This document shows, piece after piece, positions 1 through 64,000 of a stretch of DNA of 64,000 bases (position 1 is its first letter; each line of letters opens with the position of its first letter). The stretch lies in IMG/VR virus record IMGVR_UViG_3300025769_000092; one strand, given 5' to 3'. Source of the stretch: an uncultured virus (IMG/VR IMGVR_UViG_3300025769_000092) (lineage: Duplodnaviria > Heunggongvirae > Uroviricota > Caudoviricetes). A program made the translations under genes and the position numbers. The notes beneath the pieces are model-generated. The model saw nothing but the letters and a program-made list of their open reading frames with translations, was not told where the DNA came from and searched no databases.

Positions 1-471
1 TTGGTTTTAGAAAATATAACTGAGAAAGGTTATACAATTGACCTTACTGGTGTTGTTAGAAACCCATCTGGTAAAGTTATTAATGGTAGTGCATATGACG
101 GCTACCAAAAGTTCAGTGTAAGGACAGAAACCACATCATCATTCTCAGTAAGACACCATAAGTTTCAAGCTTATTTGAAGTATGGTGATAAAATATTTAA
201 TAAGGGTATGGTTGTTAGGCATTTGAATGGTGATTCACTTGACAACTCATATGACAATATAGCTATCGGTACTCAGTCAGAAAATATGATGGATAGAGAT
301 GAAGAATCCAGAAAGAATCACTCAAGGAAAACTTATATAACAGAAGATTTGGGTAATGAAATTATTAATGATAGATATAATAACACCATGAGCCACAGAG
401 CATTAAGTAATAAATATAATATACCAAAATCAACTATCCAAGATTTTTTAAGTAAAATGTTTGGAAATTAA
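1..471 (+). CDS. HNH endonuclease (HNH_3-like) with C-terminal HTH, probably 5'-truncated
   Basis: VVRHLNGDSLDNSYDNI motif; C-terminal LSNKYNIPKSTIQD HTH-like segment. Confidence 0.75.
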   Translation: MVLENITEKGYTIDLTGVVRNPSGKVINGSAYDGYQKFSVRTETTSSFSVRHHKFQAYLKYGDKIFNKGMVVRHLNGDSLDNSYDNIAIGTQSENMMDRDEESRKNHSRKTYITEDLGNEIINDRYNNTMSHRALSNKYNIPKSTIQDFLSKMFGN

Positions 472-495
472 AAAATTAATTATTACATTTGTTTC

Positions 496-939
496 ATGAA
501 TAAATTATCAGTTAATAAAAAAGCGTATTATGATTACAATGTAATTGATAATTACACTGCTGGAATTCAACTTATTGGTTCTGAAATAAAACCTATTAAA
601 AATGGTAATGTCTCTATTAAAGAAGGTTACTGTTACATAAGAAATGGTGAAGTTTTAGTTAAAGGGATGCATGTCTCCCCAAACGATAAGAGTAATAAAT
701 ATGATGCTCATGACCCATATCGTGAGAGAAAGTTATTACTAAATAAAAAAGAAATAGATAAATTAAATAAGGGTGTTGAGAGTAAGGGTATGACTATAAT
801 ACCTCTTAATTTGTTTATTACTAGTACTGGTCTTATAAAATTAACTATAGGGTTATGTAGTGGTAAAAAGAATTATGATAAAAGAGAAAGTATTAAAACA
901 AAAGATATCCAGAGGGACTTGGATAGAAGATTTAAATAA
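496..939 (+). CDS. smpB: SsrA-binding protein SmpB
   Basis: NKKAYYDY, AGIQLIGSEIK, RERKLLLNKKEI, GKKNYDKRESIK motifs. Confidence 0.95.
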   Translation: MNKLSVNKKAYYDYNVIDNYTAGIQLIGSEIKPIKNGNVSIKEGYCYIRNGEVLVKGMHVSPNDKSNKYDAHDPYRERKLLLNKKEIDKLNKGVESKGMTIIPLNLFITSTGLIKLTIGLCSGKKNYDKRESIKTKDIQRDLDRRFK

Positions 940-966
940 TAAAAACAAATAAATAAAACGTAGAGT

Positions 967-1902
967 ATGAGACCATTAAAGATAACACAAGCATTTACAA
1001 ATAGAAGTAGCGAATCATTTAACACTTACTTAAAAGAAGTGTCTAAAATAGAAGCATTTAAATCACCAAGTGATGAAGCTGAAGTGGCTATGAAAGCTTT
1101 TAAATATAGAAATATATATGAAAAATGTGAAGATAAGGAAGAAGGTCAAGTATATATGGACCAAGCTGAAGTAGCTATAGAAGAGTTGGTTAAGAGAAAC
1201 CTTAGATTTGTAATTAGTGTTGCTAAGCAATATACTAAAAATGGTGCATCTTTAGAAGATTTAGTTAATGAAGGTAATTCTGGTTTATTAGAAGCCGCTA
1301 GGAGATTCGACCCAACTACAGGTAACAAATTTATATCCTATGCTGTATGGTATGTTAGGAAAGATATCCTAGCTTTTTTATCTAAAAATACTAGGACTAT
1401 TAAATTACCAACAAACAAAATTAACTTAATGACTGACTTTAAAAATAAAGTGGACCAATGCAAACAAAAATTACAAAGGGAAGTTGAATTGGAAGATTTG
1501 TTAGGTAATATTGAAGGTTATAGTGATAAACAAATTAAAGACATGGTTGCTATAATGGAATCAAAAGTAGTTTCAGCTGATGCGCCTACTATGTTTGAAT
1601 CAGACTCAAGTGAAACCTTATACAACACTATTGAATCAAAGGAATTCGCAGACACAGACCATTTAGTTGTAGGTGATTCATCAAGACGAGTTTTGGAGAA
1701 CCTATTAGAAACTTTGAGTCCAAGAGATAAACATATTATGAAATTATACTATGGTTTAGATGGTAGAATACCTATGAATTTACACGAGGTAGGTACTGAG
1801 TTGGGACTAACCAGGGAAGCAATAAGACAAATAAAAGAGAAATCATTGAAAAAATTAAGAGTGGCATCTAAAAGATTTGGTTTGGAGACTGATATGTTTT
1901 AA
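967..1902 (+). CDS. RpoD/SigA-family RNA polymerase sigma factor (Bacteroidota-type, no region 1.1)
   Basis: NLRFVISVAKQY, DLVNEGNSGL, FDPTTGNKFISYAVWYVR, region 4 LGLTREAIRQIKEK. Confidence 0.92.
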   Translation: MRPLKITQAFTNRSSESFNTYLKEVSKIEAFKSPSDEAEVAMKAFKYRNIYEKCEDKEEGQVYMDQAEVAIEELVKRNLRFVISVAKQYTKNGASLEDLVNEGNSGLLEAARRFDPTTGNKFISYAVWYVRKDILAFLSKNTRTIKLPTNKINLMTDFKNKVDQCKQKLQREVELEDLLGNIEGYSDKQIKDMVAIMESKVVSADAPTMFESDSSETLYNTIESKEFADTDHLVVGDSSRRVLENLLETLSPRDKHIMKLYYGLDGRIPMNLHEVGTELGLTREAIRQIKEKSLKKLRVASKRFGLETDMF

Positions 1903-1993
1903 TGTACACTATAGTGTACATTTTAATTTATTAATGAATCAAGTATATTTATTTACATACATAAAAGCATAAGTAAAGTTAAATTTAAAATCA

Positions 1994-2122
1994 ATGACAG
2001 TTATATTATTAGTAGTTACACATTCTTTTTTATTCTGGTTAGGTTATAGACATGGTAAAGTAGTTAATAAAATCATAATAAATCAAAGTAAAAATATAAA
2101 TAAAGAAAATGATTATTTATAA
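1994..2122 (+). CDS. small putative membrane protein (42 aa)
   Basis: manually read ORF MTVILLVVTHSFLFWLGYRHG, hydrophobic N-terminus. Confidence 0.45.
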   Translation: MTVILLVVTHSFLFWLGYRHGKVVNKIIINQSKNINKENDYL

Positions 2123-2154
2123 TTATTAGATATTTATAAATAAAGAATAATAAT

Positions 2155-2322
2155 ATGTTTGTTGAATACGATGAATACTACGAAGAAAAACACGAAAATG
2201 GTGTTGTCAAAGTAACTGGTCAGTACAAGAATGGTGTTAAAGAAGGTGCATGGGTAGAATACGATGACAAGGGTTATTTAATACTCCCCATTAAGTTATT
2301 CATAAACGGTAAAGAACAATAA
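2155..2322 (+). CDS. small MORN-variant repeat protein (55 aa)
   Basis: manually read ORF with ENGVVKVTGQYKNGVKEGAWVEYDDKG; ATATTTATA motif upstream. Confidence 0.6.
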   Translation: MFVEYDEYYEEKHENGVVKVTGQYKNGVKEGAWVEYDDKGYLILPIKLFINGKEQ

Positions 2323-2412
2323 TATACACACAATTGTGTACATAACTATCCTAAAATTTGTGATAGTTGGTATTTTTAACACTTTGACGTATATTTATAT
2401 ATAAAGCTAAAA

Positions 2413-2772
2413 ATGAGTAAAGAATATATTAAAATACTTGTTAATGAATCTTTGATAAACTTATCAGAAGATAAGAAAAAAGATTCTAAGAAAAAAGATT
2501 CTAAGAAAGAAGATTCTAAGAAAAAAGATTCTGAAGAAGAAGAAAAAATAGAATACCAAGACATTCAAAACTTTTGGAAGGGTGGTAAACACAGTTCCGT
2601 TACTAAAGTCGGTGTGTTCAGAGATGCTGGATTTTCTGAAAAAGACATATATACTAGATTACCATATAAAAAGTTAGATATGGAGAAGAATGAAGATGGT
2701 GGTGTCTACCGATTTACTAAGGATGAGGTTGATAGAATCAGAACCGAGTTAGATAAATACCCTAGAGGGTAA
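2413..2772 (+). CDS. hypothetical protein with KKDS repeats
   Basis: ORF track; 15-bp tandem repeat encoding K(K/E)DSK. Confidence 0.7.
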   Translation: MSKEYIKILVNESLINLSEDKKKDSKKKDSKKEDSKKKDSEEEEKIEYQDIQNFWKGGKHSSVTKVGVFRDAGFSEKDIYTRLPYKKLDMEKNEDGGVYRFTKDEVDRIRTELDKYPRG

Positions 2773-2821
2773 ATAAATTATATACTATATAATATAAGCC
2801 ATACAGAAATGTGTGGCTTTT

Positions 2822-3007
2822 TTATTTTAGACCAGATTCATCTATGATTCTAATAAGTCTTTTACAAACTTCTTTTTCATGAAGCCTTAAAGAATATTCA
2901 TTTGTTAAAAACATATGTTCATCCTTTGGTTGATTAGCAATCCTATTAATATTGTTTACTAGTAATTCTCTAATCTTATCTATTGATGTTTCTTCTTTAA
3001 CTCCCAT
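2822..3007 (-). CDS. hypothetical protein
   Basis: ORF track; minus-strand promoter at ~3029-3063. Confidence 0.6.
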   Translation of the reverse strand: MGVKEETSIDKIRELLVNNINRIANQPKDEHMFLTNEYSLRLHEKEVCKRLIRIIDESGLK

Positions 3008-3132
3008 AATATCTTATTTATGTATTTGTAACAAATATAGTAATAATTTGTGACATAAACAAATTTAATTTTTTATTTGGATATATTAAATATTATTTGT
3101 AATATTGTAACGTAACATTAAAAAAACGAATT

Positions 3133-3483
3133 ATGTCGAAATTAAACGGAAAAGAATTAGCAAACGAATTAACTAACTTTGTGAACAATTATAATTGTGA
3201 CCATGAAGAATTTATTAACGCATTTTGTAGAGAACATAGAACACTACAACAATCATCATTTAGATTGTTTCTTATGTTATTAGATAAGTTAGCATCAAAT
3301 GAATATGGTAGAGTATCAGATGCAAGAAATAAATCATCACACGAAGTAGCCAAGAAGATGATTGAAGGTTTTAAAAAAGTAATCATTGAAGAACAAATCG
3401 CTTTGGGTGAAAGTGAAGAATCAGCAAAGAGATATGTTGAAAGTGATTATGCTAAACCACATAGATTCTTAGGGCATATATAA
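3133..3483 (+). CDS. hypothetical early protein
   Basis: ORF with own promoter. Confidence 0.75.
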   Translation: MSKLNGKELANELTNFVNNYNCDHEEFINAFCREHRTLQQSSFRLFLMLLDKLASNEYGRVSDARNKSSHEVAKKMIEGFKKVIIEEQIALGESEESAKRYVESDYAKPHRFLGHI

Positions 3484-3561
3484 AATAATATATGTTTTAT
3501 TTGGATAATTAAAATATTATCCTTACATTTACCAAACATTAATCATTAAAACAATATAACC

Positions 3562-4110
3562 ATGAGTAAAGTAGCTAAGTTAGTTTATTATTCATTTGCT
3601 ACAAGAGTAGTAGTAGATGAGTCTTCAACAGAAGATGATATAATAAAAGAATCAAAAAGAAAAATTTTTGAGAAAGTACAAACAGAACTAGGTGAAAACC
3701 TTGAAGAAATCATTGATGATGAAGAATGCCCAATAGGTACGTTTGAAACAGACCTACCAAGTATTGATAGAGTCATTCTTAACACATCTGAGAAACAATA
3801 TGTGGTAATAGGTAAAGGAATACCAACACAAGTTAGAAAGTTCGATAGCTATTCAGATTGGGATTCTATTCAAAACCTTAATGGCGAACCAGTATTTGAT
3901 GTTCAAATTGATGATGATAACCAAATAGATGGTAAATTTATTGGTAACGCAAAGCACCCATATACATTTCAATATGTAAACCTTATTTGGAGAGAAGACC
4001 AAGATAATTGGGAAGTAGGTTTAGACTATCAAGGTGTTGATGTAGAAGTGGTTACAGAATCAATTACACAAATTCTTGCAAAAATGTTACAAGAAAATTT
4101 GGTAAAGTAA
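3562..4110 (+). CDS. hypothetical early protein
   Basis: ORF with own promoter. Confidence 0.75.
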   Translation: MSKVAKLVYYSFATRVVVDESSTEDDIIKESKRKIFEKVQTELGENLEEIIDDEECPIGTFETDLPSIDRVILNTSEKQYVVIGKGIPTQVRKFDSYSDWDSIQNLNGEPVFDVQIDDDNQIDGKFIGNAKHPYTFQYVNLIWREDQDNWEVGLDYQGVDVEVVTESITQILAKMLQENLVK

Positions 4111-4153
4111 TTTATTATTCGTAATATTGTAAACAACATTAAAATTAATCATT

Positions 4154-4561
4154 ATGAAATTATTTAAGGAAGGTAAAGTTTTCGATTTAGAAACATCACA
4201 ATTAGTAGGTATGAGTACATGGTTTACTCACTACGATACCAAGAGGTACAAGTATTACCAATCAGCCAAAGGAACATTCTTTTCAATTGAAGAACGTGCT
4301 GAAACATTTAATGACACACATTGTTGGGTTATTAATAAAGATGGTACTAAAAGCACTTTAGGTAGTCTTAAAGAAACACTTAACGATAAAGTTAAAATAA
4401 AAGAAGTTGTACCTTTGGGTATTATGGAAGACAAAAGACTTATGAACCTATACGATATAGCAAATGATACCAATAGAGTTAGTATGATGGGTACTGACAC
4501 TAAATATAGTCTAACATTTTTTCGTGACTATGAAGTATTATTTGACTTAGAAGAAGTATAA
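4154..4561 (+). CDS. hypothetical early protein
   Basis: ORF with own promoter. Confidence 0.75.
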   Translation: MKLFKEGKVFDLETSQLVGMSTWFTHYDTKRYKYYQSAKGTFFSIEERAETFNDTHCWVINKDGTKSTLGSLKETLNDKVKIKEVVPLGIMEDKRLMNLYDIANDTNRVSMMGTDTKYSLTFFRDYEVLFDLEEV

Positions 4562-4645
4562 GTAAAAAAACTTACGAATAATTTGGTAAAGTAATTTATT
4601 ATTCGTAATATTGTATAAATCATTAATCATTTAAAATTATAACCA

Positions 4646-4969
4646 ATGGGAATGTACGGAGAAGTGGAAATCATAGCCACATACGAAACAACAGAACAAG
4701 CTGAAAAGCAATTTGATAACCTACAAGAAAATGTAACGGAGTTCATAAAGAAAGAAGTTACAGACGCACCATTTACCTTTGATTTAACACATTGTGATTT
4801 GGAAGGTAGTGAGTTTATAATCAAGATTTGTAGTGGTAGAGTCCAAAACGCTATTTGGCAATCAGAACAATTATTTGAATTCATGAAAACTACTGAAGGA
4901 CTCTATGAGTTTAGTGCTGAAGTAATGACACCAGAAAATATTATATTCTGGAACAAGGATGATGAATAA
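4646..4969 (+). CDS. hypothetical acidic protein
   Basis: ORF with own promoter. Confidence 0.75.
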   Translation: MGMYGEVEIIATYETTEQAEKQFDNLQENVTEFIKKEVTDAPFTFDLTHCDLEGSEFIIKICSGRVQNAIWQSEQLFEFMKTTEGLYEFSAEVMTPENIIFWNKDDE

Positions 4970-4991
4970 TAATATATAAAATAATATAATC

Positions 4992-5207
4992 ATGGAAATA
5001 TTAAATTTAATCGGAGAAGAAGACCACGTAGAGTTTGAAAGATACGACCAACTATCGTATCAAGACAAGAAAGAAGTAATTGAATTATTTGTTGACAATT
5101 TCTATATTGGAGATATTGAAGTATGGAAGGATTCAGAAATGGAAGGTAGAGAATATGTCTGCATCAATTACGAAATAATTTATTTAGATGAATTAAAAAC
5201 CAAATAA
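4992..5207 (+). CDS. hypothetical acidic protein
   Basis: ORF track. Confidence 0.7.
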   Translation: MEILNLIGEEDHVEFERYDQLSYQDKKEVIELFVDNFYIGDIEVWKDSEMEGREYVCINYEIIYLDELKTK

Positions 5208-5209
5208 TC

Positions 5210-5557
5210 ATGGAAAGCATAAGACGAGAAATACAAAACTGGTTAGAATTAGTTGCCAGAGCAGTTAAGAATATACCATTCGATAAGGAAGTTGATTGGT
5301 TTGACGTAGAAGACGTATATAATGGTTCTCATAGCGATGCAGAAACACCAACGTATATAGCATACAATGGTGAAACATTATCGTATGAAACTGTATATTG
5401 TGATGCGATAGCCATTGACCATATGTGTCAAGAGGTTTTAAATGGTGACTTTGAACAAGCCATGAGAATCATAGAAAGATACAGAGGTGTAAAACTAACC
5501 GAAGATGAGTATGGTTTTAAGAAACAATTAAGACAAAACTCACTAATGAGGAATTAA
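5210..5557 (+). CDS. hypothetical protein
   Basis: ORF track. Confidence 0.7.
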   Translation: MESIRREIQNWLELVARAVKNIPFDKEVDWFDVEDVYNGSHSDAETPTYIAYNGETLSYETVYCDAIAIDHMCQEVLNGDFEQAMRIIERYRGVKLTEDEYGFKKQLRQNSLMRN

Positions 5558-5631
5558 ATAATTCAACAAAAGTTTGGATAATTAAAATACTTTTCGTACA
5601 TTTACATCATAACATTAAAACAATAAGAATT

Positions 5632-5847
5632 ATGAGCAAGACATTAACATTCACAGTAAGCGTTACATTTCAAGATAAAATCACAGGTGATAACGAAGTA
5701 TTAAAAGTGGCAGAAAACATTGGTAGAGCCATTGAATTGGAGTGTGGTGGTATGGGTATTGCACCAGAATCTAGTGAAACATTTACCAGAAGCGTATCAG
5801 TTAAGCCACAATTTATTGATGAAACAATTACGAAAAAAATTGTATAA
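5632..5847 (+). CDS. hypothetical protein
   Basis: ORF with own promoter. Confidence 0.7.
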   Translation: MSKTLTFTVSVTFQDKITGDNEVLKVAENIGRAIELECGGMGIAPESSETFTRSVSVKPQFIDETITKKIV

Positions 5848-5911
5848 TTATTTGGAATTGTAAAATACTTTTCGTAGATTTACATATCATTAATCAAATA
5901 AATAACCAATT

Positions 5912-6283
5912 ATGCGACAAGAAATTAAAAAAGTAATCACAGATTTAATCTATACTGATGATGCAAAACCAAGAACCACATTTACTGATGGTAGTCCTTT
6001 AGAAGATAAGTTAGAACTTATTGAACAAGCAGTTGATAAAGTATTTAAAGAAATTAATAAACCACAAAGAAAATTATATTGTGGTTGGATGGTTGCCGAT
6101 GCAGAACATATGTTCAAACAAATGCAAGAAGACGAAGGTAAATTCACCAATATAGAATATACAGATGAACTAGGTGAAGATGTTATGAATTTAGTTGAAC
6201 GTAGATTTGATGCTGAATATGGGGTGGCTTGGTACAATATTGAATCAGCTATCGAAGAAATCATGGAAGATTACGAGAGTTAA
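5912..6283 (+). CDS. hypothetical protein
   Basis: ORF with own promoter. Confidence 0.7.
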   Translation: MRQEIKKVITDLIYTDDAKPRTTFTDGSPLEDKLELIEQAVDKVFKEINKPQRKLYCGWMVADAEHMFKQMQEDEGKFTNIEYTDELGEDVMNLVERRFDAEYGVAWYNIESAIEEIMEDYES

Positions 6284-6435
6284 TAATATAGTGGGTAGCC
6301 TGTGTTTGCTCAGAGTAACCACTTAAAATAAGAACGGAAAATCTGCCGTTGTCTTTAGTTGAAATGACCGTAAAAATGAAACAACCAAAGGGTGAGATGC
6401 CCTTTGTTTTTAACCACATATAAAATAATATAATC

Positions 6436-6762
6436 ATGAAATGTCCAAAATGTAATTCAGAGAAGGTGAGAAGTTATGACAATCAACCACTATACCACCC
6501 ACCAAAAAGTGAAATGAAGTTTATTGAAGACTATAACCAAATGGGTGTTGATTATGAAATTTATATCTCAATGACTTGTGATGATTGTGACCATAAATTT
6601 GAGGATAACTTTCCAATCGTTAAAGATTATTCAAATGCTGACAATGAAGCATTAAATACTATACTAGATATTTTAGACCCAGATAGTATTTTATATAATT
6701 CTTTGGAAAAAGTTATAAAAACTCTTGGTCACGTCAAAAATAATTCCGATATTAGCGTATAA
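6436..6762 (+). CDS. zinc-ribbon protein
   Basis: MKCPKC...CDDC pair. Confidence 0.65.
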   Translation: MKCPKCNSEKVRSYDNQPLYHPPKSEMKFIEDYNQMGVDYEIYISMTCDDCDHKFEDNFPIVKDYSNADNEALNTILDILDPDSILYNSLEKVIKTLGHVKNNSDISV

Positions 6763-6782
6763 TCAAATAAAACTATATAATT

Positions 6783-7190
6783 ATGAAGTACGAGGTAAGA
6801 GAAGTTTTGAAATCAATTGAAGTGATTGAATCAAGTAAAGAACTGACTAGCGAATTTAGAAAAACATTCGCAACAGATTTCCCAATGATTAAAGCGTGTG
6901 TTAAAGAGAATCTAATTAAAGATGAAGCCATAGCTTTAATTCAAAAGATAGCACCAGTTTGTTTTAAGATAAATGGAACGGTATTTTTAAAGGGTGAAAC
7001 CAAAGGTGAACACGACCTTATTGGTGATGAAATGGATTACCAACCAGTAACTGAATTGTTTGATATGACACAAGAAATAGCCACTGGTGATAGTTATTCA
7101 TTTTATGTTTCTGGTACAGATTACTTTGAGTTAGCAAGTAATGAAGAAAGCATTGAAGTAAGAAAATTCCTAAATAATTTGTTTAAGTAA
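6783..7190 (+). CDS. hypothetical protein
   Basis: ORF track. Confidence 0.7.
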   Translation: MKYEVREVLKSIEVIESSKELTSEFRKTFATDFPMIKACVKENLIKDEAIALIQKIAPVCFKINGTVFLKGETKGEHDLIGDEMDYQPVTELFDMTQEIATGDSYSFYVSGTDYFELASNEESIEVRKFLNNLFK

Positions 7191-7234
7191 AATACTTTTC
7201 GTACATTTACATAAACCAATTAAATAATATAATC

Positions 7235-7618
7235 ATGATAGAAGGAGTAAACATACACAACCTAGAAGTAGAAATAAAAGGTCACGTTGATAGAAACATA
7301 GTTGATATTGGTTCTTTAAACTTATCAGTAGATGATAGAGAATATATCCTAGATGTCACACAATCATATTCAGATAAAACAGAAAACTTTTCTGGCGAAC
7401 CAATACTAAGAATCACATGTGATTTAGAAATAGATAAAGATACATTTGAGGATTGTCCTTATGATATAACAAAGAATGATTTGTTAGATGCAGACCACAA
7501 CGAATTAAATGCAGAATTATATGTTGGTGGTGAAAAAGATTTTGAAGTAGAAAATATATTATTACACTTTGATGTTGATGGTCAAGACTATCAAATAAAA
7601 GTGAGTGAAGAAATATAA
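7235..7618 (+). CDS. hypothetical acidic protein
   Basis: ORF with own promoter. Confidence 0.7.
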   Translation: MIEGVNIHNLEVEIKGHVDRNIVDIGSLNLSVDDREYILDVTQSYSDKTENFSGEPILRITCDLEIDKDTFEDCPYDITKNDLLDADHNELNAELYVGGEKDFEVENILLHFDVDGQDYQIKVSEEI

Positions 7619-7631
7619 AACAATATAAGTT

Positions 7632-7925
7632 ATGAAAGTTAATAGTCCAGAAAAAGCCGAAATAATAGAGTTATTTTTATCAAAGGATAAAACACCTATT
7701 GCATACCAAAAAAAGGTCGCAGAACTCATTAAAAGTGGGTATAGCGAGAAGGAAGCAGAGAATTTTGTGTCAACAACACCATTTGAAATGGAGTTTTACT
7801 ATTCAGATGATTTAGGATTATTCCTAGTGGAATCTGAAGCAGTTGAAAATGCTATATTAGTTGACCCATATACTGGTCAAAACCTTGAACATTTAGATGA
7901 AGAATATACATTAATTGAAGATTAA
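7632..7925 (+). CDS. hypothetical protein
   Basis: ORF track. Confidence 0.7.
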   Translation: MKVNSPEKAEIIELFLSKDKTPIAYQKKVAELIKSGYSEKEAENFVSTTPFEMEFYYSDDLGLFLVESEAVENAILVDPYTGQNLEHLDEEYTLIED

Positions 7926-7979
7926 TTTGGAATTGTAATTTATTATTCGTACATTTACAGAACATTAAAAAAATATATT

Positions 7980-8276
7980 ATGTCAGATTATAGTAGAGTA
8001 AATAAAGTTGTTAAAGATTATTTGGATAAAAATGGTACACACTATATACCAAACTTTAATCAACTTAGTGGTGATGAATATAATCACATATTAAATATAG
8101 GAACAGATATTATGTTAAACCATTGGGATATGAATGAATATGAATCTGGTAGCTTTGTTACTAATTTAATTAATAACGACTTAGTAGGTACATTCGCTAG
8201 TGCTGATAATATTAACCAAAATTGTATAAGATTTTATGTGATGTTGAAACATAACGTATCATTAGTTTTAGTATAA
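7980..8276 (+). CDS. hypothetical protein
   Basis: ORF with own promoter; GSFVTNLINNDLVGTFASADNIN resembles a common phage orphan family. Confidence 0.7.
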   Translation: MSDYSRVNKVVKDYLDKNGTHYIPNFNQLSGDEYNHILNIGTDIMLNHWDMNEYESGSFVTNLINNDLVGTFASADNINQNCIRFYVMLKHNVSLVLV

Positions 8277-8294
8277 CTAATAAAAAATATAATC

Positions 8295-8585
8295 ATGAAA
8301 AGTAAATTGAAAATTAAGAGTGAAGATTTTATTAACTGGTTTTTCAAAAGTGGTGCAGACCAAGACCAAGAAAGCGAAGCATTACGTTTAGGATATAGTG
8401 TAATAGAAGAATTATTAGATGGTAAAGTAACCATAACACCACAAGATATATTGGATAGGTGCGAACCAGTTGTGATTCCAATAAGAATTATTGAAGGGTT
8501 TGAAGATGATGATACTTTTGCTGAAATTGATGATGCAATTATCGAAGGTAAAATAAGTAATAATTTTGAAATTGAACTCATATAA
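8295..8585 (+). CDS. hypothetical protein
   Basis: ORF track. Confidence 0.7.
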   Translation: MKSKLKIKSEDFINWFFKSGADQDQESEALRLGYSVIEELLDGKVTITPQDILDRCEPVVIPIRIIEGFEDDDTFAEIDDAIIEGKISNNFEIELI

Positions 8586-8596
8586 GATAATATATT

Positions 8597-8782
8597 ATGA
8601 AACCAGATGTTATAATAACTGAAAGTAGTGTGACAATCACACACGATAACGAGGAGATAGTGCATTGGGTATCAGATGAATGGGAAGAAGACCCATCCAT
8701 TGTACCAAGCATAACAAACGCAATAAAGTTAGCATATACAGATGTGCTATATTTAAGAGAATTAGTGGGTAAGCCACTATAA
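8597..8782 (+). CDS. hypothetical protein
   Basis: ORF track. Confidence 0.65.
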   Translation: MKPDVIITESSVTITHDNEEIVHWVSDEWEEDPSIVPSITNAIKLAYTDVLYLRELVGKPL

Positions 8783-8794
8783 AGGTATAATCTG

Positions 8795-8853
8795 CATGAT
8801 TATGTTTTAATGTTGGTAATGTGAGGGGAGAGAAATCTCCCCAAACATTTTTT
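8795..8853 (+). terminator. antisense-to-leader element followed by intrinsic terminator
   Basis: catgattatgttttaatgttggtaa then ggggaga-gaaa-tctcccc hairpin and T run. Confidence 0.65.
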
Positions 8854-8930
8854 GTATAATAAATTATAATTTTATTGGAATAATGAAACTAATTTACTAT
8901 ATTTGTATATAAGATTAAAACTAAATAATT

Positions 8931-9203
8931 ATGGAAATGATAAAATTTGAAATGGAAGTGTTGATTGAGTACAACTATTCCGAATTATTACTAACAAACT
9001 TGATGTTAAATAAAGCTAAAAAAATAGCTAATAAAGGAAAGGAATTTGCTAGAGAACATGGTAAATTAATGTCAGCAGTTGATTGGGAAAAAAAGATAAT
9101 CAGAATTAATGAGAACCTAGATTCTGTTGGTATAATGATGATGTCTAAAGAAGCAGAATGTTTCGACCTAAGTGGAAAATACGAAACTATGTGTCTTAAT
9201 TAA
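8931..9203 (+). CDS. hypothetical protein
   Basis: ORF with own promoter. Confidence 0.7.
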   Translation: MEMIKFEMEVLIEYNYSELLLTNLMLNKAKKIANKGKEFAREHGKLMSAVDWEKKIIRINENLDSVGIMMMSKEAECFDLSGKYETMCLN

Positions 9204-9263
9204 AATAAATTTGGAATTATAAATTATTATTTGTACATTTACAAAACATTAAAAAAATATATT

Positions 9264-10061
9264 ATGCCGAATCATGTATCAAACATATTAAAAATAGAAG
9301 GAGATAGTAAAAAAGTGTCAGAAGTATTAGAAATACTTAAAGATGAAGAAAAAGGTATAACTTTCGATAAATTTTTACCTATGCCAGAAGAACTGGTTGG
9401 AACATCAGCACCAAGTAGAATAGTTAGTCAGAGAGAATACGATGAAGCCAAAGAACTACTTGAATATAAATTGGCTAGTGGTGAAAAAGTTTTAAACACA
9501 TCACTACCACTAACCAAAGAAATGCAGAAAGAACTTATCGAAAAATATGGTTCTGACAATTGGTACGATTGGGCATATAGAAATTGGGGAACTAAATGGG
9601 GTGCTTACGATGGTTATCAATTATCAGAAAACTCATTATTCTTCCTAAGTGCTTGGAGTACACCACATAAGGCAATGATTAATCTATCTACCAAATATCC
9701 AGAAGTGATAATTAAAATAGAATATGCTGATGAAGATTTTGGTCATAATGTAGGTAACTATGTTTTAAAAGATGGTCAAATAATAGAAGAATACACACCA
9801 AAGGGTGGTAGTGTTGAAGCCATTAAGATGGCTTTAAATATTACAGGTGGTGAAGATTATTACTTAGGTGATAACATATACGATATGTTAGAAGAAGATA
9901 TTGATGATGTCTGGTATAATACACTATTAAATGTGATAGTTGAAAAAGAAATTGTTGATGAAAAATATCCAAAATTTGTTCAAGAATATCTACTGAATGT
10001 GTCAGTTAAAAATGAACAATATGAATATGCTTCAAAATTAAAAAATATTATAAAAGTTTAA
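9264..10061 (+). CDS. DUF1281/YubB ferredoxin-like domain protein
   Basis: MPNHVSN, NWYDWAYRNWGTKW and FLSAWSTP motifs; start moved to ATG after promoter. Confidence 0.7.
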   Translation: MPNHVSNILKIEGDSKKVSEVLEILKDEEKGITFDKFLPMPEELVGTSAPSRIVSQREYDEAKELLEYKLASGEKVLNTSLPLTKEMQKELIEKYGSDNWYDWAYRNWGTKWGAYDGYQLSENSLFFLSAWSTPHKAMINLSTKYPEVIIKIEYADEDFGHNVGNYVLKDGQIIEEYTPKGGSVEAIKMALNITGGEDYYLGDNIYDMLEEDIDDVWYNTLLNVIVEKEIVDEKYPKFVQEYLLNVSVKNEQYEYASKLKNIIKV

Positions 10062-10069
10062 ATTAAATT

Positions 10070-10285
10070 ATGGGTAATACAAGTTTAGAATTAGTAGAAC
10101 ACAAAATAGGACAATTTGGGTTTGAAGATAGTAAAGTAGTTGCTATGGGTGTAGAACATAAACAATTATTTGAGTATTGCGTTACTCAATTTAAAGTAGA
10201 ACCAATTAAAAATGGTGATATAATTAAACAAAATGTTAACAAAGTTTATAGTATTAAAATATCCGACATACCAATTATTCGGTAG
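10070..10285 (+). CDS. hypothetical protein
   Basis: ORF track. Confidence 0.65.
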   Translation: MGNTSLELVEHKIGQFGFEDSKVVAMGVEHKQLFEYCVTQFKVEPIKNGDIIKQNVNKVYSIKISDIPIIR

Positions 10286-10306
10286 GGATATATAATATAA
10301 GATATT

Positions 10307-10507
10307 ATGATAAAATATATGACAAAGAAACAAGTTATAGCTGATTTTAATACTAGCTTCTCTGATTTATTTCATAATATGTCAGAACATGAATTAGAAC
10401 ATTTCTGGGATATGAACTTAGATTTATTACTTAAAAATAAAAAAATAAGTAAAAAACAAAGAAGTATGTGGAATTTTAATAAAAAAGATTTGGAATTGTT
10501 AAATTAA
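10307..10507 (+). CDS. hypothetical protein
   Basis: ORF track. Confidence 0.6.
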   Translation: MIKYMTKKQVIADFNTSFSDLFHNMSEHELEHFWDMNLDLLLKNKKISKKQRSMWNFNKKDLELLN

Positions 10508-10546
10508 TTTCGTAATATTGTATCATAACATTAAAACATTATAATT

Positions 10547-10852
10547 ATGAGAGAATTAACAGAAGAACAATTTGATGAGCAATATGAGTTAGTAACAAAC
10601 CATATTGATGATAACGCATCATTCGATGGAAATATGTTCGAAACATTTGATGAAGAACTAACATTCGTTAGACAAATGGCTGAACAAAATAGAGTAATCA
10701 CAATCATTGAAGGTGATGAAGATTTTGAAAATGAATTTGGTGAACCAACACTAAATATGTTCTATGTGTCTGGAATGCACTTGGTAAATCGTATAGGATA
10801 TTTAGTTACCAAAGAACCAATCACAGAAGAATTTGAAGTTAAATTAGAATAA
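10547..10852 (+). CDS. conserved phage hypothetical protein
   Basis: SGMHLVNRIGYLVTK motif typical of a phage orphan family. Confidence 0.75.
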   Translation: MRELTEEQFDEQYELVTNHIDDNASFDGNMFETFDEELTFVRQMAEQNRVITIIEGDEDFENEFGEPTLNMFYVSGMHLVNRIGYLVTKEPITEEFEVKLE

Positions 10853-10960
10853 TATTTGGATAAGTGGAAACTTATCACTATATTTACAACAACATTAAAA
10901 ATAAACCAATATAATCATGCGATTAACAAATATAATTATTAATAATAAAATCGCAAAAAA

Positions 10961-11179
10961 ATGACAAAATCAAGATTTAATAACAAAACACTTGAGAGAA
11001 GTTTAGAAGAAGTTTTAAAAGACAACACATCAGCTAGAAAAGGAAGTGTTAGTGGATTCTCAATAGAAGTAATGGAGGGTAACGCATTTTCTTCTTATGT
11101 ATATTATGATGATGAAAAATCATGTGACGAGGATTTAAAAACATTAACCGAATTGCTGGAAGAAAATTTGGATAATTAA
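10961..11179 (+). CDS. hypothetical protein
   Basis: ORF track. Confidence 0.65.
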   Translation: MTKSRFNNKTLERSLEEVLKDNTSARKGSVSGFSIEVMEGNAFSSYVYYDDEKSCDEDLKTLTELLEENLDN

Positions 11180-11235
11180 AAAATTATCCTTACATTTACA
11201 CCAACATTAATTATTAACATTTAAAATTTAGAATC

Positions 11236-11703
11236 ATGGGATTAGATATGTACCTATCAAAAAAGACTTACGTTAAGAACTGGGAATTTCATAAACCAGA
11301 AGAAAAACACTCTATAAGTGTTAAAAAGAATGGTAAAGCACGTAAGGACATTAAACCAAAAAGAATATCTTATATAGTAGAAGAAGTGATGTATTGGAGA
11401 AAAGCAAACGCAATACATTCTTGGTTTGTTAATGAATGTCAAAATGGTGTTGATGAATGTCAAGAATCATATGTAAGTGGGGAACAACTTGAAGAACTTG
11501 CAAGTTTATGTGAGCAAGTTGTTGAAACTAAAAACACATCATTACTTGAAACACAAGGTGGTTTCTTCTTCGGTAGTACAGATTATGATGAATACTACTT
11601 TGAAGAATGTAAAGATACTGCAAAGCAATTAAGAAAGTTACTTGCAGAAGAACCAGAAGAAGGTTGTTATAAAGGAGATTTCTATTACCAATCTTCATGG
11701 TAG
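11236..11703 (+). CDS. conserved phage hypothetical protein (MGLDMY...YWRKAN family)
   Basis: MGLDMYL, YWRKANAIHSWF, GFFFGSTDYDEYY, YQSSW. Confidence 0.8.
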   Translation: MGLDMYLSKKTYVKNWEFHKPEEKHSISVKKNGKARKDIKPKRISYIVEEVMYWRKANAIHSWFVNECQNGVDECQESYVSGEQLEELASLCEQVVETKNTSLLETQGGFFFGSTDYDEYYFEECKDTAKQLRKLLAEEPEEGCYKGDFYYQSSW

Positions 11704-11745
11704 AATATATAAGATAATATATTATTAACATTTAAAATATACAAC

Positions 11746-12030
11746 ATGGATTCAAAAACGCAGAGCATGGGTGAAAGATTATTAAATGGAATAATCAACT
11801 ATTATGAGGATGAAGAATTCCTAAGAGCAGATGGATTCGATGATGCAGTAATCGGTGTGGATGAATCATCAATGAGATTAATCTACTCAACAACAAAGTG
11901 TGTGGAAACGCTTATGCTTCAAAGTGAAATGCTTTTAGATGAAGCATTAGAATACTTCGACTTTAATGTTAGAGGTGCTTATATGGGTGAAAAGACACCA
12001 ATATGGTGCGAAGATATGCTTTATGAATAA
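11746..12030 (+). CDS. conserved phage hypothetical protein
   Basis: ADGFDDAVIG...EYFDFNVRGAYMGEKTP motif. Confidence 0.8.
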   Translation: MDSKTQSMGERLLNGIINYYEDEEFLRADGFDDAVIGVDESSMRLIYSTTKCVETLMLQSEMLLDEALEYFDFNVRGAYMGEKTPIWCEDMLYE

Positions 12031-12152
12031 TAATATATAAGATAATATAAGTTTTTTTAAAAATAATTGGGAAATCATTTGGTGGTTTCCCATTTTTTTT
12101 GTAGTTTTACATCATAACATTAATTATTAACAATATTAAAACAGAATAAGAC

Positions 12153-12659
12153 ATGGGTTGGTGGAGTACAAATATTTTAGGTGGCGATAGTCCACTAGAT
12201 TGGAAAGCAAGTTTATACAATAAACTAGATATACCTTACTTTAGTGAAGAACAGGGTATTAAAACACATGATGGTTATGGTTTAATCACACCAGATGATA
12301 TGAACCGAACCACACAGAATAATCTAATACAATATGTCTTAGAATCAACTCAAGAGTCATTTGACAAGTGGGGTGAATGTGATAGTAGAAGTATTGGTAT
12401 GCAAGTCCTTGCACTTATGATATTAAAGTCTGGTGCTAAGATGACCAATAAGAACAAGAAAGAACTATCCAAGTGGATTAAGCTAGATGAATGGGCAACA
12501 GAAGACCATGAACGTAAAAACCACATTGATGAGTTATTATACGCTATCGAGAAGTATGATAACACACCAATGAAGTATCAAGGTAAAGGATTATTCCAAA
12601 AATTAGCAGAAACAATCTCTGGAACTGAAATAGAACCAAGTGGATTTAAAAATATATAA
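12153..12659 (+). CDS. hypothetical protein
   Basis: ORF with own promoter; MGWW start. Confidence 0.75.
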   Translation: MGWWSTNILGGDSPLDWKASLYNKLDIPYFSEEQGIKTHDGYGLITPDDMNRTTQNNLIQYVLESTQESFDKWGECDSRSIGMQVLALMILKSGAKMTNKNKKELSKWIKLDEWATEDHERKNHIDELLYAIEKYDNTPMKYQGKGLFQKLAETISGTEIEPSGFKNI

Positions 12660-12665
12660 GATAGT

Positions 12666-13151
12666 ATGAATATTTTTGTATTAGACCAAGACCCAAGAGT
12701 ATGTGCAGTTTATCATAATGATAAGCACGTTGTTAAGATGATTCTTGAATCGGCACAATTACTTTGTGGAGTACACCATATGACAGAATCAAACCTAGAT
12801 GTTCCATACGGATTATCACATAAGAATCACCCATGCTCAATATGGGCAAGGAAGTGCATAGAGAATTATATATGGCTTTGTGACTTAGGATTGGAACTAT
12901 CTAAGGAATATACTCACAGATATGGTAAAAGACATAAATCACAGGACATAATAGAATGGTGTATGACCAATCTACCTAACCTACCAGAATTTGGTGACAT
13001 CACAGAACACCCAAAAGCTATGCCCGAAGAATGTAAAACTGATGATGTGGTAGAATCATATAGAAGATACTATATTATGGAAAAGAAAAGTTTTTGTAAT
13101 TGGAAAAATAGAGAAATACCAAATTGGTTCAAAAAAGATTTGGATAATTAA
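12666..13151 (+). CDS. pyrimidine dimer DNA glycosylase / endonuclease V-like protein
   Basis: MNIFVLD, DKHVVKMILESAQLL, HKNHPCSIW, EYTHRYGKRHKS motifs. Confidence 0.75.
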   Translation: MNIFVLDQDPRVCAVYHNDKHVVKMILESAQLLCGVHHMTESNLDVPYGLSHKNHPCSIWARKCIENYIWLCDLGLELSKEYTHRYGKRHKSQDIIEWCMTNLPNLPEFGDITEHPKAMPEECKTDDVVESYRRYYIMEKKSFCNWKNREIPNWFKKDLDN

Positions 13152-13197
13152 AATACTTTTCGTACATTTACATCATAACATTAAAACAATAAGAATT

Positions 13198-13488
13198 ATG
13201 TCAGATTTAAAAACAGAAACGTATCAAGTAGAAGTTAGAATAAGAGATTCATGGGGTGACATATTCACCGATTCAGATGGTAATAATGTACCACATATAA
13301 GATTAGAAAGAACTATAAATCCACTATTCTTAGATACAATGCTTAAAAGAATACATAAGGACTTTCAAGCTATTACACCAGAAGGTTCTGATATTGATAT
13401 AGAAGTTTACCTACCTAACTCCATTAGTGGTACATGGATGAACATGGCTTCATACTATGGTAGCGAAGAAAGATTTGTAACACACTAA
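13198..13488 (+). CDS. hypothetical protein
   Basis: ORF with own promoter. Confidence 0.7.
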   Translation: MSDLKTETYQVEVRIRDSWGDIFTDSDGNNVPHIRLERTINPLFLDTMLKRIHKDFQAITPEGSDIDIEVYLPNSISGTWMNMASYYGSEERFVTH

Positions 13489-13506
13489 TATAATAAAATA
13501 CAATAT

Positions 13507-13938
13507 ATGAAAAAAAGAGAACTAACAGAAAAAGAAATCCAAAAGTGTTCTGAACTATTAGCTAAGGACTATCACCACATGGATGAAGAAAAATATGAAG
13601 CAATGAAATCACTTGAAATGTTCGATATGAATATGTTTTCAAAAGAATCTAAAGTAGGTACTGATGACTTCTTAGATACTATGCTTGATGAAATGGATGA
13701 TTTAAGGAACAACACAAACATGGCTATCGAAACACCATTTGGTACGCTAGTTATAATCGTACACCTAAACAAAACAACTATCAAAAGTTATAAGGATGAA
13801 GAATCCTATGACTTAGGTATTATTAACGAAAAAGATGTCCTAAACAAAGCAATATCACAAATATTCATTGATAAGGATGGTGATGCAAAATTTTGTCATG
13901 ATTTGAATATTCTGGGAACTTTTGTTGAAGAAGATTAA
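13507..13938 (+). CDS. hypothetical protein
   Basis: ORF track. Confidence 0.7.
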   Translation: MKKRELTEKEIQKCSELLAKDYHHMDEEKYEAMKSLEMFDMNMFSKESKVGTDDFLDTMLDEMDDLRNNTNMAIETPFGTLVIIVHLNKTTIKSYKDEESYDLGIINEKDVLNKAISQIFIDKDGDAKFCHDLNILGTFVEED

Positions 13939-14014
13939 AATAAATTTGGATAAGTAAAATATTATTCATACATTTACATCATAACATTATTAACAACATT
14001 AAAACAATTTAATT

Positions 14015-14380
14015 ATGGGATGCTTTAGTTTTATATGCAAGGAATCAGATAAACCAGTAGCTTCATCATCATTCGATGGTGACTCAGTTAGAATGTACCT
14101 TTTAAAGAAAGGAAAGGTAATCGAAGAAATGAGAGGACAATACGACTCATACGGAAGATGCTTCGATAAAAATATGAAATCAATGAAATGGAGTATGGAT
14201 TGGTCAGAAGTATGCGACCTTATGTTCTCTGATAAGGATGGTGATGGTATTGCAGTTGTCCTAGAAGAATACTTTGATGGAACTATACCAACTACTCAAA
14301 GCCAAGATGACCCAGAACAAGGTTGGGGTGAATCTCAATCAACCAACCCATACGTAGAACCGAAACATATTATTCACTAA
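14015..14380 (+). CDS. conserved phage hypothetical protein
   Basis: MGCFSF...YDSYGR...DDPEQGWG motif. Confidence 0.75.
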   Translation: MGCFSFICKESDKPVASSSFDGDSVRMYLLKKGKVIEEMRGQYDSYGRCFDKNMKSMKWSMDWSEVCDLMFSDKDGDGIAVVLEEYFDGTIPTTQSQDDPEQGWGESQSTNPYVEPKHIIH

Positions 14381-14446
14381 TATATTTGGATATATCAATT
14401 TTATTTCTTACATTTACATTATCAATAATTAAAACAATTAAAAATT

Positions 14447-14830
14447 ATGGGAACATACATAAACATTACTGATAGAAGACTTACTAAAAAGAATGTAGAA
14501 CTAAATGGTGAAAAAGTTAAAGTTGATTTCGCACCATTCAGCCATAAACCATCCATCAACTATGACAATCCACCAGAGATTGAAAAAAAGATGGAACGTG
14601 CTTGGAATATGCCCAAAGATAAACAAGCAGACTATATAGTATTTGCTAAACCAAGTGATGAATACCTAGATAGCTACCATGTATATAAAAGTAACAAGAA
14701 AGCCATCTGGTCTGATGGTTCTGGTTTCTGGTCTGGTCTGCATTGGGAAAATGACCTTGTAGGTACACTAAAAAATAATGGTAGAAAATGGTTCATAGAA
14801 CCAAAAGAATTACCAATCGAACTAAGATAA
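14447..14830 (+). CDS. hypothetical protein
   Basis: ORF with own promoter. Confidence 0.7.
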   Translation: MGTYINITDRRLTKKNVELNGEKVKVDFAPFSHKPSINYDNPPEIEKKMERAWNMPKDKQADYIVFAKPSDEYLDSYHVYKSNKKAIWSDGSGFWSGLHWENDLVGTLKNNGRKWFIEPKELPIELR

Positions 14831-14838
14831 GCATTACA

Positions 14839-15048
14839 ATGAGAGATGATTTAGATTATGATGGAATGGGAAATCAAGGGAGAGTACCACAAATAAAAAC
14901 AAAAATGAATAATAATAAAGAAGCAATTATATTATCCAAAATTATTGTAGGTATCGCAATACTAATCGCAGTAGCTACATACCCACCAATTATATTTGTA
15001 GGTATCCTAGCATTTGCTATCTATACCCTACACAAAGCATATAAATAA
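14839..15048 (+). CDS. small membrane protein
   Basis: C-terminal hydrophobic hairpin; start uncertain (14839 or 14905). Confidence 0.55.
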   Translation: MRDDLDYDGMGNQGRVPQIKTKMNNNKEAIILSKIIVGIAILIAVATYPPIIFVGILAFAIYTLHKAYK

Positions 15049-15055
15049 AAGATGT

Positions 15056-15241
15056 ATGAAAGAGTCTGATGAGTATTGTCATTATAGTGGTCTACCATCA
15101 CCAATGGCTTACGCTAATGATTACGATGAAACGGTAAAGAAAAAGAAAAAAATGTCACTTAAAAAAATTATTCAAAAAATATCCCTATGGTTTAGTCTTA
15201 TTAAGAAAAAACCAAAACGTAAATCAGTATGGGATTTATAA
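15056..15241 (+). CDS. hypothetical protein
   Basis: CHYSGLPSP motif; start moved to ATG. Confidence 0.55.
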   Translation: MKESDEYCHYSGLPSPMAYANDYDETVKKKKKMSLKKIIQKISLWFSLIKKKPKRKSVWDL

Positions 15242-15252
15242 ACCAAATTGTT

Positions 15253-15426
15253 ATGGAAGAATTAAATATACTAGAAGATAAGATTAGAAACTCTGGACAA
15301 AGAGTGTTCACAAGACAAGAGATATTTAGACTTATTGAAAACATAAGACCTCTTGAACTTAACCCAAAAGAAAACATTACATTCATTGACCCACCTAAAC
15401 CCTATACAATAAATTTGGATAAGTAA
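15253..15426 (+). CDS. hypothetical protein
   Basis: ORF track, start adjusted. Confidence 0.55.
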   Translation: MEELNILEDKIRNSGQRVFTRQEIFRLIENIRPLELNPKENITFIDPPKPYTINLDK

Positions 15427-15449
15427 AATATTATTCTTATATTTACATC

Positions 15450-15827
15450 ATGGAACTTAAAGAACAATTAACTCAAGAAGAATTAATGGAAAGACTATCA
15501 ACTTTCCCAGATACTATCAAGGATGGTATTGACCTAGCTAATGTCCTTAATATGTTTAATATTGTAAAGGATATTGATAAGACAAACATATATAAAAGAA
15601 ATATAGAAGTATATGAACTTGAATCAATCAATGGGGTCTTCCCTTACTTTGATGAAAACTTTGTAATTATGTATCTACCAAAAATTGATGATGATGGTGA
15701 TAACACTATGACAATAGAATTCGTAGACTATGGCGAACCAATTGATATTAAAGAAAGAAAAGAAGTTATACAATACCTTGAAGATACTCTTACCTTTAAT
15801 AATATCATACCCCTATTCTTAATGTAA
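15450..15827 (+). CDS. hypothetical protein
   Basis: ORF with own promoter. Confidence 0.7.
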   Translation: MELKEQLTQEELMERLSTFPDTIKDGIDLANVLNMFNIVKDIDKTNIYKRNIEVYELESINGVFPYFDENFVIMYLPKIDDDGDNTMTIEFVDYGEPIDIKERKEVIQYLEDTLTFNNIIPLFLM

Positions 15828-15893
15828 TACCCATTCTAGCACCAGAACCAATTTAACCCACTTTCTGGGGGCGAAAATATAAATAATAACACT

Positions 15894-16160
15894 ATGGAAA
15901 ATAATAATATAAACATAGAACTAATATCTCTAAACGAATTAATTAGACTAAGAAAAATTATTAATGATAGAATTAATATACTAACTAATAACATATACCT
16001 AAGAGATACAAACCTAACCAATAAAACACTTAACTCATTAATGAAAAACAATATAGTAACACTAACTCAATTAAAGAATACTAACATTAATACTATACCA
16101 AGAATAGGTATCAAGGGTAGAACTGAAATTGAAGAAATACTAGAAACATATAATAAATAA
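15894..16160 (+). CDS. RNA polymerase alpha-CTD-like (helix-hairpin-helix) small protein
   Basis: LTNKTLNSLMKNNIVTLTQL...IPRIGIKGRTEIEEIL resembles alpha-CTD LSVRSxNCL...NLGxKSLxEI. Confidence 0.5.
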   Translation: MENNNINIELISLNELIRLRKIINDRINILTNNIYLRDTNLTNKTLNSLMKNNIVTLTQLKNTNINTIPRIGIKGRTEIEEILETYNK

Positions 16161-16173
16161 AATACTATACACT

Positions 16174-16503
16174 ATGGAAAATAATTACACTTACAAAGAT
16201 ATAAACAATAGACAAGTATATCCAAAGTTTAAACTAAACGGATTCCAAAATGATATACTAACTTGTACACTATACGTAAAGAGAAATATACCAACATGGA
16301 TTCCATTTAAGAAATCAAAAATACACTATAAAGAAATAGCATTTAGTGTAGCAACTGATAACCTAGAAATAATAGTTAATTACACATCAGAAGACTATCA
16401 TAATCTGGTACTAAAAACACTACAAGATTATAACAATAAAAATGGTATAAAAGAACATATAAATAATCAAATAAATTCACTAAATAATTTGGTCGTTTCA
16501 TAA
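16174..16503 (+). CDS. hypothetical protein
   Basis: ORF track. Confidence 0.6.
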   Translation: MENNYTYKDINNRQVYPKFKLNGFQNDILTCTLYVKRNIPTWIPFKKSKIHYKEIAFSVATDNLEIIVNYTSEDYHNLVLKTLQDYNNKNGIKEHINNQINSLNNLVVS

Positions 16504-16523
16504 ACTTTTATTACCTTTATATC

Positions 16524-16796
16524 ATGAAAGAATTTAATCACATTTTACATAGAAGAACTTACACTAACAATAACAAAAAAACCATGACACTAATAATGGA
16601 TGGTGAACATAATTTATGGTTTCATCATAGTGGTATTAATAATGACTTTGATAATGTAACTGAACAACTTTTAGATGAACAAAATACTACATGTGAAATA
16701 CCATACAAGTTGTCAGCAGTAGAGAAATCTTTACTTAAGATTTTTACTAAAGACTCTATCGAAATCATTAGTAATTCACATGTACAAAATAACTAA
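16524..16796 (+). CDS. hypothetical protein
   Basis: ORF track. Confidence 0.6.
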   Translation: MKEFNHILHRRTYTNNNKKTMTLIMDGEHNLWFHHSGINNDFDNVTEQLLDEQNTTCEIPYKLSAVEKSLLKIFTKDSIEIISNSHVQNN

Positions 16797-16799
16797 TAA

Positions 16800-17560
16800 C
16801 CCTATATACACAATTGTGTATATGAACCACCTTAGAGTACACCTAAGAGCATATCTCCTATCATATGTATACGTATAGTTAATGTGTCCTTTTTGTACCT
16901 ATACGCACACGTTATGGCTTTTTTAAGGTTTGTGGGTAATCGTGGTAAATGGTGGGATAGAGTGGGATTTTGTGTAAAACGCTGAATGGGAATATATACT
17001 ATACCCTAAAAAGGTTTAACTCTTTAACAGAAAGAGTACAAAATTTTTTCATTTTTTTCTGAGCAATCCTTTCCCAGTCCATAAAAAAGCCTTTTTTTTA
17101 CAGTTGCACATATAAGACTACATGTACTTTTTGTTCCCATCAGAACAAACAAAAAAATATATTACCTTCCCACTTTTTACCATCCAGATTAATTCTGGTT
17201 TTGGGCATATCTAATATGCACACAATTGTGTACATGCGTGTGCGTATATCCACATGCTCGTGACCCACGTAAAGATATATAAGATAATATATAATGTTAT
17301 GGGTATAAACCACGAAGCCCCAGAACAAATGAATGCTTTGGGTAAGGTAAATCTAGTCCATTATTTATGGGTAGATAATTGCAATATACAAAATGTATTT
17401 TAGATATCCAAATTTAAATGTTATTTATAATAAATCTAGATAAGAAAAGACCCTAGAAAATATAGGGTAATACGATTCCGTTGGGTACTCTAAGAATACC
17501 AATACAAATGTAAGAAAAGATATCCAGAATTCCAAATATAGTTATTAACAATTTGATGTT
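16800..17560. other. candidate replication origin
   Basis: long non-coding gap, nested inverted repeats centred near 17065, C-rich to G-rich skew flip across it. Confidence 0.5.
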
Positions 17561-17590
17561 GAAAAGGTGTGGATTTTAGGTGGGAAAATT

Positions 17591-17686
17591 AGGGGTGTTG
17601 TGGAGTCTACTCTTTCGGTTTTATTTCAGAACCAGACCCGTATTATCTACAATGCTAATATCGGAATAATAAATGAGAATACCAAA
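17591..17686 (-). ncRNA. small structured RNA repeat copy 1 (with promoter)
   Basis: ACGGG-hairpin-AAGAGTAGACTCC behind TTTGG...CCGATATTAGC promoter. Confidence 0.6.
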
Positions 17687-17904
17687 TATATAAGACTATA
17701 TTTTAAAAAAAGATTTTATAGTATATTATATAAAAAAAGTTTTATAGCTACATGTATTGATTTTACTGATGGTTCATGAGGTGAGATAAAAAAAAATGAA
17801 AAATATATACTATTATATTAGGATATATCATTTATTATATGTTACTTTGTACTGTTCGATTGAAAGAACACATTTTTATTGTTAAACCCATTTAAATAAT
17901 TATT

Positions 17905-18831
17905 ATGGAAAATTTAGATTTAAAAGTAAATGAGATTTTAGAAGGTAACGGATTAGACTTCGAAATTAAGAAAGTTCCTTTAGTAGGGAAGCAGTTAGTA
18001 ACTAGTGTTGGTGTTGATGGTGACATTGTCGATGACGTTAACTTAATTCACAGTCCTTATTATGGATTATTGAATACTAAGAGCGGTAACTTCATTAACA
18101 CTGTTAAGGAGGGTTATACTGTATCTCAGAATTCAGAGATTGTTGAGTTAGTACTTAGAGGGATGCAAGGCTTTGGTGAATTGAGTGTACAAAAAGCGGG
18201 TTCTATTAATGATGGTAGAAAGGTATACATCCAATTGGCTATTGAAGGGATGAGTAAGGTTGGTAACGACTCTATTAAGAGGTATGTTACTATCATTGAT
18301 TCTAACGATGGTTCTACGGGATTAGGTGTTGGTATTGGTGACTTGACTATGTCATGTCAGAATCAGTTTTTCAGTTTCTATAGAAGCGGTCAAGCTAAGA
18401 TGCGACATACGGCTAGTTTAGAAACTAGACTTAAGGAAATTCCTAGTCTTATCAGTTTAGCTTTAGATAATTCGCTTAAGCAGATTGACATGTACAACGA
18501 CTTTGTTAAAGTTGGTGTATCAGATAAGAATGTTCATGATATGGTGAAGTTGCAACTTGGGATTTCTAAGTTGTCTTCAGTGAGTGATATCTCAGATGCG
18601 TCCGCTAAGATTAACAATTCAATGGAAACATTGTATGAGATGATTCGTGTGGAGGTTGCGCAGAAGGGTAAGAATGTTTGGGGATTGCACAGTGGTGTAA
18701 CTAGATGGACTACTCATGAGAAGTCAGCACCACGTAGAGAGAATGGTAGAATTGAGAGTGCAATGCTTTCGACTAACTATAAGACCAATCAGAAGTCACT
18801 TGACTTTGCTAGAGAATTGGCTTTAGTATAA
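17905..18831 (+). CDS. DUF932/DUF945 phage-plasmid protein (TIGR03299-like)
   Basis: YTVSQN, AGSINDGRKV, DSNDGS, CQNQF, RHT, WGLHSGVTRWTTH. Confidence 0.8.
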   Translation: MENLDLKVNEILEGNGLDFEIKKVPLVGKQLVTSVGVDGDIVDDVNLIHSPYYGLLNTKSGNFINTVKEGYTVSQNSEIVELVLRGMQGFGELSVQKAGSINDGRKVYIQLAIEGMSKVGNDSIKRYVTIIDSNDGSTGLGVGIGDLTMSCQNQFFSFYRSGQAKMRHTASLETRLKEIPSLISLALDNSLKQIDMYNDFVKVGVSDKNVHDMVKLQLGISKLSSVSDISDASAKINNSMETLYEMIRVEVAQKGKNVWGLHSGVTRWTTHEKSAPRRENGRIESAMLSTNYKTNQKSLDFARELALV

Positions 18832-18956
18832 TTCTTGAGATATGCAAGGGATGTGGGTATTAGTTATCCACATCCTTTTGTTAATAACTAAATTTGCAAT
18901 TGTCGATTTTATTTCGTACCTTTGCAAATTTTTTATTTATAGGTATTAAAAAAAAT

Positions 18957-19056
18957 AGGGGTGTTGTGGAGTCTACTCTTTCACTCTTTAAGGAGCGACC
19001 CGTTTCTCTTTCGAACCAACAATACAAATATCGGAATAATAAATGAGACTACCAAA
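18957..19056 (-). ncRNA. small structured RNA repeat copy 2 (with promoter)
   Basis: ACGGG-TCGCTC/GAGTGA hairpin-AAGAGTAGACTCC. Confidence 0.65.
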
Positions 19057-19158
19057 CTTTTAGGCAATAAAAAAAAATAAAAAATATATGCTATAATATT
19101 TGCATAAGTGAAAAGTAATTCCGATATTGCACTATCGTTAAATTAAAAACCTATTATT

Positions 19159-19773
19159 ATGGCAAAGACAAAAGAACAGATTGAAGAGCAAAAAAGAAGT
19201 GATATTGAGTTTATCGTTTCGGCAGTAACAAGTGAATTAGAAAATACGGCATACCTAGAGTACTTTGATACATGGGAGAACAATGGAGGTATGGGTTGGT
19301 TCTATACTGAGTGTGTAGAAATTACTCATGAGGTTATGTTTAGAGAGGGTTCGGCTTATTTAAAGTGGCTTGACCATTGGATAAATACTGAGGATAAAAA
19401 TTGTGAGGGATTCTCTGAATTTACGGGTGAGACTTGTTTTGATTGGTATCACATGAATGAAGCTAGAAAAGTGTTTGAATCTAGATATGAAAAGGATGAG
19501 AATATTGATGACCAAATATCAGAACGTATTGGTGGGCTTCTTAGTTTATTCAAAACTCAAGAGCATAGAGATAAGATATTATTAGATGCTGTTAATCATG
19601 CTAAAAAGATAAGAGAGAGAGAAGCTAAGAATAAATGGTTAAATCAAGTAAAACCAATAATAGAGCAATTAAAGGAAATAGATGTGGACGGTGAGCAGAT
19701 GCAATACATATTAGAATCGGTTGGTATGGATGAGCAGATGCATAATCAGTTAAGTATTTACTTTTCCAAATAA
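19159..19773 (+). CDS. hypothetical protein
   Basis: ORF with own promoter. Confidence 0.75.
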   Translation: MAKTKEQIEEQKRSDIEFIVSAVTSELENTAYLEYFDTWENNGGMGWFYTECVEITHEVMFREGSAYLKWLDHWINTEDKNCEGFSEFTGETCFDWYHMNEARKVFESRYEKDENIDDQISERIGGLLSLFKTQEHRDKILLDAVNHAKKIREREAKNKWLNQVKPIIEQLKEIDVDGEQMQYILESVGMDEQMHNQLSIYFSK

Positions 19774-19858
19774 ATTTTAAAGATATCCTATATTATATTT
19801 GGTAGTATGGGATATCTTTTGTATATTGCACTATCGTTAAACATTAAAACCTATAATT

Positions 19859-20293
19859 ATGAGAAATTCAAAAGATGAGATTAATGCAATCCTAGAGAAC
19901 TTTATTATTTATGCTTGTGGCAGTAATGAAAAGGAAAGAGATATCCTAGAAGCTACATTAAGTGACTACCAAGAGGTAATGTTGAATGAGGGTTGTGGGT
20001 TGGAAGATTGTCCATTCCTTAATGAGGAAGATGAAGAACCAATAGATGAGGTTAGTTGTAAAGTTATAGTTGGTGATATTACATTCCTAGACCCACAAAT
20101 AGATGGTGAACATAAAGCCATTATTAATCAAGTTGGTGGTATATACTATATTGTTGGTGAGGATAAAGCCAATCAAGTTGGTGAGGAAATGTTAAAGTAT
20201 TTTGATTCTTACATGGTGTTACCTAGTTACAAGGGTGAGGTAGTAATTGATGATAAACTAAAGCACCTAAATATATCTAATGAAATATTTTAA
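19859..20293 (+). CDS. hypothetical protein
   Basis: ORF with own promoter. Confidence 0.75.
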   Translation: MRNSKDEINAILENFIIYACGSNEKERDILEATLSDYQEVMLNEGCGLEDCPFLNEEDEEPIDEVSCKVIVGDITFLDPQIDGEHKAIINQVGGIYYIVGEDKANQVGEEMLKYFDSYMVLPSYKGEVVIDDKLKHLNISNEIF

Positions 20294-20373
20294 AAAATAT
20301 ATACTATTATATTTGGTAGTTTAAAAAACTATTTGTATATTTACATATCGTTAAACATTAAAACATATACATT

Positions 20374-21207
20374 ATGAATTATTACATCCCAAACAATTTA
20401 TTATCAACAGAGAATGCTAAGACTAGTAAAGGTGAAAAATTAGGTATTACTACTTATATATCTTATTTGTCACCACATACTCAAAATAGTAAGGGTATTA
20501 ACTTATGCCCACATGCAAGTAAAGGTTGTGCCAAGGCTTGTTTATTTAAGTCTGGTAGTGCTAGATTTGACGCAGTACAAGAAGGTAAAATGAATAAAAC
20601 AGAATTCTTTTTAGCAGATAGAAAGGCTTATATGGAAAAACTATATAAGGAGTTGAAGAGAGCTGAAAGATTGCATGGAGCGATTGAAGGTGACAAGCAA
20701 TACAAAAAGAATGGTGTTGATGTACTAAGGTATAAAAACTTTGCAGTACGTTTGAATGGTACTACGGATATTGCTTTTGAGAAGTTAAAGGTAAAGGACA
20801 ATAAAAATATCATGGAATTATTTCCTAATATACAATTTTATGACTACACTAAGAATCATAAAAGAATGTATAAGTACTTAAAAAATGAGTTACCAAGTAA
20901 TTATCATTTAACTTTTTCTAGAAGTGAGGACAACGATAAGGTATGCATGGATATACTTTCTAAAGGTGGCAATGTAGCGATTGTATTTGGTGTTAAGAAT
21001 GTTAATGACTTTCCAAGTGAGTATAAGGGTTATAAGGTTATTAATGGTGACGAAACGGACTTAAGGTTTCTAGATGAGGATAATGTTATTGTAGGTCTTA
21101 AATACAAGTTAGTTACAGGTAAAGGTACTAAAGGACAAAATAAAGATAACATTGAAAATAACGATTTCTTAATCGATATTAGCAAATTAGAAAGTAAATT
21201 AGTTTAA
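20374..21207 (+). CDS. phage Gp88-like protein (CxxxxxCxxxC, radical-SAM-like)
   Basis: LCPHASKGCAKACL, VRLNGTTDI, QFYDYTK, YHLTFSRSE, GDETDLRFLD. Confidence 0.8.
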   Translation: MNYYIPNNLLSTENAKTSKGEKLGITTYISYLSPHTQNSKGINLCPHASKGCAKACLFKSGSARFDAVQEGKMNKTEFFLADRKAYMEKLYKELKRAERLHGAIEGDKQYKKNGVDVLRYKNFAVRLNGTTDIAFEKLKVKDNKNIMELFPNIQFYDYTKNHKRMYKYLKNELPSNYHLTFSRSEDNDKVCMDILSKGGNVAIVFGVKNVNDFPSEYKGYKVINGDETDLRFLDEDNVIVGLKYKLVTGKGTKGQNKDNIENNDFLIDISKLESKLV

Positions 21208-21297
21208 AAATAAATTAAAGATATCTTATATTATATTTGGTAGTATGAGATATCTTTTGTATATTTACATATCGTTAAACATTAAAACAAATAAGTT

Positions 21298-21570
21298 ATG
21301 AGAATTTCAAAAGTAGTAGCAACAGAATTAATCAACAAATCAAAAGGTAAAATCTTTACGGCAACATTTTTAAAAAAGAATGGTGAGTTAAGAAAAATGA
21401 ATTGTAGGTTGGGAGTTAATAAGGGAGTTAATGGTAAGGGTATGAATTATAACCCAACACTTAAAGCATTAAAACCCGTATTCGATATGCAAGTAAAGGA
21501 ATGGAGAACTATTAACCTGGAAAGCATTAAGGAGTTAAGTATTAACAAAGAAAAATATATTGTTGGTTAA
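21298..21570 (+). CDS. SH3-fold/WYL-like phage protein
   Basis: IFTATFLKKNGELRKMNCRLGV...VFDMQVKEWRTI. Confidence 0.65.
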   Translation: MRISKVVATELINKSKGKIFTATFLKKNGELRKMNCRLGVNKGVNGKGMNYNPTLKALKPVFDMQVKEWRTINLESIKELSINKEKYIVG

Positions 21571-21576
21571 GCAATA

Positions 21577-21730
21577 ATAAAATCGATAGCAAGAGCATAC
21601 AACGGACAAGGCTAAGGCGAGTGAGTTGTAACATGTTGAGGGTAGGAGTTGAAAAACGTTTGGACTAACGGCATGTACAATAACAAATCGGTGGGATGCG
21701 AGTGGTTGACCAATGCTCTTGCGATTTTAT
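21577..21730 (+). ncRNA. candidate ~150-nt multibranch structured RNA
   Basis: long closing stem (ataaaatc + gcaagagcat / atgctcttgc + gattttat) and two internal stems. Confidence 0.45.
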
Positions 21731-21754
21731 TTTATATAGTTAAAAAAAGTTAAG

Positions 21755-21850
21755 ACGTGAAGGAGTCTACTCTTCTAAGAACTTGTCTCAGCCCGTTTCG
21801 GTATCACCACCAACAATACAAATATCGGAATTAGTTTTGACATATCCAAA
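21755..21850 (-). ncRNA. small structured RNA repeat copy 3 (with promoter)
   Basis: ACGGG-CTGAGA/TCTTAG hairpin-AAGAGTAGACTCC. Confidence 0.65.
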
Positions 21851-21953
21851 TTATTTAATAAAAAAAATTAAATAAAAAATATATGCTATTATATTTGGTG
21901 GATTGAAATAAAGTTTGTATATTTGAATATCGTTAAACAATTAAATAATTACT

Positions 21954-22484
21954 ATGAAAACATTTAAATCAGTATCAGAAGTAGAGAACTACGCAAAGAG
22001 GTTATTGGACGTAGAGTATGACATTAAAATAGATGGTCTTATGCACCATGTTAATCCTATGGATGTAGGATATAAGTTTGAATGGGATAATGCCAAGAAT
22101 AGATTTGGTGTTTGTAGATACAGTAGGAGAGTCATTGGATTATCTTTACCATTGGTTGAGGGTAACCTAGATAATTTCACTCAGATTAATGACACTATAC
22201 TACATGAGATTGCCCATGCTATATCATATGAGATACATGGTAGAAAAGGTAGAGGTCATGGTGAGTTTTGGAAACATGTTGCTAGGTCAATCGGTTGTAA
22301 TGCTAAGAGATGTTATAGTACTAAGGATGTAAACACACCACAATACAAATATACTCTTATATGTGATAGTTGTGGTAATGAGAGCCATGCACGTAGAATG
22401 GGTAGTAGTGAGTATTCATGTGGTAAGTGTTCACCAAGAAAGTTCAATAAAGATTTTATTTTAAGAGTTATAAAGAATTATTAG
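21954..22484 (+). CDS. SprT-like zinc metalloprotease with C-terminal Zn ribbon
   Basis: TILHEIAH, GHGEFWK, CDSC...CGKC. Confidence 0.85.
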   Translation: MKTFKSVSEVENYAKRLLDVEYDIKIDGLMHHVNPMDVGYKFEWDNAKNRFGVCRYSRRVIGLSLPLVEGNLDNFTQINDTILHEIAHAISYEIHGRKGRGHGEFWKHVARSIGCNAKRCYSTKDVNTPQYKYTLICDSCGNESHARRMGSSEYSCGKCSPRKFNKDFILRVIKNY

Positions 22485-22540
22485 GATATATAAAATATAA
22501 TTTGTATATTTACATTATCATAAAAAAAAACAATAATACT

Positions 22541-22765
22541 ATGGCAAAGAAAGAATTTACATTAGTCGAAGAAAGAGTAGTTACCTTAGAGAAAGGTGAA
22601 CGAATATTTTGGTTTACAAGAATGAGTGAAGATGGTGGGTACTCATCTATGGTAAATGATTCACTATCATACGATAAAGACCAAGCAACAAAAATGTTTC
22701 ACTTAATAGTTAAGCACGATGGTGTTATGAGAAAACAAACAATACTAGAAACAGTAACTACTTAA
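22541..22765 (+). CDS. hypothetical protein
   Basis: ORF with own promoter, start adjusted. Confidence 0.65.
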   Translation: MAKKEFTLVEERVVTLEKGERIFWFTRMSEDGGYSSMVNDSLSYDKDQATKMFHLIVKHDGVMRKQTILETVTT

Positions 22766-22844
22766 TAAAAATATATACTATTATATTTGGTGAATTGAAA
22801 AAGTATTTGTATATTTGAATATCGTTAAACAAAACAGTAATACT

Positions 22845-23126
22845 ATGGCAAAGACAAGAGAGCAAATGATGGCAACACTTAAGACTAAGTATCCTAAGTT
22901 ATTCGTTAACACCACTGAGGAGTTCAATGGTAACGAGGGTGGTATTTGGATGTGTGGTGAGGACTATGAGGTTGTTGATAGGAAGGACAACAGAATCTTT
23001 GATTACTATTCTGATAGTAGTAGTTATGACATAGGGGTTATATACCATTTAAATAGGTGGGCTAACCGTAATGGTTGGTGGTTTGAATGGAACGACCCTG
23101 GAACTATAATGATGTGGCCCGAATAG
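22845..23126 (+). CDS. hypothetical protein
   Basis: GWWFEWNDPGT motif; start adjusted. Confidence 0.7.
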   Translation: MAKTREQMMATLKTKYPKLFVNTTEEFNGNEGGIWMCGEDYEVVDRKDNRIFDYYSDSSSYDIGVIYHLNRWANRNGWWFEWNDPGTIMMWPE

Positions 23127-23198
23127 GCCATATTATTTTTTTTAAAAATATATAGTATTATATTTGGATTATTAATAAACTATTTGTACATTTACATT

Positions 23199-23831
23199 AT
23201 GGAAAAATTAACTACAGAACCTGGAAAATCGTATTGGAATAATAATGGTGTATACCAAGAACAGTACGACAAGTTGTATGAAAGTCTTGTACCTTCAAGG
23301 GGTGAAGCTGATACTGTACATGGTGAGATGCTTAGAGCAGTATCAAGATTATTCTATGACTACTGTAACAATGGTAACTGTAACATAAGAGATGTACAAC
23401 AAGACTGTTGCCCCGATTGTGGTGGTAGTGGATATGAAGAACCCGATGATTGTTATCCTTGTGATGGTAGTGGTGAAGTTGAGGATATGGATGATGAAGA
23501 TGAGTTTGTAACTTGCGACAGTTGTGGTGGTAGTGGTGAAGAAGAACCAAGAGATTGTGGTTACTGTGGTGGGGATTGTTATGTTGATGGTGATGTTAGG
23601 ATTGATAGTTATTATGAATCTATGTTGACTGTATTACATAATAATATGATAGAGCATAGACTTGTTGATGAGGTTGAGGATTTTATAACAAGAGATGATT
23701 TAGGTTATGGTGATTATACTTTTGATGATAGTGAAATGAAAGTATATAATAACTTGGTTGATGCAGTAATGTATCAGATATTAACAACAAAAAATGAAAA
23801 AAGAATTAGAACGGATTTGGAATTATCATAA
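23199..23831 (+). CDS. phage protein with inserted DnaJ-type CxxCxGxG zinc-finger repeats
   Basis: CPDCGGSG, CYPCDGSG, CDSCGGSG, CGYCGG; flanking LVPSRGEADTVHGEMLRA...YDYCNNG domain. Confidence 0.7.
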   Translation: MEKLTTEPGKSYWNNNGVYQEQYDKLYESLVPSRGEADTVHGEMLRAVSRLFYDYCNNGNCNIRDVQQDCCPDCGGSGYEEPDDCYPCDGSGEVEDMDDEDEFVTCDSCGGSGEEEPRDCGYCGGDCYVDGDVRIDSYYESMLTVLHNNMIEHRLVDEVEDFITRDDLGYGDYTFDDSEMKVYNNLVDAVMYQILTTKNEKRIRTDLELS

Positions 23832-23875
23832 TTAATTCTTATCTTTATAAAGTCAAACAAATAAAAATAAAAACT

Positions 23876-24127
23876 ATGTCAAAGCAGAAAGAACAAACAG
23901 TAGACCAATTTTGGAATAACCAAGCAAAGAATTTAAAAGGTAAAGTCATTAAAGAAGCAAGGTATATGACACCTAAAGAAGCTGAAGAGTTTGGTTGGTA
24001 CAGTAGACCTGTAGTAATTCATTTTACTGATGGAACATACATTATCCCAATGAAAGATGATGAGGGTAATGATGGTGGAAGTGTTGAGGGTAGTACTGAT
24101 GAGTTAGTTTTTCCAGTTTTAAGATAA
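23876..24127 (+). CDS. conserved phage hypothetical protein
   Basis: PMKDDEGNDGG motif. Confidence 0.75.
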   Translation: MSKQKEQTVDQFWNNQAKNLKGKVIKEARYMTPKEAEEFGWYSRPVVIHFTDGTYIIPMKDDEGNDGGSVEGSTDELVFPVLR

Positions 24128-24194
24128 AAAAGTTTGGAAGTCTGAATTATTATTCTTATATTTACATATCGTTAAACATTAAAAATAAATAACT

Positions 24195-24470
24195 ATGGCA
24201 AACGTAAAAAGATTCGACAGACACGAAAACATGAGTTCAGAAACTAGAGAAGAAATAATGGACTTAATTATCAAATTAAAGTTATCAGAGTTTGGAGATT
24301 TTGATTTGGTTAATTCTCTTTATGGATTATTTGATGGTTACTATTATGAAGATACATTAAAGGAACACCAAAAGGCAATTATTGATTCAGATTTTTCACT
24401 TGGTATGAGATTATCAGTTGTGATGTTAGAAGTTCAAGGTTATCCCGAAGGAGTTACACAAGTATTTTAA
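24195..24470 (+). CDS. hypothetical protein
   Basis: ORF with own promoter. Confidence 0.7.
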   Translation: MANVKRFDRHENMSSETREEIMDLIIKLKLSEFGDFDLVNSLYGLFDGYYYEDTLKEHQKAIIDSDFSLGMRLSVVMLEVQGYPEGVTQVF

Positions 24471-24605
24471 ACATTATTCTAAAAGTATTAAGGGGTTTTA
24501 TAACCCCTTTTTTTATGTCTAATAAAAAATATATACTATTATATTTGGTATATTGAAATAAAGTTTGTATATTTGAATATCGTTAATCATTAAAACTAAA
24601 TAATT

Positions 24606-25028
24606 ATGGCAAATCCATTAATACATTCAAAGAGTTCAGTTAAGCGTTGGGGTGGTAAGGTAGAAGATTATATTGCTATCCACGAATTAATTGATAGTCC
24701 AAAGGCGACTATGAACAACAATACAAGTAGAGCATTAACACACAACACTTGGTTCGCATATACTATTATACCAAAGATATTTGGATATAACATTACCAAT
24801 TCAAATGGTAGAAGTGTAGACACTATTGATATTGCTATGTTACATATAGCAGAAGATTTCAGAATGAAGTTTGTACCAACACCACAAGACTACTTAAAAA
24901 ATATGAAAGTGGAAGCGTGGATGTGCAATGGAGTTAAAGATGTTAATAATCCCGAAGCAACACTAACTGCAAAGGAATTAAAAGAAAGATTACCTAAAAT
25001 AAAATCTGGATTAGATTTGGAAAAGTAA
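24606..25028 (+). CDS. DUF6915-like protein
   Basis: HSKSSVKRWGGKVEDYIAIHELID...RALTH...HIAED. Confidence 0.65.
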   Translation: MANPLIHSKSSVKRWGGKVEDYIAIHELIDSPKATMNNNTSRALTHNTWFAYTIIPKIFGYNITNSNGRSVDTIDIAMLHIAEDFRMKFVPTPQDYLKNMKVEAWMCNGVKDVNNPEATLTAKELKERLPKIKSGLDLEK

Positions 25029-25082
25029 ATATAATATAGTATATTTGTATTGTAACATTAAATAATCATTAAACTTAAAATT

Positions 25083-25733
25083 ATGGAAAAAGAAGAAGCA
25101 ATTAAGATTTGGAAAGAGTTAAATATATCACAAGTAGATTTTAACTTTTATTGTGGTGGTGATAGTATGGGTGATACCGATATGGTATTTGAAAATAAAG
25201 ACAATGAAAATTGTAAGGTAGCATACGATAAACTATATACCTACATTGAAGATTTAATCTATGATAGGGTTGAATTTTATGACGCATCTGACGGACATTA
25301 TATGGGTGAAGCTGGGCACGTTTACGTTGAACTAACCCACAATGGAGATGATTTTGAGTGTTCAAAGACCTCTGAGAGTGAATGGAACGAAACTTTTAGT
25401 AGTCTTATTGGTGTGCCTATAACTGATGATGAGAAAACATTTATTGAGAAAAATGTTAGAAGTATTGTTGGTGGTTATGATGATAGTCCTATGATAAATT
25501 ATAGTAGAGATTTAATTATGACTGATAAAACCGAAAAAATGGTTGGGGAGTTATTAGAAAAGATTGATAACCACACACAAGAATTTGTACCCGACTTTGA
25601 AGATGAACTTGGTGGTGGCGAATTACAAGAGTGGTACACCTACGACACCTCTGATATAAACGATATAATTAATGAAAAGGGTGAGTTAGCAATACCAATA
25701 GATAATAACGTATGTGTTTATAGAGAAGAATAA
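25083..25733 (+). CDS. acidic protein, DUF6878-like N-terminus
   Basis: VDFNFYCGGDSMG motif. Confidence 0.5.
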   Translation: MEKEEAIKIWKELNISQVDFNFYCGGDSMGDTDMVFENKDNENCKVAYDKLYTYIEDLIYDRVEFYDASDGHYMGEAGHVYVELTHNGDDFECSKTSESEWNETFSSLIGVPITDDEKTFIEKNVRSIVGGYDDSPMINYSRDLIMTDKTEKMVGELLEKIDNHTQEFVPDFEDELGGGELQEWYTYDTSDINDIINEKGELAIPIDNNVCVYREE

Positions 25734-25826
25734 AATTATATGGGGGATTATTTTCCCCCATTTATTTGGAAAAGTAAATATAATATAGTATATTTACATA
25801 ATCGTTAATCAATAAAAAATAAAACT

Positions 25827-26510
25827 ATGAGTAAGATTATTATTAGTAATGTACCTTTCCCATTTGATTTAGGTTGTAAGGTACTAAAGTTAAAAGAAGC
25901 TGAATGTCCTTTTGATGAACTTTCTGATTTTTGGAATGACATTACACCTTTAACATTTAAGGAGATTGCTATGTTGGAGAATTTGGAACAACGTAGAATT
26001 GGTATTGAGCATTTGGGTATTGATAATATTATTAGTGAAGTTAATCCAACACTTTTAGACAAGACAACACTTAAAAAGACAACAACTTGGATTAATGAGT
26101 TGGGAGTTGAGGAAACAATAAACTTTGATGACACCTATGAATTATATAAGGTATCAAATAATGTGTTATTAAGTCAAGAACCAGATAGGTGGCGTAGAGA
26201 AACATTTTCTTATTATGTGAAGTTTAAGGATACCTCAACGGATAGAGAATATCTTATATGGGTTGATTTAAGAGATGTATATAATAACAATTATAATGGT
26301 TGGAAAAGTGAGGAAGAAATGGAGAAAATTGTTACTGCCATTGATTGTATTGCTTGGACAATTACTACCAATGTTGCAGAGGGTAACATAAAGAGAATAT
26401 TAAGGCAAGGTGATTGTGTTTTAATAGAACCAAAAAAAGATAGAAGTTTTGGTCAAGTTAGACATATTACTAAAGAAGAATATAACACACTTTTAGAAGT
26501 AGAAAGTTAG
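25827..26510 (+). CDS. hypothetical phage protein
   Basis: NLEQRR...DTSTDREYLIWV...AIDCIAW...RQGD motifs. Confidence 0.7.
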   Translation: MSKIIISNVPFPFDLGCKVLKLKEAECPFDELSDFWNDITPLTFKEIAMLENLEQRRIGIEHLGIDNIISEVNPTLLDKTTLKKTTTWINELGVEETINFDDTYELYKVSNNVLLSQEPDRWRRETFSYYVKFKDTSTDREYLIWVDLRDVYNNNYNGWKSEEEMEKIVTAIDCIAWTITTNVAEGNIKRILRQGDCVLIEPKKDRSFGQVRHITKEEYNTLLEVES

Positions 26511-26561
26511 GATAATTAAATATTATTTTGTATATTAGTATAAACATTAAAACTTAAAATT

Positions 26562-26822
26562 ATGGTAAATAAAAAGAAACATACGTTATTATTAGGTGAG
26601 GGTATTCACCAACACACACTTTATGGAGATTTTGATATTCATACCTCAATGGAAGAATTTACGGAGTTTGAAGTAAATAAGAATAGTTTATTACAACACG
26701 AATTACCTAATGGTAAATTTGGTGAACATAAAACACTAAAGGTAGATAAGGGTAGTTGGGTAATGGGTAAACAAGTTGAGTATAATCCATTTAGTCAGAT
26801 AGTACAAAGAGTTTGGGATTAA
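26562..26822 (+). CDS. hypothetical phage protein
   Basis: LGEGIHQH...EH...QVEYNP motif. Confidence 0.7.
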   Translation: MVNKKKHTLLLGEGIHQHTLYGDFDIHTSMEEFTEFEVNKNSLLQHELPNGKFGEHKTLKVDKGSWVMGKQVEYNPFSQIVQRVWD

Positions 26823-26911
26823 TTATTTTTAAAGAAATTGGTACTATAATTTGGTAGTACCATTTCTTTTTTGTATCTTTACATTAAGTCAAACAAACAA
26901 AAGATAAAGCT

Positions 26912-27493
26912 ATGAAAGAATTTAAATTACCAAACAACAGAATACTAAAAGTGGAACAGGATGAGTATCCATTAAACCCAAGAGAAGATTGGGATAACTT
27001 AGGAAACATGATTTGTTTTCATAGAAATTATTGCTTAGGGGATTATGAATTATCTAAAGAATATGAACCTAAAGATTATTATAAACTGAAGAAAAGAAAA
27101 GATGTTGTTATATTACCATTATATCTTTATGACCATAGTGGAATAACAATGAATACAACAGGATTCAGTTGTGGTTGGGATAGTGGACAGGTTGGATTTA
27201 TTTATGTTACCCATGAAGAAATTAGAAAAGAATTTGGAGTAAAAAGAGTTACTCAAGAATTAAGAGAAAAAGTGAAGGGATACTTACAAGGTGAAGTTAA
27301 TGTTTACGACCAGTATATTACTGGAGATGTTTATCATTTCAGCATATACCAAAAAGAAACTTGTAACTTAGGATGTGAACATGAGGAGTTTGAAGACAGT
27401 TGTGGAGGATTCTTCGGTGACGATATTAAAGAGAATGGAATATTAGATAATTTGATGGCTGAAGATTGCGAAGCCGTGTTAGAACAATTATAA
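26912..27493 (+). CDS. conserved phage hypothetical protein
   Basis: LPLYLYDHSGITM, WDSGQVGFIY, DSCGGFFG. Confidence 0.8.
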   Translation: MKEFKLPNNRILKVEQDEYPLNPREDWDNLGNMICFHRNYCLGDYELSKEYEPKDYYKLKKRKDVVILPLYLYDHSGITMNTTGFSCGWDSGQVGFIYVTHEEIRKEFGVKRVTQELREKVKGYLQGEVNVYDQYITGDVYHFSIYQKETCNLGCEHEEFEDSCGGFFGDDIKENGILDNLMAEDCEAVLEQL

Positions 27494-27652
27494 AGATATA
27501 AGGTGGGCAAACATAGTTTTATAGTTTGACGACTAAAAGTTTGGGACGGTGAATTTCTTAAAGACCTACCTTACCGTCCTCAACTTTACTTAAAAATAGT
27601 CAACATAAAACTTGTAAATTAAGAAAAAAAGTATTAACTTTAAACTATAGCA

Positions 27653-27835
27653 ATGGAAGAACTACTAATAAAGAAAGTAGAAGCAGATATAAGGGGATTA
27701 AGAATGAGAACCAAAACCCCAGAAGAAATTAAAGTAATGTATTTCCTGGATAAACTAAAGAAGCTTAATGATGGCTTACATGATGAATATCTAGAGAAAT
27801 ATATGAAAGTACGTAAGATGTACGATAAAAAATAG
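27653..27835 (+). CDS. hypothetical protein
   Basis: ORF track. Confidence 0.6.
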   Translation: MEELLIKKVEADIRGLRMRTKTPEEIKVMYFLDKLKKLNDGLHDEYLEKYMKVRKMYDKK

Positions 27836-27841
27836 TTATGT

Positions 27842-27906
27842 CATAGTAACTTGTTTTAGGTTTAACGAAGGAAAAGAAGGTTACCAGTTTGGTAGCCTCT
27901 TTTTTT
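27842..27906 (+). terminator. antisense-to-leader element plus intrinsic terminator
   Basis: catagtaacttgttttaggtttaac then ggttacca/tggtagcc hairpin and T run. Confidence 0.65.
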
Positions 27907-28000
27907 ATCTAAAAAAAAACGTTAAATAATTAGGAATATTAAATACTATTTTGTATATTTGTTATATAATTAATTGTCAAACTAAATAAAATTTAAAATT

Positions 28001-28456
28001 ATGGGAACTAGAAGCTTAACAACATTCATTGAAACTTACAAAGATGAGAGCGGAAAACAAAAGAAAGAGGAAATCGTTACAATGTATAGACAATATGACG
28101 GTTATCCAACAGGTCACGGTTTAGACTTAGCGGAGTTTTTATCAAAAGGTAAAATGGTTAATGGTATAGGATTAGATGACACTATCGTATTTAATGGTAT
28201 GGGTTGCTTAACGGCACAGGTAGTTGCCGAACTTAAAGATGGTGCTGGTGGGATTTATTTACAACGAGCCAATAAAGATAGTGGTGAGTGTTATAGATAC
28301 CAAGTTATAGGAGATTTTGACACTAGAGAACTAACCATAAAGATATTAGAAGTTGGTTATATGAAAGGTGATAAATATATTAACAAAACAAGAACTTTAT
28401 TTGAAGGTACACCTCAAAAGATGTTAGAATTTTGTAGTCAAGAACAGGAAGCATAA
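28001..28456 (+). CDS. conserved phage hypothetical protein
   Basis: MGTRSLT...YRQYDGYP...NGMGCL. Confidence 0.8.
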   Translation: MGTRSLTTFIETYKDESGKQKKEEIVTMYRQYDGYPTGHGLDLAEFLSKGKMVNGIGLDDTIVFNGMGCLTAQVVAELKDGAGGIYLQRANKDSGECYRYQVIGDFDTRELTIKILEVGYMKGDKYINKTRTLFEGTPQKMLEFCSQEQEA

Positions 28457-28529
28457 ATAATAGGGGAGGAATGTAAAAGTTTCTCCCTTTTTATTTGCAT
28501 AATTAAAATAAAAGTTATATCTTTACACT

Positions 28530-28718
28530 ATGAGAGATTTATTTGAAACATACGAAAAACTTCCAAAAGAAGTGCAAGAGATTATTAATGACTTCAGTGA
28601 AGCTGATAAAAATTATAATAACTGTCAAGACTTAATTGAAGCACTAGAAGAAGTTGGTTATACATGTGATTATGGTTTGGATGCCACACCATATGATTTG
28701 AAAAAACTTAATAAATAG
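28530..28718 (+). CDS. hypothetical protein
   Basis: GYTCDYGLDA motif; own promoter. Confidence 0.7.
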   Translation: MRDLFETYEKLPKEVQEIINDFSEADKNYNNCQDLIEALEEVGYTCDYGLDATPYDLKKLNK

Positions 28719-28926
28719 TTTGGTAGATTAAAAAAGATTTTGTATCTTTATACTATAAGATTAAGAAATGAAAAAAATTAAAAGTATTATAGAAAACATT
28801 CAAGTAATAGTATTCTTGTTTATAGCAAGAGTAAGTGGAATGTTTGACGCTGATGACGAAATAAACAGCTAAAAAAAGTTTCGAAAAGATTTGGTAGTTT
28901 AAAATAAATTACTTATCTTTACAACA

Positions 28927-29527
28927 GTTCTTTGAAAAATATGCATAGGAGAAGTTTACCTGTAAGGTTTACAGGACCTCTAAACATCGATTGCCTCTGG
29001 ACGAGCTACTAACCGCAATGCGCAACCAAAGCTTGTAACCAACTGTATTAAGGGTGCCCTTGACGCAGCACTACTCTCGAGTAGAAAAAGTTACAGCAGC
29101 AAAGCCTCTTCGTGTTATCTAACGGTGCACGCTACATAATCGGATGTTAACGTTAACAGCTAAATACGGTAAACTTTTCTGACTCAAGGTTCAAGAGTAT
29201 AAATAGAGCGGCTAAAGCTAAGCCGTGGGACCAAGGAACAGCTTAAGGGACCTCAGTTTCTAGTGGAACGACTATTAACAGGCCAATGGGGTCTCTTAGC
29301 TCTTCTGTTTTAGAATTCATTCTAGAATGCATATTTAGTACTAATTTAAATTAATACTGATGAAAAATTAAAATATAAATTCAGAGACCACCTAGCCGCA
29401 GCGCTAGCTGTAGACGAGATGGGCTTGCCTGGGCCATTAAACCAGGTGCATGATTATAAGTTGGGGAGTGGTTACCCCGTGATTAATGAGGAAAGGAGCT
29501 CCGCTATTACAGCGGGGCTTTTTTTTT
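28927..29527 (+). ncRNA. candidate large (~600 nt) structured ncRNA of unknown class
   Basis: own promoter, boxA-like gttctttgaaaa, no ORF, elevated GC, many long-range stems, terminator 29496-29527. Confidence 0.7.
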
Positions 29528-29615
29528 GTTATTTATTTTAAAATGCTAACAATAGTATGTTGTGTGGTTAAATATAATATTGTATATTTGTACTGTAACA
29601 TTAAAACAATATATT

Positions 29616-29768
29616 ATGAAAGATTTATTAGAAGAAGAACCCCTATTTATTTGCAACAGTTGCCATGAACATTTTCCTAGAGAAGAAATGGACTTTGATG
29701 TTGACGATGACCAAGACTTATGCAAGACTTGCAACTACCAAAGTTATAATGAGGGACCATACGGATAA
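29616..29768 (+). CDS. small zinc-finger protein
   Basis: CNSC...CKTC; start adjusted. Confidence 0.6.
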   Translation: MKDLLEEEPLFICNSCHEHFPREEMDFDVDDDQDLCKTCNYQSYNEGPYG

Positions 29769-29841
29769 AATAAACTATAAATAATTTGGTAAAGTAAATA
29801 TAATACTGTATATTTGTATTATAACATTAAAACAAAAGATT

Positions 29842-30126
29842 ATGGCGGGACATTTACCAATAGGTCAAAGCGGATTTGACCATGTAATAGGAAGTATTAT
29901 TAAAAGAGAAGATATACTAAAGTTGGAGGATTTCAAAAGGGTATTTAATAATGAATTAAATTGTTATATACAGAAGCTACCAACACATGAATATCAAATG
30001 AATGAAGAACATGGAAAGGAAGATGACCTGGTGGTTTATTTCTATAAATTAGATGTTGATGATTATTCTTATGAAGTTCATATAGATAAAGATACAAAAG
30101 TTAATCAAGTTTATTTGGTAATGTAA
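29842..30126 (+). CDS. hypothetical protein
   Basis: ORF with own promoter. Confidence 0.7.
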   Translation: MAGHLPIGQSGFDHVIGSIIKREDILKLEDFKRVFNNELNCYIQKLPTHEYQMNEEHGKEDDLVVYFYKLDVDDYSYEVHIDKDTKVNQVYLVM

Positions 30127-30180
30127 ATATAATATTGTATCTTTATACTATGTACACAAAAGTGTAATAAATATAAAACT

Positions 30181-30465
30181 ATGAAAAAAACATTTAAAAT
30201 AGGCGAGTACGCAGTGGGTGGTATTATTGAAGTTAAGATTAGCGAAAACAACGCTAGTTTAAGAAATGATATTGTTATACACTTTTTAGATTACTACGAC
30301 AAGTCGATAGTAATGAGTATGGGTAGAAACAATAAAGATACTAATGCTAGAAGAGAATTAGTTAGGTTTTTAGAAGAAGGTTCTACACCATTTTATGCTG
30401 ATAAAGTTATGAAGTGGATTGAAAGCAAAATAGAATTCGCTAACGAATCAAACTGGTTCATTTAG
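30181..30465 (+). CDS. hypothetical protein (paralog of 31551-31850)
   Basis: KKTFKIGEYAVGGIIEVKI...YADKVMKWIE. Confidence 0.7.
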   Translation: MKKTFKIGEYAVGGIIEVKISENNASLRNDIVIHFLDYYDKSIVMSMGRNNKDTNARRELVRFLEEGSTPFYADKVMKWIESKIEFANESNWFI

Positions 30466-30666
30466 CAAATGTAAAAAAGATTTTTCATAAATCCAAATAA
30501 TATCCTATATAATTCTATTTAACTGGTGAGATAAATGCTGAACAGTCTTTATTTATTGGTGAATTAATCTATAGATAAAAAAAAATAAAAATATATACTA
30601 TTATATTTGGTATATTGAAATAAAGTTTGTATATTTACATATCGTTAATCATTAAAACTACTAATT

Positions 30667-30888
30667 ATGGCAATTTCAGCATCTATTAAAAAAGCTATTC
30701 ATCATTTCTTATTTAACGTGGATACAAATCCATGTAATGAATCAGAACCATTTCCTATTAAGGAGATTTTAAATATCCGTATTTCACCGAATGGGTACAA
30801 ACCCTTTGTAGTTGATTATATTTGCCCAAAGGGTAAAGATGAAAGTGTATTGGTTTATGATTTTCACATAGAAAAGTATCTTGATTGA
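30667..30888 (+). CDS. hypothetical protein
   Basis: ORF with own promoter. Confidence 0.65.
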   Translation: MAISASIKKAIHHFLFNVDTNPCNESEPFPIKEILNIRISPNGYKPFVVDYICPKGKDESVLVYDFHIEKYLD

Positions 30889-30920
30889 TACTTTTTTTAT
30901 TTCTTATTTAAAAAAGTTAA

Positions 30921-31008
30921 GGCGTGACGGAGTCTACTCTTCTGAGGTGTTAGCTCAGCCCGTCTCAATGACAATACAAATATCGGAATAAAAAATGACA
31001 CTACCAAA
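30921..31008 (-). ncRNA. small structured RNA repeat copy 4 (with promoter)
   Basis: ACGGG-CTGAG/CTCAG hairpin-AAGAGTAGACTCC. Confidence 0.65.
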
Positions 31009-31086
31009 TAATATCTTATATATTTTTATATAGGTAAAAAAAAAGCTACCCTATTTGGATAGCTTTAAATAATATGTGGGGTAGGG

Positions 31087-31257
31087 TTATTCTACCCACA
31101 CCCTAGAATAACTATAATTAGGGTAATTTGAGTCATAAGGCTCATTGGCTTCATTAATATAAGCCTTAGCCTTATTCTCAGTTGAGAATAATTTGTTCAT
31201 GGTTTTCCAACCACTATAATCTGAAAAATCTCTAGTAAGTAACATATAAATCCACAT
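31087..31257 (-). CDS. small hypothetical protein (56 aa)
   Basis: manually read MWIYMLLTRDFSDYSGW...; minus-strand promoter at ~31283-31315. Confidence 0.55.
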   Translation of the reverse strand: MWIYMLLTRDFSDYSGWKTMNKLFSTENKAKAYINEANEPYDSNYPNYSYSRVWVE

Positions 31258-31360
31258 AAATAAATAATTTAGTTTAACAATACTGCAATATACAAAATAA
31301 TATTTAATCTACAAACATATGGGTAAAATAATTTTATTTTTTTTATATGGGTAATATATG

Positions 31361-31448
31361 GGCGTGACGGAGTCTACTCTTCTGAGGTGTTAGCTCAGCC
31401 CGTCTCAATGACAATACAAATATGGGGATAATATTTCACATATCCAAA
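31361..31448 (-). ncRNA. small structured RNA repeat copy 5 (with promoter)
   Basis: 63 bp identical to copy 4. Confidence 0.65.
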
Positions 31449-31550
31449 TAAAAAGACAAAAAAATTAAATAAAAAATATATGCTATAATATTTGCATAAG
31501 TGAAAAGTAATTCCGATATTTACACCATCGTTAAATTAAAACTAAAAGTT

Positions 31551-31850
31551 ATGGCAAAGAAAACAAAAACATGGAAAATTGGTGAATATGCTAAAGGAGG
31601 CGTAATTACCGTTGAAATACAGGGTGAAATAATTACTGTAATTGGTAAGGATTGGGATATGTCCCAAGGAACTAGAAGGAGTAGTAACCAAAGTAATGCT
31701 AAAGAGTTTACAAGGGGAACAGTATTATCTAGTCAAGATAATTGTAGAAGACTTTTAAGTAATTTTCTTAATGATTTAACAACTTCATACTATTCAGATA
31801 AAATAATTGAATGGATTGAAAATATCCAAATAAACAGGGAAAAAAATTAA
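31551..31850 (+). CDS. hypothetical protein (paralog of 30181-30465)
   Basis: KTWKIGEYAKGGVITVEI...YSDKIIEWIE; start adjusted. Confidence 0.7.
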   Translation: MAKKTKTWKIGEYAKGGVITVEIQGEIITVIGKDWDMSQGTRRSSNQSNAKEFTRGTVLSSQDNCRRLLSNFLNDLTTSYYSDKIIEWIENIQINREKN

Positions 31851-31932
31851 ATAAAAAATATCCTGTATTATATTTGGTATATTAAAATAAAGTTTGTACA
31901 TTTACACCATCGTTAAATTAAAACTAAAAGTT

Positions 31933-32400
31933 ATGGGAAAACAAAGAGATTTAAAATTATTAGAAAAGCAAATATTGGATGATGCCAAGAATGGTGACAC
32001 AACAGTACTTGCAGAGATACTTGAATCATTAGATGAGGAATATATATTTAATTCATTAAGTGATGTTAACCAAGAGAGAACTAACTTCCAACAGTTAAAG
32101 GGTGGTGAACGCATCGTTGCTTTGGTTAATACTAATGGAGTTTCTAATTCTTATAACACACCAGAACGTATAGATATTGAAAAGGGTACTATATTAAGAT
32201 GTCCAAATAGTGGTACAAGAATGGGTGATGCTTTTGCTACTTTAGTTAGAGGTAACGCAGTTAAACATTGTAGAGGTTATAATGAGGGTGAAAAACAAGA
32301 ATTAAAAGGTGGTGATACTATTGGTTTAAGTGGTGGTTATAAGTCAGCACCTTATTCATTGGGTAGTATTGATTTAAGAGTTTGGAAAATAATAGATTAA
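31933..32400 (+). CDS. hypothetical protein
   Basis: ORF with own promoter, start adjusted. Confidence 0.7.
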   Translation: MGKQRDLKLLEKQILDDAKNGDTTVLAEILESLDEEYIFNSLSDVNQERTNFQQLKGGERIVALVNTNGVSNSYNTPERIDIEKGTILRCPNSGTRMGDAFATLVRGNAVKHCRGYNEGEKQELKGGDTIGLSGGYKSAPYSLGSIDLRVWKIID

Positions 32401-32477
32401 AATATATACTATTATATTTGGTATATTAAAATAAAGTTTGTATATTTACACTATCGTTAAACAAAAATAATAATACT

Positions 32478-32696
32478 ATGGGTAAATTAAAAATTGGAGA
32501 GGTTGTAAAGTGGAAAGGTTGTTTTGGAACAGATACACCAAAGGATGCAGTTGTTAAGGGTATTCAAATTACCAATGGTGGTAAGTATGGTGATGAAGTT
32601 AATGAGGTTTCATGGTCAAAAATGTATGGTAGAAATGTTGTTGTAACTTTAGATAATAGACATTGGGCATACGCATCTCAAATATCTAAAAAATAA
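32478..32696 (+). CDS. hypothetical SH3-like protein
   Basis: LKIGEVVKW...LDNRHWAY. Confidence 0.65.
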   Translation: MGKLKIGEVVKWKGCFGTDTPKDAVVKGIQITNGGKYGDEVNEVSWSKMYGRNVVVTLDNRHWAYASQISKK

Positions 32697-32791
32697 ATTA
32701 ATGGGGAAATGTAAAAGTTTCCCCTTTTTTATTTGGATAATTAAATATAATATTGTATATTTGTATTGTTAAATAATTAAACAATATTACT

Positions 32792-33034
32792 ATGAATAAG
32801 GAAAAATTTGTTTTATATAGATTCTTTGATGGTGAAAGTAAATTAAAATATGCCGTACTAGAAAAAAAAGAATACGATTTATTAAAATTGGTTGATAGAG
32901 ATTTATGTTGTAGAACTGTTTCAGTCAGTGAAGATGAAAGGGGTTTAGAGTGTGCTAGTATAGAACTTAATAAACTAGGTGAAGAACTTGAAGAAGCTTG
33001 GGAAAAAGAATATAAAAATAATTTGTATAATTAA
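32792..33034 (+). CDS. hypothetical protein
   Basis: ORF with own promoter. Confidence 0.65.
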   Translation: MNKEKFVLYRFFDGESKLKYAVLEKKEYDLLKLVDRDLCCRTVSVSEDERGLECASIELNKLGEELEEAWEKEYKNNLYN

Positions 33035-33095
33035 ATATAATATTGTATATTTGTTATATAATTAAAAAACGTCAAACTAAATAAAAAATAAAACT

Positions 33096-33746
33096 ATGGG
33101 ACAGTATTACAAATCAGTATTTTTAAATGAAAATAATAAACCAATAAGTTATGGTTATAGCCATGACTTTGGAAGTGGACTTAAACTAATGGAACACTCT
33201 TGGATGTTAAATCCTTTTGTTAGATTCATTGAGAACCAATTAATGCTACAAGCACAAAAGTTAGTTTGGGCGGGAGATTATGCAGACAATGAGAACCCCG
33301 AAACAATTACTAATAAAGAAATAAAAGCTTTAAGTAGTGAAGATAGCGAATATTGGAACGCTGAAATATTAAAAAAAGAGGGTATTAATTTATATAGTCT
33401 TTCTGAATTAGTTGGTAAAATTACCCATGACGAAGAAATTCCAAAAGATAAAAGTAAATACGATTATAAGTATAAAAAGATAGCACCTCTTCAAGCTAAG
33501 TATTTAATAAACTATGATAAGAAAGAGTTTGTTAATAAAACTAAAGTACCTAAAGATAGTGAGGGTTGGCAAATACATCCTTTACCATTATTAACTTGTG
33601 AAGGAAACGGCAGAGGTGGTGGAGATTTCAGAGGGGATGAGACTAAATTAATTGGTCGTTGGTCTAGAGATAAAATAGGAGTTGTTACTAAAAAAAGTGA
33701 AGTACCTAAAGACTTCAAAGAAATAATATTTGATTTAACAGAATAA
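33096..33746 (+). CDS. conserved phage hypothetical protein
   Basis: MGQYY, GLKLMEHSW, WAGDYAD, IHPLPLLTCEGNGRGGGD. Confidence 0.8.
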   Translation: MGQYYKSVFLNENNKPISYGYSHDFGSGLKLMEHSWMLNPFVRFIENQLMLQAQKLVWAGDYADNENPETITNKEIKALSSEDSEYWNAEILKKEGINLYSLSELVGKITHDEEIPKDKSKYDYKYKKIAPLQAKYLINYDKKEFVNKTKVPKDSEGWQIHPLPLLTCEGNGRGGGDFRGDETKLIGRWSRDKIGVVTKKSEVPKDFKEIIFDLTE

Positions 33747-33807
33747 ATTAGGATAAGTAAATATAATATTGTATATTTGTATTGTTAAATAATTAAACAA
33801 TATTACT

Positions 33808-33972
33808 ATGAAAATCGGAACTTATACTAAAGAGCAACAAAGAATTAATAATAGAAAAATATCTAGAGAAATAGAACTAGAGAATAAAACGGGTTGGACT
33901 GCGATACATAAAACCCACAAATCTAAAAAGAATTATTCTAGAAAAAATAAACATAAAAGTTTTGAATATTAA
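33808..33972 (+). CDS. small basic protein with ArfA-like C-terminal tail
   Basis: manually read 54-aa ORF ending HKSKKNYSRKNKHKSFEY; own promoter. Confidence 0.55.
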   Translation: MKIGTYTKEQQRINNRKISREIELENKTGWTAIHKTHKSKKNYSRKNKHKSFEY

Positions 33973-34129
33973 AAAATTATTTGTACATTTACACCAACAT
34001 TAATCAATCACTTAAAACATAAAACATGGGAAGAAATTTAGACATCAAATTCGCATTAACATCAGTAACATTATTTATGGGGTTTATTATCTATAACATT
34101 ATAGTACACGGAATTCCAAATATCTAAAC

Positions 34130-34192
34130 CATAGTAAGTTTAGTTGTTTAACACGAGGAAAGACACTCTAATTATTTAGGGTGTTTTTTTTT
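34130..34192 (+). terminator. antisense-to-leader element plus intrinsic terminator
   Basis: catagtaagtttagttgtttaac then gacactctaa/ttagggtgtt hairpin and T run. Confidence 0.65.
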
Positions 34193-34438
34193 GTCTATAA
34201 ATTTGGATAACTGAATTATTTTCCTTATCTTTATATTAAGTTAAACAAAAACAAATTACTATGTTACAAATTTCAGAAGAACAATTAGAACAAGCAATTA
34301 AGAACGCAAAAATTGCAATCTCATTTGAAGATGAGGAATTACAAAAGCAATATTTTAGAGGTGTTAAAGATACCCTAGAGAATTTACTAGCAAAAGCAAA
34401 AGCAAATGAAATAATAAATAAGTTTTAAATTAAATATT

Positions 34439-34717
34439 ATGGCTAGAACAAAATACTATTATATTTGGATAGAAGGTATCTCACCTAGAAATGGTGAACT
34501 ATTAAAAACATTAACCAATTATGGTTATGACGTTACAAATAAAATAACTGAGGCATTAAGGGTTAAAGAAGATGATTTAAATTATATTAAAGATTATCTA
34601 TCTAGGCATGGTGTTGCAGATTGGGTATTAGAAAATCCAGAAAGTTATGTTAGAACTAATTATGCGCCTAGTGGAACAATTCTTAACTTAAAAGGAAATC
34701 TTATTAAAAATTATTAG
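34439..34717 (+). CDS. hypothetical protein
   Basis: ORF track. Confidence 0.65.
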   Translation: MARTKYYYIWIEGISPRNGELLKTLTNYGYDVTNKITEALRVKEDDLNYIKDYLSRHGVADWVLENPESYVRTNYAPSGTILNLKGNLIKNY

Positions 34718-34773
34718 GATATATAAAATATTTTCCTTATCTTTATACTATCGTTAAACAAAACAACAATACT

Positions 34774-34983
34774 ATGGTAAGGTCAACAATTAGTTTTTAT
34801 GAATGTGAGCATCAAGGAGATTTAAATAATATCCTAGAAGATATGAGGTCTTGTGGTGCTAAGATTGGTTACACTAGATTAGATGTAGATGAGGAAACTT
34901 GTACTATTGAATATGAGGTAGAAGATATGGGTGAGTTTGCTATCCAATTTAAAGACACAGAAAGTTATGATTTTATTAATTAA
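34774..34983 (+). CDS. hypothetical protein
   Basis: ORF with own promoter. Confidence 0.65.
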   Translation: MVRSTISFYECEHQGDLNNILEDMRSCGAKIGYTRLDVDEETCTIEYEVEDMGEFAIQFKDTESYDFIN

Positions 34984-35248
34984 AAGTTTGCATAATTAAA
35001 ATATTTTATTTACCTTTACACTATCGTTAAACAAAACAACAATACTATGAGAAAAGGAAAAGATAAGAAATGGTTTAAGATATGGTCTCCAATATTTGAA
35101 TTGACTGTTATTACAGGAGTACTGACTATTTTAATCTATATACTGTTAATAAAGTGTTAATAACTTTAGTGAAAAAAGTATTAAAAAATTTCTTAATATC
35201 ACAAAAAATACTTACCTTTACACTATCGTTAAACAAAAACAAACTATT

Positions 35249-35515
35249 ATGAAAACATTTAAAGATTTAGAATTTAATACACACCCAAGCGCACCATACT
35301 TTATGCAACAAGCACGAATGGATTTTGATAATGGGTTTGGTATATCAGTTGTTAATGGTCAAGGCGCATATTGTGGTGTTGGGACTTATGAAGTTGGTGT
35401 CCTATTTGAAGGTGCTTTAACTTATGATACTCATATAACAAATGATGTTATAGGTCATTTATCACCTAAAGAGATTACAGAGATAATGAAAGATATTCAA
35501 GAACTAACGTCATAG
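35249..35515 (+). CDS. conserved phage hypothetical protein
   Basis: FDNGFGISVV...YEVGVL...YDTHITNDVIG. Confidence 0.8.
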   Translation: MKTFKDLEFNTHPSAPYFMQQARMDFDNGFGISVVNGQGAYCGVGTYEVGVLFEGALTYDTHITNDVIGHLSPKEITEIMKDIQELTS

Positions 35516-35571
35516 TAAGTTAGTAGTTTAACAACAAGGAAAGGCACTCATCTAATGGGTGCTTTTTTTTT
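35511..35571 (+). terminator. antisense-to-leader element plus intrinsic terminator
   Basis: catagtaagttagtagtttaac then ggcactcat/atgggtgct hairpin and T run. Confidence 0.65.
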
Positions 35572-35640
35572 ATCTAATAATTTGGAATATTAAATATAAT
35601 ATAGTATATTTGTATAAGTTAAACAAATAATAATAATACT

Positions 35641-35940
35641 ATGGAAAGGCAAGAAGTAATATCGTTTTTAGAGGGGTTGGTTGGACAAAGATTTAATATG
35701 CAATCACTTAATGATAAATTAGAAAAAGTATTTAAGCAAAAGGTTGAATTACAAAACACATCATTATTAAGGGAACAAGAAAATGATGATGATGACCTAG
35801 CAGACTATAACCTAATGTTTAATATAGAAGATGGTAGCGAACAATCGGGGTTTTTTGATATCTATATGTTACCAATGAGAAGAAAGGGTTTTGATGGTGC
35901 AGATATGTATATCACAGAAGTTGGTTATGAATTTGGATAA
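35641..35940 (+). CDS. hypothetical protein
   Basis: ORF with own promoter. Confidence 0.7.
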   Translation: MERQEVISFLEGLVGQRFNMQSLNDKLEKVFKQKVELQNTSLLREQENDDDDLADYNLMFNIEDGSEQSGFFDIYMLPMRRKGFDGADMYITEVGYEFG

Positions 35941-35991
35941 GTCAATTATTTTCTTTATCTTTATATTATCGTTAAACAAAAACAAACTACT

Positions 35992-36336
35992 ATGGATTAT
36001 CAATTAGCATTTAGACAAGACAAAAGTATTTTAATTGACTACATTACTGAAAACATTATAAAGTCAATTGAGTTTTGGAACAGAGAGTCGGAAGATATAT
36101 ATAACCAAAACATACAAGGAACATTAGGGACTAAAGAAACAAATCAATTTGCTAGAGATACACAACAAGATGATTGGCTTAATGAGATGATTCTTATTGA
36201 TTGTAAGACATTTTGTAATAGCAAGAGAGGTAAAGAGTTAAACTATTCTTGTGGTAGAACTAGAAGTCATGTATGGTTACATAAAGATGATGAAAGAATT
36301 CTTATGATTTATGCTGATAAAGATTTGGATAATTAA
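35992..36336 (+). CDS. hypothetical protein
   Basis: ORF with own promoter. Confidence 0.7.
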   Translation: MDYQLAFRQDKSILIDYITENIIKSIEFWNRESEDIYNQNIQGTLGTKETNQFARDTQQDDWLNEMILIDCKTFCNSKRGKELNYSCGRTRSHVWLHKDDERILMIYADKDLDN

Positions 36337-36383
36337 AATATTATCCTTATCTTTATACTATCGTTAAACAAAACAACAATACT

Positions 36384-36719
36384 ATGTGGTGGCATTATAA
36401 AGAAGGTGATAAGGTATCTTGGAAACAAAGAGATAGAAAGGTTAGACCTAATATGGATGTTTCTGATTACAAAGAAAAGAGATATAAATTAACTAAACTT
36501 TTTCAGAGTAAAAAAATAAATGTCAGAGTTTATTTTGATAAGTCAATAGAGTTAGAAGACAAGTATTTTTATAAGGGTTATTTTGAGACTAATAGTGGGG
36601 TTAATTTAGTTGTTAGGCAAATTGAAAACACTATAAATAATAATACTTATTACTTATTAGATAACGGACGTGTTATTATCTCTGGTCAATTAAAATTAAT
36701 TGAAAAGAATTTGCATTAA
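36384..36719 (+). CDS. hypothetical protein
   Basis: ORF with own promoter. Confidence 0.7.
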   Translation: MWWHYKEGDKVSWKQRDRKVRPNMDVSDYKEKRYKLTKLFQSKKINVRVYFDKSIELEDKYFYKGYFETNSGVNLVVRQIENTINNNTYYLLDNGRVIISGQLKLIEKNLH

Positions 36720-36782
36720 ATTAGGATATACAAATTATTATCCTTATCTTTATACTATCGTTAAACACAAAAACTTATTATT

Positions 36783-37085
36783 ATGGAATTAATGGAATTT
36801 TTCAGAACAGAGCAATTTGCTAAAGAGGTAGCAGATAATTTAAACAAACCACAAATTCAATTCATACTTAAAAAGGGTAAAGAATTTTTAGAGTTTGCAA
36901 CACACATTAAGAATAATTGTCTTTACTTTGATTATGAGGTAACACCCGAAACAATAGACAATGACATCAAGTGTTTATATTGGAATTTAAGAGAGTTAAG
37001 AAAGGCACTAATTCAAAAAAGAAATGAGCCAATTCAATATGTTACATTAAGTAATGAAATGCACTCACCAATTTACTTAAACTAA
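36783..37085 (+). CDS. hypothetical protein
   Basis: ORF with own promoter. Confidence 0.7.
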   Translation: MELMEFFRTEQFAKEVADNLNKPQIQFILKKGKEFLEFATHIKNNCLYFDYEVTPETIDNDIKCLYWNLRELRKALIQKRNEPIQYVTLSNEMHSPIYLN

Positions 37086-37649
37086 TGGATAAGAATATTG
37101 ACCATAAGATAGAAACATATCCCACCATGACCTTTGAGGGCTGGTGGGCATATATGTTCAGTCATCTAATTATCTATGACTTAAAAGATACTCATTGTAT
37201 TCATAAGGATAAAGAAGGTAATAGTTGGTTGAAAAGAAAAGCAAAATAAATTTGGATAATTAAATACTATTTTGTATATTTGTTATAAGTCAAACAAACA
37301 ATAAGAAACTATGAAAGATATAAAAGTATTTATAATTTATAGCATCTGCCTATTAGTTATGGGTTGGTGTTTGATAGATACAATTATTAAAGCTATAAAT
37401 TAAATAAAAACAAATTAACATGAAAACAACATACCCAAAAGAGCCAATATTTGATTTCAATGAATGGATTAAATATATTAATCAAGAAGTAACCAAATTA
37501 AAATAAAACAAAGATGAGTAAAGAAAATAAAAAAACATTTGAATGTATTGAGCATGGGGAAAAATTCCTAATAGATGCTAAAGATATTAATGAAGCAAAA
37601 GAGGTCGCCCAAATGTATGGTGGCAGTGTAATAAGAGAAATTAAAAGTT

Positions 37650-37711
37650 CATAGTAAGTAAGTAGTTTAACAAGTAGAAAGGCACTTCAATTTATTTTGA
37701 GGTGCTTTTTT
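37650..37711 (+). terminator. antisense-to-leader element plus intrinsic terminator
   Basis: catagtaagtaagtagtttaac then ggcacttcaa/ttgaggtgct hairpin and T run. Confidence 0.65.
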
Positions 37712-37785
37712 ATTTTAAAATAAATTTGGAATATTAAATACTATTTTGTATATTTGAATATCGTTAATCATTAATACTATAAGTT

Positions 37786-38004
37786 ATGTCAAACCTTATT
37801 ACAATCAACGCAATAGACAGAGATTCAAGTGGTGGAGAATTCAAGACTTTCTCAACGCTTGATGTAGAAACATTTAGAAGTCAATTAGAAGAATGGGAAT
37901 CAGAATTGATTTATAGAAAATACTATTTAACTACTCAAGAGGATACAGATGACTATTCAGATGAGATAGTTGAAATCCTTGATGAATACCAAGTAGAATA
38001 CTAA
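37786..38004 (+). CDS. hypothetical acidic protein
   Basis: ORF with own promoter. Confidence 0.65.
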   Translation: MSNLITINAIDRDSSGGEFKTFSTLDVETFRSQLEEWESELIYRKYYLTTQEDTDDYSDEIVEILDEYQVEY

Positions 38005-38024
38005 AACAAATAAAACTAAAAGTT

Positions 38025-38357
38025 ATGACTAAGAAAGAATTTTTTGAAGAGAACTATTTGAACTTACTTAACCAAGCTAAAGAAGAATTAGTTGGAATGG
38101 TTAAAAAGGTGATTGAGTCACAAGATGAAACTCATATACTATTTTATGAGTATGGTATATCACAACCAATATATAGAGAAGACCCACACAATGACGAAAT
38201 GAGTGAAACTATTAGTGGTGCATGGATAACTGAAAATAAGGTTGGGTTCACTGTTGATACCTTTGAAAGTGGTTATGATATTGACATGGAAGATTTAGAT
38301 ATGGACATGGTTCTATATTTAATTGGAGAATTTGAAGAAATAAATTTGGATAATTAA
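38025..38357 (+). CDS. hypothetical acidic protein
   Basis: ORF track. Confidence 0.7.
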   Translation: MTKKEFFEENYLNLLNQAKEELVGMVKKVIESQDETHILFYEYGISQPIYREDPHNDEMSETISGAWITENKVGFTVDTFESGYDIDMEDLDMDMVLYLIGEFEEINLDN

Positions 38358-39016
38358 ATTCTAAAGGGTAGTTTTATAGCTACCCTTTTTTTATATATTT
38401 GTTATAAGTTAAATTTAAAACTATTTCATTCTAATAAGGTATACACTTTCGTGTATATAAAATTATATGAACATAAAAAAAGGAACACCTTAAATGATGT
38501 TCCTCAACTTAACCTAACCTTATCTATTTCTTTCACCTACATTATTTCCTGGTCTTATGTTTTTTTAAACTATTAAATATAATAGTTATTAATATCCCTA
38601 TTAATATACATAATAAACTCTGCAATATTATTTCTGAATAAGTTACTTCTATTACATTCATCTTATTTGTTTTTTTAATAATTTAAAATGAGCTAGGGGA
38701 AAGCTTTCACAATCCCCTATTTCTTTTAAACAGATGCAATTCCGTAAGTACAAATGTTATAAATAACTAAACCAATAAAACTTAACAAACTTGTAACTAA
38801 AGCAATTAATGTTAAGTTGTCTAATACGTAATACTTTAAAATAAATCTCATAATATATATTTTTAATAATTTAACAATACAAATATACAAACTATATTTG
38901 AATCTACCAAATATTATAGTATATATTTTTTTTTACCTAAAAGTTTGGATATATGGTTTTTTTGTTTTTACTTTGTATTCAAGTTAAACAATTAATCATT
39001 AAAAAAACTTATTATT

Positions 39017-39424
39017 ATGGAAATTTTATTAAATGACAAAGAATTAAAGGAAGTATTACACAACGCACTATGTAACGGATTAGGTTGGATTAGTGGATAT
39101 GGTTTAAGTGTTAAAATATCTAAAGAGGATTATGCTAAAGCTAAAAATTCTTTAAAGGACGAGGATTTTAATGTAGGTAGTATTAATATAGGTATCTGCA
39201 TCGAAGATGTTTTAATGAAGCATCTAGAGAATGGTAATGCGTTAGGGTTCTATGATTCGGAGCAAGAGGAACACGTTTCTTTTACCTTAGACCAAGCTAA
39301 GGAGAACCTAAAGGACGAAAATGTAACTAAGCACATTATGGATATGCTTAACGAAAATGATGACGCTATTACAGCCGATTGTATTTTGCAAACTGCATTG
39401 TATGGTGAAATAGTTTTCGGATAA
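39017..39424 (+). CDS. conserved phage hypothetical protein
   Basis: C-terminal DAITADCILQTALYGEIVFG motif. Confidence 0.8.
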   Translation: MEILLNDKELKEVLHNALCNGLGWISGYGLSVKISKEDYAKAKNSLKDEDFNVGSINIGICIEDVLMKHLENGNALGFYDSEQEEHVSFTLDQAKENLKDENVTKHIMDMLNENDDAITADCILQTALYGEIVFG

Positions 39425-39790
39425 TAAAAAATAATTTAAAAAATGTTTGGTGGTTTAAATTATTATCCGTAATATTGTACCACGTTAAACAATTAAAAAT
39501 ATATACTATGAAAAGAAGTACAAAAAGAAGAGTAGAAAACACAGTTTGTGGAATTTTTAAATCAGTATTAGTATTACAAGCAAGTATGCTAATATGGGCA
39601 TTTGGTGTAATGATAGTAAAGTTATTTGGAACTTTCTAATAATAAATTAAAACCAAAGTTAGGGGGTGCAGAAATGTATCCCCTTTTTTTTACCTATATA
39701 AAAAAAATTAAAAATATATAGGATATTATTTGGTAGATTAAAAATTAATTCCGATATTGCATCATCGTTAAACACTAAAACAAATTTATT

Positions 39791-40075
39791 ATGGACGTTA
39801 CTATTAGAATCACAGCACAGTACTACGAAAATTATTCAGACACTGATACACCTTATTGGAAGCCGAAGGGTGGGCATGAGTTTACTATTAAGGCTGATGC
39901 TGATACTATCTTTTACACTTATGATTCAGACCTAAAAGAAATCTTATCTAAGATGGTTGCTGATGAGAGCGATTCTCACAACAAGTATGAATATCTTGGT
40001 CATGAGGTTAAATTCTTTGAGGCTACTGAATTAAGTAATGATAAATTTGAAAAATTACTTATGACAAAAGTATAA
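39791..40075 (+). CDS. conserved phage hypothetical protein
   Basis: QYYENY...PYWKPKGG motif. Confidence 0.75.
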   Translation: MDVTIRITAQYYENYSDTDTPYWKPKGGHEFTIKADADTIFYTYDSDLKEILSKMVADESDSHNKYEYLGHEVKFFEATELSNDKFEKLLMTKV

Positions 40076-40104
40076 AAAATAATTTAAAAAAAGTGAGGCT
40101 ATAA

Positions 40105-40195
40105 TTTGGTAGTCTCACTTTTTATTCCGATATTTGTATTGTTGATGAGGTAATCGAAACGGGCTGAGCAAATCAGAAGAGTAGACTCCAACACG
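40105..40195 (+). ncRNA. small structured RNA repeat copy 6 (with promoter)
   Basis: ACGGG-CTGA/TCAG hairpin-AAGAGTAGACTCC, opposite orientation to copies 1-5. Confidence 0.65.
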
Positions 40196-40469
40196 CACAT
40201 ACCCCAATAAAAAAAATCTGCAAAGGTACAAATAAAAATCCATATATACAAATAAAAATTAATAAAGTTATTAACAAAAAAAATGTTAATAAATAATACC
40301 AGGATTATTAGGTTTTTACAATTCCTAATTTTTAAGCAATTATTTTTCTTATTTAGACTTATTCTAAATTAAACTTTTTTTGAAAATAATTTATAAAATG
40401 TTTGGAATTTCAATTCTTTATAGCTACATTTGTATTGTTGTTAATTACTAATCATTAAAAAAACTTATT

Positions 40470-41027
40470 ATGACAAATTTAAAAGGACAAATCGAAGTAA
40501 CTGCAAACGAATTAGAAACTATCTTATTAGCTATGCCTAAAGGTAGCACATTTGCTAAGGTATTACAATACACTACACCTAAGACCACTAAAAAGGATAG
40601 AGATACCAAAGAAGCCTTTACAAGCAAAATCCAAAAGCTAACAGCACTTACGGTATTATTGAATAGCAAGTACGCTAACGGAGTTAAAAACCAATTAGAT
40701 AGAGAAAATAAAGAGCATAGCGAGTATAAGCAAGGTGCTAACACTATGGAAATTGATTTTACTGAAAGTGAAAATAATTTTTGTGGACACTTTAGAGGTA
40801 ACGCAGTTATCCAATATAGACCTTTCGATAACTCTTATCCTACTACTAAATTCATTATGGATAACAAGCTAACCGACAAAGATAAATTGCCTAACGTATT
40901 GCCTACTAAAAGCAAGGCAACAAATCAAGGTACGGAAAAGGAAATCTTTTGGAGAAAATTATATGTTAAGAATATCCGTAAAATTAAGATAGACGGAATT
41001 ATCTATAAAAATATTGAGTGCAAATAA
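40470..41027 (+). CDS. hypothetical phage protein
   Basis: ORF with own promoter; terminator at ~41054-41086. Confidence 0.75.
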   Translation: MTNLKGQIEVTANELETILLAMPKGSTFAKVLQYTTPKTTKKDRDTKEAFTSKIQKLTALTVLLNSKYANGVKNQLDRENKEHSEYKQGANTMEIDFTESENNFCGHFRGNAVIQYRPFDNSYPTTKFIMDNKLTDKDKLPNVLPTKSKATNQGTEKEIFWRKLYVKNIRKIKIDGIIYKNIECK

Positions 41028-41159
41028 GCACTTGGTATTTTACTAACAAAATTAAAAGGGGATTGTTAATAACTTTCCCCTTTTTTATTTGTATATATAA
41101 TTTATTTTACTTGTATGCAAATAAGACGTTTTAAGCGACTTTAGGGTTATACGGTATAT

Positions 41160-41460
41160 AGATACCACCTAGTAGGAGATGGGGGGAGGAGGGGTCTGTA
41201 TACCCCCCATAGACCCCCCTATGTAACCCCTCCCGTTATAGCCATATAGACCCCCCGTAAACAGGGGTTTATGTTGCAGACAAAAATTTTTTGGTAATTT
41301 TTTTGATTAATTTTTTAGGGTACCCCTTTTTAAAAAAAATTTTTTGGGAAATTTTTCACTATACTTTTTAGGGTCTAGGGTAAAAACCTTTTAGATATAT
41401 TTAATAGGCCTTTTTAAAAAAAATTTTTTGGGAAATTTTTGAGTATATTTTTTAGGGGTT
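41160..41460. repeat. G/C-tract region with inverted repeat and ~30-bp direct repeat
   Basis: ggggtct...agacccc stem, poly-C tracts, two copies of cctttttaaaaaaaattttttgggaaattttt (~41325, ~41409). Confidence 0.7.
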
Positions 41461-41512
41461 GTATAAGACATAAAAAAAAGGACCTCTTATTTGAGGTCCC
41501 TTTATTATTGGA

Positions 41513-42973
41513 TTATAGTTTAAGTTTTTTCTTAACTCTTTCTTTTAGGTCTTGTTTGGCTTCCAGTTCATCGAACTCTTTTCCAAAACCTGTAAGGTCA
41601 GCAATCTTTTCTGGACTAAGATGAGTACCATGAGAATGGCTACCTTCATTAAGTGATTTAATTTGTTTATTGACTTCATCAACCAGGTGATTAACTACTT
41701 TAGATACTGTATTAAATACTTGTACCATGTTATCCTTATTACCTCCCCACATAACAGTATAGTTAAGTGAAGTAGTCTTTACATCAAAACCAAAAGCATA
41801 CATAAACATCCATGCTGAAAGTTCAGCTTGTTGTTCAATTGTTTCAGTACTTAGTTCAAGCTTACCACCGATATGGTATTTACCAGCTGAACCACCCTTT
41901 TGTTTTAAATAAGACTGGTGAAGTAATTCGTGAGTAATTTCATGGGCAAGTGTTTTAGTAAGACCTACATCATTACCTTCACTTTTTAGTATTTGAATTT
42001 TACCAGACATACTAACACCTCTGGCACCACCTAGGTCATCAACTAGTTCAATATTTAAGTCATTAGCTTCAGCGTAATTAATAAGTCCAGTATATACAGG
42101 TCTTACTTCATCAGAAATCATTTCTTCTTCAAACCACTTAACACTCTTTTTAGCATCAGCTGCTTTTTTAACATAGTCTTCAGTACCCTCAATTTGTTTT
42201 GTGTCAGCAACAGAATAAACTGGCACTAATTTAAATCTAGATGCGTAAACGGTATCTCTTGTTAGTTCTTTAAGTTTAATACCTTCAGCTGGTGTTAATT
42301 TATCTCCAGGCTTTTTACCTATTTGTTTATAGAACTTTGCTTTAAGTTCTTCTTTCTTTTTATCTGATTGTTTAAACTTAGAACCAGATGGTGCGTAAAC
42401 CATTAGAGGTCTTGCGTTTGGCTTCACTGTTCTATTATAGAACTTGAACCAGTTAGTTTTAGAGTTAACCATACCAGCGTTTCTATTTTGGAGAAAGATT
42501 AGTATTGCGTTACCGAAAGAGAATCTTTGTCCTTGAGCTGCTTTAATATCTATAACTTTTTTCATTATATCTTTAAACTCTTCATCTTCTCCTATATTAA
42601 GAAGCATTTCTTTAAAGTCTTGTAATTTTTTCTTTACATCATTTTCTTCTTCTTTGGTGATTCCCACTTCTTCTTGTGAAGATGGCGATTCTTCTGAGAT
42701 GGCAGCAATGATTTCATCTATTTCTTGAATAAAGTCGTCATGTTTTTTTCTTATTTCAGCGATTGCTGGTTTTATCTTAGTATCTATGATAGTTTGTTCT
42801 GGTTCTCTATTTGCCCACCAGTACCAGTACTTTCCGAATTTATTCCAGAATGCACCATGTTTTTTGAATATTTCTTTATATGTGAATGAGTCACCGTCTA
42901 TTCTAATAGCTTTGGTATTATTTTTACCTATTGTTGTTCTTTTAAGTTGTATATTACCTTCGAATAAATTCAT
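41513..42973 (-). CDS. ArdC-like ssDNA-binding / zincin metallopeptidase protein
   Basis: FSFGNAILIFLQ, VYSVADT, LAHEITHELLH...EQQAELSA. Confidence 0.7.
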   Translation of the reverse strand: MNLFEGNIQLKRTTIGKNNTKAIRIDGDSFTYKEIFKKHGAFWNKFGKYWYWWANREPEQTIIDTKIKPAIAEIRKKHDDFIQEIDEIIAAISEESPSSQEEVGITKEEENDVKKKLQDFKEMLLNIGEDEEFKDIMKKVIDIKAAQGQRFSFGNAILIFLQNRNAGMVNSKTNWFKFYNRTVKPNARPLMVYAPSGSKFKQSDKKKEELKAKFYKQIGKKPGDKLTPAEGIKLKELTRDTVYASRFKLVPVYSVADTKQIEGTEDYVKKAADAKKSVKWFEEEMISDEVRPVYTGLINYAEANDLNIELVDDLGGARGVSMSGKIQILKSEGNDVGLTKTLAHEITHELLHQSYLKQKGGSAGKYHIGGKLELSTETIEQQAELSAWMFMYAFGFDVKTTSLNYTVMWGGNKDNMVQVFNTVSKVVNHLVDEVNKQIKSLNEGSHSHGTHLSPEKIADLTGFGKEFDELEAKQDLKERVKKKLKL

Positions 42974-43257
42974 AACGTTAAATGTTTTTAATAATAAATA
43001 TTATTAATGTAAGATAAGTGATTAAAAACCGTTAAAAAAAATCGCTTTGGCGGCCTTCGGCCTTTTCCTAACACCCCCAGCCCCCTCTGAGGTTTTTAAT
43101 TTTCTAATGAATTTTTGGTGGTCCAATATCTATAACCCAATAAGGCTTTCTGCCAAGTTTTTAGTTTATATATATTAACCCTTCTCTTGGATAGACTAGG
43201 TAATACTAATTTATTTATTTTTGCTAAGATTTTAAAAAAGGTTATCTTAATCATAAT

Positions 43258-43695
43258 TTATTTAAGTTTTATTAATTTTATACCACAATCATTATATGAT
43301 TTTTCTGGTGACTTAAACTCACCATCTTTTTGGTGTTTCCTTAAGTTAGTATTTTCAGTTTTAGTAACCCAGTTCCATACACCGTATGTGTTATAGTATA
43401 ATTCTTTTAATTCTTCAACACTTTTTGGTGGGTTAATAAACAGTTCTTTGGAAGATATTTTTCTAGGGTACTGATGTTCTTTAACCCTTAGTTCTTTATC
43501 AACCTTACTAGCGTTCTCAGATATCATTCCAGAAAAACTATTCTTATTTGTTGGTAGGTAGAATATGGTGGCACCCAATACTGTTTCAATGAATGCCTTA
43601 TCATAGTCATTTGATTCCAACCAAGTTGGTCTTAGGTTTTTTATTAACTCAAATGTTACTTTAAACTTAGATTCTATTTTATCCCTCCTAGTCAT
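43258..43695 (-). CDS. hypothetical protein (possible HNH-like fold)
   Basis: EHQYPRK...VTKTEN. Confidence 0.6.
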   Translation of the reverse strand: MTRRDKIESKFKVTFELIKNLRPTWLESNDYDKAFIETVLGATIFYLPTNKNSFSGMISENASKVDKELRVKEHQYPRKISSKELFINPPKSVEELKELYYNTYGVWNWVTKTENTNLRKHQKDGEFKSPEKSYNDCGIKLIKLK

Positions 43696-43696
43696 A

Positions 43697-45400
43697 CTAT
43701 ATGATAAAGCTATATAGGTGGTATGGATTAATTTGTTTATGGTTTGTAAATTTATTAACCATTTTTTTAAGGACTAGTCTTTTAAGTCCTCTGGAAGATG
43801 CGTCAATAATTTCATTAGCCTTTTCTTTAATTTTTTGATTAGATTCATAGATGTATAGTTCAGTCATATACTTATGAGTTAAGTCTTTAGTTTTAGTAGC
43901 TCTAAGTAATGCGCTTTCACTAGCATATATTTCAATAATAATATCGGACATTGATAATAGTATTTCTTGTTCTTTAGCCAATTCTTTTCCGAATCTCTTA
44001 TATAGAGTAAAGATTAAAAGACTAGAAATCATCTTATGATTATTAATTAATTTGATTCCATTGTATGAGCATTTGAAGAAATCGGTAATTAATTTAAGGA
44101 ATGATTTTTTAACCATAGCATCAATAGATATATCTTTATTTTTAATCTTCTTTAATACTTGGCCAACCAATAGCATTCTGTTAATCTCATTTGTACCTTC
44201 ATAAATTCTACTAATTCTAGCATCTCTATATGCTCTTTCGATTGGGTATTCTGCTGAGTACCCCATACCACCATGACATTGTATAGCTTCATCAGCTACA
44301 TAGTCTAATACTTCAGAACCATGTACTTTAGCGATAGCACACTCAATAGCGTATTCACTAGTTGCTTTTACGATACCTAATTTTTTATTTTTTAAGGATT
44401 CGACACATAGTTGAGTTTCTTTACTTCTATTTTCAATATCTTGACCAGCTCTATACATAAGACTTTCGGAAGCGAATGTTTTAGTTTTCATTCTAGCAAT
44501 CTTTTGCTGTATTGCACCGAATCTAGAGATAGATTTACCGAATTGTTTTCTTTCGTTAGTATATTGTTCAGTTTGTTCAATTAATTTTTTAGCACCACCT
44601 ATAGCTGAAGAGCATAGTTTAATTCTACCAATATTTAGTATGTTGAGTGCGATTTCAAAACCTTGTTGTCTTTTGCCCAATAGGTTTTCTCTAGGTACTT
44701 CAACATTTTCGTAATATATTTGTCTTGTTGAAGAACCTTTAATCCCTAGCTTAACTTCTTCTGGTCCCATTGTGATTCCAGGTGTTTTAGATTCTACAAT
44801 AAACGCTGAATGATTTTTATCGTTACCTATTTTTGCGAAGACAATCATAATATCAGCAAAGCCACCATTACTAATCCATATCTTTTGTCCGTTTAATATG
44901 TAATTGATTTTATCCTTAGATAATTTAGCTTTTGTTTTACCAGCATTAGCATCACTACCAGCTCCAGGTTCAGTTAAGCAGTAGCAACCTATTAGTTCAC
45001 CACTTGCTAAACCTGGAATATATTTTTCTTTTTGTTTTTTATTACCGTAATATAGGATTGGTAGTGTTCCAATTCCTGTATGCGCACCAAATGTAGTTCC
45101 AAATGAACCAGCGACACCAATGATATCTGCAATAAGCATTGAGGTATTAAATGTCATACCTAGCCCATACAAATCTTCTGGGATACTAACACCTAAAAGA
45201 CCTAGTTCACCAGCTTTTTTAAGTGTATCTTGTACTATTGTACCCTCTTGTTTTTCTATTTTATCTATATTAGCTAAAACTTCACGTTCAACAAATTCTT
45301 TTGTTGCATTGTACATCATTTTTTGTTCTTCGTTGAAGTCTTCAAAGGTGAAGATATCATTGTGTTTTGTTTTTTTAGTTAAAAACTGTGCGCCTTTCAT
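43697..45400 (-). CDS. acyl-CoA dehydrogenase
   Basis: YCLTEPGAGSDA, LNGQKIWISNG, KLGIKGSST, QCHGGMGY, IYEGTNEINR. Confidence 0.95.
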   Translation of the reverse strand: MKGAQFLTKKTKHNDIFTFEDFNEEQKMMYNATKEFVEREVLANIDKIEKQEGTIVQDTLKKAGELGLLGVSIPEDLYGLGMTFNTSMLIADIIGVAGSFGTTFGAHTGIGTLPILYYGNKKQKEKYIPGLASGELIGCYCLTEPGAGSDANAGKTKAKLSKDKINYILNGQKIWISNGGFADIMIVFAKIGNDKNHSAFIVESKTPGITMGPEEVKLGIKGSSTRQIYYENVEVPRENLLGKRQQGFEIALNILNIGRIKLCSSAIGGAKKLIEQTEQYTNERKQFGKSISRFGAIQQKIARMKTKTFASESLMYRAGQDIENRSKETQLCVESLKNKKLGIVKATSEYAIECAIAKVHGSEVLDYVADEAIQCHGGMGYSAEYPIERAYRDARISRIYEGTNEINRMLLVGQVLKKIKNKDISIDAMVKKSFLKLITDFFKCSYNGIKLINNHKMISSLLIFTLYKRFGKELAKEQEILLSMSDIIIEIYASESALLRATKTKDLTHKYMTELYIYESNQKIKEKANEIIDASSRGLKRLVLKKMVNKFTNHKQINPYHLYSFII

Positions 45401-45413
45401 TTGTTTATTTTTT

Positions 45414-46439
45414 TTAGTTAGCTATTACTAGTTGTTCTACATCATATAAAACATTCGTTAATAATCTTGTTATTTTGTATGGGTCAGCATTAGATGCTGG
45501 TCTTCTATCTTCAAGGTAACCTTTCCAATCGTTAGTAACTAAACCAACTGGTATTCTAATTGACGCACCTCTATCGCTTTCACCCACACTAAATTTACTA
45601 ATGTGTTGTGTTTCATGGTCACCAGTTAATCTTTCTTCATTGGAAGAACCGTAGTCTGAAATAAAACTATCATGTCTTTCACTGAGTAGTTCACAAATCT
45701 CCATAATATATTCTTTACCACCTTCAGTTCTCATTCTTTCATTTGAGAAGTTAGTATGTAATCCACTACCATTCCAATCACCTTTTACTGGTTTTGGGTG
45801 ATATTCTACATGAACATTATGTTCTTCACATATTCTATTGAGAATATATCTACTTAACCATAAATCATCTGAAGCTGTTTTTGCTCCCTTACCTAGTAAT
45901 TGATATTCCCATTGTCCTATCATGACCTCAGCATTAATACCAGTTAGGTCTAATCCAGCTTCAATACACAAGTCTAGATGTTCTTCAGCGATTTCTCTAC
46001 CAACAACATTTCTATTACCTACACCACAATAGTATTTACCTTGTGGGTCTGGGTTACCATTTGATGGAAATCCTAGTGGTTTTCCATTTTCACCTACTAG
46101 TGTATATTCTTGTTCAAACCCAAACCAGTTTTCATTATCATCTGATTTAATTTTGTGTCTAGAGTTAGTTTCATGTGGTGTATTATCTGGATTTAACACT
46201 TCACACATTACTAGATACGCATTAACTCTTTGTGGGTCTTCAATAACTCTAACTGGCTTTAATAGACAATCTGATTTACTACCTTCGGCTTGTTTAGTTG
46301 AAGAACCATCATAACTCCAAGTTGGCAAATCCGTTAATGTAGATTCTATATTATTTGATTCAATTATTTTTGTTTTACTTCTAAGATTTGGTTCTGGAGT
46401 ATATCCATCTAACCAAATGTATTCAAATTTATATTTCAT
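45414..46439 (-). CDS. glnII: glutamine synthetase type II
   Basis: EYIWLDG, LRSKT, WSYDGSST, GFEQEY, NAEVMIGQWEYQ, WNGSGLHTNFS, YLEDRRPASNADPY. Confidence 0.92.
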   Translation of the reverse strand: MKYKFEYIWLDGYTPEPNLRSKTKIIESNNIESTLTDLPTWSYDGSSTKQAEGSKSDCLLKPVRVIEDPQRVNAYLVMCEVLNPDNTPHETNSRHKIKSDDNENWFGFEQEYTLVGENGKPLGFPSNGNPDPQGKYYCGVGNRNVVGREIAEEHLDLCIEAGLDLTGINAEVMIGQWEYQLLGKGAKTASDDLWLSRYILNRICEEHNVHVEYHPKPVKGDWNGSGLHTNFSNERMRTEGGKEYIMEICELLSERHDSFISDYGSSNEERLTGDHETQHISKFSVGESDRGASIRIPVGLVTNDWKGYLEDRRPASNADPYKITRLLTNVLYDVEQLVIAN

Positions 46440-46569
46440 ATTTACTTATTTATTCATGGTGATTATTTTGACCACACTTTCATTATTTTTATGGGTTTTA
46501 AAACCCTTCTATAAAACCTTTTTCTACGCATTCTAAAATACCTTTTAATTATATCGTCTATGTTATCAA

Positions 46570-46941
46570 TCAATTTGATATGTTTTTAAAGAATTTTATT
46601 AAAGCCAATGTGGTAAATATAGAGAATACACCAATTACAGCCCATGATGCATATCTATAATTATCACTTATCGCTGATATCATTATACATGTTACCCATG
46701 CGATTATAATTACAATCATTGTTATTGGTTCGATTCTTTCCACATACACTTTAGTTAGTTTATCGGCTCTTTCATGTTTAACCAATCGTTTAATAGCGTC
46801 ACCCATGTTTTCACCATATGCTGGTACACCTGTTTTAATTGTACCATCTTCTTGTTGTATATCTAATATATACTTGTGATAACCTGTGTTATTATTTTCT
46901 TCAACTAATAAACAACTAACTGCTTTTCTTTTCTTACCCAT
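46570..46941 (-). CDS. membrane protein
   Basis: two C-terminal hydrophobic helices. Confidence 0.7.
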   Translation of the reverse strand: MGKKRKAVSCLLVEENNNTGYHKYILDIQQEDGTIKTGVPAYGENMGDAIKRLVKHERADKLTKVYVERIEPITMIVIIIAWVTCIMISAISDNYRYASWAVIGVFSIFTTLALIKFFKNISN

Positions 46942-46968
46942 AATTTATTAATATTTTATAAATTACAT

Positions 46969-47553
46969 TTATTCTGTTATAATGTCCACTATAAAATCTT
47001 TGGTGTCAGTTGAATTTATATCCGTATCTAATTCTTCACCATCATAATATAATTTATTAACTATTTCATAGTAATGAATATCACCAACAAAAACCTCTAA
47101 GACTCTATAAGTTAATTTAGATTCATCAAATGGTTCATCTAATTCTAGTGTGACTTCCATAGGAACCCCCTTTTCTACTGTTGCAGCATGGAATATTGGT
47201 TCATCTTTATAATCATTAACAACTTCTTTCCAGTACTCTATATCGTCATCTTCTGGTAATTCTAATTCAGAGAATTCTTTTTTAATAATAGTTTCATCTG
47301 AATTTAAATCTTTAACGATTATTAAAGAACTATCAAATGAAGAACCATATATATGCTCTTTGCTATCGTTTTCGAACCATTCTGTTAACTCATTTTCTTC
47401 TAGGATATCCCAATCATTATATAGTTCTGGCATTTCCATATCATTTTCATCAGCAATAGTTTTGATTTTTTCAGCATCTTCTTTGGATACATTTCCTACT
47501 ACTATTTCATTAGCATAGCCAGTAGTGTAAATTTCATACTTGTGTTTTCCCAT
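46969..47553 (-). CDS. hypothetical acidic protein
   Basis: ORF track. Confidence 0.75.
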   Translation of the reverse strand: MGKHKYEIYTTGYANEIVVGNVSKEDAEKIKTIADENDMEMPELYNDWDILEENELTEWFENDSKEHIYGSSFDSSLIIVKDLNSDETIIKKEFSELELPEDDDIEYWKEVVNDYKDEPIFHAATVEKGVPMEVTLELDEPFDESKLTYRVLEVFVGDIHYYEIVNKLYYDGEELDTDINSTDTKDFIVDIITE

Positions 47554-47608
47554 AATTTTTAATTTTATTTAGCAAATATAAATTATAATTAACTAATAAG
47601 CAAGTACT

Positions 47609-47923
47609 TTATGAAAAAAATTTTAAATGAGCTCTCATAACACCAATTATATCTGAATATACTAACCACATTTCTTTTTTAAAGAACGTATTGGTGATGT
47701 CTATAGTTTCATTGTCGGAAAGTCCATACATAAATGATATTTCTTTAATTGTTTTACTTAATACTTTGTATTCTTCTGTGGATATTGATGTACCATAGGT
47801 AATGTTAGTACTAATTGTTTTACATAGGTTACCAACTGTAGAGAAATTGGTGTTTTTTACCTCATTAAATATGGTATCACATATTGTATAATATATAAGA
47901 TGTTCATATTCTTCTTTTTTCAT
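47609..47923 (-). CDS. hypothetical protein
   Basis: ORF track. Confidence 0.6.
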   Translation of the reverse strand: MKKEEYEHLIYYTICDTIFNEVKNTNFSTVGNLCKTISTNITYGTSISTEEYKVLSKTIKEISFMYGLSDNETIDITNTFFKKEMWLVYSDIIGVMRAHLKFFS

Positions 47924-47999
47924 AGTACCTACTAAAATTTATTCAAAAATACTTATTTTTTACGAAAAAACCAACTATTTATAATAAAAGATTGTTATC

Positions 48000-48173
48000 A
48001 TGTCCAGAATTGAAGATGTAATGTTTGTTGCCTATGATTTAGGTATCGAAAATAAAGTTTTTAACTTAGTTAAGAAATTAAGAGATTCCGATGATAATAA
48101 ATACACTTCAAGAGCTGATTTATATGAGGAAGCTTTTAAAAAAGTAATAAATGAAGAAAAATCTGAAAATTAA
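48000..48173 (+). CDS. small hypothetical protein
   Basis: manually read MSRIEDVMFVAYDLG...; TATTTATA motif upstream. Confidence 0.55.
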   Translation: MSRIEDVMFVAYDLGIENKVFNLVKKLRDSDDNKYTSRADLYEEAFKKVINEEKSEN

Positions 48174-48182
48174 TGGAAGAAG

Positions 48183-48461
48183 ATGAATGGGATGATTTCG
48201 GGGACCACTCAATCACACAGTTTTGATGATAAAATATGTAAATTAATGATAGAATTGTTAGATTCTACGTATCCAGTTACAAAAATTAAAAAAAATAAGC
48301 GATTTAGACGAGGTGTTTCGGTAAATGGGCGAAATTGCATGCTCCCAAATGATAGTTTAGTTCTTTTTGGTGAGATTTACAGTTCTTTAAAGTTATTTTA
48401 TGATGCAAGTGACAAAGATATAACACATGTCATAAAAAAATACTATAATTTAAGTGTTTGA
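48183..48461 (+). CDS. hypothetical protein
   Basis: ORF track. Confidence 0.6.
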   Translation: MNGMISGTTQSHSFDDKICKLMIELLDSTYPVTKIKKNKRFRRGVSVNGRNCMLPNDSLVLFGEIYSSLKLFYDASDKDITHVIKKYYNLSV

Positions 48462-48493
48462 CCCATTTATACTCATCTTGGCCCAGTTCTTGG

Positions 48494-49072
48494 TTACCAC
48501 CCTTCTATCTTTTGCATTCTCATTTCAGTAAAATACGTACAATTCCAGCCATCTATATTTTCATAAGCATTTTGTACATAAAAATTAACAATTGAGTCGT
48601 TATAATCATACATATATGCTTCAATTGGTCTAGCTGAACCACCCAATAACATATCATTAGTGTTATTTGTTAGTGGATGTTCTACAATAGTCCATTCTGA
48701 CCTAGTAACATAGAACCCATATGGTTGTATTGTATCACTATTAAATATAAATTCACCATAACCTGGAACATAACTTGGTGGATAGAACTCCCAGGTCGTT
48801 TCATATTGTTCAATATCTTCGAAATCATACATTGAACCAGAATATCTTAAACTTGACTTAGACTTGTTGGCATCGAAGTGCGCAAATGAAGTTTTTTCAT
48901 GTGTTTCTAGGTTCTCAACATACATTGTAGCATCTAATAACAACCATTTACCGTAAATTCTAACCTCTTCGGTTGATTCTTCAACCTCCTGTATTGGTTG
49001 TAACGGTTCTTCTTTTTTACATGAAGTTAATACTATAAATGATAGTAATAATATGTGGAATAAATTTTTCAT
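48494..49072 (-). CDS. lipoprotein (lipocalin-like start IYGKW)
   Basis: lipobox LTSC-KKEE. Confidence 0.75.
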   Translation of the reverse strand: MKNLFHILLLSFIVLTSCKKEEPLQPIQEVEESTEEVRIYGKWLLLDATMYVENLETHEKTSFAHFDANKSKSSLRYSGSMYDFEDIEQYETTWEFYPPSYVPGYGEFIFNSDTIQPYGFYVTRSEWTIVEHPLTNNTNDMLLGGSARPIEAYMYDYNDSIVNFYVQNAYENIDGWNCTYFTEMRMQKIEGW

Positions 49073-49154
49073 AATTGTATTTTTTAACTTTTAACAATAC
49101 AAACATAAGAAAAATTATTCATTTTACCAAATTATATTAATATAATTTTACTTT

Positions 49155-49670
49155 TTAACTTAATAATCTCTTTTTTTCAGCTTCAGTTATCAATTTTTTT
49201 GGTATATCAAACTTTTCGTTTAGTATTCCCAAATCAAGCTTCCATTTATACTTAGACCTATCCACCCACTCAAGCATTGAATCACCAGCATGTTTAGCGC
49301 ACTGTTTGTGGTTCCAATTATTCACTTTTTCTAAGTGTTCAAAAGCTTCAGCTTGTTTTCCAATAGCAGATGTTCTACCAAAGTGCTTAACTTGGTGACA
49401 TTTAGGGCATAAAGATATTAGACCCAGTAACTTCTGTACTCTAGTCTTATCATTATAGTCCCATATCTCATGACATTCTACATCATGTCTATATCCTTGG
49501 TTCTTACCAGTATCACCACATATTTCACATCTATGACCAGCTTTCTCGTATGATTCTTTCCTTAATATATCCCAATACTTGTTTGGTAGTAGGGTTCTAA
49601 CATTTGAATAAAAACACGTTTTAGGTATTAGTTCAATATGTAATTGACTTTTTTTATTTTTCCCACTCAT
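49155..49670 (-). CDS. HNH endonuclease
   Basis: RCEICG...ECHEIW...LCPKCHQVKH. Confidence 0.8.
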   Translation of the reverse strand: MSGKNKKSQLHIELIPKTCFYSNVRTLLPNKYWDILRKESYEKAGHRCEICGDTGKNQGYRHDVECHEIWDYNDKTRVQKLLGLISLCPKCHQVKHFGRTSAIGKQAEAFEHLEKVNNWNHKQCAKHAGDSMLEWVDRSKYKWKLDLGILNEKFDIPKKLITEAEKKRLLS

Positions 49671-50169
49671 AATCAATAGTAAAAACTTTAAAATATTCTT
49701 TATATTCTTCTCTAGGTATTAAATATCCTCTAGTGTCTGAATTTAAATCACCAGAGTCTTTAGTTTCTCTGAAATCATTTTCTTTTATTAATTTTTTTAA
49801 TTCGCTAACACTTATTGACCAATACTTTTTAAAGAATGGGAAATAATAAATAAATGTTTCTGCTTGAGTAACTGTGATACCAGATGGTTTATTTCTAGAC
49901 TGGAATTCTATAAATAAGTTCCCACTATCTTTAGGTTCTACCCATATTTCACCAAATGGTAACATTAAATACCTACCTGGTGCGCACCAAACATCTGTTT
50001 TAACTTCTAGTGTCGTTTCTCTACCACTAGGTGTCTCCATTTTTATATCGTACTTGTTATCCTTATTATCATTAATAAGTTTTAAACCTTTCTTATTAAA
50101 TTCTTTGATTAACACTAGTTCACCTCTTTCACCAACGTCAATATCTTGATTAAAATTATATTCTGCCAT
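49654..50169 (-). CDS. PD-(D/E)XK nuclease-like protein
   Basis: GERGE...YDI...LEVKTD...SGNLFIE...PSGI. Confidence 0.65.
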   Translation of the reverse strand: MAEYNFNQDIDVGERGELVLIKEFNKKGLKLINDNKDNKYDIKMETPSGRETTLEVKTDVWCAPGRYLMLPFGEIWVEPKDSGNLFIEFQSRNKPSGITVTQAETFIYYFPFFKKYWSISVSELKKLIKENDFRETKDSGDLNSDTRGYLIPREEYKEYFKVFTIDYEWEK

Positions 50170-50174
50170 AACTT

Positions 50175-50531
50175 TTATTTTTTATAAATTGCGGTATCTC
50201 CCTCTCTATCGTATTTTTGGAATATACATGTAAATGAACAAGTATATTCAGTACTCTTATTGAAAACCCTGTGAAAATCTCCAGCTTTAATTAAGAAAAC
50301 ATCATCCGCTTTTGCATGATGATATTCATTATCAATTTGCATAAGTGCCTCTCCAGAAGTAAAAATATATACTTCTTCTTCATTCTCATGAAAATGCCCA
50401 TTAGTTTTCTGCCCTGGGTTTAAGAGCGTACTAGAATATGTAAGGTTTTTAAGATAATTATTATCTATTAATAAGTAGGTGTCATTATCTTTAACAACAT
50501 CACCTCCTACATCGTTAAGGTTTACTTTCAT
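50175..50531 (-). CDS. cupin domain protein
   Basis: GHFHENEEEVYIF...IKAGDFHRVFN. Confidence 0.85.
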   Translation of the reverse strand: MKVNLNDVGGDVVKDNDTYLLIDNNYLKNLTYSSTLLNPGQKTNGHFHENEEEVYIFTSGEALMQIDNEYHHAKADDVFLIKAGDFHRVFNKSTEYTCSFTCIFQKYDREGDTAIYKK

Positions 50532-50539
50532 ATTATTAT

Positions 50540-50872
50540 TTATTTTATACTATCAATTAAATTTCTTATTACACCATCAAAATATGCTACATGTTTATAA
50601 TCACCACCAGATATAGCGTTGTGAGCTCTTAAATCATTAAGAAGTATCATAGGATTTTTCTTAGTTGGTTTTACTGTTGTATTACCTTTTGATGATTTGC
50701 TACCAGATAGCTGGTTGTACAACTCTTCAATACTTATACTCACGGTACCACTTCTTTTACCTTTAAGTTTCATTAAAATCTTTTGGTCAGCAGTTAATGT
50801 GACCATTATTTCTTTCTCTTCAGATAACACAGTAGATTCTCTGGTTATATCTTTCTCTAATTTAGTCGCCAT
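50540..50872 (-). CDS. hypothetical protein
   Basis: ORF track. Confidence 0.7.
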   Translation of the reverse strand: MATKLEKDITRESTVLSEEKEIMVTLTADQKILMKLKGKRSGTVSISIEELYNQLSGSKSSKGNTTVKPTKKNPMILLNDLRAHNAISGGDYKHVAYFDGVIRNLIDSIK

Positions 50873-50946
50873 TGGTTATTAATTTAACTTTTAAGCAAAT
50901 ATATGTAATTTCTTTTGTATTTGCAAATATTTATAATAAAAACTTT

Positions 50947-51714
50947 ATGAAGAATCTGATTTTAGAGCATTTAAGAGCGTTTAGTGAGGGTAGGAAACAA
51001 ACTCATACTGCTATGAATAGGCCAGATGGTGCTAATAAAGATTTTTTTGGTTTCAGTGGTAGCCTAGAAAAGTTTGAATTTGAATCTAAATTAATGCAAT
51101 CAATAGTTGATAGTAATAGAGATGCTTTTAACCCAAAGAGTGGTGAGGGTCTTTATGAATTCCAATTGATTATTGGTAATGGTGGTAATTTTAGAATTAA
51201 AGGTAAACAAAACAGTATCGGTTCTAAGAGGGATTGTGGTAGTGATAGTGGTGTTAAGGGTAATACAGTTTATTTTTATATATGTGCAAACAATGATATC
51301 CAAGTCGATGAATTAATAAGTTATAAGAGTAAGTTGTTTAATAAAGATATTGAGAATGTGTATGTTACACCAGCTGATATGGCTTTTGTTAAATTAATGT
51401 CTGAACCTACTAGTCAAAGAATTAGAGATATAATTGATGGTGCTAGTGGTTATGATGACGGTAAGGGCTTAGAAATCCAGAAACAAACTATGGACCCTAA
51501 GTGGGCATATAAGTTAGATAGAGAGGCTAAGGAGAAAGAAAGACTAAAAAATAAATCTCAAGTGTCAATGCCTGTTGATAAAGCTGAGTTATATAATCGA
51601 CTTCAAAATATAGTAAAGAAAAGGTTGAGTGCTACAAAACTTAGAGATAGAGATGCTATTAAAAAGTTTAAAAACCAAGAAAAAGAATTAGAAAAAGAAT
51701 TAGAAAATTTTTAA
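50947..51714 (+). CDS. hypothetical protein
   Basis: ORF; start moved to ATG after ATATTTATA motif. Confidence 0.7.
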   Translation: MKNLILEHLRAFSEGRKQTHTAMNRPDGANKDFFGFSGSLEKFEFESKLMQSIVDSNRDAFNPKSGEGLYEFQLIIGNGGNFRIKGKQNSIGSKRDCGSDSGVKGNTVYFYICANNDIQVDELISYKSKLFNKDIENVYVTPADMAFVKLMSEPTSQRIRDIIDGASGYDDGKGLEIQKQTMDPKWAYKLDREAKEKERLKNKSQVSMPVDKAELYNRLQNIVKKRLSATKLRDRDAIKKFKNQEKELEKELENF

Positions 51715-51764
51715 TATTATTCATTGTTTTAAATCTAATAAAAGATAATTAAAATAAATAAATA

Positions 51765-52025
51765 ATGCAAGAAAAAAAAATAATGGAACAGAAAATAAGT
51801 TTAGCGGTAGTTATAAAGGTTGTAGTTTTTGTGAGCTCCCTTTTAGGTGTTTGGTACAATACTAAGTATCAAGTAGATTCTCTTACTGAAAAGGTTGAGG
51901 AATTGAGGAGTCAAAATAGAAACTTCAATATTGAGGTGATTAAAAACGATATTAAATACAATAGAGAGCACATCGATAGGTTGGAAACTGAGTTGGGTAA
52001 AAAACAAAACAAAAAAGAAAAATAA
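51765..52025 (+). CDS. single-pass membrane coiled-coil protein
   Basis: N-terminal TM helix followed by heptad pattern. Confidence 0.65.
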   Translation: MQEKKIMEQKISLAVVIKVVVFVSSLLGVWYNTKYQVDSLTEKVEELRSQNRNFNIEVIKNDIKYNREHIDRLETELGKKQNKKEK

Positions 52026-52040
52026 ACATAATAAATTATT

Positions 52041-52457
52041 ATGAAAAATTTTATTAAAACATTATTAAGAGAGGGCTTGGATGACGGTGGTATGACTGAT
52101 AGAAGCCTAATGGAGAAGTTTATAGCCTTTTGTAACGATTACCTAGAGCTTAAGACTCCTTGTAAAATAAAATTGACTAGTGATAGGGATTCTAATGGTA
52201 TTAGAACAACAGCTTATTATAGTATATTAGATAAGATTATTTGTGTATATGTAAAAGATAGAGCAATAATGGATATAATGCGTTCTGTTGCACATGAGTT
52301 AGTACATCATCATCAAAACGAAAGAGGTGATTTACATGGTAGACCAGAAGAGGGGGCCGATGGGTCACCGATAGAGAATGAGGCAAATGCTAAGGCTGGT
52401 GAAATTATCAGAATTTTCGGTAAACAAAACCCAGAAATTTATAGAAATAATAAATAG
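52041..52457 (+). CDS. zincin-like metallopeptidase domain protein
   Basis: RSVAHELVHHHQ...ENEANAKAG. Confidence 0.7.
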   Translation: MKNFIKTLLREGLDDGGMTDRSLMEKFIAFCNDYLELKTPCKIKLTSDRDSNGIRTTAYYSILDKIICVYVKDRAIMDIMRSVAHELVHHHQNERGDLHGRPEEGADGSPIENEANAKAGEIIRIFGKQNPEIYRNNK

Positions 52458-52563
52458 TAGATAATTTATTTGTCCCATGTCCCGAAACACGGGACAAAGT
52501 TTAATCATTAATTTAATAAAAAGTTTCAGAATTCAATGTTATTATTAAATTGGAGGATGAGAT

Positions 52564-52782
52564 ATGTTACCAGAGGATATAAAAAAATTGGTGATTAAAT
52601 ATAAAAATGAAATCACAATTCTTAATAAAAATATAGTTGACTTACAAGAAAAATGTAGTCATGATAATTATGAAATAAAAAATATTAGCACTAGCACAGG
52701 TGTATTTAGAAATGTGTGTACAACATGTGAAAAAATTATTGGGTATCCAACTGATAAAGAATTTAGAGAAGCTGGTTATTAA
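52564..52782 (+). CDS. small zinc-binding protein
   Basis: CSH...CTTC. Confidence 0.55.
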   Translation: MLPEDIKKLVIKYKNEITILNKNIVDLQEKCSHDNYEIKNISTSTGVFRNVCTTCEKIIGYPTDKEFREAGY

Positions 52783-53078
52783 TTAGTTATTTTTAATCTT
52801 GGTGCTCTGAAACGATGTTCATCACCTATATAAATTATTTTACTAATAAAAAATGATGTATCTTTTAATCGTCTTTTAATGTTGCTATCATAATAGGAAT
52901 GTATTTTTATACTATCTTCGTAGTTTAATTTTTTAGGTACTATAAAATTATTACAACCCCAATGATTATCATCTTCAGATGTTTTATAACAGTATGAATA
53001 CCTCTCATCTCTAAAGATTTCTTTACCGCAACCCATTAAAATAATAATAATACATGTTATTAATAATAATTTACTCAT
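52779..53078 (-). CDS. putative lipoprotein
   Basis: lipobox LMGC. Confidence 0.6.
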   Translation of the reverse strand: MSKLLLITCIIIILMGCGKEIFRDERYSYCYKTSEDDNHWGCNNFIVPKKLNYEDSIKIHSYYDSNIKRRLKDTSFFISKIIYIGDEHRFRAPRLKITN

Positions 53079-53090
53079 CTTTGTTTTTGT

Positions 53091-53336
53091 TTAGTCTAAA
53101 CCTAAATTATGGTCTCCTAATATGTCTCTTATTTTCTCTCTTAGTTTTTCAGCAACTTCATATTCTGCTTCACTTGCTTGCTCGTTGTGTTTCAACAACG
53201 ATACATTATACTTTGTAGTTGACCGTAATAATTGGTCTAAGTCCCACATAGCAAGTTTCCACTTGTAACCATCTAATGCTGTTCTAGCATCTTCTGCTTC
53301 TTCTACTCCATCAAATTCTAAAATAACTTTACTCAT
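53091..53336 (-). CDS. conserved phage hypothetical protein
   Basis: ALDGYKWKLAMWDLDQLLR. Confidence 0.75.
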   Translation of the reverse strand: MSKVILEFDGVEEAEDARTALDGYKWKLAMWDLDQLLRSTTKYNVSLLKHNEQASEAEYEVAEKLREKIRDILGDHNLGLD

Positions 53337-53348
53337 CTTTCATTTGGT

Positions 53349-53570
53349 TTAATAATAATCCTCTTCATCCCAATAAACTTCCTTACCTAATTCTTCGGCA
53401 ACGGCTCGAGACACACTATTTATACTAGCACCTAAAAACTCTTTCCATTCAGTATTAGGATTGGCGATACAACTATTACCACCACTTGTTAGTTTAATTC
53501 TATCTACATCCCATTTGACACCGAAGTAATCAAGAAATTCCTTACATCTATTTAATTCTTTTTCTGTCAT
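53349..53570 (-). CDS. hypothetical protein
   Basis: ORF track. Confidence 0.65.
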   Translation of the reverse strand: MTEKELNRCKEFLDYFGVKWDVDRIKLTSGGNSCIANPNTEWKEFLGASINSVSRAVAEELGKEVYWDEEDYY

Positions 53571-53595
53571 ATTTCAAATATAATAAAAATTATTT

Positions 53596-53985
53596 TTAAT
53601 CCCACCATCCTCTAATATAAAATTCAATTAATTTCCATAGAAGTTTATGGGCTCTTTCTTGTTTTTTCATCGCTTCTTCAAACTCAATCTTTCCCTTATG
53701 CCAGTCATTCATGTATTCTTCATTGTATACTTTATCCATCAGTCTAACAACCATTCTAATCTTTTGGGCATCAATATGTGAGTTAGCACCATAGGCTTCA
53801 TGGGATTCCATAAAATCCGCTTGTTTCAATAACTGGTGTTTGAATACTTCTAATGAGTAATAGTAATCAAAATCAAATTGTTTCCATATTATAGGAATCC
53901 AACCAATAAGATTTTTAATCTGTCTCCATTTTCTACGAGGCCAGTAATTAATGTTTCTCCAAACGTCTTTTAATTTATTTTTCAT
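53596..53985 (-). CDS. conserved phage hypothetical protein
   Basis: WIPIIWKQFDFDY...IRGWWD; start adjusted. Confidence 0.7.
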   Translation of the reverse strand: MKNKLKDVWRNINYWPRRKWRQIKNLIGWIPIIWKQFDFDYYYSLEVFKHQLLKQADFMESHEAYGANSHIDAQKIRMVVRLMDKVYNEEYMNDWHKGKIEFEEAMKKQERAHKLLWKLIEFYIRGWWD

Positions 53986-54226
53986 TTTGTTCCAAATAAG
54001 CACGTAATTTTTTTAAATCCTCTTTTTTAAATATTGTACTATCCCAATCACCAAATCTGCTTTTATAACCAAAAGCATACTTTAACCCTCGCCATAGTCT
54101 TTTAAAAAAGTTTCTGTGAGTTGTCAAGTGTGGTTCGCAATATAAGTTACCATCTTCTTCATCATACCAAAAAATTACTTGGTGTTCAAGCGAGTGGCAT
54201 TCGCATATCATTACTATTCTATCCAT
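53975..54226 (-). CDS. hypothetical protein
   Basis: ICECHSLEH...FFKRLWRGLKYAFG. Confidence 0.7.
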   Translation of the reverse strand: MDRIVMICECHSLEHQVIFWYDEEDGNLYCEPHLTTHRNFFKRLWRGLKYAFGYKSRFGDWDSTIFKKEDLKKLRAYLEQNEK

Positions 54227-54274
54227 AATTCCGTAATTTTTAAAGTCGTTTTAATATTGGTCCATTTAAGTTAC

Positions 54275-54382
54275 TCATCTTTGTTTTGGTTTATCGAAGA
54301 ATATCCAATTAGCTTTTCCATTCCTCCCTATTTTGGAAATTTTACTAGATATTTCTTTTAGTTTATCTTTTAACTTACTCAT
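54275..54382 (-). CDS. mini-protein (35 aa) between junction repeats
   Basis: MSKLKDKL...FDKPKQR; starts and stops inside the repeat. Confidence 0.45.
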   Translation of the reverse strand: MSKLKDKLKEISSKISKIGRNGKANWIFFDKPKQR

Positions 54383-54489
54383 CTTTGTTTTGGTTTTCCT
54401 CCCCATATTTTTATTGTCATATCTCTTGCGGGTGATGGCTTTAATCTATTCCACCTATCTATCCAATGTTGCCTTTCTTCTTTACTCAT
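54379..54489 (-). CDS. mini-protein (36 aa) between junction repeats
   Basis: MSKEERQHWIDRW...GGKPKQR; ATGA overlap with the next ORF. Confidence 0.5.
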   Translation of the reverse strand: MSKEERQHWIDRWNRLKPSPARDMTIKIWGGKPKQR

Positions 54490-54862
54490 CTTTGTTTTGG
54501 TTTAATAAATTCATAAAATCTATATCTTTATCTAATATCTCAATAGGTACAGGACTCTTTTCTATAATATTCTCTAATACATCTTGTACATATGGTCTAA
54601 ACCAATACATACCATCTTTTAATCCATAACCGCTTTTACGACATTGATAACAACTACCACTATGGCCTTCAAAATAGTAATAATCTTCATCTTCTTCAAT
54701 ACCAACGACACCCGAATTCATTTTCCATCTGTCACCATCTAGATATCCACCTCTCCATCCACCGAATACTCGGTAATAGGTTTCATTACCTTCAATTTTA
54801 AGGATAACCCAACTTTCTGGTTTTTCTGTTATATTTCTGATATCAAATATTTTATCTTCCAT
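54482..54862 (-). CDS. conserved phage hypothetical protein
   Basis: PESWVILK...GGYLDGDRWKMNSG...GHSGSCYQC. Confidence 0.8.
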   Translation of the reverse strand: MEDKIFDIRNITEKPESWVILKIEGNETYYRVFGGWRGGYLDGDRWKMNSGVVGIEEDEDYYYFEGHSGSCYQCRKSGYGLKDGMYWFRPYVQDVLENIIEKSPVPIEILDKDIDFMNLLNQNKDE

Positions 54863-54865
54863 AAC

Positions 54866-55069
54866 TTATTTATAATTTGTAAGAAACTCTTTGGGTATGT
54901 CTTTACTTAATCCTTTCATAATATTCTCTTTGATATATTTAATGTCTTCCTCGTCTTTAATATCCTTAATTATTTCTCTAAACTTAATTAAGAAATCAAC
55001 ATTCTCACTTTCACCATAGACATTAACTATTCTATCATGTAACCATTGTAAGTGTTCTGAATTTGTCAT
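54866..55069 (-). CDS. hypothetical protein
   Basis: LQWLHDRIVNVYGESENVDF. Confidence 0.7.
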   Translation of the reverse strand: MTNSEHLQWLHDRIVNVYGESENVDFLIKFREIIKDIKDEEDIKYIKENIMKGLSKDIPKEFLTNYK

Positions 55070-55081
55070 ATTTTTTATATT

Positions 55082-55312
55082 TTAATATCCGTAATTCACT
55101 TTAATTGCCTTTGACTGATGTTTTCCTTCCTCACCAAAATGTTCCATCACCTCAATAGCAATATCTGTATCCAATTGACATATTACTGCCGAAAAGTAAC
55201 TTAACATAGATGATTTATCATCAGTTAATGTCATACCAAATTCAAACATAAATTCTTCTATCTCTGAAATAATAGTATTTACTTTTCCTTGTCTTTCTCT
55301 ATCTAATTTCAT
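55082..55312 (-). CDS. hypothetical protein
   Basis: ORF track. Confidence 0.65.
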   Translation of the reverse strand: MKLDRERQGKVNTIISEIEEFMFEFGMTLTDDKSSMLSYFSAVICQLDTDIAIEVMEHFGEEGKHQSKAIKVNYGY

Positions 55313-55330
55313 CTTTGTTTTGTTTGATAT

Positions 55331-55612
55331 TTAGTATTTTTTTAAATCTTTAAACGCCTCAATATCAAAAAACTCACTCTCTATTTTACCCATAACATCC
55401 TTTAAGAATCTACCTTGAGTTTCGTAATCCATATTGGTTATGGCAAATTTAATAGACATAGATAATGATGAGGTTAATAAACCAACCAGTTCTAAATCAG
55501 ACATTCTATTATCTTCTTGGAAGTATTTAAAGTTAAGGTATATCCTACCATCATCTTTAACATTACCTTCTAAAATGATTCTTTTTAATTCTTCTTTACT
55601 CATCTTCTCCAT
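55331..55612 (-). CDS. hypothetical protein
   Basis: ORF track. Confidence 0.65.
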   Translation of the reverse strand: MEKMSKEELKRIILEGNVKDDGRIYLNFKYFQEDNRMSDLELVGLLTSSLSMSIKFAITNMDYETQGRFLKDVMGKIESEFFDIEAFKDLKKY

Positions 55613-55765
55613 TTCTTAGTTTGTAAAGTCTCGTTTAATTTGTTTTCTCTTTAGTTCACTTACACCCGATGGCATGACAGTAGGCTTGTAATATTTTGTT
55701 CCGCATGAAGTCATTGCTATAAGGAAAAGCATCGATATTAATTTTTCACTCATCTTTGTTTTGTT

Positions 55766-56134
55766 TTATATCCATCCTTTTTTTCTAACCTGTTGTAAAA
55801 GATTAGTTAAGTTTATAAATTTAGAGTCACCTATTTCTTTTCTCAGATTTGTTACTTCAATATTTTCATTATCTTCTAACACATCAATTAAGAAATCTTT
55901 ATTATCCCAGTAATCACTATTGTTTTTATTGGCATGGCCTTCTGTATAGTAGGTTACATTTTGAGTACCTTCCCATATTTCATCATCATCATTTAGTAAA
56001 ACACTAAACTCAAAATAACCACAATCACTAATAGAAGAGTAATAAAATGTTACTGAATTTTCATTTACTTTAGTCTCTTCTACTGGTACTAAATTGTACT
56101 CTACCCCATCTAATATTATTGTCTTATTATTCAT
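55766..56134 (-). CDS. hypothetical protein
   Basis: ORF track. Confidence 0.7.
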   Translation of the reverse strand: MNNKTIILDGVEYNLVPVEETKVNENSVTFYYSSISDCGYFEFSVLLNDDDEIWEGTQNVTYYTEGHANKNNSDYWDNKDFLIDVLEDNENIEVTNLRKEIGDSKFINLTNLLQQVRKKGWI

Positions 56135-56258
56135 ATTTTTAATCTATTAATTCATCTATGTTTTATACCCCTTCGGGTATGTTTCAATTAATTTAACTCA
56201 TTTTATACCTTAACGGGTATATGGGATAGAATTCTTATTAAATGCTGTTTGATAATTC

Positions 56259-56441
56259 TTATTTGTTGTATTGTTTTAATTCTTTCTCCATATCTAACAT
56301 GATAAATGATTGTTTTTTAATCATAGCCCTATACTTGAATATGTAAGAGGTTTGAAATGCTAACATGATTGCAAACATTGCTATATAGGCATACCAAATC
56401 AAACTCTTTGGTGGGTCTAACCTTTTTAAATTAGTTTTCAT
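56259..56441 (-). CDS. small membrane protein
   Basis: one TM helix. Confidence 0.6.
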   Translation of the reverse strand: MKTNLKRLDPPKSLIWYAYIAMFAIMLAFQTSYIFKYRAMIKKQSFIMLDMEKELKQYNK

Positions 56442-56568
56442 CTTTGTTTTGTTTTATATATTGTCCACATTTTCTTTTCACACTCTTGAGAACAAATTGT
56501 ACCTTTTCCTTTGAATTTGGTCCCACACATATCACATATATTGTATTCTATTTTATTTTTCATATATT

Positions 56569-57807
56569 TTAAAAAGGTAAATCTTCAATCCAGTTTCCAT
56601 TAATATCTCTACTATGACCAAGTTTTGTAGCTGGTTCAACATCTATACTTAAACCAATCTCTTTATTAAAGTTATTAACTTTTTCAATAACCATATTTAA
56701 TAATGATTCTGGTGGGTTTGAGTTTGAGTGACCTCTTAATTGCCCCACCCTTAGAAATTTACTATGCTTATTACTATTGGAAGAAATACTAAATGAAGAT
56801 TCTGTGTTTAATTCTAGGGTGTAACCATTTACTCTAAAAATACCACAATTACCGTTTTCTACCTTGTTAATATAAGTACCAACACAATGATTTTGTTTTT
56901 TACCCTCATAAGCCATTTCTTTAGTACTTTGTATGATTTCTATTTTAGAAAATCTTGAGAACTTTAAATATATGTCAGAAATTTTCATTTTTCTATCAGC
57001 ACCAATAAATATAATATCGTTAATCACTTTAACAAAGTTATCGTGTTCTTGTCTTAATCTTTTTGATGACCATGAACAATTAACTTTTTCATCAAGTATT
57101 TTTGCCATTTTAAGTGTATCCCTAAATATATTTAATTCACCTCTATCTGAGGTCCACTCTTTTTTTAATGACTCAACATTTTTAATATATTTTAAATAGT
57201 ATTTAAAGTAGTATTTAACCCAGTGGTCATTTGAAGTGTGTAATATTAAGGCCACTGGTTTTGGTACTTTATATTCAAACTGTAAAGCCTTTTTAAGATT
57301 ATATAGTTTGTTTTTTATAATTGTATTAAACGCTATATTTTGTAAAACATTGTGTTCTCTAATAAACCTAATCCATGTAAATTTATTTTGTAGTTCATTT
57401 AATATAAGTTCAACCTGTATAGATTCTTTCAAACCTATTTGGTATTGTGGGAATGCACTAGATAAAAAGTTCATAGTTAGTGGTCTAACGTTTTTTGATT
57501 TACCCATGTTATCTATTATCCAGAATTTACCTTCTTTATAAGTTATAGTTAATAGTCTTTTTTCTGAACTATAAATTCTATTTGTTATGCTTATACCATA
57601 TTTTTTCCTAAAATAAACTATAGAGAACTCTCCATTTTTTTCTTTAAATAAAACTAACCTAAAGTTTTCATAACCAACTGAGTCATTCATATAGACTACT
57701 CTAGCCAGGTATTTATCTTTATTATATAATTTAAATAAATGGTCAACTTTTGGAGAGGTTGCTTCATGTAACACATTATACTCTGTTTTATCATTCTTAT
57801 TACTCAT
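56569..57807 (-). CDS. PcfJ-like domain protein
   Basis: EGKKQNHCVGTY...YTLEL...QLRGHSN. Confidence 0.75.
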   Translation of the reverse strand: MSNKNDKTEYNVLHEATSPKVDHLFKLYNKDKYLARVVYMNDSVGYENFRLVLFKEKNGEFSIVYFRKKYGISITNRIYSSEKRLLTITYKEGKFWIIDNMGKSKNVRPLTMNFLSSAFPQYQIGLKESIQVELILNELQNKFTWIRFIREHNVLQNIAFNTIIKNKLYNLKKALQFEYKVPKPVALILHTSNDHWVKYYFKYYLKYIKNVESLKKEWTSDRGELNIFRDTLKMAKILDEKVNCSWSSKRLRQEHDNFVKVINDIIFIGADRKMKISDIYLKFSRFSKIEIIQSTKEMAYEGKKQNHCVGTYINKVENGNCGIFRVNGYTLELNTESSFSISSNSNKHSKFLRVGQLRGHSNSNPPESLLNMVIEKVNNFNKEIGLSIDVEPATKLGHSRDINGNWIEDLPF

Positions 57808-57879
57808 ATATTAAAATTTTTATTTGGTTGTGTACAAATATAGAATAAAATTTGTAAAAAAACAAATTATTTTTAATTT

Positions 57880-58131
57880 TTAATATATAGACCTTATCTC
57901 TATTAGACCTTTATCGTAATCTTCTTTCTTTTTTTTTAGGAAAGCTCTAGCGACAGTTCTAATATGTCCATCCGTATAAGGTGGTGTTAATATACCGTCA
58001 GCTAGTCTAGCAATTTGGTTTATTGCACTAGTTCTACTTCTTTCCCTACCCTTTATATACTGGTATACTGCTGGATGGTCGTCTGGTATTGAAACTTTAA
58101 TAAATTCTTTAATTATTTCTGAATCACTCAT
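57880..58131 (-). CDS. hypothetical protein
   Basis: ORF track. Confidence 0.65.
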   Translation of the reverse strand: MSDSEIIKEFIKVSIPDDHPAVYQYIKGRERSRTSAINQIARLADGILTPPYTDGHIRTVARAFLKKKKEDYDKGLIEIRSIY

Positions 58132-58204
58132 TGATTTTATTTAAAAAAAGTGTATATTGGTTATAATTATAAATAATAGATAAAAAAGTAAAAATTAAAA
58201 TCTT

Positions 58205-58525
58205 ATGAATTTAGAAATAACAGACAGCGAAATTGACAACCTTTTATCTAAAGGTGGTATAACAGTATTAGATTTTTGGGCACCATGGTGTGGGCCTTGT
58301 AAGAGTTATGGACCTATAATTGAAGGGTTCGCTAAAGATAATGAAAGTAGGTCTGATTTACACATCAGAAAAATTAATGTAGATGAGAATCCAGTAATGG
58401 CTCAGAAACATGGTATTAGAAGTATACCTACTACAATTATTTTTAAAGATGGGCAACTAATAACAAAAGTTCCTGGTGTGATACAAAAAAATAAATTAGA
58501 TGAATTTGTGGGTAATTTATCTTAA
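58205..58525 (+). CDS. trxA: thioredoxin
   Basis: DFWAPWCGPCK, INVDEN, IRSIPT. Confidence 0.93.
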   Translation: MNLEITDSEIDNLLSKGGITVLDFWAPWCGPCKSYGPIIEGFAKDNESRSDLHIRKINVDENPVMAQKHGIRSIPTTIIFKDGQLITKVPGVIQKNKLDEFVGNLS

Positions 58526-58554
58526 TTGAGGATATTTATAATAAAGAGTAAATT

Positions 58555-58875
58555 GTGGACATAAGAGATAAAATAAGAAAAGCTCTCACAGAAGTATATG
58601 GTAATTTTGAGACTTACCTTGAGTCTGAGTATGAGAAATATATCTCTGATAATCTAACGAATGCTTCTATGTCCAACAAGAGAAAGTGGATAACCTACAA
58701 TCAAGTTATATTAGAATTGAAGCATAACATTAAAAATATGCTTAAGGTTAAAGAATTACAATACAAGCTTACTGAAGATGCGGAACCTAGAGAAGTGTGT
58801 ATCGAGGTGATAGAAACTTTGGAAATTAAAACTCCAGAACTCGAAAGACTTTATTATAAAATAAGAAATTTTTAA
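58555..58875 (+). CDS. hypothetical protein
   Basis: ORF; WITYN...ELQYKLTE is similar to the next gene. Confidence 0.7.
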   Translation: MDIRDKIRKALTEVYGNFETYLESEYEKYISDNLTNASMSNKRKWITYNQVILELKHNIKNMLKVKELQYKLTEDAEPREVCIEVIETLEIKTPELERLYYKIRNF

Positions 58876-58991
58876 AAAAAAATGGCCATACAAAACGTAT
58901 GGTCATATCTCTGAAAAAAGTTAGTGTTAACCCAGTAGATTGGTTTGTTTTATGATATTTATTATAAATAACAATTACTAAATTAATACTA

Positions 58992-59327
58992 ATGGATGAC
59001 TTTGATTTCACTATAAAATCTGGGTCTGGTAAGTACTCAAATCTAGATAAGGAGTATGGTAATTTCCTTAAAACAATAACACAAAAATTAGACGGAGAAA
59101 AATTATATAGGTGGGAAAGCTACAACCTAATAATTGAAGAGTTAATTAAGGAAAATAAATTATCTACATTTGAAGAGGTAAAATACAGATTGACAGATGG
59201 GGAAGACCCAAATAACGTAATGTTAGATATTATAACAAGAGAGAATAATTCGAATGGATTAATGTGGTTGATGAAAAAACGTATTGAAGAATATAAGAAT
59301 GAAGATTTCTTTGACCAATTTTATTAA
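58992..59327 (+). CDS. hypothetical protein
   Basis: WESYN...EVKYRLTDGEDP; likely paralog of the previous gene. Confidence 0.7.
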   Translation: MDDFDFTIKSGSGKYSNLDKEYGNFLKTITQKLDGEKLYRWESYNLIIEELIKENKLSTFEEVKYRLTDGEDPNNVMLDIITRENNSNGLMWLMKKRIEEYKNEDFFDQFY

Positions 59328-59408
59328 CTAAAAAAGAGAGGTGGCTAATGCTACCTTTTTTTTTATTGATTATTTTAAATATTTGTAGTATATTTGTAAA
59401 AAAGTTTT

Positions 59409-60833
59409 ATGAGTAAATTAGATAACACAAAAAGACTTGAGTACCTAGTAAAAAGGTACGATATTTTTGAGACTGATACTAAAAGTCTTGATGATAAGGT
59501 TAGTGAATTTACACGTAAAGGAAGTCTGGTAAAAGATATAATTGGTTCTAGTGGTAATATAATTGGGTTAGAGTCATTAATAGAGAATATTAAAGTTGAT
59601 GGTGCTGGTAATAAGATAACTAAAATTAAAAAAACTATTAGTGTTTCTTTTGATGTTTTTAGTGAAATGGTTAAGTCTGACCCAACTAAGAATAAACAAC
59701 ACACTCAATGGATGTTAGACACATTTATTAGATTATTAAAAGATTCTAACTACTCAGATGCTGTTAGGTTCGTTGAAGAAGACCTACCATTGGCTAAAGA
59801 ATATTTAGAAATATTTGAACAGAACAAAAAGAAAAGGAAATTTAAAGAATTATGTAATTCTTCATATGTTTTAAAAGGGACTGTAAATGACCCAACAAAT
59901 ATAAACCAATATAAATCACTATCTCAACTATATGATGCAGTTGACCCATTTATTGAAAGGGACTCTTCAGATATGGAAAAGCAAATGCAAAGGTTTGTAG
60001 ATGCTGGTCAAGCGTTAATACCAGTTAGGGATAGAAAGTTTACAGTGTTTATTCCTTTAACTAGAGACGCTAGTGTTTTATTTGATAAATTTGCTAGTTG
60101 GTGTACTGCAACCCCTAATAACGGTATGTTTAATAATTACACTAGTAATTTAAAACCTAATGGTAAAAAATCAAATATTTATATAGTGATAGACCACAGG
60201 TTTTACAAAGGTGATTTAGATGATAACTATTTATATCAAATTCATTTTGAAAGTGGGCAAGTTAGGAATAGAAAACAAAATGGTAGGGGTAATTTCTTTG
60301 AGGATGTTATTTTAAAAAGTGATGGAGTCTCAAAATTCTTACATGAAGAATTAACTACCATGGCTAAACAATTAAAAAAAATTGAGAATAATAAGTATAT
60401 TGATTTCTTAGTTAGATTTGGTTGGACTGAGGCGCTATTTGATATAATGGATGATTATACACCAATAATTAAATTTAAAGATAGAGAGGTACCAAAAATA
60501 CCAGATATTTCTAAATTTAAGGAATTACATACATTGATAATTGCAAACGGTAAATTGCATGAATTACATCCATCAATAGGTAAATTAAAAAATATTAGAG
60601 AGATTATTTTACCAAATAATAATCTAAAATCGTTACCAAAAGAAATTGGTAATCTTAATAATTTATTATTTATAAACTTACTGGGAAATAAGATTAAAGA
60701 TATTCCAGATGAAATTAAGTATTTAGATGAAACTAATGGTGGTTCATTATATAGAATAGCTTGTAATAGAAACGAAATAGGAGAAGAAAATTATAAAAAA
60801 TTAAGAACACTACTGCCATCAGTTAAGATGTAA
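59409..60833 (+). CDS. leucine-rich repeat protein with large N-terminal domain
   Basis: C-terminal LHELHPSIGKLKNIREIILPNNNLKSLPKEIGNLNNLLFINLLGNKIKDIP. Confidence 0.8.
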   Translation: MSKLDNTKRLEYLVKRYDIFETDTKSLDDKVSEFTRKGSLVKDIIGSSGNIIGLESLIENIKVDGAGNKITKIKKTISVSFDVFSEMVKSDPTKNKQHTQWMLDTFIRLLKDSNYSDAVRFVEEDLPLAKEYLEIFEQNKKKRKFKELCNSSYVLKGTVNDPTNINQYKSLSQLYDAVDPFIERDSSDMEKQMQRFVDAGQALIPVRDRKFTVFIPLTRDASVLFDKFASWCTATPNNGMFNNYTSNLKPNGKKSNIYIVIDHRFYKGDLDDNYLYQIHFESGQVRNRKQNGRGNFFEDVILKSDGVSKFLHEELTTMAKQLKKIENNKYIDFLVRFGWTEALFDIMDDYTPIIKFKDREVPKIPDISKFKELHTLIIANGKLHELHPSIGKLKNIREIILPNNNLKSLPKEIGNLNNLLFINLLGNKIKDIPDEIKYLDETNGGSLYRIACNRNEIGEENYKKLRTLLPSVKM

Positions 60834-60904
60834 TAGCGTTAACACTTAATAATAATTTTATAAGAGCTCTCGATTGGGGGCTTTTGTTTTTTAAAGTATA
60901 ATGT

Positions 60905-61453
60905 ATGTATAATAATAAAGACATAACATTTCAAGAAATGAAATGGAAAAGACTATCTAATGGTACAATCAAAGAACCAATATTAACTTATTTAGAGAGA
61001 GTATTTAATGAAGAAATTAATAAAGGGTATACACTTAAGGTATCGATAGGTACTGACTCTCAAAGAGTTAGTAAAGGGTATAAGTTCGCAACAGTTGTAG
61101 TAATAACAACTGAAGAAGATTTAGGTGGTAACACTATTGTTGGTAGGGGCGGTATTGTTATTGGTGCTAATTATTTTTCTCAAAGATATAAGAATAACAA
61201 AAGTGGTGTTAAGGAAAGGATGTTATTTGAAGTTGCTAAATCAATTGAAGTTGCCTACAATACATCACCACTATTAGATAAATATAATATCCCTTTAGAA
61301 ATTCATGCTGATATAAACCCAGACATTAAATGGGAGTCTAATAAAGCGTTACATGAGGCTGTTGGTTATATTTTAGGTATGGGTTATGATTTCAAGGTTA
61401 AACCAGACGCATGGGCAGCATCTAAAGGTGCTGATAGAGCAACTAGGACTTGA
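60905..61453 (+). CDS. ribonuclease H-like YkuK family protein
   Basis: IGTDSQ, ERMLFEVAKSIEVA, EIHADIN, KPDAWAASKGAD. Confidence 0.85.
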   Translation: MYNNKDITFQEMKWKRLSNGTIKEPILTYLERVFNEEINKGYTLKVSIGTDSQRVSKGYKFATVVVITTEEDLGGNTIVGRGGIVIGANYFSQRYKNNKSGVKERMLFEVAKSIEVAYNTSPLLDKYNIPLEIHADINPDIKWESNKALHEAVGYILGMGYDFKVKPDAWAASKGADRATRT

Positions 61454-61730
61454 CACTTTTATATTTTTTATTATATTTATTTAAAAGAGATGCTTATGTA
61501 CGAATTGAGAACTAAAGATGGGGAAACTTTAAATAAAAAGTCAGCTGAGAGTATGGAAGATGCAATTGAATTATTCTCTAAATACAAGATGATATCATCT
61601 AAATCTTTATTGGATATATTTGATGTTGTATATGTTAGCTAAAAAAAAAATAATTGATTTTTGACTTTTTATAGATTACCCACATATTTATAATTAGACT
61701 AATAAAATTTTAAAAAAATTTCTAGAAAAT

Positions 61731-61931
61731 ATGTCAAATACTACACAAAAAACTGTTAAGATTACCGAGAACGAATTAGTTGAATTAATCGACAATATCG
61801 TAACTGAAACCGTTGCTGAAAAGAAAAAAGTATGGTTAGCTGAACAAGAATCTAAAGAAGAAAATCTATTAGAATCAAAAATAGCTGACTTAGAAGCAAA
61901 GGTTAAAGCCCTTACGGAAGGTAAAAAGTAA
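61731..61931 (+). CDS. small acidic coiled-coil protein
   Basis: VKITENELVELIDNIV; ATATTTATA upstream. Confidence 0.7.
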   Translation: MSNTTQKTVKITENELVELIDNIVTETVAEKKKVWLAEQESKEENLLESKIADLEAKVKALTEGKK

Positions 61932-62075
61932 TTTAAATTACAGAATATTTAGGCTGTTGGAATGATTTGTAAAATCACTCCACAGCTTTTTTATGTCCTA
62001 ATTTTTAATTTTACTAAAATAAATAAATAAAAAAAGCGGAATCAATTCCGCTTTATTTATAATATCATTAATTTA

Positions 62076-64000
62076 TTATGATAAGATTATTTTTTTAGTT
62101 TTCTTATCGTAAGATATTTTAATGGTCGCTCCTAACTTATATTCATCGTTAAGGACCGCATCAGTTACTGGGTCTTCAATATGTCTTTGTATTGCTCTGT
62201 TAAGAGGTCTAGCACCATATGCTTCGTCATAACCTTGTTCTGATACATATTCTATCGCTGATTTATTAACTTTAATTTTAAAACCAATCTCTTCAATCCT
62301 TTTATTAAGTTTATTCAATTCATTATGTATAATAATGTTGATAGCATCCTTTTTTAGACTGTTAAAAACTATTGTTTCATCAATTCTATTAAGAAATTCT
62401 GGTTTGAATTTTTTCTTAAGCGCTTTCTCGATGATAGCTCTAGCTTTTTCTTCTTCATTAACTATTGCAGCATCAGTTTTGAATCCCATATCTTTACCAA
62501 AACTATTTAGTTCTGTTACACCTACATTTGAAGTTAGTATAATTAAAGTGTTTTTAAAATTAACTTTTCTACCAAGACCATCAGTAAGTGTACCTTCATC
62601 TAAAAGTTGTAACAATAGATTGAATACGTCTGGATGCGCTTTTTCTATTTCATCAAATAACACAACGCTATAAGGTTTTCTCCTAACTTTTTCCGTTAAT
62701 TGACCACCTTCTTCGTACCCTACATACCCTGGTGGTGGACCAATTAATCTAGAAACACTATGTTTTTCCATGTATTCAGACATATCCATTCTAACCATAG
62801 CCTCTGTATCACCAAATATGTGTTCAGCCAATAATTTTGATAGGTATGTTTTACCAACACCTGTTGGTCCTAAGAAAATAAATGAACCAATAGGTTTGTC
62901 TTGGTCTTTTATTCCTAATCTATTACGTTTTATTGACCTAGTTACTTTAAGTACTGCATCGTCTTGACCTATAACCTTACCCATCAAGTCTTTATCCATA
63001 CTCATTAACTTTTTATTTTCTTGAGAAGAAATCTTATTGACTGGAATACCAGTCATCATAGAAACTACTTCAGACACTAAATCAACATCAACAATAGTTC
63101 TTTTTTTGTCAAGTGATTCCATCCACTCAGTTTTAGCCACTTCTAACTCTTCGTTAACTTTTCTTTCAGAGTCTCTAAGTTTTGCAGCTTCTTCGTATCT
63201 CTGTTGTTTAACTACATCATGTTTTTTCTTATTAATACTTTCTTTTTTATTTTCTAATTTTTTGATATTTTCTGGTGCTTCTTGATTTACATTAGTTGTT
63301 GCCCCAGCTTCATCTAATATATCAATAGCTTTATCTGGCATGGCTCTATCAGAAATATATCTATTAGACATCTTAACTATTTCTTCAATTGCATCTTCAG
63401 TATAAGACACTTTGTGATGATTTTCGTATTTCTCTTTAATATTATTTAATATTTCTACAGTTTCGTCTGTGGTTGGTTCATCCACTAAAACTTGTTGGAA
63501 TCTTCTGGTTAATGCACCATCCTTCTCAATATTTTCTCTAAATTCGTCTAAAGTTGTTGCACCTATTACTTGTATTTCTCCTCTTGCTAAAGCTGGTTTG
63601 AAGATATTTGCAGCATCCATACCACCAGTAGCATTACCAGCACCAACAATTGTGTGTAGTTCATCTATAAAAAGTATTACATCTGAATTATCTTTAAGCT
63701 CATCTAATATAGCTTTCATTCTTTCTTCAAATTGTCCTCTATATTTGGTTCCAGCCACTATTGATGATAAATCAAGTGAATATATTCTTTTATCTAAAAT
63801 AGTTCTAGGTGCCTTTCCTTGTCTAATAAGCATAGCTAAACCTTCCACTATAGCGGTTTTACCAACTCCTGGTTCACCTATTAAAACTGGGTTATTCTTT
63901 TTTCTTCTAGATAAAATCTGGGAAACTCTTTTAATTTCTTTAGTTCTACCAACTACTGGGTCTAGTAAATCACTTTCAGCAGATTTTGATATGTCTCTAC
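62076..64000 (-). CDS. clpC: ATP-dependent Clp protease ATP-binding subunit ClpC (5'-truncated by window)
   Basis: frame stays open past 63848 (LDPVVGR, RRKKNNPVLIGEPGVGKT); second Walker A GPTGVGKT; UVR motif; GARPL. Confidence 0.92.
   Translation of the reverse strand, partial: RDISKSAESDLLDPVVGRTKEIKRVSQILSRRKKNNPVLIGEPGVGKTAIVEGLAMLIRQGKAPRTILDKRIYSLDLSSIVAGTKYRGQFEERMKAILDELKDNSDVILFIDELHTIVGAGNATGGMDAANIFKPALARGEIQVIGATTLDEFRENIEKDGALTRRFQQVLVDEPTTDETVEILNNIKEKYENHHKVSYTEDAIEEIVKMSNRYISDRAMPDKAIDILDEAGATTNVNQEAPENIKKLENKKESINKKKHDVVKQQRYEEAAKLRDSERKVNEELEVAKTEWMESLDKKRTIVDVDLVSEVVSMMTGIPVNKISSQENKKLMSMDKDLMGKVIGQDDAVLKVTRSIKRNRLGIKDQDKPIGSFIFLGPTGVGKTYLSKLLAEHIFGDTEAMVRMDMSEYMEKHSVSRLIGPPPGYVGYEEGGQLTEKVRRKPYSVVLFDEIEKAHPDVFNLLLQLLDEGTLTDGLGRKVNFKNTLIILTSNVGVTELNSFGKDMGFKTDAAIVNEEEKARAIIEKALKKKFKPEFLNRIDETIVFNSLKKDAINIIIHNELNKLNKRIEEIGFKIKVNKSAIEYVSEQGYDEAYGARPLNRAIQRHIEDPVTDAVLNDEYKLGATIKISYDKKTKKIILS

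What the first reader, a model, noticed from the sequence alone, without database searches (positions are those of the whole stretch)
8795..37711. 3'-end 'anti-leader' elements complementary to the shared 5' leader plus AUG of early mRNAs, co-varying with the leader class
Seen: four elements directly before terminators (27842, 34130, 35511, 37650) read CATAGTAA-N7-10-GTTTAAC. Their reverse complement (e.g. gttaaacctaaaacaagttactatg) mirrors the leader used by many genes at 19-40 kb (atcGTTAAACaaaacaacaaTACTATG; gttaaacaaaaacaaattactatg at ~34240). In the first sub-array (3-16 kb) the leaders are instead AACATTAAAA...AATCATG/ATTATG. The matching pre-terminator element there (8795-8819, catgattatgttttaatgttggtaa) is the reverse complement of that leader class (ttaccaacattaaaacataatcatg). 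This coordinated change argues against chance in AT-rich DNA. Inference: either cis 5'-3' fold-back that masks the start codon (as in hok/sok-type mRNAs) or 3'-UTR-derived sRNAs that silence a whole early regulon in trans, i.e. a built-in shut-off timer.
Basis: partly seen in the sequence, partly recalled or inferred. Interest (0 to 1): 0.8.

Follow-up and report, generated by a model that had tools for sequence, protein, structure and literature searches.

The report
Terminator-linked anti-leader RNA elements
In a very large phage of SD-less (Bacteroidota-type) bacteria, short sequences placed just before some transcription terminators are the exact antisense of the shared 5' leader plus start codon of the phage's many small genes, and they change together with the leader in related phages, which points to an RNA-RNA pairing switch that has not yet been tested in the lab.

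Summary
CATAGTAA-N7-10-GTTTAAC occurs 6 times against 0 expected. Four copies on the coding strand each lie 9-10 nt before an intrinsic terminator; the two others are true leaders. 8795-8819 is the antisense of the other leader class.

The window is jumbo-phage DNA. Most of its small genes carry their own Bacteroidota-type promoter (-33 TTTG, -7 TAnnTTTG) and a conserved SD-less leader.

The elements are not minus-strand gene starts (ORFs of 2-12 codons) and not a general three-frame stop (3 of 10). A relative 80-93% identical keeps them even where the terminator hairpin was replaced. More distant phages carry other matched leader/anti-leader classes. In one of these, L224, the element sits in a tRNA trailer.

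Across 17 loci and 171 terminators, pre-terminator segments pair best with their own phage's leaders (26 rank-1 against 10.1 expected; Fisher p about 1e-6), and three controls are null.

Folding puts the leader and AUG in a duplex with the element in 10 of 17 transcripts ending at these terminators and in 0 of 21 ending elsewhere.

Best reading: RNA pairing that closes or masks the 5' UTR, in cis and possibly in trans. No expression data could be obtained, so the mechanism is not shown.

The parts
8795..8819 (+). Class-1 anti-leader. Its conserved core CATGATTATGTTTTAATGTTG is antisense to AACATTAAAAC...ATAATCATG leaders.
   Evidence: Sequence. The core is kept in relative G001 at 8266 although the terminator after it is a different hairpin. 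Duplex z is -4.8 against shuffles.
8825..8854 (+). Intrinsic terminator-like hairpin (GGGGAGA...TCTCCCC) with a T-run.
27842..27866 (+). Class-2 anti-leader (CATAGTAACTTGTTTTAGGTTTAAC).
   Evidence: z is -8.0. Together with its terminator it forms a module of about 85 nt that is absent from G001 and present in L269 and L272.
27875..27906 (+). Terminator hairpin and T-run of the 27842 module.
34130..34152 (+). Class-2 anti-leader (CATAGTAAGTTTAGTTGTTTAAC).
   Evidence: z is -10.1. It is predicted to pair with the leaders of genes 32792, 33096 and 33808 in the same unit and with the downstream leader at 34240-34263 on read-through.
34162..34192 (+). Terminator hairpin and T-run.
35511..35532 (+). 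Class-2 anti-leader (CATAGTAAGTTAGTAGTTTAAC). Its TAG at 35513-35515 is the stop codon of ORF 35249-35515.
   Evidence: z is -5.0. An identical copy lies in G001 at 39139.
35542..35572 (+). Terminator hairpin and T-run.
37650..37671 (+). Class-2 anti-leader (CATAGTAAGTAAGTAGTTTAAC). Its TAG at 37652-37654 is the stop codon of ORF 37514-37654.
   Evidence: z is -3.1. The G001 ortholog at 41244 has a changed centre (GTTGGTG) and a different terminator, but the same two end boxes.
37680..37712 (+). Terminator hairpin and T-run.
34236..34263 (+). Example of a class-2 leader (GTTAAACAAAAACAAATTACTATG) behind its promoter.
33786..33810 (+). Leader of gene 33808, the best same-unit partner of the 34130 element.
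   Evidence: Duplex energy -22.2 kcal/mol, rank 3 of 86. 21.5 expected pairs and AUG pairing probability 1.0 in the 408-nt transcript.
7208..7237 (+). Leader of gene 7235, the best same-unit partner of the 8795 element.
   Evidence: Rank 2 of 86 at -20.1. 18.0 expected pairs and AUG probability 1.0.
35581..35612 (+). Example of the repeated Bacteroidota-type promoter (TTTGG-N19-TATATTTG) that precedes most genes of the array.
   Evidence: 55 of 86 + strand starts have a -7 motif 10-48 nt upstream.

Best explanation
The elements work as RNA. The setting is a phage gene array in which most small genes carry a portable promoter-plus-leader cassette without a Shine-Dalgarno sequence. Some terminators carry a second portable cassette: a stretch of 21-25 nt directly 5' of the terminator hairpin that is antisense to the leader, from within about 3 nt of the inferred transcription start through the AUG.

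Proposed mechanism. When RNA polymerase reaches the end of the unit, this stretch pairs with the 5'-terminal leader of the same transcript. That closes the mRNA into a 5'-3' panhandle and buries the AUG and the unstructured A-rich initiation region on which SD-less translation depends. The expected effect is to stop new initiation at the 5'-proximal gene of finished transcripts, and perhaps to alter decay, either by protecting the 5' end or by creating a double-strand RNase site.

What is shown: the complementarity, its position, its conservation, its co-variation and the predicted folds. What is inferred: the transcription start sites, termination, pairing in cells and the effect on translation.

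My odds are about 0.7 that the function is RNA pairing with leaders in some mode, and 0.35 that intramolecular closure is the main mode.
For: 1. Exact boundaries. The complement ends at CAT (anti-AUG). At the other end it reaches GTTTAAC, the antisense of GTTAAAC. GTTAAAC begins 6-7 nt after the -7 box. [quoted passage not shown]

2. Position. All 4 coding-strand class-2 copies and the class-1 copy lie directly before terminators and nowhere else in the array.

3. Conservation under turnover. In six aligned copies from the window and G001, CATAGTAAGT and GTTTAACA are invariant while the centre, spacer and terminator stems vary. Two orthologs keep the element but have a different terminator hairpin.

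4. Co-variation. Other matched pairs exist:
- L224 has leader TGTCTAATAATTAAAAC..CATTATG and element CATAATGGTAGTTTTAAATTGACA.
- L290 has leader ..AACCACAAGATTATG and three pre-terminator copies of CTTGTGGTT.
- In 17 loci with 171 terminators, the own phage's leaders rank first for 26 segments against 10.1 expected. D<-1.5 holds for 10/171 own against 16/2736 pseudo-own pairings, Fisher p 9e-7.
- Three controls are null: segments 100 nt further upstream, reversed segments and reverse-complemented segments.

5. Folding of whole putative transcripts.
- 10 of 17 transcripts ending at the five element-bearing terminators give at least 11.9 expected leader:element pairs with AUG pairing probability at least 0.77, at lengths up to 1.6 kb.
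- 0 of 21 transcripts ending at 11 other terminators do so (maximum 8.4 pairs, AUG at most 0.45).
- In G001, 2 of 7 meet the same criteria (16.0 and 18.2 pairs, AUG 0.98) and a third pairs partly (12.3 pairs, AUG 0.39).

6. Host logic. In Bacteroidetes, initiation lacks SD pairing and is tuned by structure in the initiation region (PMC6847099, abstract and passages).
Against: - No RNA data exist for this phage. Starts, ends and pairing are therefore all inferred.
- Only 5 of about 18 terminators carry an element, so most leader-bearing transcripts would have no cis partner.
- 7 of 17 modelled transcripts do not close. These include the shortest ones, made from the promoters nearest to 34130 (190 nt) and 27842 (259 nt).
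- For 27842 the best own-unit leader ranks only 33 of 86.
- The 35511 and 37650 duplexes are weak (-13 to -16 kcal/mol) because their centres do not pair.
- In nested transcripts one element can mask only one leader.
- In L224 the element follows a tRNA, whose processing would cut it away from any 5' leader.
- Sense duplexes beat the mirror-strand duplexes in only 7 of 10 cases, so strand-specific (G-U) support for an RNA over a DNA reading is weak.
- One related phage region (G004, 28 terminators) shows no such element.
- The per-locus test is modest: own phage is best of 17 in 3 of 17 loci.
- Thermodynamic folds of long AU-rich RNAs ignore ribosomes and co-transcriptional folding.
Confidence: 0.35

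Rival explanations
1. Trans-acting 3'-derived small RNA. The element plus terminator hairpin (about 60-65 nt), or the short mRNAs that carry it, accumulate and pair with the shared leader/AUG of many mRNAs of the array. This would be a regulon-wide RNA repressor made by the phage against its own genes.
For: - The architecture is that of a seed directly 5' of an intrinsic terminator.
- The seed is predicted to be mostly single-stranded in the isolated 3' fragment (mean unpaired probability 0.57-0.91).
- In L224 the element begins 10 nt after a tRNA (Rfam 36.8 bits against a threshold of 29; sequence), so tRNA 3' processing would release it.
- The transcripts from the nearest promoters to 34130 and 27842 have non-matching leaders, which leaves the element free.
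- The best partners often lie in other units. For 27842 they are 39791 and 35992 at -24.8 and -22.6.
- Few elements (5) against about 50 leader-bearing promoters fits a few regulators with many targets.
- The 3' end of a multi-promoter unit receives the summed transcription of all its promoters (inference).
- L290 carries only 9-12 nt seeds.
Against: - No evidence of a stable fragment or of processing.
- Where a matching leader is on the same molecule, intramolecular pairing should win.
- Stoichiometry against dozens of strongly promoted mRNAs is unknown.
- No RNA chaperone was identified (Pfam scan of 126 proteins).
Confidence: 0.27
2. Read-through insulator or processing hairpin. In transcripts that pass the terminator, the element pairs with the next leader 87-110 nt downstream. 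The terminator and the promoter-derived sequence then sit in the loop. This would block translation of the downstream gene from read-through RNA or create a double-strand RNase site.
For: Local folds from the element to the next gene give a pairing probability of 0.96-1.0 with the downstream AUG in 3 of 5 cases (8795, 34130, 35511). In L224 the downstream leader is also a reasonable partner (read by eye).
Against: - The other two cases fail or are partial: 27842 gives AUG 0.38 and 37650 gives 0.26.
- Downstream leaders rank only 25, 42, 7, 16 and 42 of 86 as partners.
- Orthologous cassettes keep the element while the downstream promoter-leader is swapped.
- Most genes of the array are read through from upstream promoters without any insulation.
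Confidence: 0.1
3. DNA-level origin without RNA function. The elements would be inverted partial copies of the leader left by recombination among the repeated cassettes, or sites for a DNA-binding protein that reads the leader box in either orientation.
For: - The array is highly recombinogenic. Window and G001 are mosaics with blocks that end at intergenic cassettes and with changed gene order.
- The anti-leader plus terminator module is an indel.
- The four class-2 copies are paralogs.
- The sense-versus-mirror test is not decisive (7 of 10).
- A local inverted duplication would match the local leader class without any selection.
Against: - The boundaries are sharp at the inferred start and at the ATG in three or more sequence classes.
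- The elements always lie directly before a terminator.
- The end boxes are invariant while neighbouring parts turn over.
- The own-phage complementarity is position-specific across 17 loci, with null controls.
- A protein site would need a co-evolving protein in every lineage.
Confidence: 0.15
4. Three-frame translational stop cassette placed before the terminator, so that any ORF fused upstream by recombination is terminated.
For: 35511, 37650 and G001 39139 have stop codons in all three frames. In 35511 and 37650 the element supplies the stop codon of the upstream ORF.
Against: - Only 3 of 10 elements cover all three frames, and G001 37786 covers one.
- The L224 element follows a tRNA, not an ORF.
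- This reading does not explain the conserved CA before TAG, nor the match to the leader class.
Confidence: 0.03
5. Start regions of real minus-strand genes.
For: On the minus strand each element reads as a leader followed by ATG.
Against: The minus-strand frames opened by these ATGs stop after 2-12 codons (read from the sequences). No Bacteroidota-type promoter match lies upstream of any of them on that strand (the - strand list has none at these sites).
Confidence: 0.01

Closest known systems
5'-3' UTR pairing in bacterial mRNAs: icaR of Staphylococcus aureus (PMC3868564, listing and start of abstract seen) and hbs of Bacillus subtilis (PMC5737220, abstract read)
   Same: A 3'-terminal sequence of the mRNA pairs with its own 5' UTR. 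In hbs a 14-bp long-range interaction modulates RNase cleavage (abstract). For icaR the title states that the pairing controls translation.
   Different: Those are single genes with private sequences. As I recall (not from a call), icaR uses an anti-SD motif. Here there is no SD, the complement covers the whole UTR and the AUG, and both partners are portable cassettes shared by many genes and co-varying between phages.
hok mRNA fold-back inhibition (recalled, no call)
   Same: A 3'-end element pairs with the 5' end and keeps the full-length mRNA translationally inert.
   Different: No toxin ORF, no overlapping mok-type frame and no Sok-type antisense gene is seen. Activation by 3' trimming is untested.
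3'-UTR-derived and tRNA-trailer-derived small RNAs of enterobacteria (recalled, no call); sRNAs exist in Bacteroides (PMC7366714, listing only)
   Same: A seed lies directly upstream of an intrinsic terminator at the end of an mRNA or tRNA transcript.
   Different: Here the predicted targets are the phage's own leader family. No processing, chaperone or stable fragment has been shown.
PeSL cassettes (promoter-early stem-loop) of T4-type phages (PMC4122927, abstract, passages and figure legends read; PMC2839356, listing only)
   Same: Repeated composite intergenic cassettes (stem-loop, early promoter, ribosome-binding region, start codon) flank small variable genes and mark indels and shuffling between close relatives. 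The same behaviour is seen here.
   Different: The promoters here are of the Bacteroidota -33/-7 type and the leaders have no SD. The anti-leader part is not in the PeSL description: the word 'complementary' occurs 0 times in PMC4122927.
T7 early mRNA in which a 3' end left by RNase III pairs with a ribosome-binding region (recalled, no call)
   Same: In a phage early transcript, the 3'-terminal sequence is antisense to an initiation region.
   Different: That is a single site that depends on RNase III processing. Here there is a family of terminator-linked elements, and the enzymology is unknown.

Membership tests
hok/sok-type fold-back mRNA | A 3'-end element complementary to the 5' end or initiation region of the same mRNA | tested here: met
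   Predicted only: 10 of 17 modelled transcripts and 2 of 7 in G001 meeting the same criteria.
hok/sok-type fold-back mRNA | A small toxin ORF with an overlapping leader ORF and a cis-encoded antisense RNA gene | tested here: not met
   No Hok-type Pfam hit among the 126 proteins scanned. The upstream ORFs are unrelated to each other, and in L224 the upstream gene is a tRNA. No antisense promoter lies at the leaders in the scan.
hok/sok-type fold-back mRNA | Activation by slow 3' trimming | not testable with these tools
   No RNA data.
icaR-type 5'-3' UTR interaction | A 3' UTR motif pairs with the translation initiation region of the same mRNA | tested here: met
   Predicted AUG pairing probability of at least 0.77 in 10 of 17 transcripts.
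icaR-type 5'-3' UTR interaction | Anti-SD motif pairing with a Shine-Dalgarno sequence (feature recalled) | tested here: not met
   The leaders are A/U/C-rich without a GGAG-like box. The complement targets the UTR and the AUG.
icaR-type 5'-3' UTR interaction | Duplex cleaved by RNase III | not testable with these tools
   No RNA or enzyme data.
3'-derived (terminator-sharing) sRNA | A seed immediately 5' of an intrinsic terminator | tested here: met
   9-10 nt spacing in all five window elements.
3'-derived (terminator-sharing) sRNA | Accessible (single-stranded) seed | tested here: inconclusive
   Mean unpaired probability is 0.57-0.91 in isolated 3' fragments and 0.54 in the 190-nt transcript. 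These are in-silico values only.
3'-derived (terminator-sharing) sRNA | A discrete stable RNA species, whether processed or separately transcribed | not testable with these tools
Location in a tRNA trailer in L224 makes release plausible.
PeSL regulatory cassettes | A repeated composite of stem-loop, early promoter, initiation region and start codon between small genes | tested here: met
   Alignment A1, promoters and leaders. The definition was taken from PMC4122927.
PeSL regulatory cassettes | T4-type phage with sigma-70-like -35/-10 early promoter and an SD | tested here: not met
   Sigma-70-type matches are not above the shuffle expectation (117 against 132, and 133 against 132). The promoters are TTTG/TAnnTTTG and there is no SD.
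PeSL regulatory cassettes | Cassettes mark indels and shuffling between close relatives | tested here: met
   Mosaic blocks and changed gene order against G001, and the 85-nt module indel.
Integron attC site | Inverse core RYYYAAC and core GTTRRRY (consensus recalled) | tested here: met
   GTTTAAC and GTTAAAC fit the recalled consensus, but these are low-information 7-mers in AT-rich DNA.
Integron attC site | An imperfect inverted repeat inside the two cores that folds as a hairpin, with an integron integrase nearby | tested here: not met
   The complementarity runs outward from the cores, and the inside holds a terminator and a promoter. No integrase-family Pfam hit appears among the 126 proteins.

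The most novel reading that the evidence does not exclude
SD-less Bacteroidota phages use a portable, co-evolving two-cassette RNA 'zipper'. One cassette is a promoter-leader unit in front of nearly every small gene. The other is a terminator-linked anti-leader. Anti-leader RNAs, either still attached to finished mRNAs or released from mRNA 3' ends and tRNA trailers, pair with the common leader/AUG. They thereby switch off (or stabilise) a whole regulon without any protein factor. This would be an RNA-only counterpart of the T4 RegA/RegB type of early-gene shut-off, and it travels with the cassettes when genes are shuffled.
Probability: 0.3. Interest if true: 0.85.

Novelty: new variant of a known kind. 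Interest (0 to 1): 0.68.

Why it matters
- Scale. If real, this is a family-wide 5'/3' pairing system rather than a single-gene one. It would regulate tens of phage genes through one shared leader in a phylum whose translation start sites lack SD sequences and depend on open structure.
- Evolution. It would explain why leaders are kept so uniform in these hyper-variable gene arrays. It would also add an RNA layer to the cassette model of gene shuffling.
- Practical use. It gives a simple sequence rule for finding regulators in uncultivated jumbo phages: antisense of the local leader directly before a terminator.
- Tools. It could supply compact translational off-switches for Bacteroidota genetics.

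Tried and rejected
- Loose pattern scan of IMG/VR. It gave 119+ loci with a single match each, judged to be mostly chance hits (L023, in the same contig as L122, is a true relative), so it was not used.
- Exact 23-nt promoter-leader string in IMG/VR: no hit.
- Relatives of the 88-aa protein upstream of 35511. 80 loci were returned and 56 printed. Only the G001 copy has the element, so the element is not tied to that gene family.
- k-mer coverage scan for antisense-leader words along the array. It was swamped by AT-rich low complexity: the reversed control had more windows (3464) than the antisense set (1521). It was uninformative and was dropped.
- Sense versus mirror-strand duplex energies, meant to separate an RNA from a DNA reading: 7 of 10, not decisive.
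- Own-unit preference, from the ranks combined by hand. Best own-unit ranks of 86 are 2, 33, 2, 8 and 1. My Fisher-combined p is about 0.07, confounded by local clustering of leader classes, so it does not separate cis from trans.
- Three-frame stop cassette, minus-strand genes, integron attC and MITE-like ends (no target-site duplication seen by eye) were each considered and rejected.
- tRNA and Rfam scans of the window: nothing found.
- No whole genome is held for the window.
- Sequencing-run search and earlier findings were not available.
- timed out without output and was rerun on a smaller set. The G001 8292 terminator had no modelled transcript within the 1100-nt limit.
- The terminator finder used for the cross-phage test missed the window's 8825 hairpin, so class 1 is not part of that test.

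Full report
WHAT THE WINDOW IS

The DNA has 27-34% G+C. From 1 to about 41 kb nearly all genes are small and lie on the + strand. A Pfam scan of 126 ORFs finds:
- SmpB (496-939)
- a sigma-70 family protein (967-1902)
- a ClpB-like ATPase (62076-63998, - strand)
- glutamine-synthetase-like and acyl-CoA-dehydrogenase-like proteins
- thioredoxin
- phage families GP88 and DUF932

Most ORFs have no family. The only matches in the phage collection are weak (68% identity over 6-18% of the query) to 'uncultured phage' records of 635-735 kb. The closest relative, G001, is a 158-kb IMG/VR contig rated 48% complete. I therefore read the window as part of a jumbo phage.

Its promoters are of the Bacteroidota type, -33 TTTG and -7 TAnnTTTG (consensus as given in PMC6847099, passages seen). 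Sigma-70-type matches are not above shuffles. The leaders have no Shine-Dalgarno box. 55 of 86 + strand starts between 2 and 41.5 kb have a -7 motif 10-48 nt upstream, so most genes carry their own promoter-leader cassette.

- CATAGTAA-N7-10-GTTTAAC occurs 6 times against 0.00 expected.
- The four + strand copies (27842, 34130, 35511, 37650) each end 9-10 nt before a hairpin with a T-run.
- The two - strand matches are true leaders, of genes 21954 and 34261.
- CATAGTAA occurs nowhere else on the + strand of the array.
- 8795-8819 is the antisense of the AACATTAAAAC...ATCATG/ATTATG leaders of the first sub-array and precedes the hairpin at 8825-8842.
- The start contexts differ between the sub-arrays. 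ACTATG occurs in 2 of 36 starts before 17 kb and in 18 of 50 after it. The split is not clean, because AACATTAAAA also occurs in leaders at 19.8-29.8 kb.
- Only 5 of about 18 terminators carry an element.
- The four class-2 copies are paralogs of one cassette: element, A-rich spacer, GGAAAG-type hairpin, T-run, promoter, leader (alignment A1).

WHAT THE ELEMENTS ARE NOT

- The ATGs they would give on the minus strand open frames of only 2-12 codons (read).
- Stops in all three frames occur in only 3 of 10 elements.
- The resemblance of GTTTAAC/GTTAAAC to integron core sites (recalled consensus) fails on structure and on the lack of an integrase.

CONSERVATION

G001 is 70-93% identical in most blocks (68-99.6% overall) and is a mosaic with changed gene order.
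- It keeps the class-1 element at 8266 although the hairpin after it is a different sequence.
- It keeps three class-2 elements at 37786, 39139 and 41244.
- In six aligned copies CATAGTAAGT and GTTTAACA are invariant, while the centre, the spacer, the hairpin stems (with compensating changes) and the downstream promoter-leader vary.
- The 41244 copy has a new centre (GTTGGTG) and a new hairpin.
- The 27842 element and its terminator form a module of about 85 nt that is absent from G001. The module is present in the metagenome loci L269 and L272, and class-2 elements occur in L264-L267, L269 and L272.

The element therefore behaves as a discrete module whose two end boxes are constrained.

CO-VARIATION BEYOND THE WINDOW

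More distant relatives were found through the 216-aa protein at 33096-33746.
- L224 (52% protein identity) uses leaders TGTCTAATAATTAAAAC...CATTATG. It has CATAATGGTAGTTTTAAATTGACAAAAC directly before a terminator. The element begins 10 nt after a tRNA confirmed by Rfam (36.8 bits against a threshold of 29).
- L290 (48%) uses leaders ending ...TTAAAACCACAAGATTATG. It has three different terminators each preceded by CTTGTGGTT(A/G)AG.
- Shorter antisense copies of the start-proximal box precede terminators in L278 (GTTTGAC against GTCAAAC), L311 (TGATTAGA against TCTAATCA), L223 and G003. These were matched by eye after an energy screen.

An unbiased test used 17 loci and 171 terminators. It scored each 40-nt pre-terminator segment against 8-10 leaders (10 in all but one locus) of every locus.
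- The own phage ranked first for 26 segments against 10.1 expected.
- A strong own-phage excess (D<-1.5) was seen in 10 of 171 segments against 16 of 2736 pseudo-own pairings (Fisher p 9e-7).
- Three controls were null: segments 100 nt further upstream (8 rank-1 against 9.9 expected, p 0.57), reversed segments and reverse complements.

Results against the reading:
- The per-locus version is modest. The own phage is best of 17 in 3 of 17 loci.
- G004 (28 terminators) shows nothing.
- Several copies within one phage are not independent.
- The window's class-1 terminator was missed by the finder and is not in the test.

HOW IT PROBABLY WORKS

The complement starts within about 3 nt of the inferred transcription start. 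This assumes the 4 nt between the -7 box and +1 found in F. johnsoniae (PMC6847099 section 14). It ends exactly at the AUG.

Duplex energies of the five segments against 83 leaders are z -3.1 to -10.1 below shuffles. The 13 other terminators range from +1.5 to -4.1.

Whole putative transcripts were folded from each promoter to the next terminator.
- 10 of 17 transcripts ending at the five element-bearing terminators give at least 11.9 expected leader:element pairs with the AUG paired at p of at least 0.77, at lengths up to 1.6 kb.
- 0 of 21 transcripts ending at 11 other terminators do so (maximum 8.4 pairs, AUG at most 0.45).
- In G001, 2 of 7 meet the same criteria and a third pairs partly (12.3 pairs, AUG 0.39).

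In Bacteroidetes initiation has no SD pairing and is tuned by structure around the start (PMC6847099, abstract and passages). Such a duplex should therefore block initiation.

I commit to RNA pairing with the leader (about 0.7 in any mode). The leading mode (0.35) is closure of the finished transcript onto its own 5' end.

THE MAIN RIVAL IS TRANS ACTION (0.27)

- The L224 element sits in a tRNA trailer.
- The shortest transcripts carrying 34130 and 27842 have non-matching leaders.
- The best partners are often in other units.
- The seed is predicted to be largely unpaired in the 3' fragment.
- Five elements face about fifty leader-bearing promoters.

OTHER RIVALS

- Read-through pairing with the next leader is predicted in 3 of 5 cases. 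It is contradicted by swapped downstream cassettes and by poor partner ranks.
- A purely DNA-level origin (0.15) is not excluded. The array recombines freely, and the sense-versus-mirror test is only 7 of 10. Against it stand the sharp boundaries, the fixed position and the position-specific own-phage complementarity.

No RNA data could be obtained. Starts, ends, pairing and effect therefore remain inferred.

COMPARISON WITH KNOWN SYSTEMS

- The cassettes as such resemble the PeSL elements of T4-type phages: a stem-loop, an early promoter, an SD and a start codon, associated with indels (PMC4122927). They differ in having Bacteroidota promoters and no SD, and the anti-leader is not part of the PeSL description.
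- The pairing resembles the 5'-3' UTR interactions of icaR (PMC3868564, listing and start of abstract) and hbs (PMC5737220, abstract). It also resembles the hok fold-back and a T7 early-mRNA case, both recalled.
- It differs from all of these in being a shared, portable pair of modules that co-varies between phages.
- Two literature searches for phage sRNAs acting on early genes and for conserved intergenic motifs in huge or Bacteroidetes phages (listings only) showed nothing of this kind. That is not proof that it is unpublished.

VERDICT

The feature is real and non-random. It is most likely a terminator-linked antisense-to-leader RNA module. I class it as a new variant of known 5'/3' pairing and 3'-derived regulators. 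The mechanism is open between cis and trans. Interest 0.68.

Noticed in passing
window 19779-19819; also L223 9606 and 11462, G002 (L258) 4435 and 9843, and many in G004 (L261-L263, - strand): Long hairpins followed by a T-run whose loop holds the -33 box TTTGG of the next promoter (for example GATATCC..TTTGG..GGATATC). They could be combined terminator-promoter stem-loops, or structures that occlude the -33 box. They recur across the related phages.
   Followed up: partly
window 18880-19060 (+) and 40090-40265 (-): Two copies of a promoter-driven, apparently non-coding element: TACCTTTGCA promoter, GTGTTG(T)GGAGTCTACTCT, then CAACAATACAAATATCGGAATAA..TGAGACTACCAAA (alignment A4). They lie in opposite orientation on either side of the 19-40 kb sub-array. 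Neither Rfam nor the tRNA scan hits them.
   Followed up: partly
window 34027-34127: A 33-codon ORF with its own promoter. By eye it encodes a hydrophobic peptide. It makes up most of a putative 190-nt transcript that ends in the 34130 element, so this could be a dual-function small RNA. An ortholog with the same layout lies in G001 at 37524.
   Followed up: no
window 496-1902, 43697-46439, 62076-63998: Host-like genes in a phage context: SmpB, a sigma-70 family factor, an acyl-CoA dehydrogenase-like protein, a glutamine-synthetase-like protein and a ClpB-like ATPase. No tmRNA or tRNA was found in the window.
   Followed up: no
window 3-41 kb against G001: Gene-by-gene mosaic with transposed blocks. 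For example, window 7163-7620 and 7614-7906 are in swapped order in G001; 21235-21716 maps to G001 33.9 kb; and 38004-38355 maps to G001 26.8 kb. Block ends fall in the intergenic cassettes.
   Followed up: partly
L224 2742-2875: A tRNA gene of 134 nt (Rfam 36.8 bits) with an insert of about 60 nt that ARAGORN did not call. By eye it is a class II (Ser-like, UGA anticodon) tRNA with an oversized variable region or an intron.
   Followed up: no
window 6386-6406: A terminator-like hairpin lies directly in front of gene 6436 with no promoter between them, so that gene would depend on read-through.
   Followed up: no

Follow-up and report, generated by a model that had tools for sequence, protein, structure and literature searches.

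A putative new family of large structured non-coding RNA with an rRNA-type boxA word in a Bacteroidota-type jumbo phage

The RNA locus and its signals

The window, by which we mean the whole 64-kb stretch of viral DNA that was analysed, encodes the proteins of assigned function listed here, while the other scanned open reading frames (ORFs) are mostly small and have no assigned function.

496-939: SmpB (E = 2e-52)
967-1902: sigma-70 family protein
43697-45400, minus strand: acyl-CoA dehydrogenase
45414-46439, minus strand: glutamine-synthetase-like protein
58205-58525: thioredoxin
62076-63848, minus strand: ClpB-like ATPase

Between positions 28500 and 29900 small plus-strand genes follow one another in series, with the same promoter-like word ahead of each, and an ORF-free gap of about 770 nt in this series is both the longest in the window and the one with the highest G+C content of such gaps. 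All genes neighbouring the gap are co-directional, and the proteins encoded within 5 kb on either side belong to no informative Pfam or PHROG family. The gap holds a stand-alone non-coding RNA gene, a transcription unit of about 600 nt at 28926-29528 on the plus strand, which is delimited by three signals.

28890-28921, plus strand: promoter, with a -33 element TTTGGTA, a 17-nt spacer and the -7 box TATCTTTA at 28914-28921; conserved in homologues
28927-28938, plus strand: boxA word GTTCTTTGAAAA at the extreme 5′ end of the transcript, beginning 1 nt after the inferred start
29489-29527, plus strand: intrinsic terminator, its stem of 17 pairs followed by a T9 run; present in 12 of 12 homologues

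An earlier note, made from the sequence alone, had proposed a promoter, a boxA-like signal, an ORF-free stretch of elevated G+C content and a strong terminator at this place, and each of these was borne out. The promoter is an exact copy of the motif TTTGGTA-N17-TATNTTTR, which has 27 matches in the window with at most one mismatch, compared with 0.71 expected from shuffled sequence. Its layout fits that of Bacteroidota sigma-A promoters, as judged from sequence: in Flavobacterium psychrophilum the -7 box TAnnTTTG is located at -12 to -5 (PMC9723704), and this spacing would place the RNA start at about 28926. The G+C content is 0.40-0.44 across 28900-29299, as against 0.235 immediately upstream and 0.275-0.305 downstream, and the GC skew falls from about +0.3 to about 0 at the locus. 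No other terminator-like site in the vicinity is as strong as this hairpin with its T run. Beyond it the next genes have promoters of their own, with a -7 box TATATTTG before the start at 29618 and an exact copy of the motif at 29785-29816.

No ORF of at least 30 amino acids spans the RNA region under translation table 11, table 4 or a code with TAG read as glutamine. Coding under an alternative genetic code was considered and rejected, since neither table 4 nor TAG as glutamine opens a frame here, and the latter does not in general lengthen the genes of the window. Furthermore, the alignment of homologues contains indels of 1 and 2 nt which shift every frame and leave no conserved short frame; such indels, not being multiples of three, exclude a conserved reading frame.

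Homologues and a conserved two-domain fold

Relatives of the RNA were found by two routes. With the neighbouring 151-amino-acid protein as query we retrieved 80 viral loci, among which one on a 158-kb viral contig (L001) carries the full-length RNA at 80% identity. A 20-mer from the longest invariant block led to 12 metagenome loci with the full-length RNA in 11 of them; one copy is identical to L001 and was counted once, and the twelfth locus (L097) was a chance match and was left out. Together with the window and L001, ten metagenome contigs thus make up a set of 12 distinct sequences. These represent about three lineages that are 75-80% identical to one another, and all of them lie in phage DNA with the same gene order and with flanking proteins that are 86-100% identical, so that by sequence we assign them to one phage group. 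Because the 12 sequences amount to only about three lineages of a single phage group, the number of independent covariation events is small. Invariant blocks of 20-36 nt nevertheless stand within RNA sequences that are only 75-80% identical overall. Three homologues carry an extra module upstream of boxA, and the gene downstream of the RNA differs between homologue groups 1 and 2. A zinc-ribbon ORF downstream of the RNA was considered as a conserved partner and rejected, as it occurs solely in the group-1 and L001 loci.

Wider searches added no further member. In blastn against GenBank phages the promoter alone was matched, in a crAss-like phage. Conserved-word scans of viral contigs gave no match with one 19-mer, the L001 contig plus seven chance matches with two 17-mers, and again only the L001 contig with a degenerate 22-mer; one of the 17-mer matches (L088) was rejected as a homologue because it is a look-alike hairpin of the terminator region behind an ORF. 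A scan of genome contigs returned two matches and no homologue: L103 was discarded as a short chance match within a coding region, and L104 because the family profile did not match it. Among the remaining 79 viral loci with the 151-amino-acid protein there was no relative according to nhmmer, a covariance model of the 170-nt RNA core (R1) and a scan for boxA followed by an ORF-free stretch. R1 also found no relative in the four huge phages Lak-A2, Lak-B5, LR756501 and LR756504, with the 158-kb relative G001 as positive control (E = 1.4e-44), and its two matches among 151 sampled Bacteroidia genomes are at chance level (per-genome E of 0.035 and 0.096). A second copy of the RNA is absent from the 158-kb relative.

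Comparison of the 12 sequences yielded an RNAalifold consensus of 144 pairs, in which 24 show compensatory changes. The elements of the RNA are as follows.

28937-28946 (AAAUAUGCAU) with 29327-29336, plus strand: end-closing helix, 9-10 bp possible in 12 of 12 sequences
28949-29179, plus strand: core domain, closed by a 12-bp long-range helix (28949-60 with 29168-79)
28983-93 with 29137-48, plus strand: second long-range helix, inside the core domain
28998-29028, 29031-29097 (sub-hairpins 29043-68 and 29071-84) and 29098-29133, plus strand: arms of the core, from the RNAalifold consensus and pair counts
29010-13 (UAAC) with 29114-17 (GUUA), plus strand: candidate loop-loop tertiary pairing, 48 of 48 cells paired
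29146-29157, plus strand: palindrome GUUAACGUUAAC, with the core UAACGUUA at 29148-55
29182-98 and 29208-26, plus strand: two small hairpins, with one compensatory pair in the second
29232-29239, plus strand: CAAGGAAC, alternative partner of the boxA word (28927-34), 8 pairs
29243-29299, plus strand: long hypervariable hairpin, two helices 100% and 94% paired, 11 of 21 pairs compensatory
29337-29394, plus strand: AT-rich linker of variable length, about 58 nt in the window and about 13 nt in six group-2 homologues (alignment A2, columns 451-506)
29395-29487, plus strand: 3′ domain, made up of three hairpins whose loops are nearly invariant; identity of 84-97% among all homologues

Several controls support this model. 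In the consensus 98.5% of the cells are paired, compared with 35-46% after the partners were slid by 1-3 columns, and the covariation score of 0.224 drops to at most 0.062 under the same treatment. On four of five measures the observed value was reached by none of 500 shuffles; the fifth, a count of further pair types, did not exceed that of the shuffles, of which 499 of 500 attained the observed value. Folding of the single sequence was modestly better than that of shuffled sequences (z = -1.92, none of 20 shuffles as good; z = -1.59 for the minus strand), and with a z of only this size the case for structure rests on the comparison of homologues rather than on folding energy. Many invariant G.U pairs identify the plus strand as that of the RNA. 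The comparison thus shows, at the level of sequence, a conserved fold of two domains: nested long-range helices enclose a 5′ domain of about 400 nt, and a variable, AT-rich linker leads from it to a 3′ domain of about 95 nt with invariant loops.

The three long-range helices of the earlier note all exist, and two of them covary. The helix closing the core domain has compensatory changes at 6 of its 12 pairs, and the helix 29243-55/29287-99 at 6 of 13. The third, the end-closing helix, can form in every homologue by changes that are without exception compatible with pairing (U-A to U.G, or a gained G-C) and with no compensatory change. Further compensatory pairs lie in four inner helices of the core domain. 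Support is best for the helix closing this domain, for the long hairpin 29243-99 and for the inner helices 28983-93/29137-48, 29031-39/29090-97, 29043-53/29058-68 and 29071-74/29081-84. The candidate loop-loop pairing includes one position that alternates between A-U, G.U and G-C and another that changes from C-G to U-A in L001, and when its partners were slid only 10-23 of 45-48 cells remained paired. The long hypervariable hairpin retains its pairing although, apart from the two closest relatives of the window, the homologues match the window sequence there at only 35-68% identity.

The local hairpins that the earlier note had listed fared unequally. The ctac/gtag hairpin covaries at two pairs and cggc/gccg at one, and cctgg/ccagg and gggg/cccc are conserved, whereas cctgtaa/ttacagg, which reads cctataa/ttatagg in L001, pairs imperfectly in all six sequences of group 2, and its formation competes with that of the end of the 12-bp helix. 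The conserved hairpins of the 3′ domain include GCCUGG-GCCAUUAAA-CCAGGU and UGGGG-AGUGGUUA-CCCCG; this domain is conserved yet has no compensatory changes. Positions 29149-29167 are unpaired in both the minimum free energy and the consensus structure, while 29146-48 closes the helix 28983-93/29137-48, and the palindrome core UAACGUUA is invariant in 11 of 12 sequences, L090 having A in place of C. Moreover, RNAalifold chose a pairing of boxA with CAAGGAAC (28927-34/29232-39) over the end-closing helix. The two are mutually exclusive unless they form a pseudoknot; four pairs of the former vary on one side (A or G opposite U), none is compensatory and one is broken in L001.

These data bear on three rival readings of the locus. 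That it is a spacer of no function or what is left of a decayed gene might be argued from a folding energy only modestly below that of shuffled sequence, but this is contradicted by the covariation: 24 pairs are compensatory, the hypervariable hairpin stays paired, there are invariant blocks of 20-36 nt, and promoter, boxA and terminator are all conserved. We find the idea scarcely credible.

A replication origin is a second option, in which the RNA would be a structured primer or R-loop transcript, comparable to ColE1 RNA II or to those of T4 ori, with the AT-rich stretch 29337-94 as its unwinding element. ColE1 RNA II is about 550 nt long, so the present RNA is of the same order in size and structure, the promoter is followed by an AT-rich stretch and DNA palindromes are present. 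However, 6 of 12 homologues lack most of that stretch, an intrinsic terminator ends the transcript, there is no local switch of GC skew, and the conserved G.U pairs together with the compensatory changes show selection on the fold of the RNA over its full length. An origin transcript therefore seems very improbable to us.

The third reading takes the transcript as a cis-acting leader or antiterminator, nut- or put-like, that would serve the downstream genes rather than act in trans. A 5′ boxA on an early transcript does recall the nut sites of lambda, and the neighbouring genes are co-directional. Against this stand the strong terminator conserved in 12 of 12 sequences and the separate promoters of the next genes; in addition, about 560 nt of conserved ornate structure far exceed the need of any known antiterminator, three homologues have an extra module upstream of boxA, and the downstream gene is not the same in the two groups. 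We consider a cis-acting element improbable.

Comparison with known RNA families

The search against Rfam for which the earlier note had called gave no confident match. With cmscan and Rfam 15 no family was matched in the 64-kb window at gathering scores, and a permissive search of 28700-29700 at E<=10 produced only ten weak matches of terminator-like noise, nine of them on the terminator hairpin region and one upstream on the minus strand. In both searches ROOL (RF03087), GOLLD (RF01998), OLE, raiA, manA and HEARO were unmatched, and so were tmRNA, RNase P, 6S RNA and group I and group II introns. In the window ARAGORN detected neither tRNA nor tmRNA, and the RNA region was also negative at thresholds of 90% and 80%; two permuted tmRNA calls that appeared at 70% were rejected as implausible. 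The statement of the earlier note that features of tmRNA, RNase P and group II introns are lacking agrees with these results. A tRNA-like acceptor stem, T-arm and CCA end as well as a tag frame are absent from the RNA, which has its own promoter and terminator, and the locus is flanked by neither a split ORF nor exon-like sequences.

The earlier note had left open whether the RNA belongs to a known ornate class or to a new one, and of these branches membership in ROOL or GOLLD falls away with the lack of a model match, while the new class remains. ROOL and GOLLD are large ornate RNAs of phages and prophages which form RNA-only nanocages (PMC12286853). Like them, the present RNA is encoded by a phage and measures about 600 nt. 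Its fold likewise comprises numerous helices and includes pairings over long distances; a variable linker separates the conserved domains, and one self-complementary word in a single-stranded stretch is conserved. For none of these RNAs is a protein partner known. The resemblance extends to the position of the unconserved linker, which occupies about nt 410-470 counted from the 5′ end, since in ROOL env-120 the linker is at nt 414-464, and to the self-complementary word, since ROOL chains are bridged by Watson-Crick contacts of the same sequence (PMC12286853 for both). The differences are that both covariance models are unmatched, that the phage RNA carries a boxA and has no nearby tRNA genes, and that its host is of Bacteroidota type and not Firmicutes/Lactobacillales.

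A very divergent ROOL, GOLLD, OLE, raiA, manA, HEARO, RNase P or group I/II intron, missed by the Rfam models, could account for the ROOL-like traits. However, Rfam is silent at gathering scores over 64 kb and gives only terminator-like matches at E<=10 over 1 kb, exon-like flanks are absent, and neither the window nor the 158-kb relative has tRNA genes, unlike many ROOL and GOLLD loci. We judge such a relationship decidedly improbable. Moreover, a literature search of limited coverage on jumbo-phage SmpB and tmRNA, on ROOL and GOLLD, and on boxA and structured phage RNAs returned no description of this RNA or of boxA-headed phage RNAs. Within the limits of 12 sequences from one phage group we therefore assign the RNA, as judged from sequence, to a new family within a known kind, the large ornate phage RNAs, with an rRNA-type boxA as an added feature.

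The SmpB gene of the window raises the alternative that the RNA is its partner, as an aberrant or permuted tmRNA or as an SmpB-binding decoy. The 158-kb relative G001 also encodes SmpB, and in neither it nor the window is there a recognisable tmRNA; G001 in addition has no tRNA and no Rfam family. The nearest phage SmpB genes (46-51% identity) are those of Lak megaphages of Prevotella and of other huge phages, and all four huge phages with SmpB that we tested do have a tmRNA match at E<=0.01, three of them above the family cut-off. The invariant loop AGUGGUUA, which we take to resemble a tRNA D-loop, was counted on the same side. On the other side, ARAGORN is negative at the 80% threshold and the Rfam tmRNA families at E<=10, the acceptor stem, T-arm and CCA end are missing, frames are broken by indels, and the tmRNA loci of the huge phages share no sequence similarity with the RNA. 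Furthermore, the SmpB gene is 28 kb away from the RNA, and G001 is rated only 48% complete, so that a normal tmRNA may be in its unseen half. We therefore regard a partnership with SmpB as extremely improbable. Compared with the tmRNA/SmpB systems of huge phages, the present phage likewise carries SmpB, with its nearest relatives in tmRNA-carrying huge phages, but its RNA lacks a tRNA-like domain and a tag frame and matches no model. The SmpB-binding experiment suggested in the earlier note gains some point from the fact that the phage encodes SmpB, but the RNA itself bears no likeness to tmRNA.

From the rating of G001, at 158 kb, the phage genome probably exceeds 300 kb. We take the locus to lie among the early genes of this jumbo phage, and the type of promoter, the boxA word and the relatives of SmpB point to a Bacteroidota host.

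The boxA word and a proposed route of RNA synthesis

The earlier note had likened the 5′ word to the boxA of rRNA leaders, and it proved to be identical to the boxA of Bacteroidia 16S leaders. Within a sample of 41 Bacteroidia genomes we inspected the 500-nt stretches that precede 19 complete 16S loci, leaving out a twentieth with a truncated 16S. GTTCTTTGA is found at -82 to -141 from the 16S in 14 of the 19 loci, six of which have the identical 12-mer; in the other five leaders there is one variant, GATCTTTGA, and four have no boxA word, two of these coming from a single 1.3-Mb genome. Beyond this word the RNA has no similarity to Bacteroidia rRNA loci. Of the 12 homologues 11 retain the 9-mer, and L001 has GTTATTTG, with A for C at position 4, which has been reported to be critical in E. 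coli (bioRxiv 10.1101/091223). By frequency the word is not above chance, with three matches in the window at no more than one mismatch and 4.99 expected. The sole exact copy of GTTCTTTGAAAA in the 64-kb window is that of the RNA, and among the 27 matches to the promoter motif an exact boxA follows just one, that of the untranslated gene. The word draws its weight from this last fact, from its place directly behind the promoter and from its conservation, and on the strength of sequence we identify it as the boxA of Bacteroidia rRNA leaders.

For rRNA operons and for suhB the role of boxA is established (PMC4807359; bioRxiv 10.1101/091223), as is boxA-dependent action of Nus factors on targets other than rRNA (bioRxiv 10.1101/091223). 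The suhB leader of E. coli and Salmonella is a close precedent for a boxA outside an rRNA operon, where it recruits Nus factors, but it is a short leader element of a bacterial mRNA, whereas the boxA described here heads a stand-alone large phage RNA. By its own account, the same study (bioRxiv 10.1101/091223) left non-coding RNAs out of its search.

Similarity to the leader of an rRNA operon goes beyond the word. As in such an operon, the promoter of the phage RNA is of host type and boxA, here the same word as in Bacteroidia 16S leaders, comes directly after it; a helix that connects the sequence next to boxA with a site some 390 nt further on in the phage RNA encloses a large structured RNA, and the product is untranslated and ends at an intrinsic terminator. 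They differ in that the enclosed phage RNA has no similarity to rRNA, that no boxB or boxC was identified and that the promoter is of the general early type of the phage and not an rRNA promoter.

Each of the five rival readings conflicts with one or more of the features tested. Altogether we lean towards the explanation, which we consider somewhat more probable than not, that 28926-29528 on the plus strand is a gene in its own right, whose non-coding product, highly structured and about 600 nt long, represents a new family in a Bacteroidota-type jumbo phage and borrows the rRNA antitermination system of the host. By analogy with rRNA operons, host NusB and NusE (S10) would bind boxA at the nascent 5′ end, and NusA, NusG and SuhB would then join and turn the RNA polymerase into an antitermination and chaperone complex of the rRNA type. 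The long untranslated transcript could thereby escape Rho and fold during its synthesis, and the complex may help the distant strands of the helices to meet. Antitermination complexes of the rRNA type are not expected to read through intrinsic terminators, and the strong terminator would for this reason still set the 3′ end of the RNA. The end-closing helix right after boxA would in this scheme mirror the leader-trailer layout of an rRNA operon. As a caveat, boxA may instead pair with 29232-39 in the mature RNA.

The weakest part of our reading is a guess at function, by analogy: the mature RNA might be a trans-acting scaffold which uses its invariant loops to bind a protein of the phage or the host, or its conserved unpaired palindrome to associate with further copies of itself in the manner of ROOL and GOLLD. 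This guess draws on the invariant loops of the 3′ domain, on the palindrome core UAACGUUA and on the ROOL-like linker at about 410-470 nt. A bolder proposal, which we put forward tentatively and think unlikely, is that the RNA founds a new class of self-assembling ornate RNA, forming an oligomer, a cage or the core of an RNP, and is built as a miniature rRNA operon that employs the boxA/Nus machinery of the host for its transcription and folding.

ROOL and GOLLD are among the most puzzling bacterial RNAs, being of ribozyme size and forming cages larger than the ribosome, with a function that is unknown. A further family, unrelated to them and found in jumbo phages of a different host phylum, would widen the class of large ornate phage RNAs. 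For structural biology it provides a new candidate of about 600 nt whose secondary structure is supported by covariation. Moreover, the host rRNA boxA at its 5′ end offers a testable clue to how such an RNA is made: it suggests a way for long untranslated phage RNAs to escape Rho, and the rRNA antitermination complex may act as a chaperone in the folding of large phage RNAs.

SmpB, tmRNA and similarity to huge phages

The window encodes a full-length SmpB, and so does G001, a 158-kb viral contig from a relative of the window phage (G001 331-762). The genes considered here are:

496-939, plus strand, SmpB (Pfam E 2e-52)
967-1902, plus strand, sigma-70 family protein with regions 2 and 4 (PHROG 'RNA polymerase sigma factor')
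43697-45400, minus strand, acyl-CoA dehydrogenase
45414-46439, minus strand, glutamine-synthetase-like protein

Neither the 64-kb window nor the 158 kb of G001 showed a detectable tmRNA or tRNA gene, whereas all four of the tested huge phages with the closest SmpB (Lak-A2, Lak-B5, LR756501 and LR756504) gave a tmRNA match. Over its first ~970 nt, the minus-strand block of glutamine-synthetase-like and acyl-CoA dehydrogenase genes shares 68% DNA identity with huge phages of 634-735 kb (LR756501/3, LR756502 and LR745206).

A recurrent promoter word and the small ORFs around the RNA gene

The sigma-70 family gene lies directly 3' of the SmpB gene. The word TTTGGTA-N17-TATNTTTR, which is of the Bacteroidota sigma-A type, has 27 matches in the window against 0.71 expected (among them those at 20312, 24544, 28719, 28890, 29785, 30606 and 32417), and most of its sites stand ahead of small genes on the plus strand, in the 19-40 kb part of the window. 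Two small ORFs flank the RNA gene:

28768-28872, plus strand, hydrophobic ORF of 34 aa with its own promoter (28719-28750)
29618-29768, plus strand, zinc-ribbon-like ORF of ~50 aa with two CxxC pairs

The hydrophobic ORF, located between a 62-aa gene and the RNA promoter, is shared with the homologous locus L096. Immediately 3' of the RNA gene, the zinc-ribbon-like ORF is found in the group-1 and L001 homologues and is absent from those of group 2.

Invariant words and variation within the RNA gene

The invariant pyrimidine word CCUCU occurs three times in the RNA core (ACCUCUAAAC, GCCUCUGGAC and GCCUCUUCG), and the foot of the terminator carries an invariant purine run, GAGGAAAGGAG. The three core copies, and GCUCUUCUG beyond them, fall at 28976-29110 and 29300-29306.

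Three of the 12 homologues (L091, L095 and L100) possess an additional stem-closed module of ~85 nt, placed between promoter and boxA (in L091 at 2025-2112, fold z -1.72). The module holds a UAACGUU word similar to the conserved palindrome within the RNA. In columns 120-200 of the alignment of the homologues (A2), the P5 arms of L090 have group-1 sequence while the rest of L090 has group-2 sequence, and this mixture suggests that phage lineages have recombined inside the RNA gene.
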